Position numbers and translations under genes: made by a program. The notes below the pieces were generated by a model. That model worked only from the letters and a program-made list of their open reading frames with translations. It had not been told where the DNA came from and made no database searches. This document shows, one piece after another, positions 1 to 64,000 of a stretch of DNA of 64,000 bases (within the stretch, counting starts at the first letter, position 1; each line of letters begins with the position of its first letter). Origin of the DNA: a virus (Duplodnaviria > Caudoviricetes). Location of the stretch: positions 96,001-160,000 of the IMG/VR virus record IMGVR_UViG_3300026549_000030; one strand, 5' to 3'.

Positions 1-1194
1 CGTGGCACCTTTTTCATTAACAAATGGCCGAATCAGTTTATTTACTTTGTCATATTGATGGTGATATGTCCACACACGGCAATACGGATTATCATATCCG
101 TTTGGCTTATCCGGTTTTAACTTTAGAAGGTTTCTACCATGTGAATTGCCATACATTGAAGACTTTGCCGTATCCGTTATTTCTTTCGCATCTGTAATTC
201 CATTTTCACCTACAGAAGTATGGAATCTACCCATAAGCGTTGATATCCTATGGGCTCTAAATAAATCATTTGTTTTAGAAAGTAAATTATTGCCGGTAAA
301 ATTAGTTTCAAATCCTTCTATCCTTGTCTCTTCGCCAATATTTTCTCTATCATATTCATGATATTCGTGTGGCTCGTTGGCAGAATTACTATTTCCTTCT
401 TCGTATTTTCTACCGTAATATTCCTCTAATTCTCCGACAGGTTGACTCATTTCCAAGTCGGCATAGCGCATTCTTCCACCTATCTTATCAGGCTTATACC
501 CAATTGATTTCGAAAGTTGCTCTTCGAGATAATAGTTTCCGCCATTATGTTCTAAATCAGGTTCTCCTGTAACGTAATCGTGGACAATTTCAACCTGTGC
601 CTCAGGAATGTCGGGTATTCTTCCGCTTGCTCTCTTATACTCACCAGAAAGGTTATTGTATGCGTCAATAAGCCCGCCCTTGGCAAAAATACTGAATCTT
701 CTTATGTCTCTTTCCGCGATAGGACTCGTTCCATAAAATGCAGTCAAATCGGGCGTAAGATACTTTTCCTTAACGTGTCTGTCAGAGTTGGCGTAATTCA
801 TAAACGTCATTCCCTGAGCATACATTAAGTCTCCTACCTCACTGAGTTTGTTCCTCTCCGTGAAATTTATGAGGTAGTCGCCCTCCCACATTTGTAAATC
901 TTCTCCGAGAGGTTCAACTTCGTAAGCTTCATCCTCATAAAGTTTATATTTCCTATCTATACTTTTAGAATAGTCAGATTTTCCATCATGAGTAAAATCA
1001 ACAAGAGATTTTCCTCCCGTTATAGGCGAAACGCTCCTGTCCTTTATCGTTACATATTCAGCAAGCCCCGAGCCGTACTGCAAGTACTGCCTGTCTTTCC
1101 AATATATGCGCCTCATCATTTCCTCGCGGGTATCTTCATTGACCTTTAATACCCCCGGAACCTTAGCAACAGAGTTTATTTTTTCAGAAGCCAT
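1..1194 (-). CDS. Hypothetical protein, partial (runs off the left edge); probably tail/baseplate-associated
   Basis: ATG at 1194 (MASEKINSVAKVPGVLKVNEDTREEMMRRIYW...). The frame is open over the ~80 codons I translated by hand, and its absence from the ORF track fits a stop outside the window. Lies directly downstream of the tape-measure-like gene. Confidence 0.65.
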   Translation of the reverse strand, partial: MASEKINSVAKVPGVLKVNEDTREEMMRRIYWKDRQYLQYGSGLAEYVTIKDRSVSPITGGKSLVDFTHDGKSDYSKSIDRKYKLYEDEAYEVEPLGEDLQMWEGDYLINFTERNKLSEVGDLMYAQGMTFMNYANSDRHVKEKYLTPDLTAFYGTSPIAERDIRRFSIFAKGGLIDAYNNLSGEYKRASGRIPDIPEAQVEIVHDYVTGEPDLEHNGGNYYLEEQLSKSIGYKPDKIGGRMRYADLEMSQPVGELEEYYGRKYEEGNSNSANEPHEYHEYDRENIGEETRIEGFETNFTGNNLLSKTNDLFRAHRISTLMGRFHTSVGENGITDAKEITDTAKSSMYGNSHGRNLLKLKPDKPNGYDNPYCRVWTYHHQYDKVNKLIRPFVNEKGAT

Positions 1195-1312
1195 TTTTCG
1201 CTATTTATTAATTTCTAATTATTAATTTTTAATAATAAAGAAATATTTCTTTTCTTAAATTTTTCTTATTATATTATACTGGTCCTATAGTACTCTTATA
1301 CTAATGGGCCTA

Positions 1313-4102
1313 TTAGACATAAGATCCTTGTATCGCGCCGCGGAACTTGTCGTGTTCCATATCGTATCCCCTGTCGTTAAGAATATTCGCCTTTCTCATA
1401 ATCGTCGGAATATTTTCCGTTACTGTGTCGAGAATTGCTTTCTTAAGAGCTCTCGTGTCGATATCGTCGATAGGGATATTCCTGAATTGATTTCCTGAAT
1501 TTACATTAAACTGTCCGTTAATCGTTAACGTAATTGGCTCAAAAGCAATTTTCTGTTGTCCTTGCTGACTTTGGTTAAACCTCTGAGCAATCGAAGGAGA
1601 AACGGATAGTGTATTAAGGTAATCGGCTGTCGCTCTATTTCTAAGTCTATCAAATGCCGTTGTATATGGATTCTGCCCACTATTAAGAATACGAACATTA
1701 CTACGCCCAAGCAAATCAGTCCCTCTCCTATTAAGGACAGATTCACCACGCAAAATTTTAGCAAAGTGCTCGTTGAAATTACTATTTGACAAGCCAACAT
1801 GATGTGTACTAATATCGTCGTTATCTTCTGTCCTCTTAAAGTATTCTTCGCGCTCTTTATCGTATTTTTTATTCTTTACATCTTCCGCGAATCTACGTTT
1901 TTCCTTCTTACCACCCGAGCCTATATGTCTTTTATAATCCTTGTTAATGAATTCTGCGTTACTTTCTCCGCCAACATACTCGTTAACTTCTTTTGAAAGT
2001 TCACCACGTGATAACGCGCCTTTAATAGCAGATCTACTTCCATATCTTCGCATCAATTCTGCCCATTTTTCCGGATCGTTATCTCTGACATTTGCGAAAT
2101 ATGCCTTTTCGGAAGCGGTCATTCCGCCGCTTCCTACTATCTTAGAGACGAGAGCACCAAGTTTTCCAGATACACCCTTAAGGTTATTGTCCAAGAAATC
2201 ATAAATTGTTTGTGTCTGCACAAATACGTCTCCAAGTCCCGCATTTTCTTTATTATCCTTTCTCTTCGACTCTTCTTCAAGACTTGGTAGAAGCTTAGCA
2301 AATCTTGGATCAGAAAGGAGGATTTCTTCTCCCTTTTTACCAACAAGACCCTGTGTATCGGCTATATACGCTTGTCCATTTTTGTTAATTTGTGCAAGAT
2401 TCTTAATATAATCAAGTGTGTTTCCGCTATATTTTCCTCCAGCCGCCTTCTCAACGATGTTTTCACGTGCCTTATTCATGGCAATGTTCATCATCTCATT
2501 AGGATTAACACCCATCGCTTCTGCAGCGGAACGCATTCGCCGCCTATCAAACGAGCTTATTTCAATCTGTCCCTTACCCTTATCGAAATAAGCCTTGTCG
2601 CTAAACATTTTAACCATGCGGTCATTCAGCCCTTCCATATCATTTAGGCCTTCATAAAGAAGTCCCATAGGATTACTGAATTGTGCAAAATCGCCACCGA
2701 GAACCGATAAATTCGCTGCTGTTTTAATAGCGCCCTCAACAGTATTAACTTTTTCAGCAAATCTAGCAACCTCCGACATATTATACTTCAAACGAGTTGA
2801 AGTTTCAGCCATTTTTTGAAGTCCGTCAACGCCCTTAGAGAATGTGTATGTCTGAGCCATCTTAAGATTACTCTTAATAGCATCAGTCATCTTTTTAAAT
2901 GAAAGTCCCTTAGAGCCGGCTTTTCCGTATAATTTGCTGAAATATTCATCAGTGCTTTGAAGGCTACGTCCAAACGTATCGAACATTCCAAGAGTATCAC
3001 CCTCAATGCCCATACGCTTCATGTCAATAGCTGACTTTATATTTGCATTTGTCTGACGATATACTTCACGCCCCGTCCCTTCTGAGAAATTTACAGCGCC
3101 ATTGTAATAATCTTCTGCAGTGTATCCATACTTAATTGGCTGGCTATTTCTAAATGCAGCCGATTGACGCATAAATTGCTGCTTTCCATATTTACCGCCA
3201 CCGTAGGTCCTTGCATAGTCCCTACCAAAAGATTCTTCTTTATTGAAGATATCTGCGCCCATTTTAAGCCCCTTAAGTAACATACCCCAAGGACCGCCAA
3301 CAAGCCCAATTATACTGTCAATTGCCGCAGATGAGTTAATATTTCCTGTTGCAAGGGAGTTAAGTCCACCCATTGCTAAGTTCATAGCCTGGCCTTTCCA
3401 CTTACCCTTATTTTGGAATTTTTCCCAGTTCTTTTCCTCTTTTTTCTGTCGTTTGAGATAATCCGCAAGTCCTGGATTATCTTTTAATGCCTGATTTAAC
3501 CCCTTTTGCTTAATCTCTTTTTCAAATTTCCTTTTTTCAAGAGATTCCTTTCTATCTTCAATACGAGATTGTCTTATCTTTTCATCAAGTCCCTTATCAC
3601 CAGTTTTTCCTTCGCTTTCAGCATAAGTTTGATGAAAACTTTCAATCGCATCTTTAATCTCGTTAAGAACAGTTTTAATATCTCCAAATGCAGAAGTATC
3701 AGTTGCTACATTTTTTGGGGCATTAGATACGGACGACGGTAAACGAATACCACCTTGAATATTTTGACTAAATCTTTGAAGCTCCTTTATAACATTTGAC
3801 ATTGTTTTGTCAAGCTTTGTTATAGAGCTATTAGCCGATAATAGATTATCAATTATCGGTTTCGAAGATGCAGAAGTTTTGGACATTTGCTGTCCAGAGG
3901 CGGTACTTTTTTTCTTAGCTGCGGTAGATTTACCGCTTGTGTTCTTTGCTATATTTGCATTAGTATCACCTAAAATATCCTTTATTGCGTCAAGCACATT
4001 AGTCGATGCATCCATCTTATCGCTGAGTGAGCGAAAAGTGGAAGTAACTTGCCCTAAGGCAGTTTCAAGTGCTTTTATATCTACGCTGTTTCCTCCCGCC
4101 AT
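1313..4102 (-). CDS. Tape-measure-like tail protein
   Basis: 929 aa, helical, rich in A/G/K/S, with a hydrophobic Gly-rich stretch (IIGLVGGPWGMLLKGL) and a C-terminal FAKILRGESVLN motif. Follows the gp26-like chaperone pair. Confidence 0.6.
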   Translation of the reverse strand: MAGGNSVDIKALETALGQVTSTFRSLSDKMDASTNVLDAIKDILGDTNANIAKNTSGKSTAAKKKSTASGQQMSKTSASSKPIIDNLLSANSSITKLDKTMSNVIKELQRFSQNIQGGIRLPSSVSNAPKNVATDTSAFGDIKTVLNEIKDAIESFHQTYAESEGKTGDKGLDEKIRQSRIEDRKESLEKRKFEKEIKQKGLNQALKDNPGLADYLKRQKKEEKNWEKFQNKGKWKGQAMNLAMGGLNSLATGNINSSAAIDSIIGLVGGPWGMLLKGLKMGADIFNKEESFGRDYARTYGGGKYGKQQFMRQSAAFRNSQPIKYGYTAEDYYNGAVNFSEGTGREVYRQTNANIKSAIDMKRMGIEGDTLGMFDTFGRSLQSTDEYFSKLYGKAGSKGLSFKKMTDAIKSNLKMAQTYTFSKGVDGLQKMAETSTRLKYNMSEVARFAEKVNTVEGAIKTAANLSVLGGDFAQFSNPMGLLYEGLNDMEGLNDRMVKMFSDKAYFDKGKGQIEISSFDRRRMRSAAEAMGVNPNEMMNIAMNKARENIVEKAAGGKYSGNTLDYIKNLAQINKNGQAYIADTQGLVGKKGEEILLSDPRFAKLLPSLEEESKRKDNKENAGLGDVFVQTQTIYDFLDNNLKGVSGKLGALVSKIVGSGGMTASEKAYFANVRDNDPEKWAELMRRYGSRSAIKGALSRGELSKEVNEYVGGESNAEFINKDYKRHIGSGGKKEKRRFAEDVKNKKYDKEREEYFKRTEDNDDISTHHVGLSNSNFNEHFAKILRGESVLNRRGTDLLGRSNVRILNSGQNPYTTAFDRLRNRATADYLNTLSVSPSIAQRFNQSQQGQQKIAFEPITLTINGQFNVNSGNQFRNIPIDDIDTRALKKAILDTVTENIPTIMRKANILNDRGYDMEHDKFRGAIQGSYV

Positions 4103-4146
4103 AAAAATAACGAATTAACCTAACAATAAATAGTTATGATTAAAAA

Positions 4147-4168
4147 AATTGGGGCTTCTGCCCCAATT
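4147..4168 (-). terminator. Rho-independent terminator
   Basis: AATTGGGGC-TTCT-GCCCCAATT hairpin followed by a T run on the minus strand. Confidence 0.7.
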
Positions 4169-4460
4169 AATTAGCATTTCCCTGTTCGATTGCTGCATAT
4201 GCATTAACCGCCTCACCGTCAACGACTGTACCCTTCTGTGGGCCGCGTATTCCTTCATCCATTTCCTGAGCTACCCTATTATGTTTCTGAATCCAGAATT
4301 TCCTGATATATGTCGGCATTGACATTACCGTTTCATACGGAAGATTCAGATAGCTTACACAGCCGTAAATCTCATTCCAGAATGAAAGTTCGTATTCCCT
4401 ATCAAACTTTAGAGACGAAAATAAACTGATCAAGTCGCAGAAAGGTGTCCATTTGACCAC
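4167..4460 (-). CDS. Small tail/baseplate assembly chaperone C-terminal part (GT-like), possibly made by frameshift from the upstream gene
   Basis: Overlaps the end of 4402..6024 in the +1 frame and has only a GTG start. The motif EIYGCVSYLNLPYETVMSMPTYIRKFWI resembles small chaperone ORFs that precede tape measure genes. Confidence 0.55.
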   Translation of the reverse strand: MVKWTPFCDLISLFSSLKFDREYELSFWNEIYGCVSYLNLPYETVMSMPTYIRKFWIQKHNRVAQEMDEGIRGPQKGTVVDGEAVNAYAAIEQGNAN

Positions 4461-6024
4461 CTCCGAGGTCCTCGGGACGTTCTACCTTGATATTGTAATC
4501 AACACCCGGCTCGTTGTTAATAATGTAGTCCCTGTATGCCTTTGCGTCACGGACATTAAGATTAAGAATATAATCCACAATGTACTTTCTATCAGTATTT
4601 CCGTTCACGCTTACCGTTGAAAGGATAAGACGGTTCGTCAAATCATGCGAGAATTCATTTTCAGGGATTGTTCCGAAATATGCTTCTCCTTCGTCCTCCA
4701 ATGTATTGATTGCAGAAACCATTTTCTGATATGCTTCCTCCTCAATCAAATCATTATCAACAATTGCGTTGCGAAGTTTTGTAAGACTTTCCTTATATGT
4801 TGCTACGCGGTATTGCTTATCCTCTTCGTTCTGCATTTCCTGCAGTTTCTTTGTATCCTTGTTGGTGAGGAATTTAAATTTCATTTCATCCTTTGTGACA
4901 GGAAGCTTGAATGAGAAATATCCGTCCTCATCACCCGTAAGTGTGAACTTACGATACTTCAAATTCGACAAATCAACAACAGTGTCAAATTCCTCGCCTG
5001 TCTTATCGTCTGTAACGGTTACAGGGTATTCGTTTCCGTATCCGCTTGCGCGAAGCCAGATAATGATAGCATCCCTATCTCCCTGCACCAAGTCGTCAGG
5101 GTCAATACCCTTCACCTTATTCTTAAGCATATGGTCAAGGAACGTTCCGTTTCGATAAAGATTAGGTGAAAGGATAAGGTTCTCGTCGTATGCCGTCAAG
5201 TAACTCACACTTACTTCCTTAATCTTACTTGGATAGCATTCACCCTTTGAAGGAAGATTAACGGTATCGTATGGTGTACGTCCGTCGTTTTCCCTTACGT
5301 TAAGCCCGTCCTGAGAAGGCTGCTCCTGTGCATTTTTCTTCGTTGTCTTTTTCTGTTCAGTTTCAACAACTATCGGCTCCGTCACCGTAATTTTTTTCTC
5401 GTTATCCATTTTTTCTTCCGTTTGTTTCTTTCTATTGTCAGTTTTTGGCGTAACTTCTTCGTACAGAAGCGAAGAAGCCTTATAGGTGTCAAGCGATTCA
5501 GGTTCGTAAACCTCTCGAGACTTGAAGTCAGTATATGAACCCTTCGCAGTAGGGAACGGTTTCACTTCCTCTTCTTTCCTTTCCGTCTTATTGCCCTTCT
5601 CAACAATAGCCCTAATTCCGTCCCGCTTATTTGCCTTTTCAATGGCTTTAATAATACCGCTTCTGTCGATACGCTTCTTATTTTGAACTATCTCGATAAG
5701 ATCCTGTTCATCGCCGCCAAGCTGCAGATACTTAGCCTTGATGTCTTCCTGTGCGGTTTCCATTAGGGCGAGCGTCTTCTTAATGCTCATATCGCTGTAA
5801 ACGCGATTTCCGTACTTATCCTTCTTAGTACTTCTCACACGAACCATTTCGTCCTTACTCTGCTCATACATTTGGTATGAATTTCTGAGAAGTTTAAGGT
5901 CGTTCTGTCTCTGTTCTTCCGCGTCCTGCTCAGGGGTTGCACCGAGAACCCTGTTAAGTATCTCTTTTACACTCTCGTCAAAATGCGGCTCCGTTGGCTT
6001 TGTGCTTTTTCTTGTGTTTGCCAT
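4402..6024 (-). CDS. Baseplate hub assembly protein (T4 gp26-like) with long N-terminal extension
   Basis: YDTVNLPSKGECYP...YLTAYDENLIL...LVQGDRDAIIIWLRASGYGNEY motif typical of the gp26-like hub assembly family. Confidence 0.7.
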   Translation of the reverse strand: MANTRKSTKPTEPHFDESVKEILNRVLGATPEQDAEEQRQNDLKLLRNSYQMYEQSKDEMVRVRSTKKDKYGNRVYSDMSIKKTLALMETAQEDIKAKYLQLGGDEQDLIEIVQNKKRIDRSGIIKAIEKANKRDGIRAIVEKGNKTERKEEEVKPFPTAKGSYTDFKSREVYEPESLDTYKASSLLYEEVTPKTDNRKKQTEEKMDNEKKITVTEPIVVETEQKKTTKKNAQEQPSQDGLNVRENDGRTPYDTVNLPSKGECYPSKIKEVSVSYLTAYDENLILSPNLYRNGTFLDHMLKNKVKGIDPDDLVQGDRDAIIIWLRASGYGNEYPVTVTDDKTGEEFDTVVDLSNLKYRKFTLTGDEDGYFSFKLPVTKDEMKFKFLTNKDTKKLQEMQNEEDKQYRVATYKESLTKLRNAIVDNDLIEEEAYQKMVSAINTLEDEGEAYFGTIPENEFSHDLTNRLILSTVSVNGNTDRKYIVDYILNLNVRDAKAYRDYIINNEPGVDYNIKVERPEDLGGGQMDTFLRLDQFIFVSKV

Positions 6025-6617
6025 TATTTTATATCAATTTTTTCTACAATTATTGCAAAGTGGAATGGATATTTGCTGTCAGCATAATCCTGTAAAATTT
6101 TACATCCATTAAGAAGCGCTTCCTTACCGTTTTCAAGTTCTATGATAAATCCCCTCTTCGGCAAAATTTTCAATTTCATTTTATCATCAAGCGCGTCGTC
6201 GGCGTGAACCTTCTTACTATCGTCAAGCCAGAAACGTATTTCGCTTTCAGCGTCTCCATCCATTGAATTTGGATTTATATTGAGGATAAGCAAGAACATT
6301 TTGCCGGCTTCAAATTTTTCTTGAAAGAATTCATCAGTTACTTCAACTTTCTTCGAATTGTAAATAACAACCTCAGCTTCGTAGTAATCATATATTATAT
6401 CAGGAGAATCGTCAACCTGACGTTCCCTATAATCAGTCATTCTTCCACGTCTGTCAACACCGTTTCTCAAGTCATTGACATAACGGTTCATTTGGCTATT
6501 AGTCTTCCAAAACTTATCGAGAACCATTTCACTGAATTCTTCTCTGGTGAGTTTTCCTGCATATTCGTATTGTCCATGCTCCGTGTCAATCACGGGAATC
6601 TTCATTTTCGTAAGCAT
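6024..6617 (-). CDS. Hypothetical protein
   Basis: 197 aa ORF with a stop/start overlap with the downstream gene. Confidence 0.75.
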   Translation of the reverse strand: MLTKMKIPVIDTEHGQYEYAGKLTREEFSEMVLDKFWKTNSQMNRYVNDLRNGVDRRGRMTDYRERQVDDSPDIIYDYYEAEVVIYNSKKVEVTDEFFQEKFEAGKMFLLILNINPNSMDGDAESEIRFWLDDSKKVHADDALDDKMKLKILPKRGFIIELENGKEALLNGCKILQDYADSKYPFHFAIIVEKIDIK

Positions 6618-7137
6618 GCCTTATTGTCTTATCAACTATATATTTCTTTAATCTTTTACGCAAATAATTCAAAACACCCTCAGGGTCTGAATTTATATCT
6701 TTCTCCCAAATATAAATGATTGGGATTCCGTTCATTTCGCACCATTTGCGCTTCTTCTCGTCTACCCTTATATTCTTTTTCTGAACAGCATTCAAGTCTT
6801 TCTCCTCGAAAACTCTCCTGTCACCGTGCCAATAGGAACCCTGTATCTCAATAATTGGTCCATATGGCTTAACTCTGAAATCAAAAAACCTTCCAATAGA
6901 CTTCGCCTCGTATTGATACACGTACGGGATTCCGAGCTTGTCCAAAAAGTCACGTGCAAATCTCTCTTCAAGCTTAGAGGTACCAAATTTCGGGTGAAAG
7001 TGCCGTTCTTTTTTCACTTTCGGTTTTGCAGGAAGTCTCCTGTCCTTTCTTCCCGATGAAGAGCCGCTCGTTTTCTTAACTGCCTTGGATCTTGGTTTTT
7101 GAAATGTTCCTGTTTTCTTTCTTATCGGCTGCGCCAT
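6586..7137 (-). CDS. Vsr/DUF559-like PD-(D/E)XK endonuclease with basic N-terminus
   Basis: SKLEERF...FFDFRV...IIEIQGSYWHGD...DEKKRKWCEMNGIPIIYIWE. Confidence 0.75.
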   Translation of the reverse strand: MAQPIRKKTGTFQKPRSKAVKKTSGSSSGRKDRRLPAKPKVKKERHFHPKFGTSKLEERFARDFLDKLGIPYVYQYEAKSIGRFFDFRVKPYGPIIEIQGSYWHGDRRVFEEKDLNAVQKKNIRVDEKKRKWCEMNGIPIIYIWEKDINSDPEGVLNYLRKRLKKYIVDKTIRHAYENEDSRD

Positions 7138-7141
7138 TTAC

Positions 7142-7474
7142 TTAATTTTTAGTATATTCAAACACAAACGTCGTAACTCCGTCCTCATTATGGGAAATTA
7201 TTGAAGGAACGAACCAACGTTTAATCTGCACATAATCCTCGTCAGTATCATAACTTATCTTCACGAGAGGTGCGTCCACCGTTCCAATTGAATTTGCTAA
7301 ATTAATCAACATTTCGTCGTCTATGTAATCGTCCGTGTACATAGAGAACGCAAAGCGTTCAACGAATATACTAAGCAATAGAACAGTATAAGTTCTCTTC
7401 TGATATTTCTTGTACCAATCAGAGGTTGTTAAAAAAGTTATCGTAACATTTTTTAAGCTATGTGTTTCTTCCAT
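7142..7474 (-). CDS. Hypothetical protein
   Basis: 110 aa ORF in the minus-strand operon. Confidence 0.65.
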   Translation of the reverse strand: MEETHSLKNVTITFLTTSDWYKKYQKRTYTVLLLSIFVERFAFSMYTDDYIDDEMLINLANSIGTVDAPLVKISYDTDEDYVQIKRWFVPSIISHNEDGVTTFVFEYTKN

Positions 7475-7494
7475 ATTTTTAATAATAACTACTC

Positions 7495-7836
7495 CTATTT
7501 TAAGTTTTTCGGGAAAAAAGGATTATCTTTTAAAGCATTTGCCATATCCTCTATTTCCTTACAAATTTTTTCAAAATTTACAATGTCTTCAAAAGTCAGC
7601 GAAAACCATTCATTCAACACCTTTTTCGCTAAGAATCTTGAATGCAGTGTTTTTTCTAGAAAGAACGGGTGTTTTGTTTTATAATATCTGCACAAGTAAA
7701 TCTCACCAGGATTTCCGGTTTGAAGCTTTTTTATTCTTCGTTCCAAGGAACCCTTAGTGACGCCTATCTTATACATTCCTTCTTTTTCCCAATCTCCAAG
7801 TAGGTAAACACACCCCTCTTCCCCGTTTTTTTCCAT
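7495..7836 (-). CDS. GIY-YIG superfamily T5orf172-like protein
   Basis: VYLLGD...YKIGVTKGSLERRIKKLQTGNP...LEKTLHSRF...LNEWF; probable start ATG at 7836. Confidence 0.8.
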   Translation of the reverse strand: MEKNGEEGCVYLLGDWEKEGMYKIGVTKGSLERRIKKLQTGNPGEIYLCRYYKTKHPFFLEKTLHSRFLAKKVLNEWFSLTFEDIVNFEKICKEIEDMANALKDNPFFPKNLK

Positions 7837-7936
7837 GAAAAAGTATTTATTATAAAAATAAACCCTACAATAACATTGTAAACACTTTATTTTTGTAGTG
7901 TTAAATGTATTTATATAATAGCAAAATAAACGAATT

Positions 7937-8329
7937 ATGGATAATAAGAAGAAACACATAGACGATTTGCACGCTATACAGGAAATGGTGGGAAAAATCC
8001 GTACTCTTAATGAGACTATTCAGTTCAACGAGGAAGGTTATGATGATTTTGGTGCAGAAGAGGAAATGCCAGCCGTTGGCCCTGAACAGGAAGAACCATG
8101 CGCAAACGGTGAGTGCAAAATAGAGAAGGCTAACCCAGAGGAAGTTGGTTTACAGGAACTTGAAAAGGGTGGAGAGCTTGATAAAATTCGTGAAATCACA
8201 CTTCACGGAATGATTGCCCTCAACAAGACGCCTGAGGATCCTAAATTCCAAGCACTCCTTAAGATTTTCAACATCTGCAACAAGGCAGTTAATGAGAATG
8301 GAGAGCAAGAAGTTCAGAAGCAAGCGTAA
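7937..8329 (+). CDS. Acidic hypothetical protein, possible prohead core component
   Basis: 130 aa, TATTTAT motif at 7908, L-N-E site (RTLNET). Confidence 0.7.
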   Translation: MDNKKKHIDDLHAIQEMVGKIRTLNETIQFNEEGYDDFGAEEEMPAVGPEQEEPCANGECKIEKANPEEVGLQELEKGGELDKIREITLHGMIALNKTPEDPKFQALLKIFNICNKAVNENGEQEVQKQA

Positions 8330-8351
8330 TACACGTTCGTAATAAAAAAAT

Positions 8352-8375
8352 AATCCCCGCAAAATTGCGGGGATT
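8352..8375. terminator. Bidirectional intrinsic terminator
   Basis: AATCCCCGCAA-AA-TTGCGGGGATT between convergent genes, with an A run on the left and a T run on the right. Confidence 0.8.
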
Positions 8376-8402
8376 TTTGTTTAATCAGATATATTTACTT
8401 GT

Positions 8403-8783
8403 CTAGGCGATTCTTTCTATATTTAATACGCTATCAGGATCAACAAGCACGCAATTCCTTCCCGGACTTACACCTTCAGTGGAAGCAGTTATCTTAAGAA
8501 TACATGGTCCATAACTTTTAATAAGTCGTTGCGCCTCCTCTGGAGTTGACACGGCAATAATCTTTCCAGGATATATTGAACTAAGTTTATTGCCGGCAAG
8601 AACACTATAATCGCCGTATTTGTTTGCCTTTAAATAATAATCAACATAAGTGTCAGGAACCCATTTATATACATCTGTGCTTCCCTGTTCGCCTTCAACG
8701 TATTCTTTTATTACCTTCTTTACGCTTTCAGCAATAATCTGTCTGAGGGCGTTTTCATTTAGTTTAATTGTATTATTTTTCAT
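8403..8783 (-). CDS. Hypothetical protein with shared N-terminal leader (putative capsid cargo)
   Basis: Starts MKNNTIKLNENALRQIIAESVKKVIKE. Confidence 0.8.
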   Translation of the reverse strand: MKNNTIKLNENALRQIIAESVKKVIKEYVEGEQGSTDVYKWVPDTYVDYYLKANKYGDYSVLAGNKLSSIYPGKIIAVSTPEEAQRLIKSYGPCILKITASTEGVSPGRNCVLVDPDSVLNIERIA

Positions 8784-9161
8784 ATTCTTATTTGTTTAAT
8801 TTGTTTGTTATAAGGATGTGAAGATGGCGGTTTAACTCAAGTCGTCAAATGTTAAATCGCCGTCCGAAAGTCCTCGTGGGCTGTTAATTCTCATAACAGT
8901 TTCTTCCAATGAAATTATTGATTCCCATAAATAGTTCCACTCTTTTCCTGCTAATTTCATGAACTCATCGAGTTGTTCTTTCGGGATGCTATAATAAAAA
9001 TCCTCTAATATCCCTACTACTTTATCAAGAGTATTTTGAAGTTCTTTGAATGACGGAGCAGAAGCCCAAGCATACTCGTTCAACACTTTCTTCACGCTCT
9101 CAGCGACAATTTGCCTGAGGGTGCTTTCGTTCAGTTTAATTGTATTATTTTTCATATTCTT
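8761..9161. repeat. 29-bp identical direct repeat (8761-8789 and 9133-9161) within a ~75-bp imperfect repeat encoding the leader peptide
   Basis: AGTTTAATTGTATTATTTTTCATATTCTT occurs twice, covering the start codon and translation initiation region. Confidence 0.85.
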
Positions 9162-9218
9162 GTTCGTTATTGCATTAGAAAGTTGACTTTCATTTATCGT
9201 CAATACATTTTTATTCAT
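8832..9218 (-). CDS. Hypothetical protein with doubled N-terminal leader (putative capsid cargo)
   Basis: MNKNVLTINESQL...MKNNTIKLNESTLRQIVAESVKKVLNE; alternative start at 9155. Confidence 0.8.
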   Translation of the reverse strand: MNKNVLTINESQLSNAITNKNMKNNTIKLNESTLRQIVAESVKKVLNEYAWASAPSFKELQNTLDKVVGILEDFYYSIPKEQLDEFMKLAGKEWNYLWESIISLEETVMRINSPRGLSDGDLTFDDLS

Positions 9219-9264
9219 TGTAATTCAGAAATTGTACTATTATAAATAGTTTGCAATATAAAAA

Positions 9265-9288
9265 AAACGAGGGAAAAATCCCTCGTTT
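9265..9288 (-). terminator. Rho-independent terminator after tail sheath
   Basis: AAACGAGGGA-AAAA-TCCCTCGTTT, with a T run on the minus strand. Confidence 0.75.
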
Positions 9289-9306
9289 CTTCGTTTATGA
9301 GTTTCT

Positions 9307-12300
9307 TTATGAAAGCTCTTCGAATTCAACACCCTGAGGTGTAACAATGAACTCAAGTTCGATAGCTTCAAGAACAGGTGTAGGTTTCACCCAAATCTTT
9401 CCACTCATCTCGTGAGCGTCCATTTGCTCCTTAGTCTGAGAAATGTCAACCCTGTAATCAGTAATGCCCCTATCGGACTTAATCTGAGAAAGGATATCCC
9501 TCAAAATACCGTCGAAGTCCTCAGCAGTTGAAGGGTCGTTGTCGTCGAATACAAGCCCGAGACTTGCCTTAACAACAATCTTACGTAGATAGAGAACAAG
9601 GCGAATCGTATTGAGCCTGCTGAGAGGATTAGTCTCGTCGCAGATGTAGAGCGTCTTGTTGCCCCAAATTCTAACACCCTCAGGGAAGGACATAAGAGGA
9701 TTGATTCTGTTGTCATAAACATTATCCCTATCCTCGAGCTTGCAGGAAACGTGAAGCTTACTGCATTCAACCTTACCCCTTTCAAGACCTGCGGAAGCAG
9801 TCCAAGGATACTTCTTGTTGTCAACGTTAGCCATATCTCTAAGGGCGTCCTTCGTTGCAGGGAGGTTAATATACATATTGTGCTCCTTGTCGAAGTACTT
9901 AACCCAAGGATAGAACGTAGTTCCATAGTAGCTGTTCACGTTGGTATCTTCGAGGTTAGCTGCAGCCTCTGAAGAAGTGTAAGCGTCGCTAAGATTCTCG
10001 TCCTTTGCACCCCAAGGCTTATCAGGAGTCGTAACAACATACACTGAATCGCCACGGCCTTCAACTACGCTGAACGCGTCCTCAGAAAGAAGCGCGTTGT
10101 TGAGGTAGTCAATACCAGGAGTTGCGAAGAGGTTGATAGCGTTCTTCTCAGGGTCTGCAAATTGATTAATACCAGCAAGGAATGCATAGTAGTCAGAAGT
10201 AATGCAGTTTCCGCTGAGTGAGAGAGCGTCACCGTTGTAAATCTTTGAGAACGTATTTCCGTGTCCGTTTACGATAGTTCCCTTGTACTTGTTAGCCTTA
10301 AACTCGTCAGTAGCGGTACGAGCCCTACGATAGATATCCCAACCGTCGAAGCCACCATAAGGATAAACAGTGAATTTGCGGAGGTTAACATTCTCGTAGA
10401 TAGTTCCTTCCATTTCCTGCTCGCTTCCGATAACAGGAGCCTTGTCGCCGCCCGTAACAACGTTGTTAGGAGAAACTGCGTCCCAAGTAACACCCGTTGT
10501 TGAAGGATCACCGTCAACAGTTACCTTGATTCCAATTTCCTTCAAGATATCAGGATGAAGCGTTGAGTCAAGGTGGAATCCGTTGGTGTAACCAACATTG
10601 TACTGCTCCGTGTAAGCGCACTTACCCTTGTACCTAAGGATATCAATGTCAACACCTTTAATGTCAGAAAGTCCGAAATACTGACGCTTGTCCTTAATAT
10701 CTTCGTCATAGTAAAGGTTGTACTCGAAGTGAGGAGATTCTAAGCCCTCGGTGCTGTAATCACGTACAGGATATCCGAGGAAACCGCAAGGAACACATTC
10801 CTTCGTCATCTCATTCTCGATAATCTCAACCATTACATAGTTTGATTTGAGCTCATACTTTCCGTCAAGCGTACCAATCTTAAGTCCGATATAGTTGCTT
10901 GTTCCGGGAACCATTGAAAGTTTCCTGTATGATTCAAGAATTGTAGGATTGCCGTCGCTGTCGTTGTAGTCACGGATAAGAACGTCGAATGTTCCGTCCT
11001 CAGGGCGAACGTTTGCAATAGAAACCTTCACTTCCTCATTTGCGGTGTTACCGTCAGAAATTGTGTGGAAGCGGAAGAGCTTCTTAACCTCGGCGTTGCT
11101 TGCGTCACCCTTAAGTTCTGAAACAATCCAAGGAGTAGAAGCGCAACGGAACTCTTCACGGTAGTCGCACATATCATTGATAAATGCAACCTTACCCTCG
11201 TCGTCAAGAGCTACGAACGCATCGTATGCGAGGTTGTAAACTGCGTCAGCCTTGTTATCCTCGATTGCGCTAACCTTTGCTTCCTTTCCGTCCTTTGTAA
11301 GAACAGGAACATACACATACTTCTTGATTCCTTCCTTATTCACATAAGAAGAAACCTTATAGATAGCGCCCTCTTCCATAGCAACCGTTGTCTCGGTAAC
11401 TGTATTTCCGCTGAGTTCGTTGTAAACGAAATCGTTGGATTCGTCGCCACAGTAATCAGCGCCGTATACGAATGTCTGAGCAAGGTTCCTTCTCTTAAGG
11501 TTACTTGCAGGAATTGTCACGAAGCCAAGAACAGGAGTTGCGACAGCAGTGATTTCAATAGGATTTACAGTTGTTACTTCTGAAGAGATAGCGTTAACAC
11601 TTCCGTTAAGGATAAGCTCTTCAAGCATAACGTCGTAAAGCTCCTCTACGAACACAGCCTTCTCACCGTCAGTTGGAGTTGCTCCAAGAACATTGTAGAT
11701 ATAGTCCTTTGCACCAGGATTGAGAGAAACGGCATACTTACCAACCTCTTCTCCATCTTTCTTGCAAACGATTGTGAATTTTCCGTAGTTCAATGCGTCT
11801 ACAGGGAAATCACCGTCGCTGTCGGTGTCAGTAGTAATTCCTGAGCAGTTAATCTGAATGCTGAGATTCGTATAAGGCGCTAACTCAACCTCATCGCAAT
11901 CATAGATAAGTGTATCATACGCTGAAATTGGATTGCACTCGTCACCAATGTTCGCATACTTACGATATTTTCCGCGGGAACGGAGAACAGCAACCACGTA
12001 CTTAGTGTCGCCACTTCCCTCTGCCGTAATAATGAATGCTGGGCCTGCGTTATAACCGCTAAGTCCGAGTACACGGCAGACGTAAAGCTTATCTGAAGCC
12101 TCAAGATAAGATTTAGCTACATACGGAAGTTCATACCTAGGGTATTGGCTGTCCTTGAACAATTCAGGATCCGTTCCGCCGAAGCGAGTATAATACTCGT
12201 CCCACTTGTGAAGTTCGATAGCCTCAAAAGCAGGTCCTTTCTTAGTTTCGCCGACTAAGCCGAGAGATGTAATACCCAAAGTCTTCGCTGCATATGACAA

Positions 12301-12357
12301 TGAAGAAATCTGTGTGTAGACACCTGGGCTTGAATGTGTACCTCTAATTTTTCCCAT
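9307..12357 (-). CDS. Tail sheath protein (gp18-like)
   Basis: N-terminal SPGVYT...LGLVGETKKGPAF; C-terminal PWTASAGLERG, RINPL, IWGNKTL, RLNTIRLV, IWVKPTPVLEAIELEF. Confidence 0.95.
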   Translation of the reverse strand: MGKIRGTHSSPGVYTQISSLSYAAKTLGITSLGLVGETKKGPAFEAIELHKWDEYYTRFGGTDPELFKDSQYPRYELPYVAKSYLEASDKLYVCRVLGLSGYNAGPAFIITAEGSGDTKYVVAVLRSRGKYRKYANIGDECNPISAYDTLIYDCDEVELAPYTNLSIQINCSGITTDTDSDGDFPVDALNYGKFTIVCKKDGEEVGKYAVSLNPGAKDYIYNVLGATPTDGEKAVFVEELYDVMLEELILNGSVNAISSEVTTVNPIEITAVATPVLGFVTIPASNLKRRNLAQTFVYGADYCGDESNDFVYNELSGNTVTETTVAMEEGAIYKVSSYVNKEGIKKYVYVPVLTKDGKEAKVSAIEDNKADAVYNLAYDAFVALDDEGKVAFINDMCDYREEFRCASTPWIVSELKGDASNAEVKKLFRFHTISDGNTANEEVKVSIANVRPEDGTFDVLIRDYNDSDGNPTILESYRKLSMVPGTSNYIGLKIGTLDGKYELKSNYVMVEIIENEMTKECVPCGFLGYPVRDYSTEGLESPHFEYNLYYDEDIKDKRQYFGLSDIKGVDIDILRYKGKCAYTEQYNVGYTNGFHLDSTLHPDILKEIGIKVTVDGDPSTTGVTWDAVSPNNVVTGGDKAPVIGSEQEMEGTIYENVNLRKFTVYPYGGFDGWDIYRRARTATDEFKANKYKGTIVNGHGNTFSKIYNGDALSLSGNCITSDYYAFLAGINQFADPEKNAINLFATPGIDYLNNALLSEDAFSVVEGRGDSVYVVTTPDKPWGAKDENLSDAYTSSEAAANLEDTNVNSYYGTTFYPWVKYFDKEHNMYINLPATKDALRDMANVDNKKYPWTASAGLERGKVECSKLHVSCKLEDRDNVYDNRINPLMSFPEGVRIWGNKTLYICDETNPLSRLNTIRLVLYLRKIVVKASLGLVFDDNDPSTAEDFDGILRDILSQIKSDRGITDYRVDISQTKEQMDAHEMSGKIWVKPTPVLEAIELEFIVTPQGVEFEELS

Positions 12358-12425
12358 ATCGAATTTTATTTAATCCTTTTTGTCATTTATTTTTATATAA
12401 ATACTTTCTTTTTTGTGAAAATAAG

Positions 12426-13709
12426 TTATTCTTCGTCATTTACCTCATATTCATCTTCTGTTTGCTCTTCGTCGAGTATAGATTCCAAATCATCAAGGCT
12501 TTCTGCGTAGACAATATCCGGCGAATATCCGCCGAGTTTTATTTTCAAAACCTCGTTCTTATGCATTCCCTTATTTGCGGTAATTTTTACCTCATCGTCC
12601 GACCGTAATACGAGTGGAGTATCAACCGTAATGGCACTTTGCGTTATTTCGTCATTTACATAAATTTGTAAATTGCTTATTCCGTGCTCGTACGTAACAC
12701 CTGTAACCACAAGGTTAACGTCGGAAGGAATCGAGAATTTTGCCTTATCTATACACTTCGGCAACGTAACAGAAACGCTTATCGGCTTATAGTAATACTT
12801 ACTCTTTTCCTCCTCGTTACATTCTAAGTCAGAAACGTCAATAACCGTATGGCTTCTACCAGTCTTCATTGGGAGATAAATCGTAGTAACTTCGCCGCAG
12901 GAACCTTCAATGAACAGTGGTTTGTACTCCAACTCATCCATTTCAATTTCGGGCTTCTTCTTAGTAAGACGAGGTAATCCCATTCCGACGCCAATTTTAA
13001 GCGGAACTTCGTCAACACGGTAGTCGTTCTCGGTTATGATATACGCCATAACTTTAATCTGATACGTTTGAGAGTAGAACTGCCTGTCGTTGATATTATA
13101 CTGAGACTCGTCGTTAATGCTCTCAAGCGTCATTGGAATGAAGTGCCCATTCGGTTGAATATAGCACTGACAAGCTGAGAAACATTTATTTACAATCGTA
13201 TTGAATTCATTCAGAGCAGAGTACCTTGTTGTGAATATAGAAACCTTGTAATTCAAGTCGATAGCCATTGGCTGTTTCATCTTCAATACAAGATAAGATT
13301 CTGAGCCGTTCTCGTCAAGAACTTTCTTCTTTTTCATTGGATAGAATCTTTCTCCCGGAATATTCCAAAGTCCGCTTTGAATTTCTCCGTATTTCGGGTT
13401 ATTCTCTCTCGTCACCGTCTTAAAATTAAGCAACAGATTCTTATTCTCGTCAACATATTTCCAAGACTGAGAATACTCAGAGAATCGCTGATTACTGAAC
13501 AACGACATAGTAGGGTACTCCTTGCCATCGTCTGAGACAATGGTAAGTCCCTTCACCCAATCCCTGAATGCTTCGTCTATATCCTTATATTCCAAAGTCT
13601 TCGGTAAGAACGTTCCGTCTTTGACAATATCGTTTAACATTTCAAGACGACGTGCGTTTCCTATCGAACTTGGATTAAGATTTATATGATTAAGATATTC
13701 CTTTGGCAT
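12426..13709 (-). CDS. Tail completion / sheath stabilizer-like protein (gp15-like)
   Basis: DIDEAF...QRFSEY...MKQPMAIDLNYKVSIFT motif; lies between neck and sheath genes. Confidence 0.55.
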   Translation of the reverse strand: MPKEYLNHINLNPSSIGNARRLEMLNDIVKDGTFLPKTLEYKDIDEAFRDWVKGLTIVSDDGKEYPTMSLFSNQRFSEYSQSWKYVDENKNLLLNFKTVTRENNPKYGEIQSGLWNIPGERFYPMKKKKVLDENGSESYLVLKMKQPMAIDLNYKVSIFTTRYSALNEFNTIVNKCFSACQCYIQPNGHFIPMTLESINDESQYNINDRQFYSQTYQIKVMAYIITENDYRVDEVPLKIGVGMGLPRLTKKKPEIEMDELEYKPLFIEGSCGEVTTIYLPMKTGRSHTVIDVSDLECNEEEKSKYYYKPISVSVTLPKCIDKAKFSIPSDVNLVVTGVTYEHGISNLQIYVNDEITQSAITVDTPLVLRSDDEVKITANKGMHKNEVLKIKLGGYSPDIVYAESLDDLESILDEEQTEDEYEVNDEE

Positions 13710-13711
13710 AA

Positions 13712-14251
13712 TTAGATATTCGCTGTTTCACTCTTATCACTTACCACCGTGCAGGTAATGCTCCTATAATAAGGAATAGTACCCCATAGCGTGTGCGCGT
13801 TATCGTAGTTCACCCTTCCGTCGTCAGCAACGATAAAATACTCCATATGTTCAGGAGTAACCTGCAGTCCAATGTAGTCTCCACGCTTAATGTCGCAGTC
13901 ATTCTCCTCAAGCTCCTTCTCATATATCGAGAAAGTAAGTTGCCCAACCTTCACATAATAGCCCTTAACTGTTTGAGTATCATATGTTTTCAACTCACCC
14001 TTGTCAAGTCTATATAGAACATTCAGTTCAACGGGAGTCTTGAATGTCAAATCATTGAAATTTGCCTCATTGTAGATATCGTCTACTTTAGTCGCGTCTC
14101 TATCAACCTCATAGAGTACAATAGTCTGGTTCAACGTCCTTAAATATTCCATTCCCATACGGATTTGTAAATCCACCTGGTCCTTGGACGTGAACATGTT
14201 ATTCCTATTGATAGGGTTCTTTCTTTTTATTCCCTCAGTGGAGAGTTTCAT
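13712..14251 (-). CDS. Neck / head-closure protein (gp14-like)
   Basis: QTIVLYEVD...DDIYNEA...PVEL...DIKRGDYIG. Start probably 14251-14263, just downstream of the motif at 14273. Confidence 0.6.
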   Translation of the reverse strand: MKLSTEGIKRKNPINRNNMFTSKDQVDLQIRMGMEYLRTLNQTIVLYEVDRDATKVDDIYNEANFNDLTFKTPVELNVLYRLDKGELKTYDTQTVKGYYVKVGQLTFSIYEKELEENDCDIKRGDYIGLQVTPEHMEYFIVADDGRVNYDNAHTLWGTIPYYRSITCTVVSDKSETANI

Positions 14252-14299
14252 AAACATTTGCATATTTATCATATAAATACAGTTTAAAACCCAAGAACT

Positions 14300-15220
14300 A
14301 TGCAAAAAGAGACTAAATACGAGCTCAACAAGATGTTTTCGCTCATGGAGAGGATGGACAAACACTACACTTCCTCAGAAGCACAAAGAATTGATGAACA
14401 AATTACTGAAATCGGTGCGGAATTCAGAAACGTTGTAGGCCCGGAAGAATTCTACGATTTACTCGAGGGAACACCAAAGGGACGCAGAATTACATTCGGA
14501 TATGTTACTGCAGCAAAAATCGCAGTCCCAAAGGGAAAGAAGCTCAACCCAGTTACAAATAGAATGAATCAGTTCGACGATTACGAGACATTAGGTAAGA
14601 ACCTTGGCGTAAGCGGAAAACTTATTAGCGTAATTAAGGTTGCTACTTACAACTTCCCTTGGCAGACTACAAATTCTATGAAGGATGAATATTCCAAGTA
14701 TAAACAGACAAGAGACGACCTTTCACAGAAATACGGTGTAGAGGTTGGAAAGGCAAGATACGGTACGGAAACAAACAATTTCGGTGCTAATGGCGGTATT
14801 ATCTCCTACAATGGAAACAACAATGAGCTTTCAGGGCACACATACACTAACATCAACATGTTTGATATTAAGCCCATTTCAACGAAGTACTATTTGGTAA
14901 AGGAAGATGGAAGTCTTGAAGAAATCAGCAAGGATAAGCTCGAGTTCCTTCCATATAAACAGAGTAACTCTATTATTGATAAGCTCCTTGCGGCAGGTGC
15001 TACTCAGGCTGAGGTTGAGCCACTTCTTAAAATGAACTACACTCGCTTCGAGCATTCACACATCCTTTTCTTCTCAGCCACGCCCGATTCAGGAATCCCT
15101 ACGGTGTTTATTAACTACAAGCTTTCAGATAAGATTGGTGGTATAACGAATGTAAATCCCGACGAAATTATCGGACTTGCAAAGCAGAGGTACGCAAGAT
15201 TCATGGAACCTCAATTCTAA
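14300..15220 (+). CDS. Hypothetical late protein
   Basis: 306 aa, TATTTAT at 14263; N-terminal MFSLMERMD and QITE. Confidence 0.8.
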   Translation: MQKETKYELNKMFSLMERMDKHYTSSEAQRIDEQITEIGAEFRNVVGPEEFYDLLEGTPKGRRITFGYVTAAKIAVPKGKKLNPVTNRMNQFDDYETLGKNLGVSGKLISVIKVATYNFPWQTTNSMKDEYSKYKQTRDDLSQKYGVEVGKARYGTETNNFGANGGIISYNGNNNELSGHTYTNINMFDIKPISTKYYLVKEDGSLEEISKDKLEFLPYKQSNSIIDKLLAAGATQAEVEPLLKMNYTRFEHSHILFFSATPDSGIPTVFINYKLSDKIGGITNVNPDEIIGLAKQRYARFMEPQF

Positions 15221-15242
15221 GAAAAAAACTTCAAATGTATAT

Positions 15243-15279
15243 AAAATCTGTCAGTTTCGCAAAAAATTGACAGATTTTT
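15243..15279 (+). terminator. Rho-independent terminator
   Basis: AAAATCTGTCA...TGACAGATTTT followed by T run. Confidence 0.6.
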
Positions 15280-15309
15280 TTGTATTTTTATTTCGTAATA
15301 TATTGTTTA

Positions 15310-17316
15310 ATGATTGTAAGCGCGAAAAAGAGAAATGAGGCGTTTGAAATATTAAGAGATTACGAAGGAGAAAACCCATATATATTAACGCTCAAGAAAT
15401 CCGTCTACGTTGAAGGAAACGCGGACGCGATTGGCAATTTCCAAGCGGAGTATATTCTAAGGAATTACAATATACAGCCAAAGAAGATAAACAGAATCGT
15501 AAAGTTGGCTGATTGGTACGCAGAGGATAAGATGAAAGAGTGGGAAATAGATTTCCTACCAAGCAAGATAAAAATTATCACCCTTCTCGGTGAAACGGAC
15601 AGCACGTATAACTGCTACATACAATACAGGCAGTCGGTGCCTCCACAGCCTTGTTTCTTGAAAAAGAACGGACTTCTCACAAATTTTCTCGTTGAAGATT
15701 ATAATAAGGTTAAAGTAGATTTCGACAGGTATAGTCGCTTGTCGGATTTCAAGCGTATTTTGTTTGATCACCAAAAAGACGCTGTTAAATTCTTACTGTC
15801 AAGAAAGAAGTGTATCCTCGCAGACGATATGGGGCTTGGCAAGTCAACAACCGTATCAGTCGCAGCAATAGAGGGAAATTTCGATTCGGTTCTTATTATT
15901 TGTCCGGCGTCTATTAAAGAAATTTGGAAAAGGGAATTATCATTCTACATTCCTGAGAAAGATATAACGATAATCGAAGGATTTTCAGATAAGAAGAAAG
16001 GTGAACTTGAAGAGTTTCTCGGATATGCCGTCGGAAAATCAAATATGACGAGAGAACAACTGTTGGAAGAGGCTAAGGAACGAGGGCAATGGAAATTCAA
16101 CAGGTTCATTATCGTGAATTACGATATTGTAGATAATTTCTTCAAGTCAAAGAGGACATATACCAAGCAGCAATTCGACGAGTTAATCTCGAACAATCCA
16201 ATGCTGAAGTATATCAATAATAGAAAATCTCTTATTATTCTCGACGAGGCACATAATTTATCTAATTCAAAATCAATACGTTATAAGACAATTAAGGGAC
16301 TTATAAGTAAGGGTAATCCCGATTCTATATATGCTGTAACGGGTACGCCGATTACCAATGACCCGGCTAATCTGTTCTGCGTTCTCAATTTACTCGGAGA
16401 TAACATTACCTCCGATTGGGATTACTATATGCGACGCTACTGTTCAGCCGAGGAATTCTGTAAGGATAAGGAAGAAAGGAACAGGTGGACTAGCGAATTC
16501 CTTAGAAAAAAGAAAAAGGGAACTTGGTACGATTTAACCAAGGAAGAAAAGAAAGAACTTAACGAGTATCTTCACGAACACTGCAAATTTATATTGGTTC
16601 CGAAGGGTCCGTCAAATTTGGAAGAGTTACGTGATAGAATTTCTCACATATATCTTCGTAGGACAAAAGACAGCCTAACACTTCCAGAAAAGACAATCCA
16701 CGAAATTTATTATGATTTGACACCCGAGCAGGAGAGTGAGTATAATAAATTATGGGAAGAGTACGAGGAGGAAAAGAGGACATTGGATCCTGAGAAAGAA
16801 CTTAACAAGGACTTACTCGAGGGAGCAATCTATCGCCAATATCTATCAAATGAAATGATACCAAATACAGTATCATTGACGGATAGGGCGGTTGCCAAGG
16901 GAGAAAAGGTTGTTATTGCCTGTTGTTACGACGAGGAACTTTACAAATTACAGGAACATTATGGAGACAAGTGTGTTATCTACAATGGAAAAATGTCACT
17001 TCGTCAGAAGGAAGACGCAATTTCTCAATTTATGGGAAATCCCGATGTGATGATTTTCATTGGGAATATTAAGGCGGCAGGAGTTGGAATTACTCTTACG
17101 GCTTCAAGGACGCTTATCTTCAATGACTTCGACTATGTTCCCGGCAACAACCAACAAATGTCAGACAGGGTGCATAGAATCAGCCAAACGCGCCCCGTCC
17201 ACATTATATACCAAATTTTCCGCAATACTCAATATCAGAAAATGTGGGAAATCAATGTCAGGAAGCAAGTTACAATAGATACAGTTATTAAAAAAGAGGA
17301 CGAAAAAAATGGCTAA
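15310..17316 (+). CDS. SNF2-family (HARP/SMARCAL1-like) helicase
   Basis: LADDMGLGKS, LDEAH, TGTPITN, LRRTK, GVGITLTAS, DRVHRISQ. Confidence 0.92.
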   Translation: MIVSAKKRNEAFEILRDYEGENPYILTLKKSVYVEGNADAIGNFQAEYILRNYNIQPKKINRIVKLADWYAEDKMKEWEIDFLPSKIKIITLLGETDSTYNCYIQYRQSVPPQPCFLKKNGLLTNFLVEDYNKVKVDFDRYSRLSDFKRILFDHQKDAVKFLLSRKKCILADDMGLGKSTTVSVAAIEGNFDSVLIICPASIKEIWKRELSFYIPEKDITIIEGFSDKKKGELEEFLGYAVGKSNMTREQLLEEAKERGQWKFNRFIIVNYDIVDNFFKSKRTYTKQQFDELISNNPMLKYINNRKSLIILDEAHNLSNSKSIRYKTIKGLISKGNPDSIYAVTGTPITNDPANLFCVLNLLGDNITSDWDYYMRRYCSAEEFCKDKEERNRWTSEFLRKKKKGTWYDLTKEEKKELNEYLHEHCKFILVPKGPSNLEELRDRISHIYLRRTKDSLTLPEKTIHEIYYDLTPEQESEYNKLWEEYEEEKRTLDPEKELNKDLLEGAIYRQYLSNEMIPNTVSLTDRAVAKGEKVVIACCYDEELYKLQEHYGDKCVIYNGKMSLRQKEDAISQFMGNPDVMIFIGNIKAAGVGITLTASRTLIFNDFDYVPGNNQQMSDRVHRISQTRPVHIIYQIFRNTQYQKMWEINVRKQVTIDTVIKKEDEKNG

Positions 17317-17497
17317 AAGACTTTTACCGATGGTAATAAGCGGAATAAATTGGAACGGGCTATGGTTCCGAGATACTATTTATGGATACTCATACGTATT
17401 CCATTGGAATCCATTTAAGACAATCAGAAATTTGATAAATGGAAACCTCTATCTCGGATTCTTCCCATTTCTTTCTAAACACATACGATTCAAATGA
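17309..17497 (+). CDS. Small hypothetical protein
   Basis: 62 aa, overlaps both neighbours (ATGA coupling downstream). Confidence 0.5.
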   Translation: MAKRLLPMVISGINWNGLWFRDTIYGYSYVFHWNPFKTIRNLINGNLYLGFFPFLSKHIRFK

Positions 17498-17943
17498 TTA
17501 CAGACGAAGAAAAAGCAAAATTATATTTGGTGTTCGCTGAAAGGTTAACCGAACAGCCAAATGTGAAGGGTATGTATGAATATGAATTCTATTTTTCAGA
17601 AATGCCCGAAACTGTATGGGCACCTGATTGGAATCAGCAGTGCCCGTCAGCCTGCAGCATAGAGAACCTACGCCCTGAGTTGACTTCATATAATAAAATC
17701 GAAAGGCTCTACACCGTCATACCAATCGTATGCATATGCAACAACTCTTGCCTTTCCTGTCAAGATATGGTTGACGGTATAATAGCGTGTGCATGGGAAG
17801 ATATTTCAGACTATGAAGAATATCCAGACCCGTTCAGACTTGTGTTCAATTATGGGGAAAAGTATGAATCAGTAGAATCTAAGTTGGCTCAGCGCCATCA
17901 GTTTTTTAGTATAACAGAAAATAAAGCGGAAGATAATGAATAA
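17494..17943 (+). CDS. Hypothetical protein
   Basis: 149 aa, Cys-rich, operonic. Confidence 0.75.
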   Translation: MITDEEKAKLYLVFAERLTEQPNVKGMYEYEFYFSEMPETVWAPDWNQQCPSACSIENLRPELTSYNKIERLYTVIPIVCICNNSCLSCQDMVDGIIACAWEDISDYEEYPDPFRLVFNYGEKYESVESKLAQRHQFFSITENKAEDNE

Positions 17944-17948
17944 TAGAA

Positions 17949-18209
17949 ATGGATGAAAAATTAATAAGGTGCATGTGCCATAGTCCCGAGCACCAATTGA
18001 TTATTGATTACGATGAGGAAGATAATATTGCTTATATAGAATACCACTTATGCCCGTTACCGTTCTTCCAACGTATAAAGCACGCGGCGAAGTACATTTT
18101 CGGACACCGTTCAATTTACGGAGATTTTGACGAAGTACTCGTCGATAAGGAATATGCAGATTATTTTATAGAATTAGGAACAAAACTAAAAGAAAACGCA
18201 CCTCAGTAA
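17949..18209 (+). CDS. Hypothetical protein (CxC...H motif)
   Basis: 86 aa, IRCMCHSPEH. Confidence 0.7.
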   Translation: MDEKLIRCMCHSPEHQLIIDYDEEDNIAYIEYHLCPLPFFQRIKHAAKYIFGHRSIYGDFDEVLVDKEYADYFIELGTKLKENAPQ

Positions 18210-18217
18210 GGTGCGTT
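18195..18217. terminator. Hairpin terminator between convergent genes
   Basis: AACGCACCT-CAGTA-AGGTGCGTT. Confidence 0.6.
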
Positions 18218-18224
18218 CATTTGT

Positions 18225-19232
18225 TTAATATCCCTTAGTATCTACATTAGAGTAAAGAATTAATTTACCATCCATATTGAGGTGAACAAGCTGCTTCATA
18301 CCTGCAGGTAAATCGTCGTCGAACACCATAAGGGCTTTCTCCAATCCTCTTACATTCTGAATCTTACTAACGTCTGCAATAACAACGTGAAGTCCACCTG
18401 AAGGTGTTTCGTATTCAGTCTCAATTGGAACTCCATACTGTTTAAGAATGTTTTTTGTCTCATTCCATACATTCACTGCGCCGAGAGCGATAAGTTCTTG
18501 TTCCTGATTTGGATACTTCGGGAGGAATATCTGAGAACCTCTTGATTCAATTGTAACAATGCAATTATTTAATTTTGGATAATTTACATCGTCAACATAA
18601 TAAACTTCCTTGCCGTTCTTATCAGTAACTTTCTTTAAGTGCAGTTTAGAAGTTTTTGTCAATGGAAGATAATATGCATTCTTCTTTGTATCAATATCAA
18701 GGAAGAAACGAAGTCTGTCAGGCCATTTCTGTGCATCGTATGCCTTTGCCTGTCCTGCCATATGTTCGAATCCGTATTTCTGATCCCAAGGATTTAATTT
18801 ACTTCCATACTTCTGGCTAAGATTTGCGAGGTGGCTATTGATTGCGCTTTCAGAACGTGGATTGCAAGTTATATACGCCCTCGCATTGTTGGCGTCGCAA
18901 TAAGAAACGATTTGCTGCTTCAGAGAAACAAGTTCCTGTTTACTATGAACCTTGAAGGCTGTTCCATTTGCAAAGTTTCCGAACTGCCCTCCGTGATGAT
19001 ATTCAAATGAATTTCTTGACTGTTGCCTCCAATTCTGGGCGCCAGATTTATCCTTGTTATCCTTCCAACGTTTAACTATCTGAACGAAGAAGAATTGGTC
19101 CGGGTCAGTAAGGTTGATTAAATCGCCAACAAGGTCAAAGTTATCAACGACGGCTTTCGCTTCCGTAAGTACCGCTCCCTCGCTTAACAGCCTCTTATAT
19201 TGTGACTCAGTTATGATAATGCTTTTTGCCAT
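18225..19232 (-). CDS. AEP/Prim-Pol-like protein with N-terminal leader
   Basis: FFLDIDTK (DxD) and YETPSGGLHVV (T/S-x-x-G-x-H) match AEP motifs; leader IIITESQYKRLLSE. Confidence 0.55.
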   Translation of the reverse strand: MAKSIIITESQYKRLLSEGAVLTEAKAVVDNFDLVGDLINLTDPDQFFFVQIVKRWKDNKDKSGAQNWRQQSRNSFEYHHGGQFGNFANGTAFKVHSKQELVSLKQQIVSYCDANNARAYITCNPRSESAINSHLANLSQKYGSKLNPWDQKYGFEHMAGQAKAYDAQKWPDRLRFFLDIDTKKNAYYLPLTKTSKLHLKKVTDKNGKEVYYVDDVNYPKLNNCIVTIESRGSQIFLPKYPNQEQELIALGAVNVWNETKNILKQYGVPIETEYETPSGGLHVVIADVSKIQNVRGLEKALMVFDDDLPAGMKQLVHLNMDGKLILYSNVDTKGY

Positions 19233-19347
19233 AAAAAATTTTTACTCATTATAAATACATTTCAATTCATAAAATTTACGTATGTTTGTTATGCAAAATG
19301 CCGATGACTATTGTTTTAGTCTACAAGCGAAAGGAAAAAAGTTAAAC

Positions 19348-21849
19348 ATGGAAAAAACTAAGATTAAGAAAATATCCCAAGAGGATATTGAAAAATTTAT
19401 CGACGGGCGTGACCCGCAAAAGCGAATTGTAAATCTCGAATACAATTACCGCGATGACTTCGTTACAGTAATCTATCGTAACGAGAACGATCAAAAATGC
19501 AAAACAAAGGAAAGTTTCTACCCTTTCTGTTGGGCGACATTGAAAGCGTGCCAACGTCTGTGTCACGGGGATAAGAATGAATTGGTTCGTATAATGAAAT
19601 TATACGGAATCGGCGTAAAGAAGCTTTCGCAAACAAATATCAAGGGAGAAGTTCGGCACGAATTCGATGACGGATACCTGTTTATGTTCTTCGCAAAGAA
19701 GCCAATGTCATACTCCCGCTTCCTTAATTTCTTTAAGGAATGCGACAATCCCGTTTATTCAAGGAATAAGGAAGACGAAGTTAATCGTCCAAAGTCAGAA
19801 TCGAAACAATATCTGTGCGTAACGCCTCAGGAACAGTTCCTCATTTCAACAGGAAAACGTTTCTTTAAGGGGTACGACGATTATGACCAGGTTCTTAAAA
19901 TGACGTTCGACTTGGAGACAACAGGACTTGATACTGAAAAAGATAAGATTAATCAGATTGGTATCAAGTTCAACCGTCCTTTCTTGAATCACCCCGAAGG
20001 ATTTGAGAAAATTTTTACTGTAACAGGAAACACAAAGGAAGAGAGGGAAGACAGCGAAAGGTTCGCCATTGACCAAATGTTCAGAATAATTTACACATTC
20101 AAGCCTGACATTATTACTGCGCATAATGGAGAGAATTTCGACTGGAATATGATTATCGGTGCTTGCAAGCGCCTCGGAATGCCAATTGAGCAATCTTCTG
20201 CAAGGTATTTTGGCGGAGATTATATCCATAAGGAGGAAAAGGAATCAATCTTGAAAATGGGCGGCGAGATGGAAAACTATCACGCCACAATCGTTCCTGG
20301 TGTTATCGTTACAGACTCCCTGCACGCTGTACGCCGTGCGCAGGCGCTTGATTCCAATATGTTAAAGGCAGACTTGAAGTACGTTACAGAGTACTCCAAG
20401 ATGAAAAAGCCTAACCGTGTATATGTTCCCGGAGATAAGATTGCAACCACATGGGCTGATATCATTAACGAATACGCATTCAATAATGAAAACGGAGATT
20501 GGTACCGTTATAATCCAGAACTTAATGATGAGGATAATGGAGAAATTTACGGCGGTAAAAAATCGTTCATTCCAGAACATGGATTCATTAGAGATGGCTA
20601 TGAACTCACAACAGGAAAATATATTGTGGAAAGATACCTCTTGGACGACTTGTGGGAATGCGACAGGGTTGAGTACAGGTACAACACTCCGAATTTCCTT
20701 GTGTGTAAAATGCTTCCCGTTCCGTATCGTCGCTGTACTACTATGGGTACTGCAGTACAGTGGAAGGCGCTTATGCTTGCTTGGAGTTATGAGCAAGGGC
20801 TCGCAATTCCTATGTTCGGTGAGCAAAAGACGTTCACGGGAGGTTTGTCTCGATTATTGAGGACAGGATTTGTTAAAAAAGTTGTTAAGCTTGACTATAA
20901 CTCACTTTATCCTTCCATTATTCTGACATGGGGAATTACCGATCCGACAGACCTTATGCTGTCAATGCTGCATTTCCTTGAACACGTTCTTACACAGCGC
21001 GAAAAATATAAGGGCTTAAAGAAAGCTGCGGGAAAAAAGAAGGAAAAGGCGGAAACCGAAGAAGAAAAACGCAAATACGCTGAGGAAGAATCATTTAACG
21101 ATAAGAAGCAGCTACCTCTTAAAATTTTCGGTAACTCGTTCTTTGGAAGTTACGGAGCGCCTAACGTTTTTCCGTTTGGTAGTCTGAAGTGTGCCGAGCA
21201 GACAACGTGCACAGGGCGCATGGCGTTACGACTTATGATTAGCCATTTCAAGAAGCTTGGATACGAGCCTATTGTGGGTGACTCCTTTACGGAAGACACA
21301 CCAGTGTTTATTAGATATATTAAAACTGGAATGATTGATATTGTTCCTATTTGTGAGCTTATTAGCGAAGAACATATTGAAACAGATGCGCTTGGTCGTG
21401 AATATGATTATTCTAAAAAGCCGTATCAAGTTCTTTGCCGTAGTGGATGGGTAAGCCCGTCGTACATTTACAGGCATAAAACCAATAAGGACATCTACGA
21501 AGTGACAGACGATGAAATGCGAGCTGAAGTTACAGAAGACCATTCACTTTTCGACACAGAAATGAATAAGATTAATCCTTCCGAAATTAACAGTAGTACA
21601 GAATTAGAGTATTACAGCGGAAACATTAGCAATCTAAAAGATAAAGAAGTACGTGATGAGTGGATTGGAGGCGCGGCAAAAAGGCTTGCTGATAACGATA
21701 TTGATAGGGTTCCCCTTTATGTACTGAATGGCACAAAATACAACGCGCAAATGTTCTATGAAGCTTTTATGGAATTTCAGAGGGATGATATTCAATATAG
21801 CAAGACTTGTCTCGCCGGGCTTCAATATCTCAAAAAAAGTATTTCATAA
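19348..21849 (+). CDS. polB: DNA polymerase B, N-terminal part fused to N-intein
   Basis: Exo motifs FDLETTG, HNGENFDW, YLLDD; pol motifs KLDYNSLYPSII and KIFGNSFFG; then IVGD|SFTEDTP. The ORF-track start is 19282. Confidence 0.93.
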   Translation: MEKTKIKKISQEDIEKFIDGRDPQKRIVNLEYNYRDDFVTVIYRNENDQKCKTKESFYPFCWATLKACQRLCHGDKNELVRIMKLYGIGVKKLSQTNIKGEVRHEFDDGYLFMFFAKKPMSYSRFLNFFKECDNPVYSRNKEDEVNRPKSESKQYLCVTPQEQFLISTGKRFFKGYDDYDQVLKMTFDLETTGLDTEKDKINQIGIKFNRPFLNHPEGFEKIFTVTGNTKEEREDSERFAIDQMFRIIYTFKPDIITAHNGENFDWNMIIGACKRLGMPIEQSSARYFGGDYIHKEEKESILKMGGEMENYHATIVPGVIVTDSLHAVRRAQALDSNMLKADLKYVTEYSKMKKPNRVYVPGDKIATTWADIINEYAFNNENGDWYRYNPELNDEDNGEIYGGKKSFIPEHGFIRDGYELTTGKYIVERYLLDDLWECDRVEYRYNTPNFLVCKMLPVPYRRCTTMGTAVQWKALMLAWSYEQGLAIPMFGEQKTFTGGLSRLLRTGFVKKVVKLDYNSLYPSIILTWGITDPTDLMLSMLHFLEHVLTQREKYKGLKKAAGKKKEKAETEEEKRKYAEEESFNDKKQLPLKIFGNSFFGSYGAPNVFPFGSLKCAEQTTCTGRMALRLMISHFKKLGYEPIVGDSFTEDTPVFIRYIKTGMIDIVPICELISEEHIETDALGREYDYSKKPYQVLCRSGWVSPSYIYRHKTNKDIYEVTDDEMRAEVTEDHSLFDTEMNKINPSEINSSTELEYYSGNISNLKDKEVRDEWIGGAAKRLADNDIDRVPLYVLNGTKYNAQMFYEAFMEFQRDDIQYSKTCLAGLQYLKKSIS
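21283..21846 (+). other. Split intein, N-terminal half (188 aa)
   Basis: Ser1 block A SFTEDTPV directly after GD of pol motif C; block B EVTEDHSLF. Confidence 0.85.
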
Positions 21850-21902
21850 TTCTTTCTTTTTAGATTTGTTTGTATATTTATTATTAGAAAGAATTATGAA
21901 AT

Positions 21903-22838
21903 ATGAGAAAACTAACAAAAGAAGAGGTAATTGAAAACATAAAAAAATTGTGCGGAGATAATTTTACGTTTTCATTAAAAGAATATGAAAACACCGGAAG
22001 TAAGGTTATTTTGACTTGCAATAAATGTGGCAAAACCTTCAAAAGAAAATACAATACATTGATGTATAATCAAACGTGCCCATATTGCAATGGTACGGCA
22101 AGGGTACAAGATACTGAATGGTTTATTAAAAAAGCCACAGAACTTCATAATGGTAAGTACGACTATTCAAAGTCAGAATATCGCGGAACAGATAAAAAAG
22201 TAATTGTTATCTGCCATGAAAAAGATGAATTCGGAGAAGAACATGGTGAATTTTTTGTCACCCCACACTCGCATATCGGTTCAATGAAAAGCGGCTGTCC
22301 GAAATGTTCCGGAAAATATAGGACAACAACAGAGGAATTTATTAAGAAAGCGAAGAAAATTCATGGAGATAAGTACGATTACTCAAAAACCGTTTACGTA
22401 AGGGCGCTATCTCCGGTCATAATAACCTGCCCGGAACACGGAGACTTCCTTCAGAAGCCAAACGGCCATTTATCAGGACAGGGCTGCCCTTATTGTAAGC
22501 AAAGTCATATTGAGCGAGAAATAAGGGAACTGCTAATCGAGAATAAAATTGAATTTAAACAAGAATATACGCCAGAATGGCTCAAACCGCTGCATATAGA
22601 TTTTTTCATACCGTCAAAAAATATCGCAATTGAATGTCAAGGGCTACAGCATTTTATTCCCGCAGCATATTACGGTGGAGAAGAAGGGCTTTCTATTAGG
22701 AGAGAAAGGGATGAAAGAAAAAGAAAGTTATGTAGAGAAAACGATATAACGTTATTATATTATGCAAATTACGATTATGATTTCCCTTATTATGTGATCA
22801 AAAATAAAAATGAACTTTTGAACTTTATAAAAAACTAA
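21903..22838 (+). CDS. Free-standing homing-type endonuclease (CxxC Zn-ribbon repeats + PD-(D/E)XK/Vsr-like domain) inside the split pol locus
   Basis: YDYSK...CPEHG...GCPYC repeats; IDFFIPSKNIAIECQGLQHF. Confidence 0.85.
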   Translation: MRKLTKEEVIENIKKLCGDNFTFSLKEYENTGSKVILTCNKCGKTFKRKYNTLMYNQTCPYCNGTARVQDTEWFIKKATELHNGKYDYSKSEYRGTDKKVIVICHEKDEFGEEHGEFFVTPHSHIGSMKSGCPKCSGKYRTTTEEFIKKAKKIHGDKYDYSKTVYVRALSPVIITCPEHGDFLQKPNGHLSGQGCPYCKQSHIEREIRELLIENKIEFKQEYTPEWLKPLHIDFFIPSKNIAIECQGLQHFIPAAYYGGEEGLSIRRERDERKRKLCRENDITLLYYANYDYDFPYYVIKNKNELLNFIKN

Positions 22839-22847
22839 TTATCTTTG
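22817..22847 (+). promoter_or_regulatory. Bacteroidetes primary-sigma promoter (-33 TTTG / -7 TAnnTTTG)
   Basis: TTTG(22817)-N19-TATCTTTG(22840) upstream of the C-terminal pol piece. Confidence 0.65.
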
Positions 22848-22869
22848 AAATATATTAAATTTTAAGAAC

Positions 22870-22971
22870 ATGATTAATGTAAAAAACAAAGGAAAAACGT
22901 CCGCGTATGTTTATGACATCTCTCTTGATGGAACGGTAGTCAACGCACTGGGTATGAACGTCATGAGTAAT
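22870..22971 (+). other. Split intein, C-terminal half
   Basis: Block F VYDI, terminal Asn, Thr+1. Confidence 0.85.
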
Positions 22972-23201
22972 ACAGATGGCTTCAATTTTGCATTACCAGA
23001 CGATTCTGTTTACAGATATACTAAGGAGCATCCTTACGTGAGTACGGGACTATCACGAGAAACAAAAGAAGGCACTGAATATACCGGTTTTAAAGCAGAT
23101 GTAGCAGAATTTAATGATATCTATATGTGCGACAAGCACTACTCCACAGATGCAGTAAATAAAATGGGGCTTGGTATCGATGAAATTGTCGACGCAACCA
23201 T
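22870..23201 (+). CDS. polB: C-intein (34 aa) + DNA polymerase B C-terminal part, exon 1
   Basis: YVYDISL...VMSN|TDG restores motif C (GD-TDG). The unspliced ORF ends at 23220, inside the intron. Confidence 0.88.
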
Positions 23202-23529
23202 TAACAAATTGGTGGCATAACACGAAAACGTGTTAATGAAAATTCGGTGAATTGCGGGAAATCCTATAAAACAATAAAGATACTACTCACAATTGAGAAG
23301 AATGGGTAACGCCATTTTAATAGTAACAACTCTTTATTGGGGACAATCAACTAAACGCAGCCAAGCTTGGGCTTAACAACCCTTGAAGGTTCAGAGACTA
23401 ACGGTTGAAACTCTTTATTGAGAATATAATACCGACACGAGTGCCGAACATCTTAATAAGATGATGATATAGTCCGACACTTTGGGTAACCAAAGAATTA
23501 ATCTTAAATGATTGATTATTAACAGTTTG
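23202..23529 (+). ncRNA. Group I self-splicing intron (no ORF, likely subgroup IA)
   Basis: P AATTGCGGGAA (23250), Q ...CGCAGCC, R GTTCAGAGACTA (23389), S GATATAGTCC (23466); P3 TTCGGT/GCCGAA. P1 is CCAU/GUGG with U.G at the splice site, P10 is AAAUUG/CAAUUU, and the terminal G is 23529. Splicing restores the frame (DATINFSRKNY). Confidence 0.92.
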
Positions 23530-24796
23530 CAATTTTAGCCGCAAAAACTACGCAGACTACTTTCCTGAGAATCCTTATCCTGAGGATGTTAAACTTGTGG
23601 GTAACACTATCAAGTCAAAGAAAATGCCTGAATATATTTCCAAATTCCTTGCAATTGGAATTAGGCTGCTCTTGCAGGGTAAGGGACAGGAGTTCCTTGA
23701 GGAATACTACAACTACGTGGAGAAAATCTACAATTATCAGATACCGCTCAGGGATATCGCAACCAAGGGTAAGATTAAGAAAACACTTGCCGAGTATAAG
23801 AAGGACGTTCAAACACTTACAAAGGCGGGGCGCCCGAAATCCCGACAGGCTTGGTACGAACTTGCAATTGCGAACGGGCTCAGCGTAGGTAACGGTGATA
23901 CGATTTATTATATCAATACAGGTAAGTCAAAATCTCACGCTGACGTTAAAAAAACGAAGAAATTCTATTCTACGGATATGTTCGGACAGACAATCGACAT
24001 AACGAAGAAAATTGAAAGCGCTTATAATAAGTGGAAAAAATCTCCCGAAGCAATAAAGAGTGTAGGCGGAACAAATCTCGCTTCCACATACGCCATTGAC
24101 GATTACGCAAGGAAATACTACAATCCTGTCGATATCAAAGACGAGATTATTCTGAACTGCGCCCTCGTTCCGAGAGATATTCTTGATAAGGAAGAGGACA
24201 CGTTCTGCGCGGACGTAAGCGAGGAACTCGAATATAACGTTCCCAAGTACGTTGATATGTTCAACAAGCGCATTACCCCGCTCCTCGTTTGCTTCAGCAA
24301 GGAAATCCGTTCTGACATTCTTATTGACAATCCGAAGAACCGTCCATACTTCACAAACGAGCAATGCGAACTCGTGTCAGGTGAACCGAATAAACCAGGC
24401 GATCAGGACACATACGAGCAGCTTATGACTATGGAAGATAAGGAAATCAAGTTCTGGAAAAAGTATAACCTTGTTCCTCCATTTGTTGAGGAGTGCGGAA
24501 TGGGAACTTGGGAAGAGATTCTCACTGATTATGATAGGAGAATGGAAGAGGAAGAGAAGAGTGGACTCGCAGCGGAGAAGGCACTATACGGACAACTTCT
24601 CGATCAGATGACGGCAGAGGAAATAGACACCGTTATAGAGGAGGGTACGCTTCCTGCGGCATTCTCAAAAATTGTTGAGGTTGACCCTGAGACAATGGAC
24701 TTAATATCAAAGGCTTACAATCGCGGCAAAATCGGAAATCTACGAGATTTCATTGATGCGAGGACAGCAATAAGTCAGGTTGAAAATATGGATTAA
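23530..24796 (+). CDS. polB: DNA polymerase B C-terminal part, exon 2
   Basis: RKNYA motif, KLVGNTIKSK, GDTIYYI, YNVPKY; in frame with exon 1 after splicing (1599 nt joined). Confidence 0.88.
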
Positions 24797-24800
24797 GAAA

Positions 24801-24831
24801 AAAAAGTCGTAGGAGAACCCTGCGGCTTTTT
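24801..24831. terminator. Bidirectional terminator
   Basis: AAAAAGTCGTAGG...CCTGCGGCTTTTT between convergent genes. Confidence 0.6.
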
Positions 24832-24833
24832 CA

Positions 24834-25289
24834 TTAAAATATTGTTGTTTGTTCATTTACAATCTTCTTAATATGAAGTTTTCCATTCTTAACTTCTATC
24901 TCGTCACTCTTGAAATTTGCAATTCCTGTCATTTCATTAAGGAATGTTGTTCCATTAAATTGTACGTCCTTGACTTTACCGTCTCCGCCTCCGCCACCTT
25001 CTCCGATAAGGGCAAGCCCCCAAACTTCACTCGATTCTTCTGTGGATGGTGTTTTTACGACAATTTTATATACTTGAACGGAAGTTCCTGATTCAGTATC
25101 CTCAACTACGCTTATTATTTGCCCAAGATATGCTACCGTTGGAACAAGTTCTTCTGTTTCTTCTTCTATATTACCTCCGCGAGCATATTTATCCGCTGCG
25201 TCTAAAGAATAAAAGATACTCGATGTATCTAACGGAAATGCATCGAGCCTCTTAAATGGTTTTCTCAGGTTTTGTGGTTTTATTGCCAT
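24834..25289 (-). CDS. Putative tail-fibre-associated protein
   Basis: FKRLDAFPLD...AYLGQIISVV followed by a GGGGG linker. Confidence 0.5.
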   Translation of the reverse strand: MAIKPQNLRKPFKRLDAFPLDTSSIFYSLDAADKYARGGNIEEETEELVPTVAYLGQIISVVEDTESGTSVQVYKIVVKTPSTEESSEVWGLALIGEGGGGGDGKVKDVQFNGTTFLNEMTGIANFKSDEIEVKNGKLHIKKIVNEQTTIF

Positions 25290-26743
25290 TATACTATTCT
25301 TACATAAAATTCTTCATTAGAGCTTGCAGAAGATTCGATAGTTTTATAAGCATATGCGTTATACTTATTATTCAATGAATCAGGTTCTGAAACAAGACAA
25401 ATTCCTTTATTTTCAAATAAATCTTGTATATATGGTTCGCCACCTTCATTAGTTTTCACACTAATTAAATCGCGACCAAATGGGAGCAATATAATACAAT
25501 TCAGACTACCCTCCTCAATATCTATTGTGAAGCCGGAAGATAACGCCAACGCTGTTTCAGTTTCATGAAAATCGCTAATGCGTCTAACCCTTCTGTCATC
25601 ATCAATATAATAGCTCAGTCTTTTATCTGTGCTTATATAATAAACTTTTCTCATATCTTCCGAGCAAAGTGCCTTCACAAAATCGGTGAATGTGGTACCG
25701 TCTTTAATTATGTTATCAGGCCAAATTCCTGAAATAAATGGATAAAGCGGGCTGTTTTCCGAAATTACGACGTCTTCGGTTAATGTAACGTCCGTAACCT
25801 TTTCTTCGAGCTCATTGATACTATCCGTGATAGCACTTATCTCAGAGCTTATTTCGCTTAAAGATTCTGTAAACGCGCTATCAAGCTCGGCAATATCTTC
25901 AGTTAATCCGCTTTCGGCGTCTTTTGCGCGTTCAGTTTCAGCCTCTATTTTGCTTTGAAGCTCGGACTCTTTCTCTTCCGCTCTTGCTTTCTCCGCGTTT
26001 TCAGCAGCTTCTGCACGCTCTTTCTCGCTGTTAATTGCCTCCTGTAATTCTTGTTCCTTACCATTGGCTCTTTCAATTTCAGCGTCCAATGCTTCACCGA
26101 GCGCTTCCCTGCTACCAATTTCTTCGGTTATCCTTTGGCTGAGATTCTCATCCGCTTGCTGCCTTTCTTGCGCCTCTGCATTCAGCGCCTGTCCAAATGC
26201 TTCTGCAAGAGCTCTCTCAGATTCAGTTGCCCTATGGGTTTCTTCTTCAATTTTTTCGTTAAGATTACTGTCTGCCTCCTGTCTTTCTTCCTTCTCTTTA
26301 TCAACTGCCTCTTTGATTTCAGCATCTATCCCCTCAACAAATTCTTTTGCAATCTTTAATGGGTTATTCTCTGAGCCGTCTCCTTCCAATGTGCAATCTG
26401 TGTGAATATCAGCATAAGTGAAAAATCCTGTTATTGCACTTTGCTCCACGCCATTTACAAAGAGATGAAGCGTTCCGTCGGAAGGATCATAATATGATTC
26501 ATCCAAGTTGAAATCAGTTAATCCTGAAAGCAACTCGGCGAGCCCTTCAATTTCTATTTTATCTCCGTTAAGCCTGTAAAGGGTAATAACCCCGTTTTCC
26601 GGATTTAAGTCGCCTGATTTTATATCATATCCTCTAAGGAAATGGAAATTTGCATCAATCTCAGGCCCGGTAAGTCCACAACCCTTGGTTGTATCACCAG
26701 GGTATATATCCTTCGAAAGCTTGTAATATGTTACTCCTGACAT
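25289..26743 (-). CDS. Fibre-like structural protein with coiled-coil E-x-x-R-A repeats
   Basis: N-terminal LTGPEIDANF anchor-like motif, TLEGDGSENNPL, repeated EKERAEAAE-type units. Confidence 0.6.
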   Translation of the reverse strand: MSGVTYYKLSKDIYPGDTTKGCGLTGPEIDANFHFLRGYDIKSGDLNPENGVITLYRLNGDKIEIEGLAELLSGLTDFNLDESYYDPSDGTLHLFVNGVEQSAITGFFTYADIHTDCTLEGDGSENNPLKIAKEFVEGIDAEIKEAVDKEKEERQEADSNLNEKIEEETHRATESERALAEAFGQALNAEAQERQQADENLSQRITEEIGSREALGEALDAEIERANGKEQELQEAINSEKERAEAAENAEKARAEEKESELQSKIEAETERAKDAESGLTEDIAELDSAFTESLSEISSEISAITDSINELEEKVTDVTLTEDVVISENSPLYPFISGIWPDNIIKDGTTFTDFVKALCSEDMRKVYYISTDKRLSYYIDDDRRVRRISDFHETETALALSSGFTIDIEEGSLNCIILLPFGRDLISVKTNEGGEPYIQDLFENKGICLVSEPDSLNNKYNAYAYKTIESSASSNEEFYVRIV

Positions 26744-26755
26744 ATCTAATATTTT

Positions 26756-28576
26756 CTAATAAATAGTTTTAACGAGCCTATTCTTCTCGAAAAGATAGTT
26801 GCTCTTAATCTCGTTATATTCAAGTGGGCACGTATAAAATTTGAATGACTCGATATCGCCAACGAATGTTCCCGCAAAATTCTGTTCGATTGGAAGAATT
26901 TTATCGAAAGCGCGGTTGTAGTCAACCCATACACTATCGCAAAGCCCTTGTGTCCCGCCGCCAACGGAAATATTGAAAGGAACGCCCTCCTGCTTGCTGT
27001 AAACGTCGTCCAGTTCCCTGAAATTAAATTCAGGCATTTCCTTGGAAACATATTTCAGATATCCGTCAATATAGATACTGATTCTCATTTTCCTTTCAGT
27101 GAACGGAATTCCGCAATCATCAACTCCGCCCCTGACAATCCAGAACAGAACGTTTACCGTGTGCCATTCATTACTTGACACAAGCCCTGAGTATGTTGAA
27201 TCTTCCATAACTGAGAATCCCGTTTCAGAATCACAATCCTTTATTAGATACCTGAATCCGATACTTCCGTCCTCGTTCCATTTAAGTGCGAACGCATTAC
27301 CCTTGATAGACTTGATAAAGTCATATTCTTTCTTTGTTGCTGAATAGTAACTGTCAAGTGTATCTACGGTATATCCGCTCTTCGTTCTGTTCATAATAAG
27401 GAAAAGGTTTCCCGTGTGGAAATCCTCAGTCGTTCCCGTCAATATAATTTCAGTATCCTCGTCCCAATTAGCTGTTGTAAATCCGTATTTTGTTCTGTTG
27501 AATGTAAGGAACTTATTGTCTGTCTTTATCTCGTAGTAGCCCGTTTCCTCGACAGGGCGTCCGTCTGAGGTGTAGAACGTCATTCCTGAGAGGGTAATGT
27601 CCGAATCATAGTACCCATCGTCGCCCGTCCAATATGTTGAGCAATCCTGTACTTCCTCTCCCTCGTCAGGTGTATCTCCGCTCGGTTTCTTTCCTCCGCA
27701 GCCGCACTTCCCGTACCAATCCGTTCCTTTGTTCGTAAGGAATCCGTAAAGAAGTAATGCGCGTCCCTTGTTGAAATCCGTATCAATTGTTTCCGTGCAT
27801 TTCTTATTCACTTCCTTTGCCTCCTCAAAACTATCGGCAAAATATTGACAGTCAGTCGGCGTTCCGCTATTGTTTCTCTCGCGTGTCTTATATGAAGTGA
27901 AATCTGCATTGTAAATTTGAGCAAATTTATTCTCAGCACGCGTACCCATATAGAAGAATATTCCCTTGTTCTCAGGGTAAATCATATTCAGTGTATCCTC
28001 TTCCTGTTCATAATCCCTCGGACGAAGAACGAATTCAGCGTTCCACCCAAGTTCAATATATTGAGGAAGTACCTGATAATCATATCCGAACAATTTATAG
28101 AAGCCTTGGAAGAATCCACCTTTCAATTCATAGTATCCTTCCTCGTTGTATGACATAGGATAACTGTAAAGTCCCGTATTTCCTGTTACAGCCGTAAGCC
28201 TTAGAGAAGTATCAATCGGAAGTTCAGGTGCTGACTTTGTTGTGAAAATATCGTAGAATTCCTTATTCGTAATCCTATCCCAACCGCCGTAGTAGATATA
28301 CCCGTTATCAATTCCCGTATATCCAATATTCTTCAATGCGATACCACCGTTAACTGATTTCTCCCAAGTATATTGGGGGAGAGAACGTACACGGTTTATT
28401 GCCTCTATGCAATTTTTATTTGAGAAGTCTATATATGCAGACAAACATCTTTCGGTTAATGTAGCGCTTGCGGAAGCAGAAGGAGTATAGTTCTTTGAAA
28501 GAACAAAATCCAAGTTATGAACCTCCGAAGGCACTATTTTAAGCCCCCAATGTTTGTATTTATTTAAAACTGTCAT
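26756..28576 (-). CDS. Putative structural protein with LamG/concanavalin-like domain
   Basis: WHTV...IYIDGYL...ISVGGG...FVGDIESFKFY. Confidence 0.55.
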   Translation of the reverse strand: MTVLNKYKHWGLKIVPSEVHNLDFVLSKNYTPSASASATLTERCLSAYIDFSNKNCIEAINRVRSLPQYTWEKSVNGGIALKNIGYTGIDNGYIYYGGWDRITNKEFYDIFTTKSAPELPIDTSLRLTAVTGNTGLYSYPMSYNEEGYYELKGGFFQGFYKLFGYDYQVLPQYIELGWNAEFVLRPRDYEQEEDTLNMIYPENKGIFFYMGTRAENKFAQIYNADFTSYKTRERNNSGTPTDCQYFADSFEEAKEVNKKCTETIDTDFNKGRALLLYGFLTNKGTDWYGKCGCGGKKPSGDTPDEGEEVQDCSTYWTGDDGYYDSDITLSGMTFYTSDGRPVEETGYYEIKTDNKFLTFNRTKYGFTTANWDEDTEIILTGTTEDFHTGNLFLIMNRTKSGYTVDTLDSYYSATKKEYDFIKSIKGNAFALKWNEDGSIGFRYLIKDCDSETGFSVMEDSTYSGLVSSNEWHTVNVLFWIVRGGVDDCGIPFTERKMRISIYIDGYLKYVSKEMPEFNFRELDDVYSKQEGVPFNISVGGGTQGLCDSVWVDYNRAFDKILPIEQNFAGTFVGDIESFKFYTCPLEYNEIKSNYLFEKNRLVKTIY

Positions 28577-28600
28577 GCCCGAATAATTGAAATAATTTCC

Positions 28601-28620
28601 TCTATAAATATATTTATAGA
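28601..28620. promoter_or_regulatory. Perfect 20-bp palindrome forming back-to-back TATTTAT late promoters
   Basis: TCTATAAATATATTTATAGA between divergent genes. Confidence 0.7.
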
Positions 28621-28638
28621 AAACAAATTACGTTCAAA

Positions 28639-29268
28639 ATGAGAAAAGTTACCTTCACGGAAGAACAAATGCGTAGAATACTTGGAGAAGCCGCCGACGA
28701 CTTTATCCTAAATCTTGGCGATTCAGGAGAAATTCCCGGCAATGCTTATGGCACCGAAGTATTCACGAACAATATCGATCCTGATGCAAACGACGACGTT
28801 ACAACTGCTGATAACTTCTCAAGAAAGAGGAGTAGGACTAACAGGCTGTTCGCACGCACAAGGACATATGAAAGTGTTAATGAATCTACTTTCGACGACA
28901 ATAGAGGATTAAATTTCGGAAAAAACGAGAAGGATGCTATCGTTTCACAAAGCGCAAGCGATAACGCAGGTAAAATGCTGAAAAACATATCAAAGGATAT
29001 CAATAATGGCGGAACCAGAAACAACACGAACCAAGTGAGGCTCAGCAGGCTGCAGGCACAGAAGAAATCAGACCCTGTTGCCTATGCAAAGAATGGCGGT
29101 GACAACACAGTCAAGGCGTTGAAGAATGCAACAAGAAAGGTGAGCTCGACAAATACCGCAGTAAAAACGGCTTTCGACAACTCTCCAATCAACCAAACTC
29201 CCGACGCAAATAAGGGAGCAGGAAAGGGCCACCACGAAAATAATGAAGCTTCAATATATTATTATTGA
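28639..29268 (+). CDS. Hypothetical protein with N-terminal leader
   Basis: MRKVTFTEEQMRRILGE; internal VNES. Confidence 0.75.
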   Translation: MRKVTFTEEQMRRILGEAADDFILNLGDSGEIPGNAYGTEVFTNNIDPDANDDVTTADNFSRKRSRTNRLFARTRTYESVNESTFDDNRGLNFGKNEKDAIVSQSASDNAGKMLKNISKDINNGGTRNNTNQVRLSRLQAQKKSDPVAYAKNGGDNTVKALKNATRKVSSTNTAVKTAFDNSPINQTPDANKGAGKGHHENNEASIYYY

Positions 29269-29308
29269 TTTTTTAAAAAGAATAACTAAAATTAAAAACA
29301 GATAAACT

Positions 29309-29719
29309 ATGGCAAAGCAAAGCAGACTCGACTTAGAGGGACAGGAATATAGGAAAAATGAAATTCCTGGTAAGAATAGATATGATTCTTTAACCAATCC
29401 CTACGACGCGAACCACGAAGATGCTAAGGCACACGACGACAGCCCTTGGGGTAAGGGTACAGGTAAGTCAATGACATATGCAGTCCGCGATTTAACGGCT
29501 CCTAAGTCAAAGATTAACTACAGCACCCTCGACACAAGCGAGCAGGCTGGCGGTATGTACGACAAATACGGCGCAAAGGGCGTTAAGGGTGCATTCCAAG
29601 GCGACGCCGGTAGAGAGTGGGGTAAGACCATAAACATTTACAGCAAGGGTGATAAGGAATACGGCCCTAACTCCGTTGACGTTGACACCTCTGTAAAGGG
29701 ACAGTTCTTTGTAAAGTAA
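29309..29719 (+). CDS. Hypothetical protein
   Basis: 136 aa, Gly-rich. Confidence 0.75.
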   Translation: MAKQSRLDLEGQEYRKNEIPGKNRYDSLTNPYDANHEDAKAHDDSPWGKGTGKSMTYAVRDLTAPKSKINYSTLDTSEQAGGMYDKYGAKGVKGAFQGDAGREWGKTINIYSKGDKEYGPNSVDVDTSVKGQFFVK

Positions 29720-29720
29720 A

Positions 29721-30587
29721 ATGGACTACGCTCAGAGGGTTATAAGAGAATTACTCGAGGAAGAGGTTCAGCAGAACGTACTTATCAACGCAATTAAAAA
29801 GCGTCACGAGGTTTCATTCGTGTACGATAGCGGAGACGGAGATAAGCGCGGAAAGGCTGAACGTATCACCGTGCAGCCCGTTTGTTATGGATTGACAAGC
29901 GCGGGAAATCCTTGCTTCAGAGCATATCAGGTGCTCGGAAGTTCGGAAAGCGGTGAGAAGGGCGAACGCCCCGTTCCCGGGTGGAGGCTCTTCCTACTGA
30001 GCAAGGTTGTTGATAATTCTTTGAAAGACTCGGGAAAGGTATTCAACAAGCCACCCATGTACAACGAGAACGGAGACAAAACAATGTACGAGGTACTTGT
30101 GAAGGCGGACTTTGCAGGCTCGTCTAAGAGATACGAGCGAGGTGGACTCAAGAGATACAACGATGAACGCCACGCGAAAAACGTTGAAAAGAATCCGTTC
30201 TACGACTTTGAGAAGCAACTTAATAAGAAAAAGATTGCACCTGATTATGTTCTTAGAAATATCGACAGGACACAAGTCAGCAAAGCCGAAAGAGACAGGC
30301 AATGGGATTTGGCTCAAAACGCTGCGAAGGGAAACAACCCCTCAATCGCTGATATGGCGAAACAGAAGGATTTCGGAAACGATCAACAGCAGCAGACGAG
30401 CGGACCTCAAAGAAAGGGGCAAAGGAATGAAGTTCCGAAGCAATCAAACAAGCCCATTGATTATTCAAAGGCACAGCAGAACGGTCCAAGGTACAAAGGC
30501 GAAAATTTAAGAACAGATAACGAAGATAACAGTCAAGAAAATGAATATAGGCAACGCACTGGCGAAGGCACAGAGACTAATGCTTGA
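29721..30587 (+). CDS. WYL-domain protein with low-complexity C-terminus
   Basis: AIKKRHEVSFVY...ERITVQPVCYG...RAYQ...GWRLFLLSKV. Confidence 0.65.
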   Translation: MDYAQRVIRELLEEEVQQNVLINAIKKRHEVSFVYDSGDGDKRGKAERITVQPVCYGLTSAGNPCFRAYQVLGSSESGEKGERPVPGWRLFLLSKVVDNSLKDSGKVFNKPPMYNENGDKTMYEVLVKADFAGSSKRYERGGLKRYNDERHAKNVEKNPFYDFEKQLNKKKIAPDYVLRNIDRTQVSKAERDRQWDLAQNAAKGNNPSIADMAKQKDFGNDQQQQTSGPQRKGQRNEVPKQSNKPIDYSKAQQNGPRYKGENLRTDNEDNSQENEYRQRTGEGTETNA

Positions 30588-31215
30588 CGAGAATTGGAAC
30601 AGGCAGGTAGAAATCGGTGCAGCAGCACATAAAGGAAAATCAATAAACGGCGGCGGCGGTAATGACCTCGCTGCATTAGAAGCGCAGGCATTCGGACACT
30701 CAATGTCGGCACAACAACCAAGCTACTCCCCCGTAACGGAGCACACATTAATGGAAGCGCAGAGAAGGAGCCGCCCAGGAATTAATGACGGTACCCCTAT
30801 CCAAATGCTCCAAGAACAGTATCAGACTCCAAATCCGCAGAACTCAAGGCTCCCACAGAGCGTTCTTAAGTCATTCGCGGAAATGCCGCCACTTTCAGGT
30901 GATGACGGATACTCAGAGGTTCCTCAATCATATTTCGAATCTCTCAGCCTTCAGCAACCAAGGCAGCAATATGCCCCTCAGCCGCAATATCAGCAGCCAA
31001 TGCAGTACGGAAATGTTGGCGGTGTAGATTACGGCTTAATCAAGAGGCTTGTCGCGGAAGCTCTTCAAGAAAGCAGGGGCTTATTGACAGAAGGCGCAGC
31101 CGGACCAAATATTCGCGGAATGAGAATTACAGACGGAAGCGTTATTCAATTTATTGATATGAAGGGTAATCTCTATGAGGGAACATTAAAACTTAAGAAG
31201 AAAGCGCAAAAATAA
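30541..31215 (+). CDS. Hypothetical protein, Q/P-rich
   Basis: 224 aa; C-terminal IKRLVAEALQESRGLLTE. Confidence 0.75.
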   Translation: MNIGNALAKAQRLMLDENWNRQVEIGAAAHKGKSINGGGGNDLAALEAQAFGHSMSAQQPSYSPVTEHTLMEAQRRSRPGINDGTPIQMLQEQYQTPNPQNSRLPQSVLKSFAEMPPLSGDDGYSEVPQSYFESLSLQQPRQQYAPQPQYQQPMQYGNVGGVDYGLIKRLVAEALQESRGLLTEGAAGPNIRGMRITDGSVIQFIDMKGNLYEGTLKLKKKAQK

Positions 31216-31236
31216 ACTTTTAATCTACAAACTATT

Positions 31237-31268
31237 AAAACCCGCAGGTTTACCTGTTGGTTTTTTTT
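31237..31268 (+). terminator. Rho-independent terminator
   Basis: CC(C)GCAGGT-TT-ACCTGT(T)GG followed by T8. Confidence 0.6.
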
Positions 31269-31321
31269 CTTTTTTATCTTTACAAATTGCCAAAAAGATT
31301 TATTTTCAAATAAAAAAGAAG

Positions 31322-32554
31322 ATGAGTAAAATCAAAATTTTAGTTGTACCTTCTGACAATAGGGGCGGCGTCGGATTTTACCGTTCAACACAGCCGCATA
31401 TTGAGTTGGAAAAACAATTTCCTGACGAATTTGAAGTAACGATTGATATGAGCCCGAATTTCTCGGACCCTCAGTCACTTGAAAAGTATGATATAATTCA
31501 TATTCATAAAGGACTGTTTCCTGAGAATTTAATGCCCACATTCCATCAGACATTGGAATACCTCAACAGCAAGGGTGTGGTAACAATTATGGATATTGAC
31601 GACCATTGGAGCCTCAGTATGTACCACCCTATGTTCGCAGGACAGAGATATACGAAGTCTGACGTTGCGGTAAGAGATAACCTTCACCGTTTCTCGTGGG
31701 TTACGACCACCACGCCAATCTTCGCAAAGGAAATTTCAAAGTTCAATAAGAACGTAATGGTTCTTCCTAACGCGATTGATCCTACTGACAGCAGATTCGC
31801 TGTTAACAAGAATCCTTCAAAACTTCTTCGCGTTGGATTGGTTATGGGTTCCGCTCACGAACACGACGTTGCGTTATTGAACAATCTCCCAAGGCGCAAA
31901 GACGTTCAATATGTTCTCTGCGGTTACGACCTTCGCGGAACGATTCGTGAATTTGACAGGGCTACGGGAAAATCAGTAGAGCGTCCTATTAAACCTGAGG
32001 AAAGCGTTTGGTATCGTTACGAGAAACAAGTTACAGGAAACTATGCGATTGTAAGCCCCGAATATAAGGCTTTCCTTGAAAAGTTCCTGTGGGGTGTTCA
32101 GTATCCAAACGTAGAAAACGAGAATTACAAGCGTTGCTGGACTAAGGATATGAACCATTACTACGAGCACTTCTCAGAAATCGACGTGCTTCTCGCTCCG
32201 CTTAAGGAGACAGAGTTCAACAGGGTTAAGTCTCAGTTAAAGGTTGTGGAAGCGGCGTTCTCACACACAGCAATCATTGCCTCAGAGTTCGGCCCTTACA
32301 CGATTGACTTAAAGACAGCGATTGAGAAGGGTAATATCCTTAATCCTGATGGAAATGCACTCCTTGTAAGCGAGTCGAGAAACCATAAGGATTGGGCGAA
32401 GTATATCAACCGCCTTGCTGACGACCCGGCACTCTTGAAACAACTTCAAGACAATCTTTATCGCGACATTCACGAAAAGTACGATTTAAGAAACGTAACC
32501 AAGGAACGCGCTCAGTTCTACAAAGATATTGTGAAGAAAAATAAAGAAGAGTAA
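31322..32554 (+). CDS. Glycosyltransferase (GT-B, GT4-like)
   Basis: GVGFYRS, DIDDHW, VLPNAID, DVLLAPL...FNRVKSQLKVVEA. Confidence 0.85.
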   Translation: MSKIKILVVPSDNRGGVGFYRSTQPHIELEKQFPDEFEVTIDMSPNFSDPQSLEKYDIIHIHKGLFPENLMPTFHQTLEYLNSKGVVTIMDIDDHWSLSMYHPMFAGQRYTKSDVAVRDNLHRFSWVTTTTPIFAKEISKFNKNVMVLPNAIDPTDSRFAVNKNPSKLLRVGLVMGSAHEHDVALLNNLPRRKDVQYVLCGYDLRGTIREFDRATGKSVERPIKPEESVWYRYEKQVTGNYAIVSPEYKAFLEKFLWGVQYPNVENENYKRCWTKDMNHYYEHFSEIDVLLAPLKETEFNRVKSQLKVVEAAFSHTAIIASEFGPYTIDLKTAIEKGNILNPDGNALLVSESRNHKDWAKYINRLADDPALLKQLQDNLYRDIHEKYDLRNVTKERAQFYKDIVKKNKEE

Positions 32555-32566
32555 AGTAGAATAAAA

Positions 32567-33181
32567 ATGAATAAAATCTGTATTACACTTGATGACGTTT
32601 TACGCGCAAAGACACAACAGTTCGGAAAAATCTATAAGAGGGCAATCGACCCTGAAATCAACCTTGATGAATTGGATTTGAGCACGAACAATCTTGCGAC
32701 TATTTTCAATATGAAAGCGAAGGAATATAACAAATTCCTCTATGAAGATTACGCTTTCGAAATTTTTGCAGAAGCGCCGGCAGCACAGAAAATGCTCGAC
32801 AAGAATCTTAACCTGTGGCACATTCGCCTTAACAACGACAGGGAAGACGAAGATAAGGTTGAACTTATGCTTGCCAACGCGAAGGAGTTCAACGCCTCAA
32901 TTGGGTTTACCTACTTCTTCCTTTCGCAAATGGGAACAAGAATTCGTGAGACGTACTTCCCAACAGACTCTCTTACTATTTGGAATAAGTGCGATGTACT
33001 CGTAACAGCGGATCCGCTTCTCCTTCAAAATAAGCCCGAGGGTAAGATTTCAGTTAAGATTGAAATGCCTTACAATGAGAACTGCCAAGCCGACTATACA
33101 TACGAGACTCTAAGCGCTCTTATCGGAGACGAAGAATTCTTAGACAAGGTTTGCCCTAAGGGAAAGAAAAATGAGAAATAA
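32567..33181 (+). CDS. HAD-like 5'(3')-nucleotidase-family protein (first catalytic Asp not conserved)
   Basis: ICITLDDVLR, CDVLVTADP, KIEMPYN. Confidence 0.5.
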   Translation: MNKICITLDDVLRAKTQQFGKIYKRAIDPEINLDELDLSTNNLATIFNMKAKEYNKFLYEDYAFEIFAEAPAAQKMLDKNLNLWHIRLNNDREDEDKVELMLANAKEFNASIGFTYFFLSQMGTRIRETYFPTDSLTIWNKCDVLVTADPLLLQNKPEGKISVKIEMPYNENCQADYTYETLSALIGDEEFLDKVCPKGKKNEK

Positions 33182-33522
33182 TGAAGAAAACTAACAACAA
33201 TTTACTTTATATCGACGGAAAGGCGTACTACCTCAATATTGACAAGATTGAAGCGTTCATAAACTATTCCGACAAGGTTACGTCTAAGGAAACCGAAATA
33301 CTCGATTCTTATGACAATGGAACAGCCGTTTCAAAGACAATCAGGGAATTGACAACTCCCGGTAATCAGCAGATTGACAGTATCAGGTACGATTTAATCA
33401 AGACGTTCATTATTCAGATTATCACGTTTGATAATGAAATCAATGATTTGAACAACCTGACGTTCGGAATGAAACTCGCGGTAAATACAATGATAAATTT
33501 TGGCTTCTTGGAAGAGGCTTAA
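33181..33522 (+). CDS. Hypothetical protein
   Basis: 113 aa, operonic. Confidence 0.75.
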   Translation: MKKTNNNLLYIDGKAYYLNIDKIEAFINYSDKVTSKETEILDSYDNGTAVSKTIRELTTPGNQQIDSIRYDLIKTFIIQIITFDNEINDLNNLTFGMKLAVNTMINFGFLEEA

Positions 33523-33541
33523 TTAATAAAAAGGAAATATA

Positions 33542-34660
33542 ATGGCAAAGAAAGAATTGAATGTTGTCGAAATTCTCAATAAGGAAATTGAGAAATTAGA
33601 AACGAAGAAAAACAAGGTATATTTTTACGTTGTGGATTCGAAGGCTTCCCCTGTTGGATTGCTTTCATATGAGTACGACATTGCCCTTCAACTCAAGAAG
33701 CTCGGATATAACGTCGCAATGCTTCATAACGAGAAGGAATTTGTCGGCGTAGCCGATTGGCTCGGAAAGGAATATGCTGAACTCAAGCATTATCAGATTG
33801 AAAAGGATAACGTGCTTATGGCGCCGTCTGATATCCTGATTATCCCTGAGGTTTGCGCTGGTGTTATGGCTCAGACGAAGGGGCTTAGCTGCAGAAGGAT
33901 TGCCCTTCTCCACAGCCTTGCATTCCTTACCGATTCCGTTACACTCGGAACTGGTTGGGCTGACTTGCGTATCAACGAGTGCATTGTTTCAACGCCTCTT
34001 CTTGAAAGAAAAGTTAAGGAATACTTCCCATTCGTAAAGACACACGTAATCCGCCCTTCAATCCCTGATTTCTTCTTCGAGGCTCCAAAGGCGCCGAAGC
34101 AACTTGTAATCAACGTAATTGTGAAGGATACAACTGACATTAACAGGATTTTGAAACCATTCTATTGGAAATATCCTGCATATGCTTGGGTTGCATTCCG
34201 CCCTATTAACAGAAACTTGACAAGAGAGGCGTTCGCGGACGCGCTTAAGGAAAGCTTCGCTACTATTTGGGTTGACGATTTCACTGATTTCGGATATTCC
34301 GCAGTAGAAGCTCTCGCCTGCAAAAACGTGATTGTCGGCAAGGTTCCCGAGAATGCCCCTGAGTGGATTGTTGATGGGAACGGAAAGCTCTCCGATACTG
34401 GCTTATGGTTCTACAACTCATATGACGCGTCTGACGCTATCGCTTCCGTTATCCAAAGCTTTATTACGAACAATATTCCACAGGAAGTGTTCGACGAAGG
34501 AGAAAAGGTTGTTAAGAATTATACAACTGAACTTCAGAAGATTGACATTCAGGAAGAATTCGAGAAGAAAATCATTCCTAACAAGATTAGCGAGTTGAGA
34601 CTTGCCATTGCCGTTCAACAGAAGGACGAAGAAAATAATAAGAAGAAAGACAACGAATAA
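33542..34660 (+). CDS. Glycosyltransferase (GT-B-like)
   Basis: DILIIPE, TDFGYSAVEALAC. Confidence 0.75.
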   Translation: MAKKELNVVEILNKEIEKLETKKNKVYFYVVDSKASPVGLLSYEYDIALQLKKLGYNVAMLHNEKEFVGVADWLGKEYAELKHYQIEKDNVLMAPSDILIIPEVCAGVMAQTKGLSCRRIALLHSLAFLTDSVTLGTGWADLRINECIVSTPLLERKVKEYFPFVKTHVIRPSIPDFFFEAPKAPKQLVINVIVKDTTDINRILKPFYWKYPAYAWVAFRPINRNLTREAFADALKESFATIWVDDFTDFGYSAVEALACKNVIVGKVPENAPEWIVDGNGKLSDTGLWFYNSYDASDAIASVIQSFITNNIPQEVFDEGEKVVKNYTTELQKIDIQEEFEKKIIPNKISELRLAIAVQQKDEENNKKKDNE

Positions 34661-34662
34661 AA

Positions 34663-35490
34663 ATGGAGAAAGTTACATATATTGTTCCTATTCACGAATT
34701 TAAGGAAGAAACAAAAACGTTGTTAGCCCGTGCGCTTGACAGCCTTGAAAACGTGGTCACAGACGTAGACGACGAGCTCGTTTTCGTTGGACCGCTCGAT
34801 ATTATCAAGGAAGTATTCGTATGGTACGGAGAAAAGAACGATAACTCAAGGTTCAAGGAAATCGGGCTTGTCCCGAATGAGGAGCCAAACTTCTTCCGTC
34901 AGATTAACGAGGCTGTGAAGAAATGCACGACAAAGTATTTCTCCATTCTCGAATTCGACGACGCATATCAGCCATATTGGAATCAGCTTGTTCAGGAGTA
35001 CGCCGATGCAACCAACGCTTCCGTTGTAATGCCTATCAACGAATTCCTCGAGAACGGAGAGTTCTCCTCTATCGGAAATGAGATTGTGTGGAGTTCTACG
35101 TTCGCTCAGGACGAGAATGAGAAGATTGGCTATGTAAGTAGCGAGTGCCTGAATACGTTTATGGATTTCAACGTAACAGGCGCATTAATCAATACCGAGG
35201 ACTTCAAGGAAATCGGTGGATTGAAACCGTCTCTTAAGATTGCTGCTTGGTACGAGTTCCTACTTCGTGCAATTTACAACTCAAAGGTTGTATATGTTGC
35301 ACCTAAGATTGGCTATGAGCATACAATCGGCAGGAAGGGTAGCTTCTCGGAGAAAGCATACGAAGAGATACCGCAGGAGGAAGGACAATGGCTTATCAAG
35401 ACAGCAAAGCAGGAGTACTTCTTCACGAACGACAGGAACAGAACATTCGGAGACGACATTGAGGACGTTCCCGAGGAGACTAAGGAATAG
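34663..35490 (+). CDS. Glycosyltransferase family 2-like
   Basis: TYIVPIHE, YFSILEFDD, FKEIGGL, YEFLLR. Confidence 0.8.
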   Translation: MEKVTYIVPIHEFKEETKTLLARALDSLENVVTDVDDELVFVGPLDIIKEVFVWYGEKNDNSRFKEIGLVPNEEPNFFRQINEAVKKCTTKYFSILEFDDAYQPYWNQLVQEYADATNASVVMPINEFLENGEFSSIGNEIVWSSTFAQDENEKIGYVSSECLNTFMDFNVTGALINTEDFKEIGGLKPSLKIAAWYEFLLRAIYNSKVVYVAPKIGYEHTIGRKGSFSEKAYEEIPQEEGQWLIKTAKQEYFFTNDRNRTFGDDIEDVPEETKE

Positions 35491-35642
35491 GCGGCGCGGG
35501 CTTATGCCCGCTCCGCTAATATATTATAATATCAAAGGAATAAGGCGCCGCTCGGCGTAAAAATAAAAAGTAAGTACAATGTCATTTTGTAAATAGTTGA
35601 TATATAATATTATGAATAATATTGATAGAAACTATTGGTATA

Positions 35643-36356
35643 ATGGCCAAAAGAGGAAGAAAACCATCCGATAAGCCAAAAGGTTATTTCTACGAGCAGC
35701 AAGAACAAGCTGTTCTGGATTACCTGAAGGCACAAACAGCAGAAGAAAAAAACAGAATATATTGCGAGGTATTAAAGCCAGCCTTCGAAAAAATGGTAGA
35801 GTCCATTATTCGAAGGTATAAGCTGTATATACCAAATGAGGAATTTGACGACACATTCAATGATACACTGTCGTTCCTGTTGACGAAGGCTGATAAGTTC
35901 AGACCCGGTAAGTTCAAGGCATATTCATACTATGGTACAATCTGTAAGAACTATCTAATCGGAAGAATAGAAAGTCAGGCTACCGCACTTCAAAGGAGCC
36001 CGTCATACGACCCAGTTATGGAGAAATTTGACAACAACATTAAATTTTCAGAACCACAAAATGACGGCGTTGCGGGGGAGACGGTAAAAAGGCTTGTCGC
36101 TGAAATTAAAGAAATGGTTGGCGAGCCCTCAAAATATGACTTAAAGGAGAATGAAGTAAAATTAGGCAACGCCCTCGTTACGCTTTTCGAGAATTGGGAA
36201 TATGTTTTAACAACGGAAGGAAGTAATAAATTGAATAAGAACGCCGTTCTTCTTTTCCTTCGTGAAAGGACAGGATTGGATACGAAAGGAATCCGCGACA
36301 ATATGCGTAAATTCAAGAAATTATTCCTTATTATCAAGGACGCAGTAATCAGCTAA
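35643..36356 (+). CDS. Phage late-transcription sigma factor (gp55-like)
   Basis: YFYEQQEQAV...FEKMVESIIRRY...KFRPGKFKAYSYYGTICKNYL, resembling sigma region 2. Confidence 0.7.
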   Translation: MAKRGRKPSDKPKGYFYEQQEQAVLDYLKAQTAEEKNRIYCEVLKPAFEKMVESIIRRYKLYIPNEEFDDTFNDTLSFLLTKADKFRPGKFKAYSYYGTICKNYLIGRIESQATALQRSPSYDPVMEKFDNNIKFSEPQNDGVAGETVKRLVAEIKEMVGEPSKYDLKENEVKLGNALVTLFENWEYVLTTEGSNKLNKNAVLLFLRERTGLDTKGIRDNMRKFKKLFLIIKDAVIS

Positions 36357-36382
36357 AAATCACAACCAAACTATTTATAGGT

Positions 36383-36790
36383 ATGGAAGGAAAATCATTA
36401 AAGAAATTTAAGGTAAAGCTCAATAATAACGATAAAATTGAGGAGCTTTTACAGGAAACATACGACTTGGCTTGCCAACAATACAAGGCGATTCAGGAAG
36501 AGATAAATAAAATGGCGAACAGCACAACCATTAAGGACTTGGACATTGATGGAAAGGAGAAATATGGTAAGATTATGAACAACTATATCACACTCCAACA
36601 AAAATCAATTGGACAAAAGTTCGACATTGCAAAACTTCTCGCTGAGGTTGTTAAGCACGGCGGCGACGTTAAGGGCGCAATTGATTCAGTCAACAAAATG
36701 CCGACGTCAATTGATTTGGATAAACTCAGAAAACTTGCAATCGACGCTTCAACGTCAGGCGGAAAAGAGGAATATACAGTTAATAAGTAA
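36383..36790 (+). CDS. Hypothetical protein
   Basis: 135 aa; TATTTAT at 36372. Confidence 0.75.
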   Translation: MEGKSLKKFKVKLNNNDKIEELLQETYDLACQQYKAIQEEINKMANSTTIKDLDIDGKEKYGKIMNNYITLQQKSIGQKFDIAKLLAEVVKHGGDVKGAIDSVNKMPTSIDLDKLRKLAIDASTSGGKEEYTVNK

Positions 36791-36792
36791 CA

Positions 36793-38556
36793 ATGTCAAA
36801 ACTGTCGACAAAGAAAGAGAATGTTAAAGGTACAATAGCTGCGCTCCAAACTGTATTGGAGCGCTATCCTGTATTGTTGACAACACAGAACGGTAACGAA
36901 AAAACGTCCCTCGAGTTCATGCTCAATATCCTTAAGATAATGGGACTTACTCAGGAAGACGTTCTCGATTGGCTTTCAGGAATACTTGCCGACACAAAGG
37001 ACGGTTCAGCCGGACTTCTTTCTGTTATTGAACTTGCGGTTAAGACGGCAATACTTATGTCGTTCAAGGAGACATATACTTGCTCGATTAATCCCACACT
37101 TCCCGACGATGTTATGTACTCCCTATATGATATCACGCAGGAAAGTCAGCCGATAAGAGGAAACGGAATTGAGATTGAACTTGATAAGATTGATCCATTC
37201 GGAATGTTGAATTTCTGTCCTGTTAATAAGGAAGAATCAATATTTTATTTTGATAATATCATAGATTACGGAACAACAACCTATAAACCAAGGACAATAT
37301 ATAAGTCCGTTGACTTCAATGCCTATCTTTGGTATATTATCAATTACAGCAATTTCAGAACTGACGAGCAAAGGCATAAGTGCATATGGGATAACAGAAA
37401 TACTTACTATAAGCAATTCTTACAACCCGGCGGGGATGAGATAAAGAGACAGTTCTTCAATAAGCAGAATTTGAATCAGGCTACAAGTATCATTCGCGGA
37501 ATCGGAACCAAGAAAGAGTTCTTTGCCTGCACACCAAGCGAAAGCTATTCAACAACAGAAAACAACCATCCGGCAAGCATAAAGGTTTATCTTAATGCGG
37601 ACAGGTACTACCATACTTCAATCATAGGCAGAAAGAACAAGACGATTTTCGAATTCAATGCCGATTACATTTACAGTATGCGCCTATTCGACGCAAAATC
37701 ACTTATCGCCCAAATTGTAAATGCTGTTATTGGCATAGCCGATTCTACAAAAATCGGAATATCAGTTGAAAGAAAAGCACTTACAAATAAGATAAGAAGT
37801 ATTGTAAACAGAATAATTGAAACTGAGGATAGTGAGATAATCGACAATGACTGCTTCTATACGTTCACAAATGAAGAATATCAGGAGTTACTCGACGCCG
37901 CTCAGCTTCAATATGACGGGCTCTATCAAAGTGGAAATGAAAATGGCGACTTTATTCAGATAGACACCGCTTACACCGCCGAACAAATCTATAAGATAGA
38001 ATCAGCAGAAAATCTTGAAGAAAGGAAGACGGCGGTAAAGAATACGTTCCTTAAAGTTTCAAATAGCGTTGCTTCAACAGACGAAACACCAGACGAGGAT
38101 AAATATTCATTCAAACTCAGTATTGTAAATAAGTTCATTAATGAAGTTATCACTCAGGTTGCCGTCCAAGCTCTTTCGCCGAAAGTTATGCTTCTCTATG
38201 CTATAAATGAGAAAGTAATGAATCCGAACGAAGAAGGAGAAAAACCGGATTCAATCGTTTCGTTTATGCAAAATTTTCAGAATCTGATTGTCTCGATAAT
38301 CAGGAAAATCAACGAAATTATACTGCAGCAACTATACGATTATCTTATGGGGCAATTGAAACCGTTGATAACGCTATTCATTCAAAAGTTACTCCTTGAA
38401 ACAATTATGTACTACAAGATTCTGTTGGAGGCGCTTATGAATGAATGTAGATTGAGCGGTTGGGGAAGGAACAATCAAAATTTGGAACTCGATAATGTTG
38501 TCGGCGCAGATATAGTACCCGTACTTAATCACCCAGAGGAGGGGTGCAGAACATGA
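36793..38556 (+). CDS. Hypothetical (probable structural) protein
   Basis: 587 aa in the late operon with the gp5-like gene. Confidence 0.75.
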   Translation: MSKLSTKKENVKGTIAALQTVLERYPVLLTTQNGNEKTSLEFMLNILKIMGLTQEDVLDWLSGILADTKDGSAGLLSVIELAVKTAILMSFKETYTCSINPTLPDDVMYSLYDITQESQPIRGNGIEIELDKIDPFGMLNFCPVNKEESIFYFDNIIDYGTTTYKPRTIYKSVDFNAYLWYIINYSNFRTDEQRHKCIWDNRNTYYKQFLQPGGDEIKRQFFNKQNLNQATSIIRGIGTKKEFFACTPSESYSTTENNHPASIKVYLNADRYYHTSIIGRKNKTIFEFNADYIYSMRLFDAKSLIAQIVNAVIGIADSTKIGISVERKALTNKIRSIVNRIIETEDSEIIDNDCFYTFTNEEYQELLDAAQLQYDGLYQSGNENGDFIQIDTAYTAEQIYKIESAENLEERKTAVKNTFLKVSNSVASTDETPDEDKYSFKLSIVNKFINEVITQVAVQALSPKVMLLYAINEKVMNPNEEGEKPDSIVSFMQNFQNLIVSIIRKINEIILQQLYDYLMGQLKPLITLFIQKLLLETIMYYKILLEALMNECRLSGWGRNNQNLELDNVVGADIVPVLNHPEEGCRT

Positions 38557-38945
38557 CAATACAAAGCATTTGCGATTCAATAACAAAATTGATAAACACG
38601 GCGAGAACGCCCCTTAATACCATACCGGCAGCAATACTTGTTTGTAGTGCCATAAATAGGCCTGGTCTATCCCCTATGCTTATTGCTTCAAATATAATCA
38701 GAAGGCAATCAGAGGCGGGCGCCCCATTTGGTGCCGCCGCAGACGGAAGTGCCAACATTGCCGAGGCAATGGAAAGAATACGCGTAGAGGAAATGGTTAA
38801 AGCACTCAAAATGGATGCGAAGGTTCAAGTTGGAATCCCTATTGGCGGAATACAGTTTACGGGAACGGGCGCAAACGCCGGTGGTCCTGTCATTGTAAAA
38901 GGGTTCAACATTAATAATGCACATGGAATAGGAATTATCGGATAA
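38553..38945 (+). CDS. Hypothetical baseplate-region protein
   Basis: ATGA overlap; Gly-rich C-terminus. Confidence 0.7.
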   Translation: MTIQSICDSITKLINTARTPLNTIPAAILVCSAINRPGLSPMLIASNIIRRQSEAGAPFGAAADGSANIAEAMERIRVEEMVKALKMDAKVQVGIPIGGIQFTGTGANAGGPVIVKGFNINNAHGIGIIG

Positions 38946-39832
38946 TGGACGGATTATTTACAAAAGACGCCGCACTTTATCTCGGGCGCGTAATAAGTAA
39001 CGACGATAATGTAGGCGGAAATAGGATTAAAGCCACAATATACCCTGCGGATAAAAGAAAAACCGCGAGGGAAATCCCATATGCCTTCCCTCTTATTCCG
39101 AAAATGGTTCACATTGTCCCAAAGGTAGGAGAAATGGTAATAATCATATGCGACGATATGAACAATCCAAACTCGCAAAGATATTACCTTGGACCAATCA
39201 TTTCACAACCACAATTTCTTTTCCATGAAGGCAGCATAAGCGCAACGTCCTTATTGAAGGGCGGCGTAATGCCTGAGCTTCCCTCTCCTGCCTCATACGC
39301 TTCAATGCATGGGGCATTTCCGAAGGTTGACGAGATTGCAATCCTTGGAAGAAAGAATAGTGATATCATACTTTCAGACAACGATTTAAGAATCCGTTGC
39401 GGTGTAAGACTCGTAGACGAGAATAACAATAAGAATATAATTTTCAATAAAGAATCTCCCTCATACATTAAGCTTAAACATTATCCCGTAAGGCTACAAG
39501 AGGGTGCGGAAAGCACAGCAACGATTGTTGCAGACAAGATTAACCTCATAAGCAATGTAGGAGAGCCATACTTTAACGTAGTTGATACTAATGAAGGAAT
39601 ATCCGACGAGGAAATGAGAGAGATAATAGAGAAGGCGCATAGGCTCCCATATGGAGACGTGCTCGTGAATTTCCTTTCACTGTTGCTGAAAATGTTCAAG
39701 AGCCACACGCATAAATATCATAACATGCCGCCTTGCCCAGATACAAATTCAAGCATTTTCGACGCAAAATACAGTAGTGACGAAAACAATCTACAGCAGC
39801 AACTTCTCAGTGATAACGTTAGAATAAACTAA
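38945..39832 (+). CDS. Baseplate central spike, gp5/gpV-like (OB-fold, HxH tip)
   Basis: GRVISNDD...RIKA...AFPLIP...VPKVGEMV...RYYLG; C-terminal HTHKYH. Confidence 0.7.
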   Translation: MDGLFTKDAALYLGRVISNDDNVGGNRIKATIYPADKRKTAREIPYAFPLIPKMVHIVPKVGEMVIIICDDMNNPNSQRYYLGPIISQPQFLFHEGSISATSLLKGGVMPELPSPASYASMHGAFPKVDEIAILGRKNSDIILSDNDLRIRCGVRLVDENNNKNIIFNKESPSYIKLKHYPVRLQEGAESTATIVADKINLISNVGEPYFNVVDTNEGISDEEMREIIEKAHRLPYGDVLVNFLSLLLKMFKSHTHKYHNMPPCPDTNSSIFDAKYSSDENNLQQQLLSDNVRIN

Positions 39833-39858
39833 AAAACCGCGCAAAAGCGCGGCTTTTT
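39832..39858. terminator. Bidirectional terminator
   Basis: AAAAAACCGCGC-AAAA-GCGCGGCTTTTT. Confidence 0.75.
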
Positions 39859-41294
39859 TAATGTATTATGTTTGTTATATTATCCACAATCGTGAATTTA
39901 AGTTTATCTTTATATACACGCAAGTCAGTTCCAACTTTAGCCCTTACGTCAACGTGATACTGCCCCGGCATAAGTTCCGCACTCTTGATCTTGAAAGAAT
40001 TGTTCTTTCCGCAGGTATCTATATTATCCCAATTTATTACGTCATATTCGCGTTTACCGTCTTTCACGTATATACGATATTGGCAATCCTTCAATAACTC
40101 GTAATCGGAAGAGTATTTTACCTTAAAGATAACGTTAAGTGTCCTTTCATCTCCCTGATAAATTTTCTCATTATCATTTATGCCACTGATTGAAGGCTCC
40201 AAGTTAAAATCAACCTTACTGTAATTTCCGAGAGAAGCAAATTCGCTCCTAGGATAAACGACAAACTCCATTTCAACCTCTTCAAATTCCTCACCGTTAG
40301 CCTTCAAATTACTCCAAACGTCATACAAAATCGTTCTTTCGGAGACACTTCCTCTGTCAACTTTTACAGTTGCGTAGTAAACGCCCGTATTTTGGCGTGT
40401 AACGGGGTATTCTTGCCCGTTAATAGTGCAGACGGGTAATTCCTCCAAATCAGTCGGAATACCACCTAAAATCGAATAAAAATAGAGTTTATTCGTCTTT
40501 CCGGCGAAGAACATATATCTGTCGTCGCTTATCACCGAATTATCGCGGCTTTCAACGACGGGCGTAAAGAACGTATTCGTATGATTTGTGAAGAATCCGA
40601 CGTATTGGATATTACCAAGGCTAATTGATTCCGTTGCCGGTGAGAAAGCAATGCCGATTCCGTAATTTTGATATTTACCTGCAATAACGTCGTTCACATA
40701 ATTTGTTATGTCAAAAGAGAAATTCTCATTACCGACGTCAAAATGCTGCCTTGCAATTATCAAACTTTCCTCACCCTTGCTGTATTTCTCATATTCCTTC
40801 TCGAGTGTTTCATTGGAAACGATTCCCTCAACGGGCACGATATGTCCTTCTCCGTCGATTTCCGTTCCCCACTCCTTTCCGTCATAAGCGTAATACCAGT
40901 TCGCTCCGTGCTGAGATACAACCCTCTTTCCAACGAACCAGAAGTCGTCAGAACTGTCAAATCCGCGTCCTCCATCCCAAAATTCAGGTACCCTGAACGC
41001 TATAATGTCAAATGAAGTTGCGCGTTCCCTGTCAAAGAACCCATCTTCAGGAGCAGGCTTCGCATTGAAGGAATTATTATCAATAGAACCACAGTTCGTT
41101 AACTTGAGTATGTGCTTGATATCATCCTTATTACCGTTCTTGCACGCATTTTCTATATTTTCCATATCGAAATGAACGAGGCAGCGTGATACCATTGCCC
41201 CATAATTAAGCATTCCAATAGGGTTGAGTCCGAAATTATCTTTCGAACCTTGGATTATTGTCGTGCATTTATCAAGAAATGTCCTTGTTACCAT
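39858..41294 (-). CDS. Putative virion structural protein (DNRLRE-like + Ig-like domains)
   Basis: SRCLVHFD, WDGGRGFD, FDITNYVN, NYGIGIAF. Confidence 0.5.
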   Translation of the reverse strand: MVTRTFLDKCTTIIQGSKDNFGLNPIGMLNYGAMVSRCLVHFDMENIENACKNGNKDDIKHILKLTNCGSIDNNSFNAKPAPEDGFFDRERATSFDIIAFRVPEFWDGGRGFDSSDDFWFVGKRVVSQHGANWYYAYDGKEWGTEIDGEGHIVPVEGIVSNETLEKEYEKYSKGEESLIIARQHFDVGNENFSFDITNYVNDVIAGKYQNYGIGIAFSPATESISLGNIQYVGFFTNHTNTFFTPVVESRDNSVISDDRYMFFAGKTNKLYFYSILGGIPTDLEELPVCTINGQEYPVTRQNTGVYYATVKVDRGSVSERTILYDVWSNLKANGEEFEEVEMEFVVYPRSEFASLGNYSKVDFNLEPSISGINDNEKIYQGDERTLNVIFKVKYSSDYELLKDCQYRIYVKDGKREYDVINWDNIDTCGKNNSFKIKSAELMPGQYHVDVRAKVGTDLRVYKDKLKFTIVDNITNIIH

Positions 41295-41368
41295 AATGTG
41301 CTAATATTCTACAATAAATAGTTTTTCGGAGCCAATATTGTACAAAAAAAGCAATTCAAAGAATTGCT

Positions 41369-41749
41369 CTATTGTTTGTTCTCGTATTTTTCCTTCAATT
41401 TAAGATAGAGCGAATAGTCGCTGTCCGTATTATCCTCCGTCAAAACGTCTCTGCCGTCGTCTCTAACAAGATTAACGCCCGCGCCATTGATATATGATTG
41501 TGGACAGCCGCCAACCGAATATTTTGGATTGTCTATAACGTTGCCATACTCGTCATACAGGATAGGATTGCGACGGAATTCTTCTCTGACGAACTCAACC
41601 ATATCCCTTCCGTGGCAAAATTCCAAAATCTCTCTCTCTGCGCGGTTTATCTTAGCAACCTTTCCCGCCCTGAATCTTGCCTTCAGCATGTTAAATTCAC
41701 TAATACCCTGTATCTGTTGCTCTTCAAGTTTCTCAAAATTCTCGTCCAT
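41369..41749 (-). CDS. Hypothetical protein
   Basis: 126 aa; motif at 41772; downstream hairpin AGCAATTC-AAA-GAATTGCT. Confidence 0.7.
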   Translation of the reverse strand: MDENFEKLEEQQIQGISEFNMLKARFRAGKVAKINRAEREILEFCHGRDMVEFVREEFRRNPILYDEYGNVIDNPKYSVGGCPQSYINGAGVNLVRDDGRDVLTEDNTDSDYSLYLKLKEKYENKQ

Positions 41750-41791
41750 ATGCAAAAAATAGCTTTACAATATAAATATAGTTATTAAATA

Positions 41792-41823
41792 TTTGTAAAT
41801 CAACGGAAATTTCCCTATCTTTG
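41792..41823 (+). promoter_or_regulatory. Bacteroidetes -33/-7 promoter
   Basis: TTTG-N20-TATCTTTG. Confidence 0.7.
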
Positions 41824-41843
41824 CGGAAACAGGATATCCAAAT

Positions 41844-42188
41844 ATGTTTAGAGTGGCAATTGTGGGTGGCGAAGGAACAAAAGACTACCCCAGATTTAAG
41901 AAAAAGTGTATAGAATGCCTTAAAAACAAGGTAAAGGAGGACCGTGTTATGATATATACCACGGGAGATAAGTACGTTGAAGCATTCTCCGAGCGTTACG
42001 GCATTGACACGCGTTTCTTTCCGTGTGATTTTAAGAAATATGGGAAAGACGCACTGCTAATGCGTGCAATTGATATGTTGGAAGACGCAGACGCGGTTAT
42101 CGCTTTCAATGACGGACAGAAAGACAGCCAGATTATATCAAAATTGGCAGCCGAAAAAGGGCTGCCACTTCGAAATATTAAAGGTTGA
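41844..42188 (+). CDS. SLOG-superfamily (DUF2493/YspA-like) protein
   Basis: RVAIVGG...DY...KKYGKDALLMRAIDMLEDADAVIAF. Confidence 0.65.
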   Translation: MFRVAIVGGEGTKDYPRFKKKCIECLKNKVKEDRVMIYTTGDKYVEAFSERYGIDTRFFPCDFKKYGKDALLMRAIDMLEDADAVIAFNDGQKDSQIISKLAAEKGLPLRNIKG

Positions 42189-42189
42189 C

Positions 42190-42624
42190 TTATTTAACCA
42201 TTATGATCAAATTCTCATAAATAGGGGCTATCATATCACCTACAGGATAATCCGTAGCTTTCTCCCATTCTCCATTTTCATTCCTGATTTCCTTTTCTTC
42301 GTCAGCAACTTTGAGCCCTCCGTGGAATGTTATCTTGAACTGTCCCTTGAATTGTCCCCTAACCTTCGTATCGCGCTTTTTCCAACGATACTCGATTACA
42401 TATCTCGGCTCGCAACTATCAGTCTCAGTTAAAATCAGGTTGCACGGAGCATTAGATATCTTAAGAATGCCCGATTCATCAACCATTGTGAATGTCACGT
42501 CGGCATTTTGAATTGCGTTGTTGAATGTTCTTACCTTGAAGAATTCGTATCTTCCGTCAAGAACCAATTCAATTCTCAATGTTGGGAGCACGCTACCCTG
42601 ATTCAAATAAAAAATTTGAGCCAT
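42190..42624 (-). CDS. BppU-N-like baseplate/structural protein
   Basis: FYLNQGSVLPTL...ADVTFTM...YRWKKRDT...GQFKGQFKI. Confidence 0.55.
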   Translation of the reverse strand: MAQIFYLNQGSVLPTLRIELVLDGRYEFFKVRTFNNAIQNADVTFTMVDESGILKISNAPCNLILTETDSCEPRYVIEYRWKKRDTKVRGQFKGQFKITFHGGLKVADEEKEIRNENGEWEKATDYPVGDMIAPIYENLIIMVK

Positions 42625-42662
42625 TTTTGTTTATATAAATGTATTTTATTGTTTTATTTTTA

Positions 42663-42678
42663 TATTTATATATAAATA
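42663..42678. promoter_or_regulatory. 16-bp palindrome with two opposed TATTTAT motifs
   Basis: TATTTATATATAAATA between divergent genes. Confidence 0.6.
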
Positions 42679-42687
42679 GTTAAATAT

Positions 42688-44013
42688 ATGAAAAGACTAA
42701 CACAAGAGGAATTTATTAATAAATGCAAATCCATTCTTGGCGATACGTATACATATGAAAAAACAAAGTACGTAAATAACAGAACAAAAATTACAATAAC
42801 GAACAAATATGGAAAGGATATACAATGTTACCCATCAAACATTAAAAAGCTTAAAGGAAAAAAAGATAAATATGACACAGATTCATTTATAAGAAGGGCA
42901 AAACAGATATATGGTAACAAATATACATATGAAAAAACCAATTGTTCGAATTCTCATGAAAAAGTTATAATAACATGTCCAGAACACGGTGACTTCGAAA
43001 AAACGGCATACGCCTTTTTAAACGGTCAAGAATGCCCAATATGCGGAAATAGATATTCCAATGAAAAATTTGCTAAAATAGCCGAAAACGTACACGAAAA
43101 AAAATACAATTATTCAGAAGTTAATTATATCAACAACAATACAAAGGTATGCATCATTTGCCCAGAACATGGAAAGTTTTGGCAAACGCCTAATTCACAC
43201 TTAAGAGGGAGTGGCTGTCCTTTATGCTACAGAAAAGAAACTCGCGAGAAAGAATGCACAAAATTCTTAGATAAATGTAAAAAGCTATATGACGGAAAAT
43301 ATGATTACTCACAAACCGAATATATTAATTCTAATAGTAAAATTCCAATAATTTGTTCAGAACACGGAATTTTTTGGAAATCCGCAATAAAACACTCAAT
43401 GGGCCAAGCTTGTCCAATTTGCTCAAAAATAAAGCAATCAGAAGCGCTAAGACTAACAACAGACGATTTTATAAGAATGGCAATTGAGAAACATGGAAAC
43501 AAATACGATTATTCAAAAGTCGAATACACAAAATGGAATGAAAAAGTTGCTATTATTTGCAAAAAGCATGGACTATTTTTTCAAACCCCGCATTCGCATA
43601 TTAGCGGTGGTTCAGGGTGCCCAAAATGCAGCGAAAGCCATGCAGAACTCGATATAGAAAAATATCTTAAAAATAATAACATAGAATACGAAACGCAAAA
43701 AACTTTTTCATGGCTAAAAATGAAAAAAAATCTTTTTATAGACTTTTACATCCCATCAAAAAATGTTGGCATTGAATTTCAAGGCGGTCAACATTTCGTA
43801 CCAGTTAAATATGGAAACAATAGCAATGCAGACTTAATATTAGAAAAAACACAAAAAAGAGACAAACAAAAACATGAACTTTGTGAAAAAAATGGAGTGA
43901 AACTTTTATATATAATCCCACAAAAATATAAAGAAAATTTATATGGATTTTATAACAAAGAAAAAGTGTTTAATAATATTGAAGAATTATTATCTTATAT
44001 AAACGAAAAATAG
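42688..44013 (+). CDS. Free-standing homing-type endonuclease (Zn-ribbon repeats + PD-(D/E)XK)
   Basis: Multiple ICPEHG-FWQ-GCP repeats; IDFYIPSKNVGIEFQGGQHF; more AT-rich than flanks. Confidence 0.85.
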   Translation: MKRLTQEEFINKCKSILGDTYTYEKTKYVNNRTKITITNKYGKDIQCYPSNIKKLKGKKDKYDTDSFIRRAKQIYGNKYTYEKTNCSNSHEKVIITCPEHGDFEKTAYAFLNGQECPICGNRYSNEKFAKIAENVHEKKYNYSEVNYINNNTKVCIICPEHGKFWQTPNSHLRGSGCPLCYRKETREKECTKFLDKCKKLYDGKYDYSQTEYINSNSKIPIICSEHGIFWKSAIKHSMGQACPICSKIKQSEALRLTTDDFIRMAIEKHGNKYDYSKVEYTKWNEKVAIICKKHGLFFQTPHSHISGGSGCPKCSESHAELDIEKYLKNNNIEYETQKTFSWLKMKKNLFIDFYIPSKNVGIEFQGGQHFVPVKYGNNSNADLILEKTQKRDKQKHELCEKNGVKLLYIIPQKYKENLYGFYNKEKVFNNIEELLSYINEK

Positions 44014-44027
44014 TGGCTATTACGCCA

Positions 44028-44471
44028 CTATTTCTTCGTTTTAGAGATAACGAAATTGTGTTCGACAATGTTTTCTTCCAATGAATTGACGATATTCTTG
44101 ATAAGTTCCTCACAATGCTCCTTCAAATCCTTCAACTTCATAACGTTATCCTTGTTCTGTCTGAGCAGGAATTGGAACGAAAGAAAACTTTTCTTTGTAA
44201 GGGAAATTCCCTTTGACGCAACCTGAAAATCAAGAATGAATTTTCTATCGAAAAGTGGAGAATCAGAAATGTTTCTGCTGATAGCCCTGCTGAAACTATG
44301 TTTAATTTCCGAAATATCCTTTGAATAGTCGTCCTTCTCATCTTGTGGGGAAATGAATGTCCTTCCCTCGACATAAACAACTACTGGGTCTATTTTATTT
44401 GTTGTACCTATTTTCAGTTTGAAATTTTCGGCATCAATCTTCTTTTCGCTATTAAGTCTTGTCTCTGCCAT
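44028..44471 (-). CDS. Hypothetical protein
   Basis: 147 aa from ATG 44471. Confidence 0.7.
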   Translation of the reverse strand: MAETRLNSEKKIDAENFKLKIGTTNKIDPVVVYVEGRTFISPQDEKDDYSKDISEIKHSFSRAISRNISDSPLFDRKFILDFQVASKGISLTKKSFLSFQFLLRQNKDNVMKLKDLKEHCEELIKNIVNSLEENIVEHNFVISKTKK

Positions 44472-44581
44472 AATACTTCTTTTTAATAAAATATATGCCA
44501 AAATGGTAAAAAGTCAAGGATCAAGACAAATAAGCGCCGTCGGAATAGCCAACAGCGCAGTGAAATAAGTTCTAAAAGCTA

Positions 44582-45205
44582 CTATTCCCAAAAATTTGCA
44601 TCAATTATTCCGCCGCCGGCATTTTTAACTTCCTCGCCGTGTACGTTCATTGTTGGCGTAATCCAATGGTGATATAAACCATTGAAGTTTTCTACGCTGG
44701 GAATGGAATCCGCCCCATCGGCGTGCTTGAATTCATGCGTCCTAACAGGGTATCCCTTTTCATCAAATTTCCATCCATAGGGCATTACAAGTTCGCCATT
44801 AAGAATATCATTCTTGTCCTTCAAGATTGCATTACGATCCATTAATTCACGTGTAGCCGCCCTGAAAATTGCGGTTCCTCGTTTGTTCGTTTTAAGAAGA
44901 TTCTTTAATTCCTCGTAGCTAAGATCACGAACGTCCGAATAAGCCCCATTTGAAGATGTTACAACTTCATCTCCGCCTTCTTCGTCGTCAACTACAGCGG
45001 CGTCATTTGCATCTGCAGCTGCATTTTTTGCGTCATCGGCAGCTTCTGCGTCATCTTCTTTCTTTTTATCTTTATTGAACGCAGCCTTTGCCTTTTTATC
45101 GTTCTTTGCGGCGTTAACAATATCATCCACCCAATCCTCTTTAAGAACCTGAGAAATCGCCTCAGCTATGCATTCGTTCAATTCTTTTTCAGTTACCTTT
45201 GCCAT
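44582..45205 (-). CDS. Hypothetical protein with N-terminal leader
   Basis: MAKVTEKELNECIAEAISQVLKE. Confidence 0.75.
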   Translation of the reverse strand: MAKVTEKELNECIAEAISQVLKEDWVDDIVNAAKNDKKAKAAFNKDKKKEDDAEAADDAKNAAADANDAAVVDDEEGGDEVVTSSNGAYSDVRDLSYEELKNLLKTNKRGTAIFRAATRELMDRNAILKDKNDILNGELVMPYGWKFDEKGYPVRTHEFKHADGADSIPSVENFNGLYHHWITPTMNVHGEEVKNAGGGIIDANFWE

Positions 45206-45210
45206 ATCTT

Positions 45211-45849
45211 TTATATGTTTTTAGTTGCGTTATATTGTGGGGCCATATCCATTTTATACGTCGATTCGTTTGATTTGTCGTTCAACACATATACTTTCGC
45301 AGGAGAGTTCTTCAATGTTCCTCCGTATTTGACATTGTTAGAAACAAGTATGTCTACTTTGTGCTGTCCTGCGAAGCGCTTATTCATTGTGTCCTGTATT
45401 TGATAAACGCCGTCCTGAATTCCGTTGTATGTTCCTTCAATCTTAACTATATCTCCATACTTTAAGCCAAATTCACTCATCATCGTCCTTTCCATTGCGA
45501 TAATCTTATGTGCTTCTGGATTCTTTAAGTCTAATTTAAACATTGATGCGGTATGCCTGACGTCTGCGTTACATTGAGCGGGGACTGCATTATAAACAGT
45601 TACTATAACGTCATCGGCTATCATTTTCCACTCCTCCTGAGGAGCGGCGTATACAACCTCTGCTTCCATTTTCTGTTTCTGCGCGTCGTCGACCGTTTCC
45701 AAACCTGAAATGATTGATAAAGCCATTGCTACAGATATAGCTCCGACAGCAACTTTCTGAAGTAACGACTTGAAACTCTCGTTAAGAATTTGCTGTTCCA
45801 TAAGCGCGTTAAACTGCGCTTCCGTGAGGTATATCTTTTTCCCTTCCAT
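45211..45849 (-). CDS. 3D-domain (MltA-like) peptidoglycan hydrolase with leader and hydrophobic segment
   Basis: TVYNAVPAQC...TAS...IIAM...YGDIVKIEG...IQDTMNKRF...VDIL. Confidence 0.75.
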   Translation of the reverse strand: MEGKKIYLTEAQFNALMEQQILNESFKSLLQKVAVGAISVAMALSIISGLETVDDAQKQKMEAEVVYAAPQEEWKMIADDVIVTVYNAVPAQCNADVRHTASMFKLDLKNPEAHKIIAMERTMMSEFGLKYGDIVKIEGTYNGIQDGVYQIQDTMNKRFAGQHKVDILVSNNVKYGGTLKNSPAKVYVLNDKSNESTYKMDMAPQYNATKNI

Positions 45850-46754
45850 TATTCTGATAATGTGTGGTATAATTTTGAAAGATTAAGAACATCCTCAGTA
45901 AGTGTACCTTCTGAAAAAGCTTTTCCTTCAAGCTGTTGCTTCATTGCACTAAGGCGTGACTTTTCAGCGACGTCCTCGCGTTCACTAAGTATTTCATCAA
46001 TCTTATTAACGCAATCGCTCTTATATCTCTCGAAAAGTTCTTCTCTGCTGCCCTTTGAAAGATTTGTTGAAACAATATCCCAAATAGCTTTATTTTCCCA
46101 AGGCTCGAGTTCACTCTCATTAAGCGTAGAAACAAGTTCCTCTGATAAATCCTTTACGCCCTTATCGGTTTCTTCAGCTTTCTCAGGAACATTTGAGCAA
46201 ACGTGTTCTTTCAAGATAGAAAGCTTGTTGACGTGCTCGTAGATATTTTTTGCAGTCTTCTTATTTGTGATAAGATAATCAATTGCTGAGTTAACTTCCT
46301 TTGATTCTGAAACAATATTGTTAATCTGAGCGGCGTCCAAATTACCTTCAACAACGGCCTCAGCCACAATGTCTGAAAGTTTCTTCTTTCCCTCGTCGAG
46401 TTTCTTCTTATTGATATTGCTGGAAATTGAGAAAGTTTCAGAAAGGAAAAGATTCACGTCAGAGATATGTTCGGGTGAATTCACAATATGATAGATTGCG
46501 AACGCCTTACCGAGTTCTTTATTCTCCTTCAATGCCTTTACATATTTTCCGATAATCTTCTTTCCATTTTCCGAATCAAAAAGATTTACGGAAACAGACT
46601 CGAACAGAGAATTCAAGTCGCCAAGTGAAAGGTTGCTGAAATTTTCGATAGCTTCATTTAATTCTGCCTTCCTGATACGGTTTTCAAGAACGGAATTCAT
46701 TTCGTTCTTAAATTTTAACAAATCAGCACTTTTATCGAGATTGATATTTTTCAT
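45849..46754 (-). CDS. Hypothetical protein downstream of portal (probable prohead core)
   Basis: 301 aa, helical, several L-x-E sites. Confidence 0.7.
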   Translation of the reverse strand: MKNINLDKSADLLKFKNEMNSVLENRIRKAELNEAIENFSNLSLGDLNSLFESVSVNLFDSENGKKIIGKYVKALKENKELGKAFAIYHIVNSPEHISDVNLFLSETFSISSNINKKKLDEGKKKLSDIVAEAVVEGNLDAAQINNIVSESKEVNSAIDYLITNKKTAKNIYEHVNKLSILKEHVCSNVPEKAEETDKGVKDLSEELVSTLNESELEPWENKAIWDIVSTNLSKGSREELFERYKSDCVNKIDEILSEREDVAEKSRLSAMKQQLEGKAFSEGTLTEDVLNLSKLYHTLSE

Positions 46755-46798
46755 AATAACTGTCTAATTTATTTATAAATACTTCTTTGGCGACGCTT

Positions 46799-48793
46799 TT
46801 ACAGGAGCTCTTTCTCATTCTGCTTATGCGTTTCTTCAAGTTTTTCAAGATCCTTGATAGCCATATTCAATTCTTCATTGATAAGGAAGTTTTTGTCGAG
46901 TAGCGCGACGCGCTCATTACTTATCTCTTCTGGGCTCTTACGCAGTCTCCTGATATAATTGTCTATATGCTCATAACCTGACTTCGCTTCCGCAAGTGGT
47001 GCTGAACCTTCTCCTCCTCCTTCTCCTCCGAGTGGAGTTGAAGCTTCCTCCCCACCGATTGAGCCCATATCATCAGCGCCCGGCTCGCCTAAGTCGCCAA
47101 GGTCGTCACCGAAGCCGCCGCCAATAGCAGGCGCACCGCCTCCGCCGCCTAAGCCGCCCATATCTTCCTGTCCAGGAATCTGCGGACTGTACTCTGCTCC
47201 GAGTTCCCCATAGATATTATCAACGTTGTCAAAGATATGCGTTCTCTTAATAATTTCAGGAGTGCGTTGAAGTTCAATAGCAACCGCTGCTTCAAGTCTC
47301 ATTTCGTCAAGTGTTTCAGCAATTTCAGAATCGCTCTTGCCCATAATGTCCCTCTGTACTTGGTGCCAAGACATAAGCGGAATTCCACCACCCTGTTCAG
47401 CGAGCGCCGCAGTAGCTGCATTGATTCTCTTAACCAAATTATCGAGTTCCATCATCTCGATTTGATTTGATGGATTATTTAGCGATAATGTGAAGTTGGT
47501 TAAATCGTCGTCATATCCCAAGATATGAAGGTGTATGATAGCAACCTTGTTGAGTTCCATAAGGACAGCCTGTTGAAGGCTGTTCACAGTACGGCTGAAC
47601 CTGATATCAAGGATTGAAAGGTTCTGCCCCTTACCCTGAGGCTCTTGGAAATTCAAATAAGACTTAGGAACACCCAATCCGCAAAGAACCTTATTCTCCA
47701 TGAAGTTGATATCATCCATAGATGTAATGTTCTGCGCTGAATTAAGGTTGTCGATAGACGTTGGATCCTGTCCAGGCCTTACAGGAATAACATAGTCAGC
47801 ACTAACATCAAGGAAATTCTTCCTCAAGTCAATCTGTCCCGTCTGAGGGTCAATAATAGGAGCCCTCTTAATGTTATTCATAAATTCCTGAAGGAATGCA
47901 GGAACGTCATTATCGTCAATTAAGCCGACATTTACCTTGAAAATCCTTCTTTCAACACTTCTTTCGAGACGATAGAGAAGCATTCCATCTTCCATCATAG
48001 AAAGCATTCTCCAATGCCTACGTGAGTGGTTCAACCAAGAAACGCCATATGGAAGATAAAGAGAATCATTAATAAGACGGAAGTGCGCAACCTGCCAACT
48101 CTTAAACGGAATCTGCTGATTGTGTCCTTCCCAAACAAATTTAACATCGTCAGGTTTAATGTTCTGTGTTACGCCGGCGGAAGCGTATGTTCCGGAATAT
48201 GCGTTAAGCATACCATTTTCCAAACGTGTAACCTCATGAACTGGAAGTTCTCTCCACCCAGTTACTCCGTTCTTTGCGTCAATGTTAAGGAACATAAATT
48301 CGTTACCGTATTTCGCGGTAGCACGCATAATAGTCTTACTCCAAAGATTGAAGTCAAGGCGGTTAATGAACAAATCTTCGAGTATCGCCTTAATTCTTGG
48401 GGATTTTGAATAGATATTCAGGATTTTTCCCTTTGAATTGATTGTGGTTGCCTCGTCAGAAACGATTGTCAATGCGCGTCCGATTTCAGGCCATGCGTCC
48501 ATTAAGTCCGCATCACGGTACATTACCTTGACTTGGCTCGCGCCAGCCATTTGTTCCATTGAGGTTTCGTAGCCAATCTTCTGCCATTGATAAGCAAGGA
48601 GGCGCTGCTGTTTCAATTCTTTCAGCTTAGCGTCCCTTTCAGCCTTGTCGTCGGTAGAGAAAATAACCTCAGAGCTTGGTGCGATATTGTATATTGCCGA
48701 TTTTGGTTGCTGAGCCGCCGTAGCAGGATATCCACGCGTTACTCCAATCATTACATCGGATAGTGTCTGTAGTCTGGTTCTTCTTTCAGCCAT
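46799..48793 (-). CDS. Portal protein (gp20-like)
   Basis: MMEDGMLLYRLERSVERRIFKVNVG, DYVIPVR, LGVPKSYL, DIRFSR. Confidence 0.93.
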   Translation of the reverse strand: MAERRTRLQTLSDVMIGVTRGYPATAAQQPKSAIYNIAPSSEVIFSTDDKAERDAKLKELKQQRLLAYQWQKIGYETSMEQMAGASQVKVMYRDADLMDAWPEIGRALTIVSDEATTINSKGKILNIYSKSPRIKAILEDLFINRLDFNLWSKTIMRATAKYGNEFMFLNIDAKNGVTGWRELPVHEVTRLENGMLNAYSGTYASAGVTQNIKPDDVKFVWEGHNQQIPFKSWQVAHFRLINDSLYLPYGVSWLNHSRRHWRMLSMMEDGMLLYRLERSVERRIFKVNVGLIDDNDVPAFLQEFMNNIKRAPIIDPQTGQIDLRKNFLDVSADYVIPVRPGQDPTSIDNLNSAQNITSMDDINFMENKVLCGLGVPKSYLNFQEPQGKGQNLSILDIRFSRTVNSLQQAVLMELNKVAIIHLHILGYDDDLTNFTLSLNNPSNQIEMMELDNLVKRINAATAALAEQGGGIPLMSWHQVQRDIMGKSDSEIAETLDEMRLEAAVAIELQRTPEIIKRTHIFDNVDNIYGELGAEYSPQIPGQEDMGGLGGGGGAPAIGGGFGDDLGDLGEPGADDMGSIGGEEASTPLGGEGGGEGSAPLAEAKSGYEHIDNYIRRLRKSPEEISNERVALLDKNFLINEELNMAIKDLEKLEETHKQNEKELL

Positions 48794-48880
48794 AATCTTA
48801 CTTTTGCCTATATTGGCTTATCTTATAAATACTTTCATTCCACATTAAAATTAATGATTCTCCCGCTATAATCAAGAAAA

Positions 48881-48900
48881 GGCGGGCAAATAAGCCCGCC
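48881..48900 (-). terminator. Rho-independent terminator
   Basis: GGCGGGC-AAATAA-GCCCGCC with a T run on the minus strand. Confidence 0.7.
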
Positions 48901-48917
48901 CTTATCAATATGGTAAT

Positions 48918-50048
48918 TTAGCAAGTTATCATTTTCAAAGGTTTGCCCTTCAATATTGCCTCCATACTCTCAGCTATTTCAGCCTGACGTTTCAAAATCT
49001 CCCAAGGAGACATTTGTTCGAGCCTCTTCACAAGCTCTTCCATAGCCTTATCGTATTCCTTTTCCCCCTCATTGAACAACATATTGTAGTCCATTACGGC
49101 TTCGGCGTCCATAATACTCATTTTGCCGCTCCATTTTCCACGTATCTTCGCAAGAGTTTTCTTAGCCTTGGCGAAGAACAGTTTACGGACAATAGTCTTT
49201 GTCGGCTCATTGAGGAATGCAAAGTCAATCTTATCGAGAGGAACTTGGTCAGGAGTTAAAATAACATCCCTGTTTTGTCTACGGCAATCGTCCGCATCCG
49301 CTGCGGAAGAGGTATCATAGTATGTATACCATACCTCGCAGCCAACGAGACTGATACTTCCCATTGTGTTCAGTACGGCGCCAAACGTGAGTTTAGAACC
49401 CGGTGTAGAATAGAGGTGGATAATGTGCGTTCCGTCAGGCCCGGCAGTAACCTTATAAGTTAAGTCTCCACGAAGGAGCCTATTCTTATAAGCCAAGTCA
49501 GTAGCCATATAAGCAATATCCGCACTCTGTGCAATGTAGAATCCACCGATAGGCCCGTAAGAACCGCCGCCCGCCTGTCCGTAGCCTCCCGCGAAACCGA
49601 GTGTGTCAAGACCGCCATAGTTCGCATAGAGAGCCGCCTGAGACGTAGAAGGATTGCACCACATTACGCTGTTTATCTCACGTCCTGCGGGCACCAAATA
49701 ACTTTGTTTTCCAGCCTCCACGGTGAAGAAATCTTTCTTCAACTCCCAAGGGCCTCTTTGCTGCAAGCCTGCTTCCCTTGAGAACCAATAGCTGAAATCA
49801 CGTGACATATCAAGCGTTCTGACGGACAACGCATACGCCATGTCGGTATTTGATACGTCCTTCCCATAGAGCGTAGCCCATTGACTCATAACAAGCCAAT
49901 TCTGCACCTTTTCAGCGTAATCCTCGATTGACGTTTCAAGAAGATCGCAAAGCTGCTCGTCTTTGAGTTCAACATCAACGACGGGCGCCCCAAGTTCACT
50001 TCTGCACTTTCTAAAAAGGGCTTGTATTTCGTCAGTTATCTTTATCAT
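48918..50048 (-). CDS. Neck protein (gp13-like)
   Basis: ELGAPVVDVELKDEQL; AKAKKTLAKIRGKW. Confidence 0.8.
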   Translation of the reverse strand: MIKITDEIQALFRKCRSELGAPVVDVELKDEQLCDLLETSIEDYAEKVQNWLVMSQWATLYGKDVSNTDMAYALSVRTLDMSRDFSYWFSREAGLQQRGPWELKKDFFTVEAGKQSYLVPAGREINSVMWCNPSTSQAALYANYGGLDTLGFAGGYGQAGGGSYGPIGGFYIAQSADIAYMATDLAYKNRLLRGDLTYKVTAGPDGTHIIHLYSTPGSKLTFGAVLNTMGSISLVGCEVWYTYYDTSSAADADDCRRQNRDVILTPDQVPLDKIDFAFLNEPTKTIVRKLFFAKAKKTLAKIRGKWSGKMSIMDAEAVMDYNMLFNEGEKEYDKAMEELVKRLEQMSPWEILKRQAEIAESMEAILKGKPLKMITC

Positions 50049-50050
50049 TT

Positions 50051-52276
50051 TTACATATTACTTTTAGCGTCTTGTATTACGTCCTCAATCTGATCAAATC
50101 CAATCCAATCGGATTCGTTGTTTATATCAATTGCGAACACCTTGTGAACCTTACTGAAATCTTCAGGATACCAAATTGCAGGAACATTCTGTGAAGGAAG
50201 AAGGACAATTCCATATAATGTCACACCGTGGCACTTAAATTGGAATATTCCATTCGTTCCGATTGAAGGCTCATTGTCAAAATTAACAGGAGAAACTATA
50301 TTGTTGTTTCTCTTATTGATATCAATAATGTTGTATCCACCGCCCTTTGTTCTAACAGTAGTTACATTTACGCTGCTGTTTCCAATATTGCAATGAACAA
50401 TCTCATCACTTACGCTTGCGAATGCGTGCCTGAACTTCTGAACAGGATCGTTGTTTCTAATAGAACGTTCCTTCGCAGATTGGAAATCGAATAAATCGCT
50501 ATGCCAAGTTTTTCCGCAGTCAGTTGTGTATTGATAAGGGATAACTTGGTCGAAATTCCAACATACCATTGACAATCCGTCGTTTCCTCCGAAATATATT
50601 GCGCCCCTTACGTTATATTTTGAGAACAGATTCTGATATTTTGCTGAATTTCCATATCTACTATCGAACATAACGTGGAGCATTCCCGTCGTTCTGTTGT
50701 ACGAACCCACATTCATAGTATCTTGACAATTCTCAATGCGTTTTGCCATCCACCCCGACATTTCAGCCCATACGCTATCAGCAACGTCCTTAGGAAATAG
50801 GAAATAAACCTGGTCCTTCAATTGATATTTTCCCTTGTAAACTTTTTTAGCCCATTCCTCGTTGAAGATAAGGAATCTATTGAATCCGCCGTAGACAATC
50901 ATTTTAACGCCGCCTGCGTGAGTTTCCTTGTCATACTTGTAATATTGAACAGAATTAGGGTTAAGAACCGCGTAAACGCCCTCTCCGTACCAAGAGCCGT
51001 CGTTACTTCCAGCGAACTGCCTTAGCTGTCCATTTGAGAATATAGACTTGAAGTTGCTTGGAGCCGTAGCCCTATAAACATAACAAGTTCTCTTAGATAC
51101 AAATTCTTTCTCGTCTTTATCCGTAATCTCCTCTTCAAGATTTTTTCTAAATATCTCTCCAAGACTTTCAACGACTGGCTGATATCTATAATTTACCTTC
51201 TCGCGGTAATCAGCCAATATCTCGTCCATATTTTCCTTATTGAAAGGAAGCCATCCTTCTTCGTCATTAAGGTTAGGACGATGAAGATTTCTTAAATCGT
51301 TTTCAGGATACCAAATGGCAACAGTCTGATATGAAGGAAGAAAAACGGTTGCATACCAAGTCATTCCTCCGTATTTAAAGCTGAATACACCGTCCCTAAT
51401 TCCGGGAGAAGTGGGCTCCGATCCAAACCACACGTCGCTAATCACTTCAGGCTTAGGAGAAACAATGTTTTCAGTATCAACCTTTGCTATATTGTATCCT
51501 TCCCTTCTGTTTCTGATGACGCAATATAATTCATTATTTGTCTGAACCTTAACTGCGCTTGACTTATCAAAATCATCGAAAAACCCCTTTAATTGAAAAT
51601 CCCAATCGCAGCCCCTTTGATAGCGTTCCCTTGCATTGATATCAAAAACGTGTCTGAATTTATTTTTAACAGCGTCTTCGCTATCATATCTTGAAACATG
51701 CTCAGCAACATCCCAAAGTATTACAGAAGAGAAATCAAATGGAAGAACCGTAGCCACATAATCGTCATACATTATTCCGCGAATACCCCATTTTCTGCAA
51801 AGGCGAACGGTGTCGTCATATTGGTTCATTCTTACCCCGTTTGATTTTATAGCCGCAGCGTCATAAGGATCCTTTACAATAGTATCAATCTGCTCATTAG
51901 GTGTTAAATTCCTTCCGTAATATTTGATAACCTGTCGTTTAATTGAAGGATAATCGTCAGCATCAAACATTATATAGTTCTTAAATCCGCCAAGAACCTT
52001 TCCGCGAAGAATAACGTCGCCATACCCCTGTGCAGCACGACGAATTCCACCACTAAGCTCGAGAGATGCATAAACGCCCTCACCGCGCATTGTTCCTCCG
52101 TCCCCCGCAAGCTGATGTTGGAATCCGTGTTCTATATAGCTTTCAAGGTGCTGAGAACGGATAGCCTTGTATATACTTGGGCACGATGCAATATCCGAGT
52201 CAGAAGGAAGATTCCTCGCCTCGGATAGTACAGCATTTCTAAATGCCTCAGAGATAATATTTTTCAATTTACCCAT
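50051..52276 (-). CDS. Internally duplicated protein with two ADP-ribosyltransferase-like domains and an N-terminal leader
   Basis: YKAI...HGF...MRGEGVYAS and YRAT...NGQ...WYGEGVYAV; each unit ends ...LPS...AIWYPE. Confidence 0.55.
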   Translation of the reverse strand: MGKLKNIISEAFRNAVLSEARNLPSDSDIASCPSIYKAIRSQHLESYIEHGFQHQLAGDGGTMRGEGVYASLELSGGIRRAAQGYGDVILRGKVLGGFKNYIMFDADDYPSIKRQVIKYYGRNLTPNEQIDTIVKDPYDAAAIKSNGVRMNQYDDTVRLCRKWGIRGIMYDDYVATVLPFDFSSVILWDVAEHVSRYDSEDAVKNKFRHVFDINARERYQRGCDWDFQLKGFFDDFDKSSAVKVQTNNELYCVIRNRREGYNIAKVDTENIVSPKPEVISDVWFGSEPTSPGIRDGVFSFKYGGMTWYATVFLPSYQTVAIWYPENDLRNLHRPNLNDEEGWLPFNKENMDEILADYREKVNYRYQPVVESLGEIFRKNLEEEITDKDEKEFVSKRTCYVYRATAPSNFKSIFSNGQLRQFAGSNDGSWYGEGVYAVLNPNSVQYYKYDKETHAGGVKMIVYGGFNRFLIFNEEWAKKVYKGKYQLKDQVYFLFPKDVADSVWAEMSGWMAKRIENCQDTMNVGSYNRTTGMLHVMFDSRYGNSAKYQNLFSKYNVRGAIYFGGNDGLSMVCWNFDQVIPYQYTTDCGKTWHSDLFDFQSAKERSIRNNDPVQKFRHAFASVSDEIVHCNIGNSSVNVTTVRTKGGGYNIIDINKRNNNIVSPVNFDNEPSIGTNGIFQFKCHGVTLYGIVLLPSQNVPAIWYPEDFSKVHKVFAIDINNESDWIGFDQIEDVIQDAKSNM

Positions 52277-54071
52277 TTAAGTTTTCCATTTTATCGAAGA
52301 GTCTGAAGAAACCTTCCTGAACCATTTCAGGCGTTGTTTCGTCTGCAGTCTCCTCCATAACTTCCTCATCAAGTTCAAGTCCTGCGTAATGCGCAAACTC
52401 CTTGAAAGAAATAGGCTTAGGCATTCCATCTCCTAATCCTTCCTCAACAACAGCCTTAACCGTGCCGTTGTTGGCGCCAGAGCCATTGGCTCTTGATTTA
52501 GCCCTACTGTGTGACAATTTCAATAACTCGCTGTTAATTTCGCCAACAAGAGCAATGAAGTCTTGGTAGCATTTCGTTATATTTTCCTTGAATGTTTGAT
52601 CCTTACGCGCATTTCCGAGAGCAGCATTAAGGTTTGCACTATACTTCTGAACTTGGAATCCATAAACGGCTGCGAGTCCAATAGCGAATGCGTTTCCAAC
52701 CGCCTCTTTAATCGCAGGAACAACAATGTTTCTACCGGGGCAAACGTAATTCTTTGCGTAGAAATCCGCATAGTGCGCAATATCGTCACCGAGTGAACCG
52801 CCAACACCCCTTGGGCTTGTTCCGCATTTCTGTGTGCATATAGCTGAGAGAATGTTGATAATATCGGTAATTTCCTCATCACCCCTTCTTACAATCTGCT
52901 GTGGCTTATACTGAACACCAGCGTCAACAGCAGCCTTCTTGTCGTTTGTAACAGCAAGCGCGTTAGGAATACCCTGAATATTATCAGCAAGGTTAACCTC
53001 GGTATTGAACACATCCGGCATTCCGGGCCTTAACTGAGTATTGGAAATATCGTAAACTTTCTGCTTTGTAAAGTCAGGGCTCTGAGGGTTAAGAATGTTT
53101 GCAAGGAACATAACAGCCATAATCTCCGCTTGGCTCAACTGTCCCGCCTTCTTCTCAGCACGGAACACGTCATAAGGCTGACGTCCTGAGTTTGTGTTAT
53201 CGACATATCCAAGCTGAGCAGCAGCCTGATTCCATGCATTTATATCCTTGATTTTGTTGTTTGCAGTCTTGATTTCGAGGGCAAAGAGAGTCTTGTCAAC
53301 AACGTCACGGTTAAATACATTGTTCCAAGTCCACTCGTTCGTTACGAATGTGGCAGTAGGAAGATATGACTTAACCATAAGTTGATTCACAGGGCTAATT
53401 CTCCAACCACATGAATTTCCTTGCTTGATAATCTTCTGACGATTCGCGATAGATTGTGAGAAATTCACGGTTACGCCACCGACGAAGCCAAGTTTCTTTG
53501 TATAATTAGGATCCGAAAGAAGCGAAAGAATCTTATCAACGTTCATTGCCTGACGTTCCTCTGCTTTCTTTAAATCCTCATCACTCGGTGCCTCGTCAAT
53601 CCTTCCAATAATACTATTTGGAAGCGATGCAAGAGCATTCTGCTTATAATATCCGTTAGCAACGCCGTTCAATGCAGAAATATCAGAGACAATGTTCGGA
53701 AGGATTTTCTTAAATTCGTCCTCTTGTCCGGGAAGAATCGTCAAATCAATCGGAGTTGGCTCCTTAGGACCAAGCTTTTCAGTAGTATTTGGCTTTGCTG
53801 AGAGAATGCTTCCGTATTTGTTATTCCAATCCTGAATCAACTTGTTTATATGCTGATTATGAATCCACTGAAGACGCACTACAAGATTTTCATTTCCATT
53901 ATCGTCCTTTACATAAGAAGCACTTCTCGCTGTAGGAGCGACTGCATTGGGGTGATCCTTTACCGCAGTGGTTGTTCCTTTTCCACCTGCAGGTGCGCCA
54001 AATCTTTGCAATTCGTAAAGCGTTTCATTCACCATTTTCTCAATATCTGAAATGCCAAAATTTTCATTCAT
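52269..54071 (-). CDS. Hypothetical protein with ArdC-N-like motif and N-terminal leader
   Basis: ISPVNQLMVKSYLPTATFVTNEWTWNNVFNRDV. Confidence 0.5.
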   Translation of the reverse strand: MNENFGISDIEKMVNETLYELQRFGAPAGGKGTTTAVKDHPNAVAPTARSASYVKDDNGNENLVVRLQWIHNQHINKLIQDWNNKYGSILSAKPNTTEKLGPKEPTPIDLTILPGQEDEFKKILPNIVSDISALNGVANGYYKQNALASLPNSIIGRIDEAPSDEDLKKAEERQAMNVDKILSLLSDPNYTKKLGFVGGVTVNFSQSIANRQKIIKQGNSCGWRISPVNQLMVKSYLPTATFVTNEWTWNNVFNRDVVDKTLFALEIKTANNKIKDINAWNQAAAQLGYVDNTNSGRQPYDVFRAEKKAGQLSQAEIMAVMFLANILNPQSPDFTKQKVYDISNTQLRPGMPDVFNTEVNLADNIQGIPNALAVTNDKKAAVDAGVQYKPQQIVRRGDEEITDIINILSAICTQKCGTSPRGVGGSLGDDIAHYADFYAKNYVCPGRNIVVPAIKEAVGNAFAIGLAAVYGFQVQKYSANLNAALGNARKDQTFKENITKCYQDFIALVGEINSELLKLSHSRAKSRANGSGANNGTVKAVVEEGLGDGMPKPISFKEFAHYAGLELDEEVMEETADETTPEMVQEGFFRLFDKMENLNG

Positions 54072-54229
54072 AACATTATACAATTTACTATCAATAAATA
54101 CATTTTCCTAATAAAAAGTAAGATAATTGATAGATAAACTAAAGCTATATAGAAGTCATAAATTATTATAAAAACAAGAAAAATAACATTAAAACTTCGG
54201 CATTTTGATATTTATAATAAAAAGACTAT

Positions 54230-55189
54230 ATGGGAAAATTAAAATTTACCACTGAACAATTTATTGAAGAAGCCAAAAAAATTCATGGTGACAAATTTAT
54301 TTACGACAAGGCTGAGTATCTTGGGGGAGATAAAAAAGTGTGCATAATATGCCCTGAACATGGAGAATTTTGGCAATCCGCAAAAACACATTTGCATGGA
54401 ACCGGCTGCCCATATTGCTACGGGCACTATAAACCAACGACAGAAGGCTTCATTGAGAAATTAAAAAAAATCCACGGGGATAAATATGACTATTCGAAAG
54501 TAGAGTATAAAGGCTCGTTTTCTAAAGTTCGCCTAATTTGCCCTGAGCATGGAGAATTTTGGAAAACGCCCAACTCATTATTACAGGGGCAAGGATGCAG
54601 AAAGTGCGGAACGGCTTCCGCGCAAAATAAAAACAGGATGCAGCAAGAAGAATTCATTGAAAGGGCAAAAGATATCCATCAAAACAAATATGATTATTCG
54701 AAAGTGAACTATATTAATACTGACACAAAAGTTTGCATAATATGTCCGGAGCACGGAGAATTTTGGCAGACTCCACATCATCATTTAAATGGGGTCGGAT
54801 GCCCAAAGTGCGGAAGAAATGACATTACTGAGAAGAAATTATATGAGAATGTTGCAAAAATTTTCCCAGACGCCATACGCCAATATAGACCACATTTTCT
54901 TTATAATAACGGAAAGCCATTATCGTTAGATATTTTTATACCGTCTATAAATACTGCCATTGAATATCAGGGGCGACAACATTTTGTTCCTGTGTCAAGA
55001 TATGGCGGAGACAAAGAACTTTCCAACACAAAAAGAAGAGATGCCAAAAAATTTAATTTATGCAACGAAAACAATGTGACGTTATTGTATGCAAGCTTTG
55101 AAAAAGAAGCCCCAAATACGTATTTTAAGACTATTTATAATAATGAAACAGATTTAATTAACGAATTAAAAAGGCTAAAAAATGATTGA
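54230..55189 (+). CDS. Free-standing homing-type endonuclease (Zn-ribbon repeats + PD-(D/E)XK)
   Basis: Three ICPEHGEFW..GC repeats; LDIFIPSINTAIEYQGRQHF. Confidence 0.85.
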   Translation: MGKLKFTTEQFIEEAKKIHGDKFIYDKAEYLGGDKKVCIICPEHGEFWQSAKTHLHGTGCPYCYGHYKPTTEGFIEKLKKIHGDKYDYSKVEYKGSFSKVRLICPEHGEFWKTPNSLLQGQGCRKCGTASAQNKNRMQQEEFIERAKDIHQNKYDYSKVNYINTDTKVCIICPEHGEFWQTPHHHLNGVGCPKCGRNDITEKKLYENVAKIFPDAIRQYRPHFLYNNGKPLSLDIFIPSINTAIEYQGRQHFVPVSRYGGDKELSNTKRRDAKKFNLCNENNVTLLYASFEKEAPNTYFKTIYNNETDLINELKRLKND

Positions 55190-57053
55190 TTTAACTCAAA
55201 TATCAGAGGAATATGTCAAATGTGTAAGCGACACAACTCGCATATACATGATAGAACATTATCTCAAAACATTCGATATGCGAGTGAATAAAGAAGTGCC
55301 GTTCATGCTGTTTCCTCGGCAAAAAGATTTAATATCTGATTTTAAAAAATACAGGAGAACAATCTGCCTGAAACCGCGCCAAGCCGGAATTACAACAAGC
55401 GCGGCGGCTTTAATGGCTTGCGAGATAGCGTTAGCAGACCCAACCTCGCCTGAAACAGTCCTTATCGTAGGACGTGACTTAAAACTTTCTCAGAACTTAC
55501 TCGAGAAAATAGAGGCGTTCCTTCTTCAAATTCCAAGGTGGTTCTGGGGAGACGAATTCTTCTCACCGGATCCTAAATCTGAAAAGAATAAGAGGGATAT
55601 TTTTAAGGTTCACAATAAATCTCGCTTGGAATTAAAGAACGGCTGCAAGGTATATGCAGTTTCATCAGGCCCGAACGCAGCTCGTGGTATTTCATCTGTT
55701 TCTTGGCTTATATTCGATGAGGCAGCCTTCATTGAGAACGGTAAAGACGTTTATGCTCAGGCTGTCGCTACAACCTCAACGGGTGGTAAAACCATTATGA
55801 TTTCCACTCCTTGCGGTATGGATGAGCTTTATTACGACACATATTACAAGTCAACGATTGGAAAGAACGACTTCCACGTAACAGAACTTCGTTGGTACCA
55901 GGATCCAAGGTACAATCAGTTCCTTAAATGGCAGAAATTTGACGAAGATACCGGCAACATTATCTCCGAGATTGTTGAAGAAACCCTCAATGATAAGGGA
56001 GATATCAAATACGACCCAGATAGGTGGCTTACGTTGGAAAGAGAAGGGTATAAGCCAACGTCTCCTTGGTATGTCGGAATGTGCAACGCATTCAACAATG
56101 ACCCGATTAAAATTGCCCAAGAGCTTGACGTTTCATTTGTCGGTTCTTCGGACAATGTGGTTGCGGGAAATTTCATTGAAATGCAGAAGAAGCTCAACAA
56201 CAGGGAACCGGACCCTACACTTAGGGATATGGCACTGAATGAGACTTGGGTTTGGAAGGCGCCTATTCCTGGGCACCAATATATTATGGCAATAGATAAC
56301 TCAAAGGGTGATTCTGACGACGCAACGGCTCTTGAAATAATTGACATTGACGGAATTGACGACGACGGAACACCTTGCATGGAGCAGGTTCTCGAATATA
56401 ACGGAAAATTATATGGCGACGCAATTGGTGATATTGCAAACAATTACGGAAGGTTATATAATGACGCTTTTTGTGTGGTTGAAGATATTGGAGGCTATGG
56501 ATCAGCAACAATCCTTCGTCTTCTCGCACTTGAATATCCGAATATGTATTATGACGACGAGGATTTGAAGACATACACGATTATCAACAGAACTGAAACA
56601 AAGAATAAGGGCGATAGAATGCCGGGCTACAAGAATGGCAATAACCGATTCCAAATGCTCAACAACTTCGCGAATTTAGTTCGTACAAATCAGTTTAAAA
56701 TTCGCTCTTCAAGAGTGTGCGCGGAATTACAGACATGGATTTGGAAGAATGGACGCCAAGATCATATGGACGGAAAGCACGACGATACAATTACCTGCCT
56801 CGCAATGGGCTTGTTCGTTATTCAATTCTCACTCGGAAGAATGCTCAAGAACAAGGCAAAGGACGAAACTATTATGCGTGCGCTTATTATGGCAAACAGT
56901 CGCATAAAATACGTTCCAACCGCAACAGCAACAACCGAGCAGAAAATCGATGAAGTTAAAAAGAAATACGCAATGCCCGCGTATTATAGTAATCAGCCAC
57001 TTTATCAAGGACAAAGTGCAGCTTACAAAGCATCAATGTGGTTAATAAAATAA
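55182..57053 (+). CDS. terL: Terminase large subunit (gp17-like)
   Basis: LFPRQ, LKPRQAGIT (Walker A), LIFDEAAF, ISTPCG, nuclease MAIDNSKG...HDD. Confidence 0.95.
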   Translation: MIDLTQISEEYVKCVSDTTRIYMIEHYLKTFDMRVNKEVPFMLFPRQKDLISDFKKYRRTICLKPRQAGITTSAAALMACEIALADPTSPETVLIVGRDLKLSQNLLEKIEAFLLQIPRWFWGDEFFSPDPKSEKNKRDIFKVHNKSRLELKNGCKVYAVSSGPNAARGISSVSWLIFDEAAFIENGKDVYAQAVATTSTGGKTIMISTPCGMDELYYDTYYKSTIGKNDFHVTELRWYQDPRYNQFLKWQKFDEDTGNIISEIVEETLNDKGDIKYDPDRWLTLEREGYKPTSPWYVGMCNAFNNDPIKIAQELDVSFVGSSDNVVAGNFIEMQKKLNNREPDPTLRDMALNETWVWKAPIPGHQYIMAIDNSKGDSDDATALEIIDIDGIDDDGTPCMEQVLEYNGKLYGDAIGDIANNYGRLYNDAFCVVEDIGGYGSATILRLLALEYPNMYYDDEDLKTYTIINRTETKNKGDRMPGYKNGNNRFQMLNNFANLVRTNQFKIRSSRVCAELQTWIWKNGRQDHMDGKHDDTITCLAMGLFVIQFSLGRMLKNKAKDETIMRALIMANSRIKYVPTATATTEQKIDEVKKKYAMPAYYSNQPLYQGQSAAYKASMWLIK

Positions 57054-57077
57054 TTATAAGAAAAATATAGTATTAAA

Positions 57078-57197
57078 ATGTGCAATTGCGGATCAAAAGT
57101 TAAGAAAGTCGGTGGAAAACAGACGCCTAAGCGTCCACTTCCTGCAACAGGCAAGGCTCCATCAGTTAGAACGGTTATTCGCCGTCCTGCAAGGTGA
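57078..57197 (+). CDS. 39-aa basic CxC peptide (below the ORF-track cutoff)
   Basis: MCNCGSKVKKVGGKQTPKRPLPATGKAPSVRTVIRRPAR; A-rich start context. Confidence 0.5.
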   Translation: MCNCGSKVKKVGGKQTPKRPLPATGKAPSVRTVIRRPAR

Positions 57198-57246
57198 AGG
57201 GGAATGAGCTTGGAAAGCCTTCTCACAAAAGAGACAAACTGAAGAG

Positions 57247-57272
57247 ACTACGGTATAAGCCGTAGTTTTTTT
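57247..57272 (+). terminator. Rho-independent terminator
   Basis: ACTACGG-TATAAG-CCGTAGT followed by T run. Confidence 0.7.
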
Positions 57273-57301
57273 GTTTTTTCAAAAATTTATTCCTATCTTT
57301 G
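57270..57301 (+). promoter_or_regulatory. Bacteroidetes -33/-7 promoter
   Basis: TTTG-N20-TATCTTTG, 4 nt before ATG 57306. Confidence 0.6.
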
Positions 57302-57305
57302 CGCT

Positions 57306-57572
57306 ATGATATACGGATATGCAATAGTAGATAAAAAAACGGAGACACACGGGCTTCCATTTTATTGTTCTGATCAATGGAATGATTATCCCGTAATACG
57401 CAAAGTCAGATTATTTTCTTCAAAAAAGGAACGCGACAACGCGATGAATATCGAGAAAAAGAAACGTACATGGATTGATACAGCTGAAGTAGTTCCATTC
57501 AAAACCGCTTCAGTTCAAGGAAAACTAAGCATAGTTCCAACAAAGGAAATAAAAAAAGAGCCTCAAATCTGA
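57306..57572 (+). CDS. Hypothetical protein
   Basis: 88 aa, with its own promoter and terminator. Confidence 0.6.
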   Translation: MIYGYAIVDKKTETHGLPFYCSDQWNDYPVIRKVRLFSSKKERDNAMNIEKKKRTWIDTAEVVPFKTASVQGKLSIVPTKEIKKEPQI

Positions 57573-57582
57573 GGCTCTTTTT
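57551..57582. terminator. Bidirectional terminator after major capsid gene
   Basis: AAAAAGAGCCTCA-AATC-TGAGGCTCTTTTT. Confidence 0.8.
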
Positions 57583-57601
57583 AAGTATTGCTTTCCGAAT
57601 A

Positions 57602-59470
57602 TTAACGAAGCTCGTTGATATCCCAAGTCTGGAGTCCGTTTGCAACGATAGCGCCGTAGTAGCGGTTGTTAACCATCTTCTTAGCGTAACGAGTGATGAT
57701 ACCCTTAACAGGTGCGAAGTTAGCGCTGTTGTAGATAGTAGGAGTTAACTGCATAGGCACATAAGGTGCATAGATGTAACCTGTGTCGAGGAGGCTATCG
57801 CCCTTGTGTCCGATGATAGCGGACTCTGCAGGTGAATAAGGATCCACGAACACGTTGTAGCGGCCCTGGAGTGAACCAACCTTCTCAATACCCATTGAGT
57901 ATGTCACAGCCTCAGCGTTAGCGTCGGTTACGTGGAAGTACTCAAGGTCGTTGAGCATAGCGTTGATTTCGGTAGAAACAACCACGAAGTTTGCACCACC
58001 ACGAAGAGTTGACTTGTGAATCTGTGCAGAAATCTGATTGATCTTTGTCATGAAGGTCTGGTTCCAGTCCTTCTGAGTGTAGTTCGTTGAGAAACCACCC
58101 TGACGTCTCCAACCGTTGTAGTCCCACTTAAGCTGCCAAGGAGAAGCCTTGCGGAGGTCGCGGAGGATCTCACGGTCGATTTCAGCAGCAATCTGCTCTG
58201 AGAGGATAGCTGTAAGCTCAGCCTCAGCGTCGATGTTGTGGAATGCGGCAACGTCCTGAGCGAGTTCAGGAGACCATGTAGCACGGAGCTTGCGCTCGTC
58301 AACAGACACGGTAACATCTGAAAGCTTGAAGGAAACCTCACCGATTTCGGTTTCGAGCTCGAGAGAGTCATACTGTGCCCAAGCAACCATGAACTTGCTG
58401 TTCACGTCGTCAACGCTGATAGCGTCGCTTGCTACACCGATATAACCATCGAGAGTTGTTCCAGGAACCTTCACAGGTTTTGCAAGGTCGAGTTCAAGAT
58501 AAATCTTGCCTTCGGCGTCGCAAGGGTTGGAGTACTCCACTAAGCCCTTACCATAGCGCTGTGTAACGCAACGGAAGTGAACGGGCTCGCCCTTCTTGAA
58601 GCAAGCAAACTGGGTTTCGCCAGAAGCTGCAGCTTCGCCGATGTCTTCCTTAGCAACTACTCTAAGTGAAGCGAGGAATGACTCAGTGTCCATTTCGTTT
58701 CCGTCAGGACCTGTGAGCTTTGAAGCACGGAATGAAGAGAAACCGCTAACCTCAACGATAATGTTGCGGACGGAATCGTCAATACCGCATACAGGAAGAG
58801 TGTCAACATCCTTATAGTCGCCGTTGAAAGCAATGCGAACAGGCTTTACAGCACCAACGCGGATATGAACCTTACCCTTTGAATGATCGAAAAGACCATC
58901 ATTGTAGAAGAGGTCGTAAAGGCTCTTCTTGAAGAAGTGCACAACCTCAGGAGTATTACCAGACTCGTCGATATTTACAACCTCGTCAGGGAGATAGTAA
59001 CGCTGGCGAACTGCGCCGTCATAGTTACCTTCCTCGTCACGGTGGTTGCGCTCAACGCGGTCGTAACCCATAAGTCCGTAGTGAGAAGCAGTAGCTCCGT
59101 CAAGATTCTCCTTGTCGCCTTCGAACCTGCGCTCTGAAGTAACAGGAAGAATGAAGAAAAGTTTGCCGATAGGCATGTTCATAGCCTGAACGGACACGAT
59201 GTCGTTAGCAAGAAGACGTGAGAAAACACGACGTACTAACGGGAACACAACAGTCTCGAATGAACCGCTGTTGGATGCATCAGAAGCTTCCTTAAGAAGG
59301 ATGTGAGCTTCGTTCTCGAAAAGGGTAGCCATATTCTCTTTGAGATATCCGGTAAGACCCTTTGTGAAGCCGATGTTGTCCCAACGCTCCTGGATCATTT
59401 TGCGAGCCTCTTCATGTTTGCCAGTGGAAATGTTACCAACCTGGCCGCCTTGTAAGAAGTTTGATACCAT
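57602..59470 (-). CDS. Major capsid protein (gp23-like)
   Basis: FPLVRRVF, VQAMNMPIG, RKLRATWSPELAQD, AEAELTAILSEQIAAEIDREI, YAPYVP; probable maturation site LLKE|A. Confidence 0.97.
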   Translation of the reverse strand: MVSNFLQGGQVGNISTGKHEEARKMIQERWDNIGFTKGLTGYLKENMATLFENEAHILLKEASDASNSGSFETVVFPLVRRVFSRLLANDIVSVQAMNMPIGKLFFILPVTSERRFEGDKENLDGATASHYGLMGYDRVERNHRDEEGNYDGAVRQRYYLPDEVVNIDESGNTPEVVHFFKKSLYDLFYNDGLFDHSKGKVHIRVGAVKPVRIAFNGDYKDVDTLPVCGIDDSVRNIIVEVSGFSSFRASKLTGPDGNEMDTESFLASLRVVAKEDIGEAAASGETQFACFKKGEPVHFRCVTQRYGKGLVEYSNPCDAEGKIYLELDLAKPVKVPGTTLDGYIGVASDAISVDDVNSKFMVAWAQYDSLELETEIGEVSFKLSDVTVSVDERKLRATWSPELAQDVAAFHNIDAEAELTAILSEQIAAEIDREILRDLRKASPWQLKWDYNGWRRQGGFSTNYTQKDWNQTFMTKINQISAQIHKSTLRGGANFVVVSTEINAMLNDLEYFHVTDANAEAVTYSMGIEKVGSLQGRYNVFVDPYSPAESAIIGHKGDSLLDTGYIYAPYVPMQLTPTIYNSANFAPVKGIITRYAKKMVNNRYYGAIVANGLQTWDINELR

Positions 59471-59504
59471 AATTAGTTTCTTTTTTTATAACTTTGTTAT
59501 TTTT

Positions 59505-60950
59505 TTACTTTTTAAAGAGATTGTCCATTCTGTTCATAAGGTCAATCGAAGGATCGTTGACGTTCTGATAAATGGTTGTCTCATTTAAATTTTTTGATTC
59601 AGCAACGAATTGCTTCTCAATTGCGGGTTTTGAATTTACGGATTCCTTAAGTTCTGACTTAATTGTCTCGTAAAGGTTCTTGCCCTCTGTGAGTGTCTTA
59701 ACAGCGTTGAAGCGCTCGCAGATTCTCTTCTTCTCGTCCTTGGTTGTTGTCTCATTCACAAGAATATCGACAAGCTTGCCCATATTGACGTTGAGAACAG
59801 CAGCCTCATACAGGCTCTTCTTAATCTTATTAATGCACTCAACATATTGTTTATTTTCGGCCTGAATAGCCTTTGCCTTTGCGACAATCTTAGTTACAGA
59901 TTCGCGGAGAGCCTTGTACTCACCATCCTCAGATGACTGATGCTGGTTCTGTGCACCACGATTAATGTGGTTTGTGCTCTTCTTGTTAGCGTGCTTAGTG
60001 TTAAGTCCGCTTCCGTCCTCTTCAAGATTTGCATCAAGATTTGGATTAGCAGGCTCGTTTCCACAAGCTGCGCCACACTCGTTGACTGACTTCTCGAATG
60101 GCTTGCTGTCGCCCTTTCCTGCCCATGGTTTCTCAGAGCCCTTAGGTGCGCCTTCATCCCAATCGTTAGTAGTCTTTGAATCGGCAGGCTCGTTCATATT
60201 GAACTTCTTGTCGAATACGTCCTTCTGATAAGAGTCAGTGTAACCGAGGTTTTCCTCGTTAAGCTCTTCCTCATTGTCATCATTAAGGTCGATTTCGATA
60301 TCGCCGTCCTCATCTCCGCCAAGATTAATGTCAATGTCGTCGTCTCCGGCTTCGCCCTCAATGTCAACATCTTCACCACCGTCTACATCTGCGGTATCAT
60401 CGCTTCCGGCTTCGCCACCCAGTGCATCAGGATCAAGTTCAATCACGAATTCGGCGCCAGTCTCGTCATCCTTCACAGAATAAGTTCCGTCATCTTCCTT
60501 CTTTACGAAGATTTGGTCGTCATCCCCGAGTTTGTTGTAGACTTTGAGAATTTCATCTCCATCCACGCCCGTGAAATCATAATCATTGTCACCAACCTTG
60601 TACTGTTCAAAATCTGACCATTCATCGTCATCGGCATTGCCCTCATCAGAGCCTTCCTCGCCTTCCTGTGAGAAATCCTCTTCGCCTGCTCCCTCTTCGG
60701 GTGCCTCGGCGTCGTTATCCTCACCGCCTTCATTGTCAGTTACTGCAGGAACATCCTCGGTATTGACATCCTCTACGCTATAACCGTCTTCCTGTTCCTC
60801 TTCCTCGCTATGGTCTTCCTCTTCCATCACCAAATTGGCGATAGTTTCGTTTACGATAGCACGAAGAGACTTCTCGGTGCCTTCCTGTAATGCCTTTGTA
60901 ATCTTCTCGGCATCACGGATAGTTTTTTCAGCCGTATTATTTTTTTTCAT
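59505..60950 (-). CDS. Prohead scaffold/core protein
   Basis: Very acidic with a coiled-coil C-terminus and many L-x-E sites; immediately upstream of the major capsid gene. Confidence 0.8.
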   Translation of the reverse strand: MKKNNTAEKTIRDAEKITKALQEGTEKSLRAIVNETIANLVMEEEDHSEEEEQEDGYSVEDVNTEDVPAVTDNEGGEDNDAEAPEEGAGEEDFSQEGEEGSDEGNADDDEWSDFEQYKVGDNDYDFTGVDGDEILKVYNKLGDDDQIFVKKEDDGTYSVKDDETGAEFVIELDPDALGGEAGSDDTADVDGGEDVDIEGEAGDDDIDINLGGDEDGDIEIDLNDDNEEELNEENLGYTDSYQKDVFDKKFNMNEPADSKTTNDWDEGAPKGSEKPWAGKGDSKPFEKSVNECGAACGNEPANPNLDANLEEDGSGLNTKHANKKSTNHINRGAQNQHQSSEDGEYKALRESVTKIVAKAKAIQAENKQYVECINKIKKSLYEAAVLNVNMGKLVDILVNETTTKDEKKRICERFNAVKTLTEGKNLYETIKSELKESVNSKPAIEKQFVAESKNLNETTIYQNVNDPSIDLMNRMDNLFKK

Positions 60951-61062
60951 ATTTTCGACTTTTTAAAAAAAAATGTTTATTTTATAGATAAATATGGATT
61001 AAAATCAAAAAGTTATGTTTTTGCCGCTGTTTTCAACTTGTACAGGGCAAAAACATTAATTT

Positions 61063-61776
61063 TTAGTCGTTAAGATGAAGCCATTCATCAAATTCTGAGA
61101 ATTTATCTTCCTTAATAAGAGTTCCTTCCTTCTTTTCAGACTCAATGTATGGACGTAATTTCTCAGGATTTTCTTCAATCCAAGCCTGCGGAGTTGAAGG
61201 CTGACTAACTGCGTCCCAACACACAATATCGTAGTCGTCACCAACAATGAGACTTCCCATTTGCTGCGTAACACTTCCAAGCCCGCGAGAAGAAACGCCA
61301 ACCTTCAATCCAGAAAGTAACCACTGAGCGAGGATATCCGCACAAGTGTAGACTCCACCGTGGTCTCTGAATCCGTCAGAGATTGGAATTTCCATTTTAC
61401 CAACAAGGGTATGTCCTTCCCAATGGAGTTCTATGATATTAAGTGCGATTCGACTAAGGTCTATTGCGCTGCTTTCGGGGTGGTTTAACTCACCGTATGC
61501 ACGCCTCTCAGCTATTGCCGTTTGATATTTTTCAACCTCTCTCTTGAGAACGTTCTCAGGATATATACGTCCGTTAGCATTTTCAATTCCGAACTTTTGG
61601 AAAACAGCGGAAACAACAAATGGATTCGGGAGTACGCGTCTTGATGTAGCGTCCCCTGCGTTAATCGCTTCCATTATAGGCCTGTTAGCCTCCGAGTTCA
61701 TCGACACATATCCGTCATTCTCAATCAGAAGCCCGGTTCCTACTTGTCCTTTCTTAATTTCTGTTATCACATTCAT
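61063..61776 (-). CDS. Prohead core protease (gp21-like)
   Basis: NANGRIYP, GELNHPE, GVSSRGLGS, WDAVSQPS. Confidence 0.93.
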   Translation of the reverse strand: MNVITEIKKGQVGTGLLIENDGYVSMNSEANRPIMEAINAGDATSRRVLPNPFVVSAVFQKFGIENANGRIYPENVLKREVEKYQTAIAERRAYGELNHPESSAIDLSRIALNIIELHWEGHTLVGKMEIPISDGFRDHGGVYTCADILAQWLLSGLKVGVSSRGLGSVTQQMGSLIVGDDYDIVCWDAVSQPSTPQAWIEENPEKLRPYIESEKKEGTLIKEDKFSEFDEWLHLND

Positions 61777-61803
61777 TGTGAAAATTGCATTTTTGTTCAG
61801 AAT

Positions 61804-61840
61804 ATAAATACCTGATTAAAAAAGAAAAGTGTATATTTAT
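61804..61840. promoter_or_regulatory. Divergent TATTTAT late-promoter pair (protease / infA)
   Basis: ATAAATA at 61804 and TATTTAT at 61834. Confidence 0.6.
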
Positions 61841-61850
61841 ATAGTTGAAT

Positions 61851-62066
61851 ATGAAAAAGGAAAGTAATTTATCATTTGAGGGAACGGTGCTTGACGCGCT
61901 GTCCAACGCTAATTTCAGGGTGCAACTCGATAATGGCATAGAAATCATATGCCACCTATCGGGAAAAATGCGCATGAATTATATAAAGGTAATACCCGGA
62001 GATAGGGTTGGAATAGAAATGAGCCCCTACGATTTGACGAAGGGGCGAATCTTTAAGCGTCTCTAA
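61851..62066 (+). CDS. infA: Translation initiation factor IF-1
   Basis: [20 protein letters not shown]...[19 protein letters not shown]...[10 protein letters not shown]. Confidence 0.95.
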
Positions 62067-63685
62067 AATATCGACAGTAGGCTTTTCATACTCTTTGTCT
62101 TTGGGTGTCCTACTGTTTTTTTCACCATTGGCTTATATTTTGGCTTAGGCTTGAACTCAGCACTCATAAGCGTAGAGTTGTCAAGGACTATACTTGCATC
62201 CGTCTTTAGTGTATTGTTGTCGCTCGTAATCGGCTGCGTTGATAATGGCTTATGCACAGTAGAGACAAAAGGACGTTTATCAGCAATCGTACCTCTTTTG
62301 ACATGCTTTGTGCTAAGCCAGTTAAAGTAATCGCTCTTATATGTTGTCTTTGATAGATATTTGAATTTCTCACCACCATTTTTCCACAGAGCATAATTGA
62401 ACGATAATTGATCCCTATGACTGCCAACCAACAATTCAGACCACCAATCCTCCATTAACTTTATGCATACAGGGTCATTATGCTTGCGAAGCATAATGTT
62501 TGTCTGAACAAGCCCGTAGTCGGAAGGGAAACCCTCTTTCTTATATCTTTCCATTTGTGGATCAATATTTGCCGCTACGTCTTTCTTCATTCTCTTACAT
62601 ATTTCGGCTTCCCTATAAATGCATTTTCTTTGAGGGTGTTCAGGAATGAATACAACGTCGTCAGTATTGCATTCTTTTTCTATAAATTTGTTTATGTCGC
62701 CACGAATATCGACAACGCCGTCAACCCATAATGAAACCTCATACTCTGGAAGAACCTTATGCGCGTTGATTTTAACATATCGCTGCTGTTTAACTCTTGA
62801 TAAATCTTTTACCTCCAGCGGCATCTTACGAATTTCCCATATTCCTCCGCCGTTTAAATTTTCATCATCAGTAAAGCAAACATAGTCGAAATTAGGCTCT
62901 ACCTTTATATTAGTTAACAGGTTATCGTATCCACCCGTTATGCACGTGTAGACTACGTTCTTATTAACACCATCCTCTCCCCATGTTTTTTTATACCTAT
63001 TAAGCCATTCTTCCGGATTATATTCGTGCTTATTATGGATTGTTTCTTTTTCCTTTATCCAACTTCCACCGGAATAGTGTGTAACATATTTCTCAGACTT
63101 AATTTCTCTGTGCCTTAATTTAACACAGTCAAGATAGAACGATGCGCCCGTATCGAATCTATCTCCATTTCCGCCGAGCCCATGCATTTTGTTTTCATTG
63201 AAATAGTGTGCATTGTTGGCTTTGCAAATCTTCGTGTTTATAAAACATATATAAGGTAGAACCCTCTTTATCGTGGAACGTGGCTGAACAATGACTTCTC
63301 CTACGTACGCGCAGGATAAATCATACAAGTCAGAAACGTCGCCCAATAATAGTACATCGCTATCAAGAAGGATGAATGGCTCATTGTTCATTTCCATAAA
63401 CTTCTCAACAGAATAACAATGCTTAGCGCTGCCCCATCTGTTTAATTTTCCTGGGGATTTTAATCTTGAAGGATATTTCTGTAACCACTTATCAAAATCA
63501 ATAATTTGTCCATTGGTGTTGTCTATGTACACGAGATTATCACACCTATAGACAAACGGCTCCTTATCGCTGTTATCGAAAACATATATCTTAGAGTTCG
63601 GCGTAAATTTATTTACGCTCTTAACAAGACATTCTGTTAACAGCGGCGTATTATAATGTACAATTAGAAAATTAACCTTGTCCAT
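62063..63685 (-). CDS. Two-domain glycosyltransferase (GT2-like + DUF616/TOD1-like)
   Basis: IVHYNTP...LLDSD; [39 protein letters not shown]. Confidence 0.8.
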
Positions 63686-64000
63686 TTAACTCTTCCTCCG
63701 TGAAATACTCATCTTCAATTATGCCCCTCTCAGATTGCTTTTGACGAATATCATATTCGAAAGAAGAATAATCATCTTCGTATTTAGACTTTTCAACAAG
63801 TTTTGACAGTTCTTCCCTTCCAAGTTTTGTCCTGACAAACACTTCCCGTAATAATTCATTAAATTCATTATCTGGGAGTGAACATAAATTCATAATAAAT
63901 GTTGGAAGAACCTTTGTATCCCCTGAGACTGTATCAGAAATATAATCCCAAAGAACAGGACCTAGACGTGAGTACCAAGGGTCGTTCACAATGGCGTCAG
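63672..64000 (-). CDS. Hypothetical protein, partial (C-terminal end)
   Basis: Frame open to the right edge of the window. Confidence 0.6.
   Translation of the reverse strand, partial: DAIVNDPWYSRLGPVLWDYISDTVSGDTKVLPTFIMNLCSLPDNEFNELLREVFVRTKLGREELSKLVEKSKYEDDYSSFEYDIRQKQSERGIIEDEYFTEEELNGQG

Follow-up and report, generated by a model that had tools for sequence, protein, structure and literature searches.

Does a short leader that recurs on otherwise unrelated genes of an uncultured phage direct their products into the capsid? The genes lie in a window of 64,000 nucleotides (the whole stretch of DNA presented), which is part of the 242-kb genome of a distant T4-like phage. The capsid protein shares at most 39% identity with those of isolates, and the phage has no cultured relative. 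Rumen and gut samples seem to be the source of the clade of these phages, and the promoter type and sample origin indicate that they probably infect Bacteroidota. A preliminary description had proposed that the leader co-assembles with the scaffold, is clipped off and loads diverse effectors for injection.

The leader follows the motif h-x-h-[TN]-E-x-Q-L-x-x-[IM]-[IV]-x-E-S (h, hydrophobic), which in long-form leaders is followed by [VI]-K-K-V-L-x-E; it is 17-27 residues long and has a basic consensus (net +5). Members scored 12.5-24 bits against the profile, whereas shuffled or reversed six-frame ORFs gave no more than 7.2 bits. In leave-one-out scoring, for which ordinary N-termini reach 7-9 bits, 17 of 21 candidates retained at least 10 bits (range 10-34 bits). 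The genome as a whole contained approximately 18 strong copies and some 6 weak ones. Leader-masked, all-against-all BLASTP of 25 carriers revealed no match at E <= 0.01, in agreement with the earlier statement that the ORFs are unrelated. The leader was recovered by leave-one-out profile for six of the nine ORFs originally listed and for the scaffold, but those starting at 29721, 52276 and 54071 fell within background and were rejected as members (Table 1). No family match was obtained for the 741-aa protein among the latter in Pfam/PHROG searches. The leader was mostly N-terminal, as described, but three copies were internal and one was C-terminal, and copies also occurred outside the window.

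Table 1. Head-assembly genes, leader carriers and rejected candidates in the window. Arrows follow the Glu of each site; bits are leader-profile scores.
Feature	Position (nt)	Strand	Leader or propeptide (residues; nt)	Leader end or site	TATTTAT (nt)	Evidence
126-aa ORF, long-form leader	8403..8783	(-)	1-27; 8703-8783	V-I-K-E↓Y		28 bits, leave-one-out
128-aa ORF, partial then full leader copy	8832..9218	(-)	partial copy, nt 9156-9218; full copy, 22-48; 9075-9155	V-L-N-E↓Y (full copy)	9242-9248	33 bits
335-aa protein, short-form leader	18225..19232	(-)	1-24; 19161-19232	L-L-S-E↓G and V-L-T-E↓A	19251-19257	18 bits
209-aa ORF, short-form leader	28639..29268	(+)	1-17; 28639-28689	I-L-G-E↓A	28611-28617	11.6 bits
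288-aa ORF, rejected as member	29721..30587	(+)			none of its own	5.2 bits
207-aa protein with leader	44582..45205	(-)	1-23; 45137-45205	V-L-K-E↓D	46775-46781 (unit)	18 bits, leave-one-out
212-aa protein with leader	45211..45849	(-)	1-24; 45778-45849	I-L-N-E↓S		17.8 bits, leave-one-out
Portal protein	46799..48793	(-)			48825-48831	PHROG 213, 7e-54
741-aa head-module protein, rejected as member	50051..52276	(-)		I-S-E↓A and L-S-E↓A in short N-terminal stretch		6.6 bits, within background
600-aa head-module protein, rejected as member	52269..54071	(-)		V-N-E↓T and L-Y-E↓L near N-terminus	54094-54100	0.9 bits at most
Major capsid protein, Gp23 family	57602..59470	(-)	1-61; 59288-59470 (putative propeptide)	L-L-K-E↓A (predicted cut)		Pfam Gp23, 8e-71; T4 gp23 structures, 1e-25
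Presumed scaffold, 481 aa, gp22 position	59505..60950	(-)	21-43; 60822-60890 (leader-like helix)	V-M-E↓E	60988-60994	synteny only, between protease and capsid genes
Prohead protease, Peptidase_S77 (T4 gp21 family)	61063..61776	(-)			61804-61810	Pfam PF03420, 3.4e-24; PHROG 207

The leader is a real module, separable at the DNA and protein level. All synonymous codons are used at its conserved residues, and 58% of shared residues differ in codon, showing that selection acts on the peptide and not on the DNA. The 8403..8783 and 8832..9218 genes share approximately 85 nt at approximately 88% identity, and the likeness stops exactly at the leader end; the internal copy of the latter retains, in frame, the start region (AAGAAT-ATG) of the former, whose product had no Pfam or PHROG match. 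The 28639..29268 ORF likewise gave no family match in profile searches. In the family of the 335-aa protein, one body occurs with a short-form leader, a long-form leader, another N-domain or none. This body, a domain of approximately 300 aa, begins at a conserved V-D-N-F and matches PHROG 14949 from residue 28; AF2 gave pLDDT above 90 for the body and 65-71 for the leader. The gene adjoins the DNA polymerase gene here and in one relative, and its product contains D-x-D and G-G-L-H blocks reminiscent of primases. These features suggest a replication-related rather than effector-like protein and do not suggest head cargo.

Two carriers end the gene run headed by the portal gene. The 212-aa protein, encoded by the second gene after it, contains a hydrophobic helix behind the leader and then a double-psi beta-barrel (DPBB) domain (AF2 pLDDT 86; matches to DPBB). 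Its 41 homologues all have leader residues E10 and Q12, and at least 90% of them keep T9 and E24. The 207-aa protein, from the third gene, is highly charged and of low complexity, and is encoded in the same late unit as the 45849-46754 gene. One further carrier is a Nudix enzyme. Most carriers have no recognisable function and many are small, and the proposal of diverse effectors for injection is unsupported for most of them.

The distribution of carriers was compared with promoter-like elements and genome regions. TATTTAT units hold 14 of the 18 strong carriers (OR 10.4, p 1e-5), so that the link claimed for all of these genes holds statistically, with 4 of 18 outside. Genome-wide, TATTTAT occurs 107 times, near the composition expectation, and it is called late only because structural genes follow it. 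For two copies that look internal, a separate TATTTAT lies 29-30 nt upstream. The host-type promoter TAnnTTTG precedes none of the 18 strong carriers, compared with 43 of all 292 genes. The early region (202-242 kb) holds no carriers among its 90 genes (p 0.001). Carriers are scattered over 200 kb, and two of them, one with the DPBB body, follow the portal gene directly.

We further examined the head-assembly proteins. The Pfam match of the prohead protease spans profile positions 1-189 of 198, its alignment to T4 gp21 (5jbl, 1e-16) includes the blocks G-E-L-N-H-P, S-S-R-G-L-G and D-A-V, and the catalytic triad (His99, Ser163 and Asp188) is intact inside conserved blocks. The site claimed for the capsid protein was found at E61↓A62, and its type, [LM]-[LIM]-x-E↓[AST], is conserved in 59 of 59 distinct relatives. 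Among 298 metagenomic copies of the leader, conservation reaches L(73%)-x-E(72%) and then collapses, and in the 335-aa protein family h-x-E lies 4-6 residues before the body in 57 of 61 distinct N-extensions. In both leader and capsid sites, L/I/V/M and not S/A/G stands two positions ahead of Glu. The long-form leaders contain a second h-x-E site within the leader. The predicted cleavage site at the leader end is a hydrophobic-x-Glu of the same type as that of the capsid propeptide.

No family match was found for the presumed scaffold in Pfam/PHROG-type profile searches. Its leader-like helix precedes an extended acidic tract and a C-terminal domain that is helical and conserved, and a helix ending in L-x-E ahead of the acidic tract is conserved in its orthologues. 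The leader pattern ascribed to this protein was present at 11.5 bits in leave-one-out scoring; the likeness is weak, and hhalign with a scaffold-free leader profile placed its best match at scaffold columns 27-44 (P 0.007) with a probability of only 5%. Profile scoring gave no leader membership for the sheath, portal, terminase and capsid proteins, and no recognisable tail or packaging protein carries the leader.

The scan was extended to relatives, as the preliminary description had suggested, and leader copies were found in five genomes, 7-15 in each. The pattern persists in relatives at 50-76% capsid identity, where a Met lies no more than 5 residues from 30 of 32 strong copies. Profile searches recovered zero leader copies from T4, Flavobacterium phage immuto and Microcystis phage Mel-JY01. 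In metagenomic protein libraries the profile matched 479 clusters, and some of these proteins carry 2-4 leader copies. Proteins with internal, C-terminal or 2-4 copies are unlike the prediction of a simple N-terminal tag. An S77 protease is present in 5 of 9 leader-positive viral contigs, including the sole complete one.

We consider the leader a putative analogue, longer and unrelated in sequence, of the T4 capsid-targeting sequence (CTS), with a probability of roughly 0.6. This T4-style reading is partly supported; every computational prediction examined came out as expected. It starts from the observed module, its boundaries and distribution, the protease and the conserved site, and core binding, cleavage, packaging and ejection would follow by analogy with T4. 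Approximately 20 unrelated proteins made late in infection would carry the 17-27-residue helix, mostly N-terminal but sometimes internal or C-terminal, in a pattern resembling the N-terminal helix of the scaffold. Through the helix, each protein would join the scaffold core at the time when the surrounding Gp23-type shell is closing. The S77 (gp21-type) protease would then cut after hydrophobic-x-Glu where the leader ends, with an additional cut at the second, internal site of long-form leaders, freeing the cargo inside the head, and at least some cargo may exit with the DNA. As a self-contained module, the tag could be moved between genes by recombination. Tentatively, the leader may even serve the T4-like giant phages of a large, uncultured clade as a portable address label, at which recombination swaps hundreds of cargo families, and some genes may be leader-cargo strings that the protease would split into separate packaged proteins. 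Points counted against the CTS reading are the strong carriers outside TATTTAT units, the near-expected number of TATTTAT occurrences, the assignment of the scaffold by position and its weak match, the dissimilarity of leader and T4 CTS in sequence, the internal, C-terminal and multiple copies, and the primase-like carrier beside the DNA polymerase gene.

The helix might instead serve late proteins in general as an interaction or oligomerisation module, unrelated to the capsid and uncut, that docks to a partner, a membrane or DNA. We regard this as unlikely, although it would accommodate the internal and C-terminal copies, the 2-4 repeats per protein, the basic consensus (net +5), the Nudix carrier and the primase-like carrier that is a conserved neighbour of DNA polymerase, and the leader-capsid link is a predicted one. 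Such a module leaves unexplained why all leader subtypes lose conservation precisely behind h-x-E, why their site is of the type that is invariant in the capsid propeptide, and why the presumed scaffold shows the leader pattern. Nor does it account for carriers being clustered after the portal gene or for the leader tracking the S77-protease lineage.

Still less probable is that the helix enters the prohead core but stays uncut, or is cut in proteins that act as degraded assembly or core factors, with no delivery to the host. The T4 core proteins gp67 and gp68 and the T4 scaffold are cleaved into pieces that exit the head (PMC5694885); the 44582-45205 and 45211-45849 genes occupy the gp67/gp68 position after the portal gene, and many carriers are small and without recognisable function. 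However, enzyme bodies (Nudix, DPBB and the well-folded 300-aa domain with pLDDT above 90) are atypical of disposable filler, and the number and turnover of carriers resemble T4 internal-protein loci, not fixed assembly factors. An explanation in which the likeness merely reflects composition, or a nucleic-acid signal at late-gene 5' ends such as A-rich codons serving translation initiation or a recombination site, with a functionless peptide, is already disfavoured and seems very improbable. The genome is AT-rich, many N-termini begin with M-K-K, and the 8403 and 8832 genes share leader DNA together with the start region; yet every synonymous codon is used at conserved residues, shuffles stay at approximately 7 bits at most, copies lie far from any start codon, and the pattern is kept across relatives and the 479 clusters.

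If the CTS reading is true, a single profile search would list the packaged, and possibly injected, protein set of an uncultured phage clade, a set that is unobtainable without cultures. Most carriers turn over quickly and are of unrecognised function, as expected of tools against host defences, so that the carrier list would be a focused place to seek new counter-defence proteins. Under the more tentative address-label reading, the delivery repertoire would be far larger and more modular than the three internal proteins of T4. The leader would be a natural tag for loading chosen proteins into these phages. The T4 logic of tag plus protease site would have been reinvented, or would have diverged beyond recognition with the logic kept. 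Should the reading fail, there is still a conserved 25-residue helix to explain, on approximately 20 late proteins per genome and in 479 protein clusters.

Several known systems were compared with the leader. In encapsulin cargo loading and in P22-like incorporation of scaffold and ejection proteins, a short peptide directs cargo inside an HK97-fold shell. Unlike the leader, these peptides sit at the C-terminus, make direct contact with the shell and escape removal by a maturation protease, and they have no sequence or gene-context relation to the leader. Polyvalent proteins, including InPase carriers, are known from phages and conjugative elements, and one with an InPase domain (Pfam 2e-51) is encoded in this genome outside the window (genome coordinates 177256-179652). 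It is a single multi-domain protein, unlike a tag system, and is weakly linked to the leader by a leader-like segment of 5.6 bits near the C-terminus; its neighbours are two leader carriers.

In phiKZ-like giant phages (201phi2-1, phiKZ and SPN3US), inner-body and ejection propeptides are cut by S80 proteases; many head proteins lose N-terminal propeptides after Glu, at several sites, and packaged enzymes are ejected (PMC5694885, PMC9026906). Their motif is [SAG]-x-E or A-x-E, in contrast to hydrophobic-x-E here, and their propeptides do not form one common recognisable sequence family. A propeptide system of this type is ruled out by the S77 protease and by L/I/V/M two before Glu. There are precedents both for propeptides cut at several sites and for propeptides at the C-terminus, as in Alt (PMC9026906, PMC5694885).

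The closest parallel is with the T4 CTS (IPI, IPII and IPIII) and the gp21-cleaved propeptides of Alt, gp23 and gp24, which involve the same protease family (S77) and the same capsid family (Gp23). T4 internal proteins are diverse, with only the CTS as a common feature (PMC3012670). Both the CTS and the leader are short N-terminal helices ending in hydrophobic-x-Glu on otherwise unrelated proteins, and in both systems the tag is retained as cargo genes turn over (PMC3012670, PMC9026906, PMC5694885). The 10-residue CTS, M-K-T-Y-Q-E-F-I-A-E, has no sequence similarity to the leader, and the T4 genome, with the CTS located on ipII and ipIII, gave no leader-profile match at E <= 0.1. Unlike the CTS, the leader has a function predicted from its sequence, is 17-27 residues long and is found on approximately 20 carriers per genome, spread over 200 kb, compared with 3-4 in T4 at one or two loci. 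Its pattern is also common to the scaffold N-terminus, and it occurs internally and in tandem leader-body arrays.

A profile of the leader, a short predicted helix ending in hydrophobic-x-Glu (h-x-E), scored its members at 12.5-24 bits, against a maximum of 7.2 bits when six-frame ORFs from the entire genome were shuffled or reversed. Because this comparison is circular, each sequence was rescored by leave-one-out, and 17 of 21 candidates held 10-34 bits. A preliminary description had listed nine ORFs and the scaffold as members. The ORFs starting at 8783, 9155, 19232, 28639, 45205 and 45849 and the scaffold were retained (11.5-33 bits leave-one-out), whereas those at 29721 (5.2 bits), 52276 (6.6 bits) and 54071 (no score) fell into the background, in which ordinary N-termini reach 7-9 bits. 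The proposed profile scan of the genome and relatives gave about 18 strong and about 6 weak copies here, the majority outside the window, and 7-15 copies in each of five complete or near-complete relatives.

The proteins bearing the leader (carriers) were described as unrelated, and this was borne out: with the leader masked, mutual comparison of 25 carriers revealed no similarity at E <= 0.01. Most carrier bodies had no match among Pfam or PHROG families; the exceptions were a Nudix domain (one body matching Pfam NUDIX) and, weakly, a large InPase 'polyvalent' protein. The leader core reads h-x-h-[TN]-E-x-Q-L-x-x-[IM]-[IV]-x-E-S. In the long form it is followed by [VI]-K-K-V-L-x-E, while the short form stops at the first h-x-E or one close by. 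Searched against 1.84 billion representative proteins, the leader profile returned 479 clusters at E <= 0.001, and in 298 copies from the best 149 proteins conservation extended up to L(73%)-x-E(72%), with no residue above 16% at the next position. Every synonymous codon was used at conserved residues, and 58% of the residues common to copies differed in codon. Because synonymous codons vary in this way, we infer that the peptide, rather than an RNA or DNA signal, is under selection.

AF2 modelled the leader as a helix lying apart from the folded body, with a pLDDT of 65-71 in the 19232 protein (body >90), and predicted a long helix at the N-terminus of the 45849 protein (gene 45211-45849, -). 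The leader had been called amphipathic; the hydrophobic moment of the consensus did not significantly exceed that of shuffles (p 0.12), and amphipathicity is therefore not claimed as measured. At about 0.8, the score of an ESM Atlas look-up offers a lead only, and a literature search for the motif string returned nothing relevant.

Features of the window and of the whole contig (coordinates marked "genome" refer to the contig and lie outside the window, except where left unassigned)
Feature	Coordinates	Strand	Remark
19232 protein, 335 aa, leader-bearing	18225-19232	-	beside polymerase gene 19282-21849 (+)
Portal, T4-type	46799-48793		
Major capsid protein, Gp23 family	57602-59470	-	Pfam 8e-71
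Prohead protease, Peptidase_S77	61063-61776	-	Pfam 3e-24
ORF with mid-protein short-form leader	genome 165298-166176	+	outside window
ORF with mid-protein short-form leader	genome 15434-16144	-	outside window
176-aa ORF ending in long-form leader	genome 199965-200495	-	outside window
798-aa protein with InPase domain	genome 177256-179652	-	Pfam 2e-51; outside window
Leader-Nudix gene	genome 179671-180477	+	outside window
Small leader gene	genome 180474-180764	+	outside window
Endonuclease-like paralogues	21903-22838, 42688-44013, 54230-55189	+	
Endonuclease-like paralogues	genome 62401-63534, 72457-74121, 18225-19235		unassigned

The virus is a single contig of 241,996 bp with 40.5% G+C, of which the window spans bases 96001-160000, and the window also codes for a large terminase and a 1016-aa tail sheath. 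By capsid, the closest cultured phages were Microcystis phage Mel-JY01 and Flavobacterium phage immuto. Since their identity is only 36-39%, compared with at least 598 IMG/VR contigs with capsid genes 50-76% identical (many of 200-410 kb), capsid sequence assigns the phage to distant T4-like giant phages that form a large uncultured clade. The S77 protease aligned with T4 gp21 (PDB 5jbl) at 1e-16, with His99, Ser163 and Asp188 within conserved blocks. The capsid propeptide carries L-L-K-E/A (/, predicted cut) at E61/A62, as had been noted; the site type [LM]-[LIM]-x-E/[AST] was found in 59/59 distinct relatives, and the other candidate site, E45, was not kept. BLASTP and phmmer detected no gp24-like vertex paralogue. 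The protease itself has V-I-T-E/I and L-I-E/N at its N-terminus, and I-E-E and I-K-E in its C-terminal tail. These h-x-E-like sites recall T4 gp21, for which self-processing has been proposed at L-I-E near the N-terminus (PMC9026906).

Across 80 relatives, 32 strong leader copies lay no more than 10 kb from the capsid gene, and for 30 of these a Met was at most 5 residues away. No copies were found in T4, immuto or Mel-JY01, and a 484-kb uncultured phage had 12, which were weaker. Nine viral contigs matched a degenerate leader DNA pattern; the S77 protease was present in 5/9, including the only complete contig, and the four without it were 11-61% complete.

The leader behaved as an exchangeable unit in some families. 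The adjacent genes 8403-8783 and 8832-9218 have about 85 nt in common at about 88% identity; this stretch starts 15 nt before the ATG of one gene and stops exactly at the last leader codon, with no similarity beyond. In the 8832-9218 gene the shared copy is internal, after a partial first copy. A homologue search with residues 1-40 of the 8403 protein recovered only itself. Among homologues of the 19232 protein, the conserved body always starts at V-D-N-F, and is preceded by a short-form leader, a long-form leader, an unrelated N-domain or nothing; h-x-E lay 4-6 residues before the body in 57/61 distinct N-extensions. Members of the 45849 family retain the leader stably: down to about 50% identity, E10 and Q12 never vary, and conservation of T9 and E24 is at least 90%.

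A 481-aa gene between the protease and capsid genes matched no family and is presumed, from position and composition, to encode the scaffold. Its N-terminal helix ends in V-M-E and precedes an extended acidic tract; a helix with L-x-E at its end is retained there in the orthologues. The suggestion that the scaffold shares the leader pattern held for leave-one-out membership and the helix end, but when the scaffold was left out of the leader profile, its best match, exactly this helix, was only weak (P 0.007, probability 5%). Complex prediction from scaffold and leader alignments, run without controls, scored 0.00, below the mark, a value that speaks neither for nor against contact between the two. 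The second and third genes after the portal gene are carriers. In the second, encoding the 45849 protein, a hydrophobic helix is accompanied by a double-psi beta-barrel domain. Expansins and RlpA-type wall-binding proteins share this fold, and the top matches were phage and tailocin baseplate chains.

All carriers had been assigned to units preceded by TATTTAT, a putative late signal that also precedes the genes for the sheath, portal, scaffold and protease. Enrichment was confirmed, with the motif 15-60 nt upstream of the units of 14/18 strong carriers (OR 10.4, p 1e-5), but four carriers lie outside such units. The host-type promoter TAnnTTTG preceded 0/18 strong carriers compared with 43/292 genes, and none of the 90 genes at genome 202-242 kb was a carrier (p 0.001). 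TATTTAT also stands upstream of each of several paralogous genes (Table) whose N-termini share K-x-x-G-D/N-K-Y/F-x-Y and which look like homing-type endonucleases, one of them separating the two halves of the polymerase gene. The first residues of these paralogues, [LF]-T-x-E-[EQ]-[FV]-I, look superficially like the leader start but do not register as a match (1.2 bits).

The InPase gene, which has a weak leader-like segment, stands back to back with the leader-Nudix gene and a small leader gene, and the three may be candidate packaged enzymes grouped at one place in the genome.

Not all copies are N-terminal. Two seemingly internal copies proved to be separate genes, each with a TATTTAT of its own 29-30 nt upstream; beyond these, two are truly internal and one is C-terminal. 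The two ORFs with a mid-protein leader have a coding-looking acidic domain before it and no TATTTAT upstream, and would each yield two products if their sites were cut. In the 176-aa ORF the leader is cut by a stop (V-L-L-S-I-stop, not V-L-x-E), next to an oppositely oriented gene with an N-terminus, G-D-E-G-K-G, like that of adenylosuccinate synthetase; this leader may be what is left of a junction between leader and cargo, or a tag that is genuinely C-terminal. Among the metagenomic matches, proteins 200-500 aa long (P0001, P0002, P0008, P0012, P0020 and others) carry 2-4 copies 80-150 residues apart, often with N-M-K-K or N-E-S-K-K before each. They resemble leader and cargo units strung together in frame. 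The source contigs of the four top metagenomic carriers are only 1-5 kb, and tblastn of a two-copy carrier against cultured phage genomes gave no match, the motif being short and low-complexity filtering on. These internal, C-terminal and tandem copies, together with the four carriers outside TATTTAT units, complicate or weigh against a reading of the leader as a counterpart of the capsid-targeting sequence (CTS) of T4 internal head proteins. The tandem copies, for their part, could equally be polyprotein-like strings that the protease would cut.

The 19232 protein likewise complicates or weighs against a role as head cargo, as it lies beside the polymerase gene and has primase-like blocks, namely an invariant D-x-D (D179, D181) and S-G-G-L-H. 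VIA-align of its body gave weak matches, generic ferredoxin-like ones and primase RepB' (Z 6.8 over 134 residues), and Foldseek found nothing at E <= 0.001. A homologue in a 254-kb contig is likewise a divergent neighbour of a family-B DNA polymerase. Judged from these features, the protein may be a primase-polymerase-like enzyme with a head-targeting tag.

In T4, the short N-terminal CTS brings all internal head proteins into the scaffold core and is then removed by gp21 (PMC5694885). These proteins are diverse, with only the CTS in common (PMC3012670); its first 10 residues suffice, and Alt propeptides are lost at both ends (PMC9026906). Replacement of the Glu of the T4 site by Asp prevents processing while leaving targeting intact (PMC9026906). 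We located the CTS on ipII and ipIII. The leader system resembles that of T4 in enzyme family, site logic and the design of one tag on unrelated proteins, whereas the leader itself is unrelated in sequence to the CTS, longer and far more widely used. For these reasons we favor, with a probability of roughly 0.6, the reading that the leader is a functional analogue of the CTS, not a member by homology, and would serve in core binding, cleavage, packaging and ejection.

Follow-up and report, generated by a model that had tools for sequence, protein, structure and literature searches.

We consider it likely that the only polymerase detected in this phage is interrupted by a composite selfish cassette, consisting of a split intein, a homing endonuclease gene (HEG) and a group I intron, that the enzyme is made by RNA splicing together with protein splicing, and that the cassette has been spread by co-conversion. 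The gene lies in a 64,000-nt stretch of Caudoviricetes DNA, here called the window (positions 96,001 to 160,000 of IMG/VR record IMGVR_UViG_3300026549_000030). The source record is 242 kb long with an estimated completeness of 68%. The phage is jumbo myovirus-like, with relatives in gut-type metagenomes, bovine ones among them. In searches of the open-access literature we found no earlier report of a gene that needs both split-intein trans-splicing and RNA self-splicing.

Organization of the polymerase gene

Table 1. Features of the interrupted polymerase gene (window coordinates)
Feature	Position	Strand	Size	Basis or content
N-extein, family B DNA polymerase	19348..21282	+	645 aa	Pfam DNA_pol_B_exo1 + DNA_pol_B; phrog_262 2.1e-52
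N-intein	21283..21849 (coding to 21846)	+	188 aa + stop	BLASTP, invariant residues, AF2/Foldseek
Free-standing homing endonuclease gene	21903..22838	+	311 aa	phrog_559 2.1e-66; phrog_9084 'homing endonuclease'
C-intein	22870..22971	+	34 aa	block F VYDISLDG, block G ..VMSN, then Thr+1
C-extein exon 1	22972..23201	+	230 nt	TDGFNF completes motif C; ends ..IVDAT + AU of Ile codon
ORF-less group I intron	23202..23529	+	328 nt	Rfam RF00028
C-extein exon 2	23530..24796	+		third Ile base + 421 codons + stop

The ORFs present at the locus (Table 1) are 19282/19348..21849, 21903..22838, 22870..23220 and 23597..24796. The exonuclease domain lies in the N-extein, as do motifs A (DYNSLYPS) and B (KIFGNSFFGSYG); the N-extein ends in ...EPIVGD, which supplies the first motif C Asp, and a 188-aa tail follows from SFTEDTPV. 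The first 34 aa of the third ORF end in ...NVMSN, after which the polymerase resumes with TDGFNF, and exon 2 carries the KxY motif (SRKNYA) and the thumb/C-terminal region. Joined in silico, the three extein segments give a 1143-aa open frame (645+498) that reads ...IVGDTDGFNF... at one junction and ...DATINFSRKNY... at the other. Seven uninterrupted homologues align with this product without a gap at either junction, a check that the original prediction had named beforehand, and the closest of them, P0016, is 97.2% identical to it over 1143 aa. In the DNA of an intein-less, intron-less allele (L002) the two sites read ..GGT GAT ACA GAT GGT.. and ..ACA ATT AAC TTC.., and exon 2 is 98.6% identical to this allele at the nucleotide level. 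Chance is excluded as an explanation by the Rfam E-value of the intron, by alignments free of gaps and by two independent contigs (L003 and L087) that show this architecture again. The pieces proposed earlier from the sequence are thus all present: motif C cut at GD|TDG by an N-intein, a free-standing endonuclease gene between the intein halves, a separate ORF starting with the C-intein and, exactly 230 nt after the C-intein, a group I intron whose removal restores the frame.

No other PolB and no PolA was found in the 242-kb record, itself about 68% complete. As a third of the genome is unsequenced, another polymerase encoded there might replicate the phage while the fragments described here decay as a dead gene. 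We find this scarcely credible, however, because all frames are open, all polymerase motifs are intact and the exons are strongly conserved, with 97% amino acid identity to the intact allele and mostly synonymous differences. Relatives that share 70-86% nucleotide identity with this gene in the polymerase exons moreover keep the architecture.

A probable cysteine-independent split intein

The insertion point is the classical pol-c site, defined at YGD/TDS of family B polymerases (PMC549080), and falls here between the motif C Asp and Thr (IVGD|TDGFNF). Since the alignment with uninterrupted homologues is gap-free, the boundary between N-extein and intein is fixed, and 15 split and cis homologues all have the Ser1 nucleophile directly after the N-extein. 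Block B (VTEDHSLF) fits T-x-x-H, and T84 and H87 are invariant in the split and cis alignments, as is an NX-type Arg64-His65 pair. According to PMC10189870, the NX motif, a His preceded by Arg or Lys, is specific to Ser1 inteins, and the position of the pair is comparable to that of Neq His61 and PolB16 His68 given there. The split and cis homologues also all share the block F Asp (VYDIS) and Thr+1, and conservation of the terminal Asn is at least 90%. At the penultimate position the intein has Ser where His is usual; the cis forms and some of the split relatives have His there, and in a few relatives the intein C-terminus is Lys-Gln. As Ser1 and Thr+1 are used, there is no catalytic cysteine. 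These features point to a class 1 intein of the Ser1/Thr+1 cysteine-independent subgroup, predicted to splice in trans.

Structure prediction is consistent with this assignment. The AF2 model of the N-intein (pLDDT 86.7) has only inteins as its top Foldseek matches, among them the Mja TFIIB intein, NeqN/NeqC and PolB16 OarG (prob 0.98-1.00), and phmmer against PDB chains gave no match and no detectable similarity to the Neq intein. In complex prediction the N-intein and C-intein scored 0.93 against 0.32 for the best control, a pass that may reflect likeness to already solved split-intein complexes. Of 80 solved complexes 58 reached the mark, as did two of 110 mismatched pairs, counts that are only rough (own alignments were used). 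The runs share at least 95% of contacts, with a partner pLDDT of at least 83. The Foldseek matches and the complex score agree with a HINT fold made up of the N and C parts.

Eight relatives have, at the identical site, a cis intein of 355-358 aa with a Pfam LAGLIDADG_3 domain (2e-14). The N-intein matches the N-splicing domain of these same-site cis-inteins (BLASTP 1e-28) and the C-intein matches the cis-intein C-terminus plus extein (BLASTP 2e-9). Judged by these similarities, the split intein appears to descend from a contiguous LAGLIDADG cis-intein that still occupies the same site in more distant relatives. The helical tail of about 85 aa that follows block B in the N-intein is probably a remnant of the LAGLIDADG domain.

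Fractured phage genes can work unspliced, as described for split gp43 of some T4-like Aeromonas phages and for Aeh1 NrdA (PMC2677866; PMC3045599). The intein halves, in which the penultimate His has been lost, might similarly have decayed to a docking module, leaving the polymerase as a non-covalent two-subunit enzyme. We think this highly unlikely. The residues of the splicing chemistry are all invariant or nearly so, although the N-inteins of the relatives compared are only 42-93% identical to this one, and motif C is interrupted between its two catalytic Asp, so that the 222 retained intein residues would occupy the active site.

The group I intron

The intron site lies 230 nt past the C-intein, just before the KxY motif. 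Positions 23192-23496 match the Rfam model RF00028 over its full length with 70.6 bits (E 6.9e-16), above the gathering score of 50, and the corresponding introns of L003 and L087 score 71.5 and 73.3 bits. The guide sequence is at 23206-23215, with P1 formed by 23212-23215 and the 5' exon. The 5' splice site follows U23201, which forms a U.G pair with G23212, and this column is invariant in six introns. A 6-bp P10 pairs 23206-23211 (AAAUUG) with the first six bases of the 3' exon, 23530-23535 (CAAUUU), and the terminal G of the intron is G23529. In the six homologous introns 27 of the 56 consensus pairs are compensatory, exon-guide pairs included; because the comparison covers just six sequences from two clades, the covariation is supportive rather than statistical proof. 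Synonymous codons beside the intron site fit the guide in the intron-bearing allele but not in L002, from which the intron is absent. We therefore regard this as a bona fide group I intron, for which self-splicing is predicted. A sister class of introns was missed entirely by Rfam.

The free-standing endonuclease

The AF2 model of the endonuclease (pLDDT 93.9) has Vsr (1cw0) as its first-ranked Foldseek match (E 3.3e-3, prob 1.00) and I-Bth0305I (3r3p) at ranks 2-3 (E 5.1e-3, prob 1.00, TM by target 0.58-0.63); for both the intein and the nuclease the E-values are weak (~3e-3 to 2e-2) and the ranks clean. On this model the C-terminal domain has a Vsr-like (EDxHD-type) fold. D103, E114, H120, D140 and K143 (alignment numbering) are invariant in an alignment of 33 nuclease sequences and are candidates for the acidic/His catalytic set (E, D, H, D) of this type. 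The NUMOD/HTH DNA-binding region expected for the EDxHD type was not found in the nuclease; in its place the N-terminal part consists of zinc-ribbon/DUF723-type repeats (Pfam DUF4379; DUF723 sub-threshold), and homologues show several repeated stretches. The domain order, DNA-binding then nuclease, matches that of the I-Bth0305I type, although the binding module differs.

Distribution and proposed spread of the cassette

Related metagenomic phages yield about 40 protein clusters in which an intron truncates the C-intein ORF. The presence of two layers of splicing in one gene, which had been put forward as unusual, is therefore common within this phage clade. The split-intein/nuclease layout is also present in L003, L086 and L087. 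Among about 80 related loci, 43 are uninterrupted.

Two pairwise comparisons are informative on how the cassette moves. Between the window and L003 the exteins are 85.6-85.8% identical in nucleotide sequence, while identity is 95.8% in the N-intein, 97.9% in the HEG, 99.0% in the C-intein, 93.9% in the enclosed exon and 99.1% in the intron. L002 matches the window without a single mismatch across about 1 kb downstream; differences are packed densely into a tract with one edge exactly at the intein site and the other about 70 nt beyond the intron site. As the block is more similar than the exteins in L003 and corresponds to the mismatch tract in L002, the stretch from N-intein to intron appears to act as one mobile unit. 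These identity patterns suggest that one nuclease may mobilise both elements.

It could also be that the intron and the intein/HEG block are independent invaders that move separately, and that the identity pattern results from one larger recombination unrelated to the endonuclease. The two elements can exist apart, as the split intein occurs without the intron at 18 loci and the intron without the intein in P0221, and the relatives have two intron sites, 21 nt apart. We consider separate invasion unlikely, since the tract boundaries match the outer edges of both elements in both informative comparisons and since the intron, having no nuclease of its own, needs an external driver.

Under joint mobilisation of intein and intron, the endonuclease would cut cassette-free alleles and repair would co-convert the whole block from N-intein to intron, enclosed exon included, as a single unit, with the nuclease-less intron hitch-hiking. 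The intron would splice itself out by means of P1 (U23201-G23212), the terminal G23529 and P10, giving an mRNA for IntC and the 498-aa C-extein. The N-half (833 aa) and the C-half (532 aa) would then dock via the intein halves, and trans-splicing would produce the 1143-aa polymerase with motif C rebuilt. Splicing at both levels would make the insertion tolerable, with no designed control step. The presence and absence of the cassette among near-identical strains and its conservation over its whole length fit selfish homing elements, which must splice in order to be tolerated.

The original prediction had further suggested that replication could be gated on the two splicing events. Both layers would then be kept as a checkpoint on the polymerase, sensing GTP and protein-folding or redox conditions. 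In its favour, each element adjoins a catalytic motif of the sole polymerase detected, many relatives show the same combination, and 'molecular switch' ideas for phage introns have been published (PMC11878797). Adaptive gating nevertheless seems very improbable to us. Both elements are missing from a strain that is 97% identical, 43 of about 80 related loci are uninterrupted, and the cassette, which contains a homing endonuclease, shows much stronger conservation than the gene that hosts it; these are hallmarks of selfish spread and not of a regulatory device. What stands of the prediction is thus its structural reading in silico, a three-piece PolB gene needing both trans-splicing and RNA self-splicing; neither the rarity of the arrangement within this clade nor the gate is supported.

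A wider proposal, to which we give even credence for and against, is that one Vsr-like HEG inside the split intein drives the joint spread of the intein and the nuclease-less intron 230 nt away, that RNA splicing and protein trans-splicing neutralise the cost, that this arrangement is widespread in a clade of ruminant-gut jumbo phages, and that the intron has moved to the second site 21 nt away via a changed guide.

Relation to known systems

The closest parallel is the 'fractured genes' of Dassa et al. 2009, described from phage-type metagenomic DNA, where split inteins flank a free-standing homing endonuclease of the Vsr-like kind (PMC2677866). The shared features are co-oriented adjacent ORFs with intein halves, a Vsr-like HEG between them and a replication enzyme as host gene. 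Unlike those genes, the locus described here has an ORF-less group I intron in the C-extein gene, 230 nt downstream and apparently moving with the cassette, an N-intein that keeps the helical remnant of about 85 aa, and zinc-ribbon/DUF723 repeats instead of NUMODs in the DNA-binding part of the nuclease. In trans- or collaborative homing, as in T4 mobE with the nrdB intron (PMC2790892) and cyanophage psbA (reviewed in PMC3984707), an ORF-less intron likewise lies near a free-standing HEG and the flanking exon is co-converted. Here, in contrast, the HEG is inside a split intein, so that one nuclease would mobilise an intein as well as an intron. If true, this ties the fractured gene model to collaborative homing, and near-identical strains with and without the cassette offer a clean natural system for the study of teamwork between mobile elements.

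A gene with both an intron and an intein is known from 1998 (cited in PMC3653736). There, as here, one essential gene, in that case of nucleotide metabolism, needs RNA and protein splicing. Its intein, however, is contiguous and splices in cis, whereas ours is split, with three separately encoded pieces. The intron-plus-intein genes known so far, such as SPbeta nrdE, have cis-splicing inteins.

The xGD|TDx site, Ser1/Thr+1 and lack of a catalytic Cys are shared with Nanoarchaeum equitans Neq Pol and with archaeal and Mimivirus pol-c inteins (PMC549080; PMC10189870), and NeqN/NeqC are among the top structural matches of the N-intein. The Neq halves differ in being encoded far apart, with neither a nuclease gene nor an intron, and the host here is presumably mesophilic, unlike Neq. 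Cys-less split PolB inteins used in protein engineering, Aes123 PolB1 (PMC11923092) and PolB16 OarG from a sheep gut metagenome (PMC10189870), are also naturally split in phage-type PolB genes and have Ser1 and the NX Arg/Lys-His. The intein described here belongs to a different sequence family with Thr at +1. Its split is typical (long N, 34-aa C), the 188-aa N-part being unusually long. Natural split Ser1/Thr+1 inteins from mesophiles have been described as very rare and valuable tools (PMC10189870, PMC11923092), and the many diverse natural members of the present family are relevant to protein engineering. The locus also bears on annotation: sister introns escape Rfam, and gene callers break the polymerase into three or four 'hypothetical' ORFs.

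The joined polymerase

The original prediction was that this family B DNA polymerase (PolB) gene needs both protein trans-splicing and RNA self-splicing, and the ORFs found in a check of the window match its description (see table). The N-part ORF reads ...EPIVGD and continues into a 188-aa tail beginning SFTEDTPV. When the three coding segments were joined by script, the resulting CDS was an open frame of 1143 aa; a search of 5.8 billion proteins identified many uninterrupted relatives of ~1135-1160 aa and many split ones of ~830-870 aa. Alignment with uninterrupted homologues, named in the original prediction as a test able to refute it, was gap-free across both GD/TDG and DAT/INFSRKNY when the joined product was compared with seven uninterrupted relatives, and identity to one related protein cluster (P0016) was 97.2%. 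After joining, every polymerase motif is intact. The KxY motif begins three codons past the intron, and motif C, as read from the sequence, would be complete only once protein splicing has occurred. The fragments could be those of a dead gene, but this is unlikely because the frames are open and conservation is strong. No second PolB and no PolA were found in the source record (242 kb, 68% complete according to CheckV).

Features of the window, with the joined CDS and the patches of mismatch to the intein-less and intron-less allele (L002)
Feature	Position	Strand	Remarks
N-part ORF, 833 aa	19348..21849	+	PolB exonuclease and polymerase domains
N-intein	21283-21846
Nuclease ORF, 311 aa	21903..22838		matches phage homing-endonuclease families
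Third ORF	22870..23220		34 aa ending NVMSN, then TDGFNF
C-intein	22870-22971
Group I intron	23202-23529
Joined CDS	19348-21282 + 22972-23201 + 23530-24796		built by script
Mismatch patch	20436-20691		joined CDS nt 1089-1344
Mismatch patch	21003-21108		joined CDS nt 1656-1761
Nuclease paralogue	42688-44013	+	zinc-ribbon and Vsr-like; phrog_559, 1.5e-79
Nuclease paralogue	54230-55189	+	zinc-ribbon and Vsr-like; phrog_559, 4.1e-65
Large terminase ORF	55182..57053
tRNA-SeC-like gene, 90 nt	13477-13566	-	anticodon UCA; within ORF 12426..13709 (ARAGORN)

The split intein

The break is at the 'pol-c' site, between the Asp and Thr of motif C, where archaeal PolB inteins, the Mimivirus intein and the split intein of Nanoarchaeum are also inserted (PMC549080). 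At eight related loci the identical site holds an uninterrupted intein of 355-358 aa, which contains a LAGLIDADG_3 domain (Pfam, 2e-14) and has the canonical end, ...AHN before T. The N-intein of the window matches the N-splicing domain of these cis inteins (BLASTP, 1e-28) and the C-intein matches their C-terminus (2e-9). Ser1, Arg64-His65, Thr84 and His87 are invariant in the split and cis forms, as are the block F Asp and Thr+1, while the terminal Asn is nearly so; in the window the penultimate intein residue is Ser in place of His. Arg64-His65 corresponds to the 'NX' motif, which is reported to be specific to Ser1 inteins (PMC10189870). A non-spliced enzyme of two subunits is an unlikely explanation of the split gene, because the break falls within a catalytic motif and the residues needed for splicing are conserved.

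The N-intein ends in ~85 helical residues, which MAFFT places against the latter half of the LAGLIDADG domain. They lack the acidic motif of that domain and match it poorly in pairwise comparison (E 0.71); we tentatively regard this tail as the remnant of a dead endonuclease. Searches of PDB sequences with phmmer returned nothing useful for the N-intein or for the nuclease. The N-intein was modelled with AF2 (pLDDT 86.7), and its top Foldseek matches, with E-values that are modest here as for the nuclease, were the Mja TFIIB intein, the NeqN/NeqC complex and the PolB16 OarG intein. The predicted complex of N-intein and C-intein scored 0.93 (best control 0.32); 58 of 80 solved complexes and 2 of 110 mismatched pairs attained that mark, counts that are rough because our own alignments were used. 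The runs share at least 95% of contacts and partner pLDDT is at least 83. Since split-intein complexes have already been solved, the score of this model indicates likeness to them and is not proof of binding.

Some relatives differ at the intein end. Lys-Gln, rather than Ser/His-Asn, precedes Thr+1 in P0127, P0128, P0132, P0137 and P0156 (related proteins or protein clusters) and in the polymerase locus L035 (5322-5423); Gln is uncommon as a C-terminal intein residue. At the locus L008 (5328-5450) the C-intein region is apparently out of frame with the extein, reading ..CTIYPWMAPLWMLIQG.. where VYDISLDG.. is expected, and the N-half is more than 5 kb distant with several unrelated ORFs in between.

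The free-standing endonuclease

The nuclease belongs to a very large family (40,974 representatives with E-values of 0.001 or below), whose members consist of repeated zinc-ribbon modules and, after them, a C-terminal domain. Among 33 aligned nuclease sequences an Asp, a Glu, a His, another Asp and a Lys are invariant. The first structural matches of residues 131-311, modelled with AF2 (pLDDT 93.9), were the Vsr endonuclease and the catalytic domain of I-Bth0305I (probability 1.00 each), which places the modelled protein among the Vsr-like/EDxHD-type nucleases. This is the same kind of nuclease as in the 'fractured genes' (PMC2677866, PMC3239194), whereas its DNA-binding module differs. There are at least four further paralogues in the record, two of them within the window (see table) and at least two elsewhere in the 242 kb. 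The end of the second paralogue in the window overlaps the start of the large terminase ORF by 8 nt. In the related locus L087 (1315-4967) the gap between the intein halves is enlarged to 3.6 kb and contains two endonuclease genes of this family, a nucleotidyltransferase-like ORF and a small ORF.

The group I intron

The intron, which has no ORF, is the sole group I intron of the whole window (Rfam match 23192-23496, 70.6 bits, E 6.9e-16). As read from the sequence, P1 is formed by C23198-C-A-U23201 and G23212-U-G-G23215, with a U.G pair at the splice site, and P10 by CAAUUU of the 3' exon (23530-23535) and AAAUUG (23206-23211), directly 5' of the P1 strand. The last intron base is G23529, and the predicted exon junction (23201/23530) would read ..GCAACCAU/CAAUUUUAGC.. 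In the Rfam alignment extra sequence follows the 5' strand of P7, and this may be the P7.1/P7.2 extension typical of subgroup IA. Two other placements were rejected: splicing after U23202, with the exon from 23531, would leave an intron ending in C, and use of a 3' site after G23525 would bring in a stop codon or shift the frame. A resemblance of the intron's 3' tail to the exon sequence following the sister-class intron, as a degenerate copy, was too weak to claim.

Close homologues of the intron occur in L003, a relative with the same architecture as the window (71.5 bits), and in L087 (73.3 bits). A sister class, found in L008 (5627-5975), L035 (5630-5975) and L086 (5309-5653), shares the conserved core, as seen both by DNA alignment and with RNAalifold. 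It is inserted 21 nt upstream (GGC AU/N GAU GAA) and its guide sequence differs correspondingly; Rfam RF00028 detected none of these three introns, whether judged by the gathering threshold or by E-values as high as 1. Across all six introns RNAalifold identified compensatory changes in 27 of 56 pairs, the exon-guide pairs included, while the U.G column is invariant. At the intron site L002 has the codons ACA ATT AAC TTC and the window ACC AT/C AAT TTT, and the synonymous differences are exactly the guide-pairing bases.

Distribution of the combination

Our census of architecture covered 80 IMG/VR loci together with L002 and L003. The gene was uninterrupted at 43 loci, had a cis intein at eight and a split intein with no intron at 18; split intein and intron occurred together at two (L003 and L035, the window not being counted). 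One locus (L008) has the intron and no N-part of the gene was found in it, and ten could not be classified. Outside the census, both L086 and L087 have the split intein and the intron. The 116-aa ORF comprising the C-intein and exon 1 matched 131 protein clusters, and the C-terminal read-through peptide assigned 12 clusters to the window's intron site (..TINKLVA) and 34 to the upstream site (..GLGINxICAA), the sister class thus being the commoner. The C-intein is also present in 38 of these 46 clusters, while one cluster (P0221) has the intron without the intein. The locus and cluster counts show the three-piece layout, as recognized in sequence, to be widespread in the clade, with each element also found alone.

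The two layers in one gene, which the original prediction considered unusual, are therefore not rare within this clade (38 clusters with C-intein and intron), while their combination does appear to be undescribed: in the open-access literature searched we found no description of one gene with both a split intein and a group I intron, nor of an intein that appears to move together with an intron as a unit. Every component is already known, namely pol-c inteins (one of them split), fractured genes with Vsr-like nucleases and phage polymerase introns. An intron and an intein are known together in SPbeta nrdE (PMC3653736), and split PolB inteins are known from ruminant gut metagenomes (PolB16 OarG; PMC10189870). 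This large family of natural Ser1/Thr+1 split inteins, presumably mesophilic, may also be of practical value. In L086 (6003-7295) the gene calls divide the C-terminal exon into ORFs of 313 and 84 aa that lie 96 nt apart, which could reflect either another interruption or a frameshift.

Proposed movement of the block as a unit

Nucleotide identity between the window and L003 is 85.6% and 85.8% in the polymerase exons, and reaches 95.8% in the N-intein, 97.9% in the nuclease gene, 99.0% in the C-intein, 93.9% in the enclosed 230-nt exon and 99.1% in the intron. This high identity begins at the intein site and drops back ~150 nt past the intron. The comparison with L002 shows the reverse pattern: mismatches are absent for ~170 nt upstream and over ~1 kb downstream, and 52 lie between the last base of the GD codon and a point 70 nt past the intron site. 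From these two pairwise comparisons we are inclined to favour a single gene-conversion event as the means by which the block from N-intein to intron was gained or lost. In this simplest reading the whole block would have moved at once, and the candidate driver would be the free-standing nuclease, the only nuclease within it; there are precedents for such a nuclease moving an intron that lacks its own (PMC2790892; PMC3984707).

For the proposal that the two splicing events gate replication, also part of the original prediction, we found no positive evidence. Near-identical strains are polymorphic for the elements and a homing nuclease is embedded in the block, and both features of the sequences point to selfish elements instead.

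Two more dense patches of mismatch to L002, an allele that is otherwise almost identical, are present in the N-extein (see table). The first coincides with approximately residues 390-414, where P0037, P0043 and P0091 carry extra segments of ~75-120 aa, and may mark either a further hot spot of insertion or the scar of an old conversion.

The phage and its relatives

The window covers bases 96001-160000 of the 242-kb IMG/VR virus record. The record encodes a tail sheath, portal, major head protein and large terminase, and the phage is therefore jumbo and myovirus-like. Among 50,697 phage records Megablast found none that matched the region. In tblastn searches of phage proteins, the nearest cultured PolBs are those of Salinibacter phages, with 22% identity to the N-extein, and the C-terminal exon had no match. 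The related contigs are metagenomic and one (L086) is labelled bovine. Elsewhere in the window, the tRNA-SeC-like call may be spurious or may represent a tRNA of the UGA-suppressor type.
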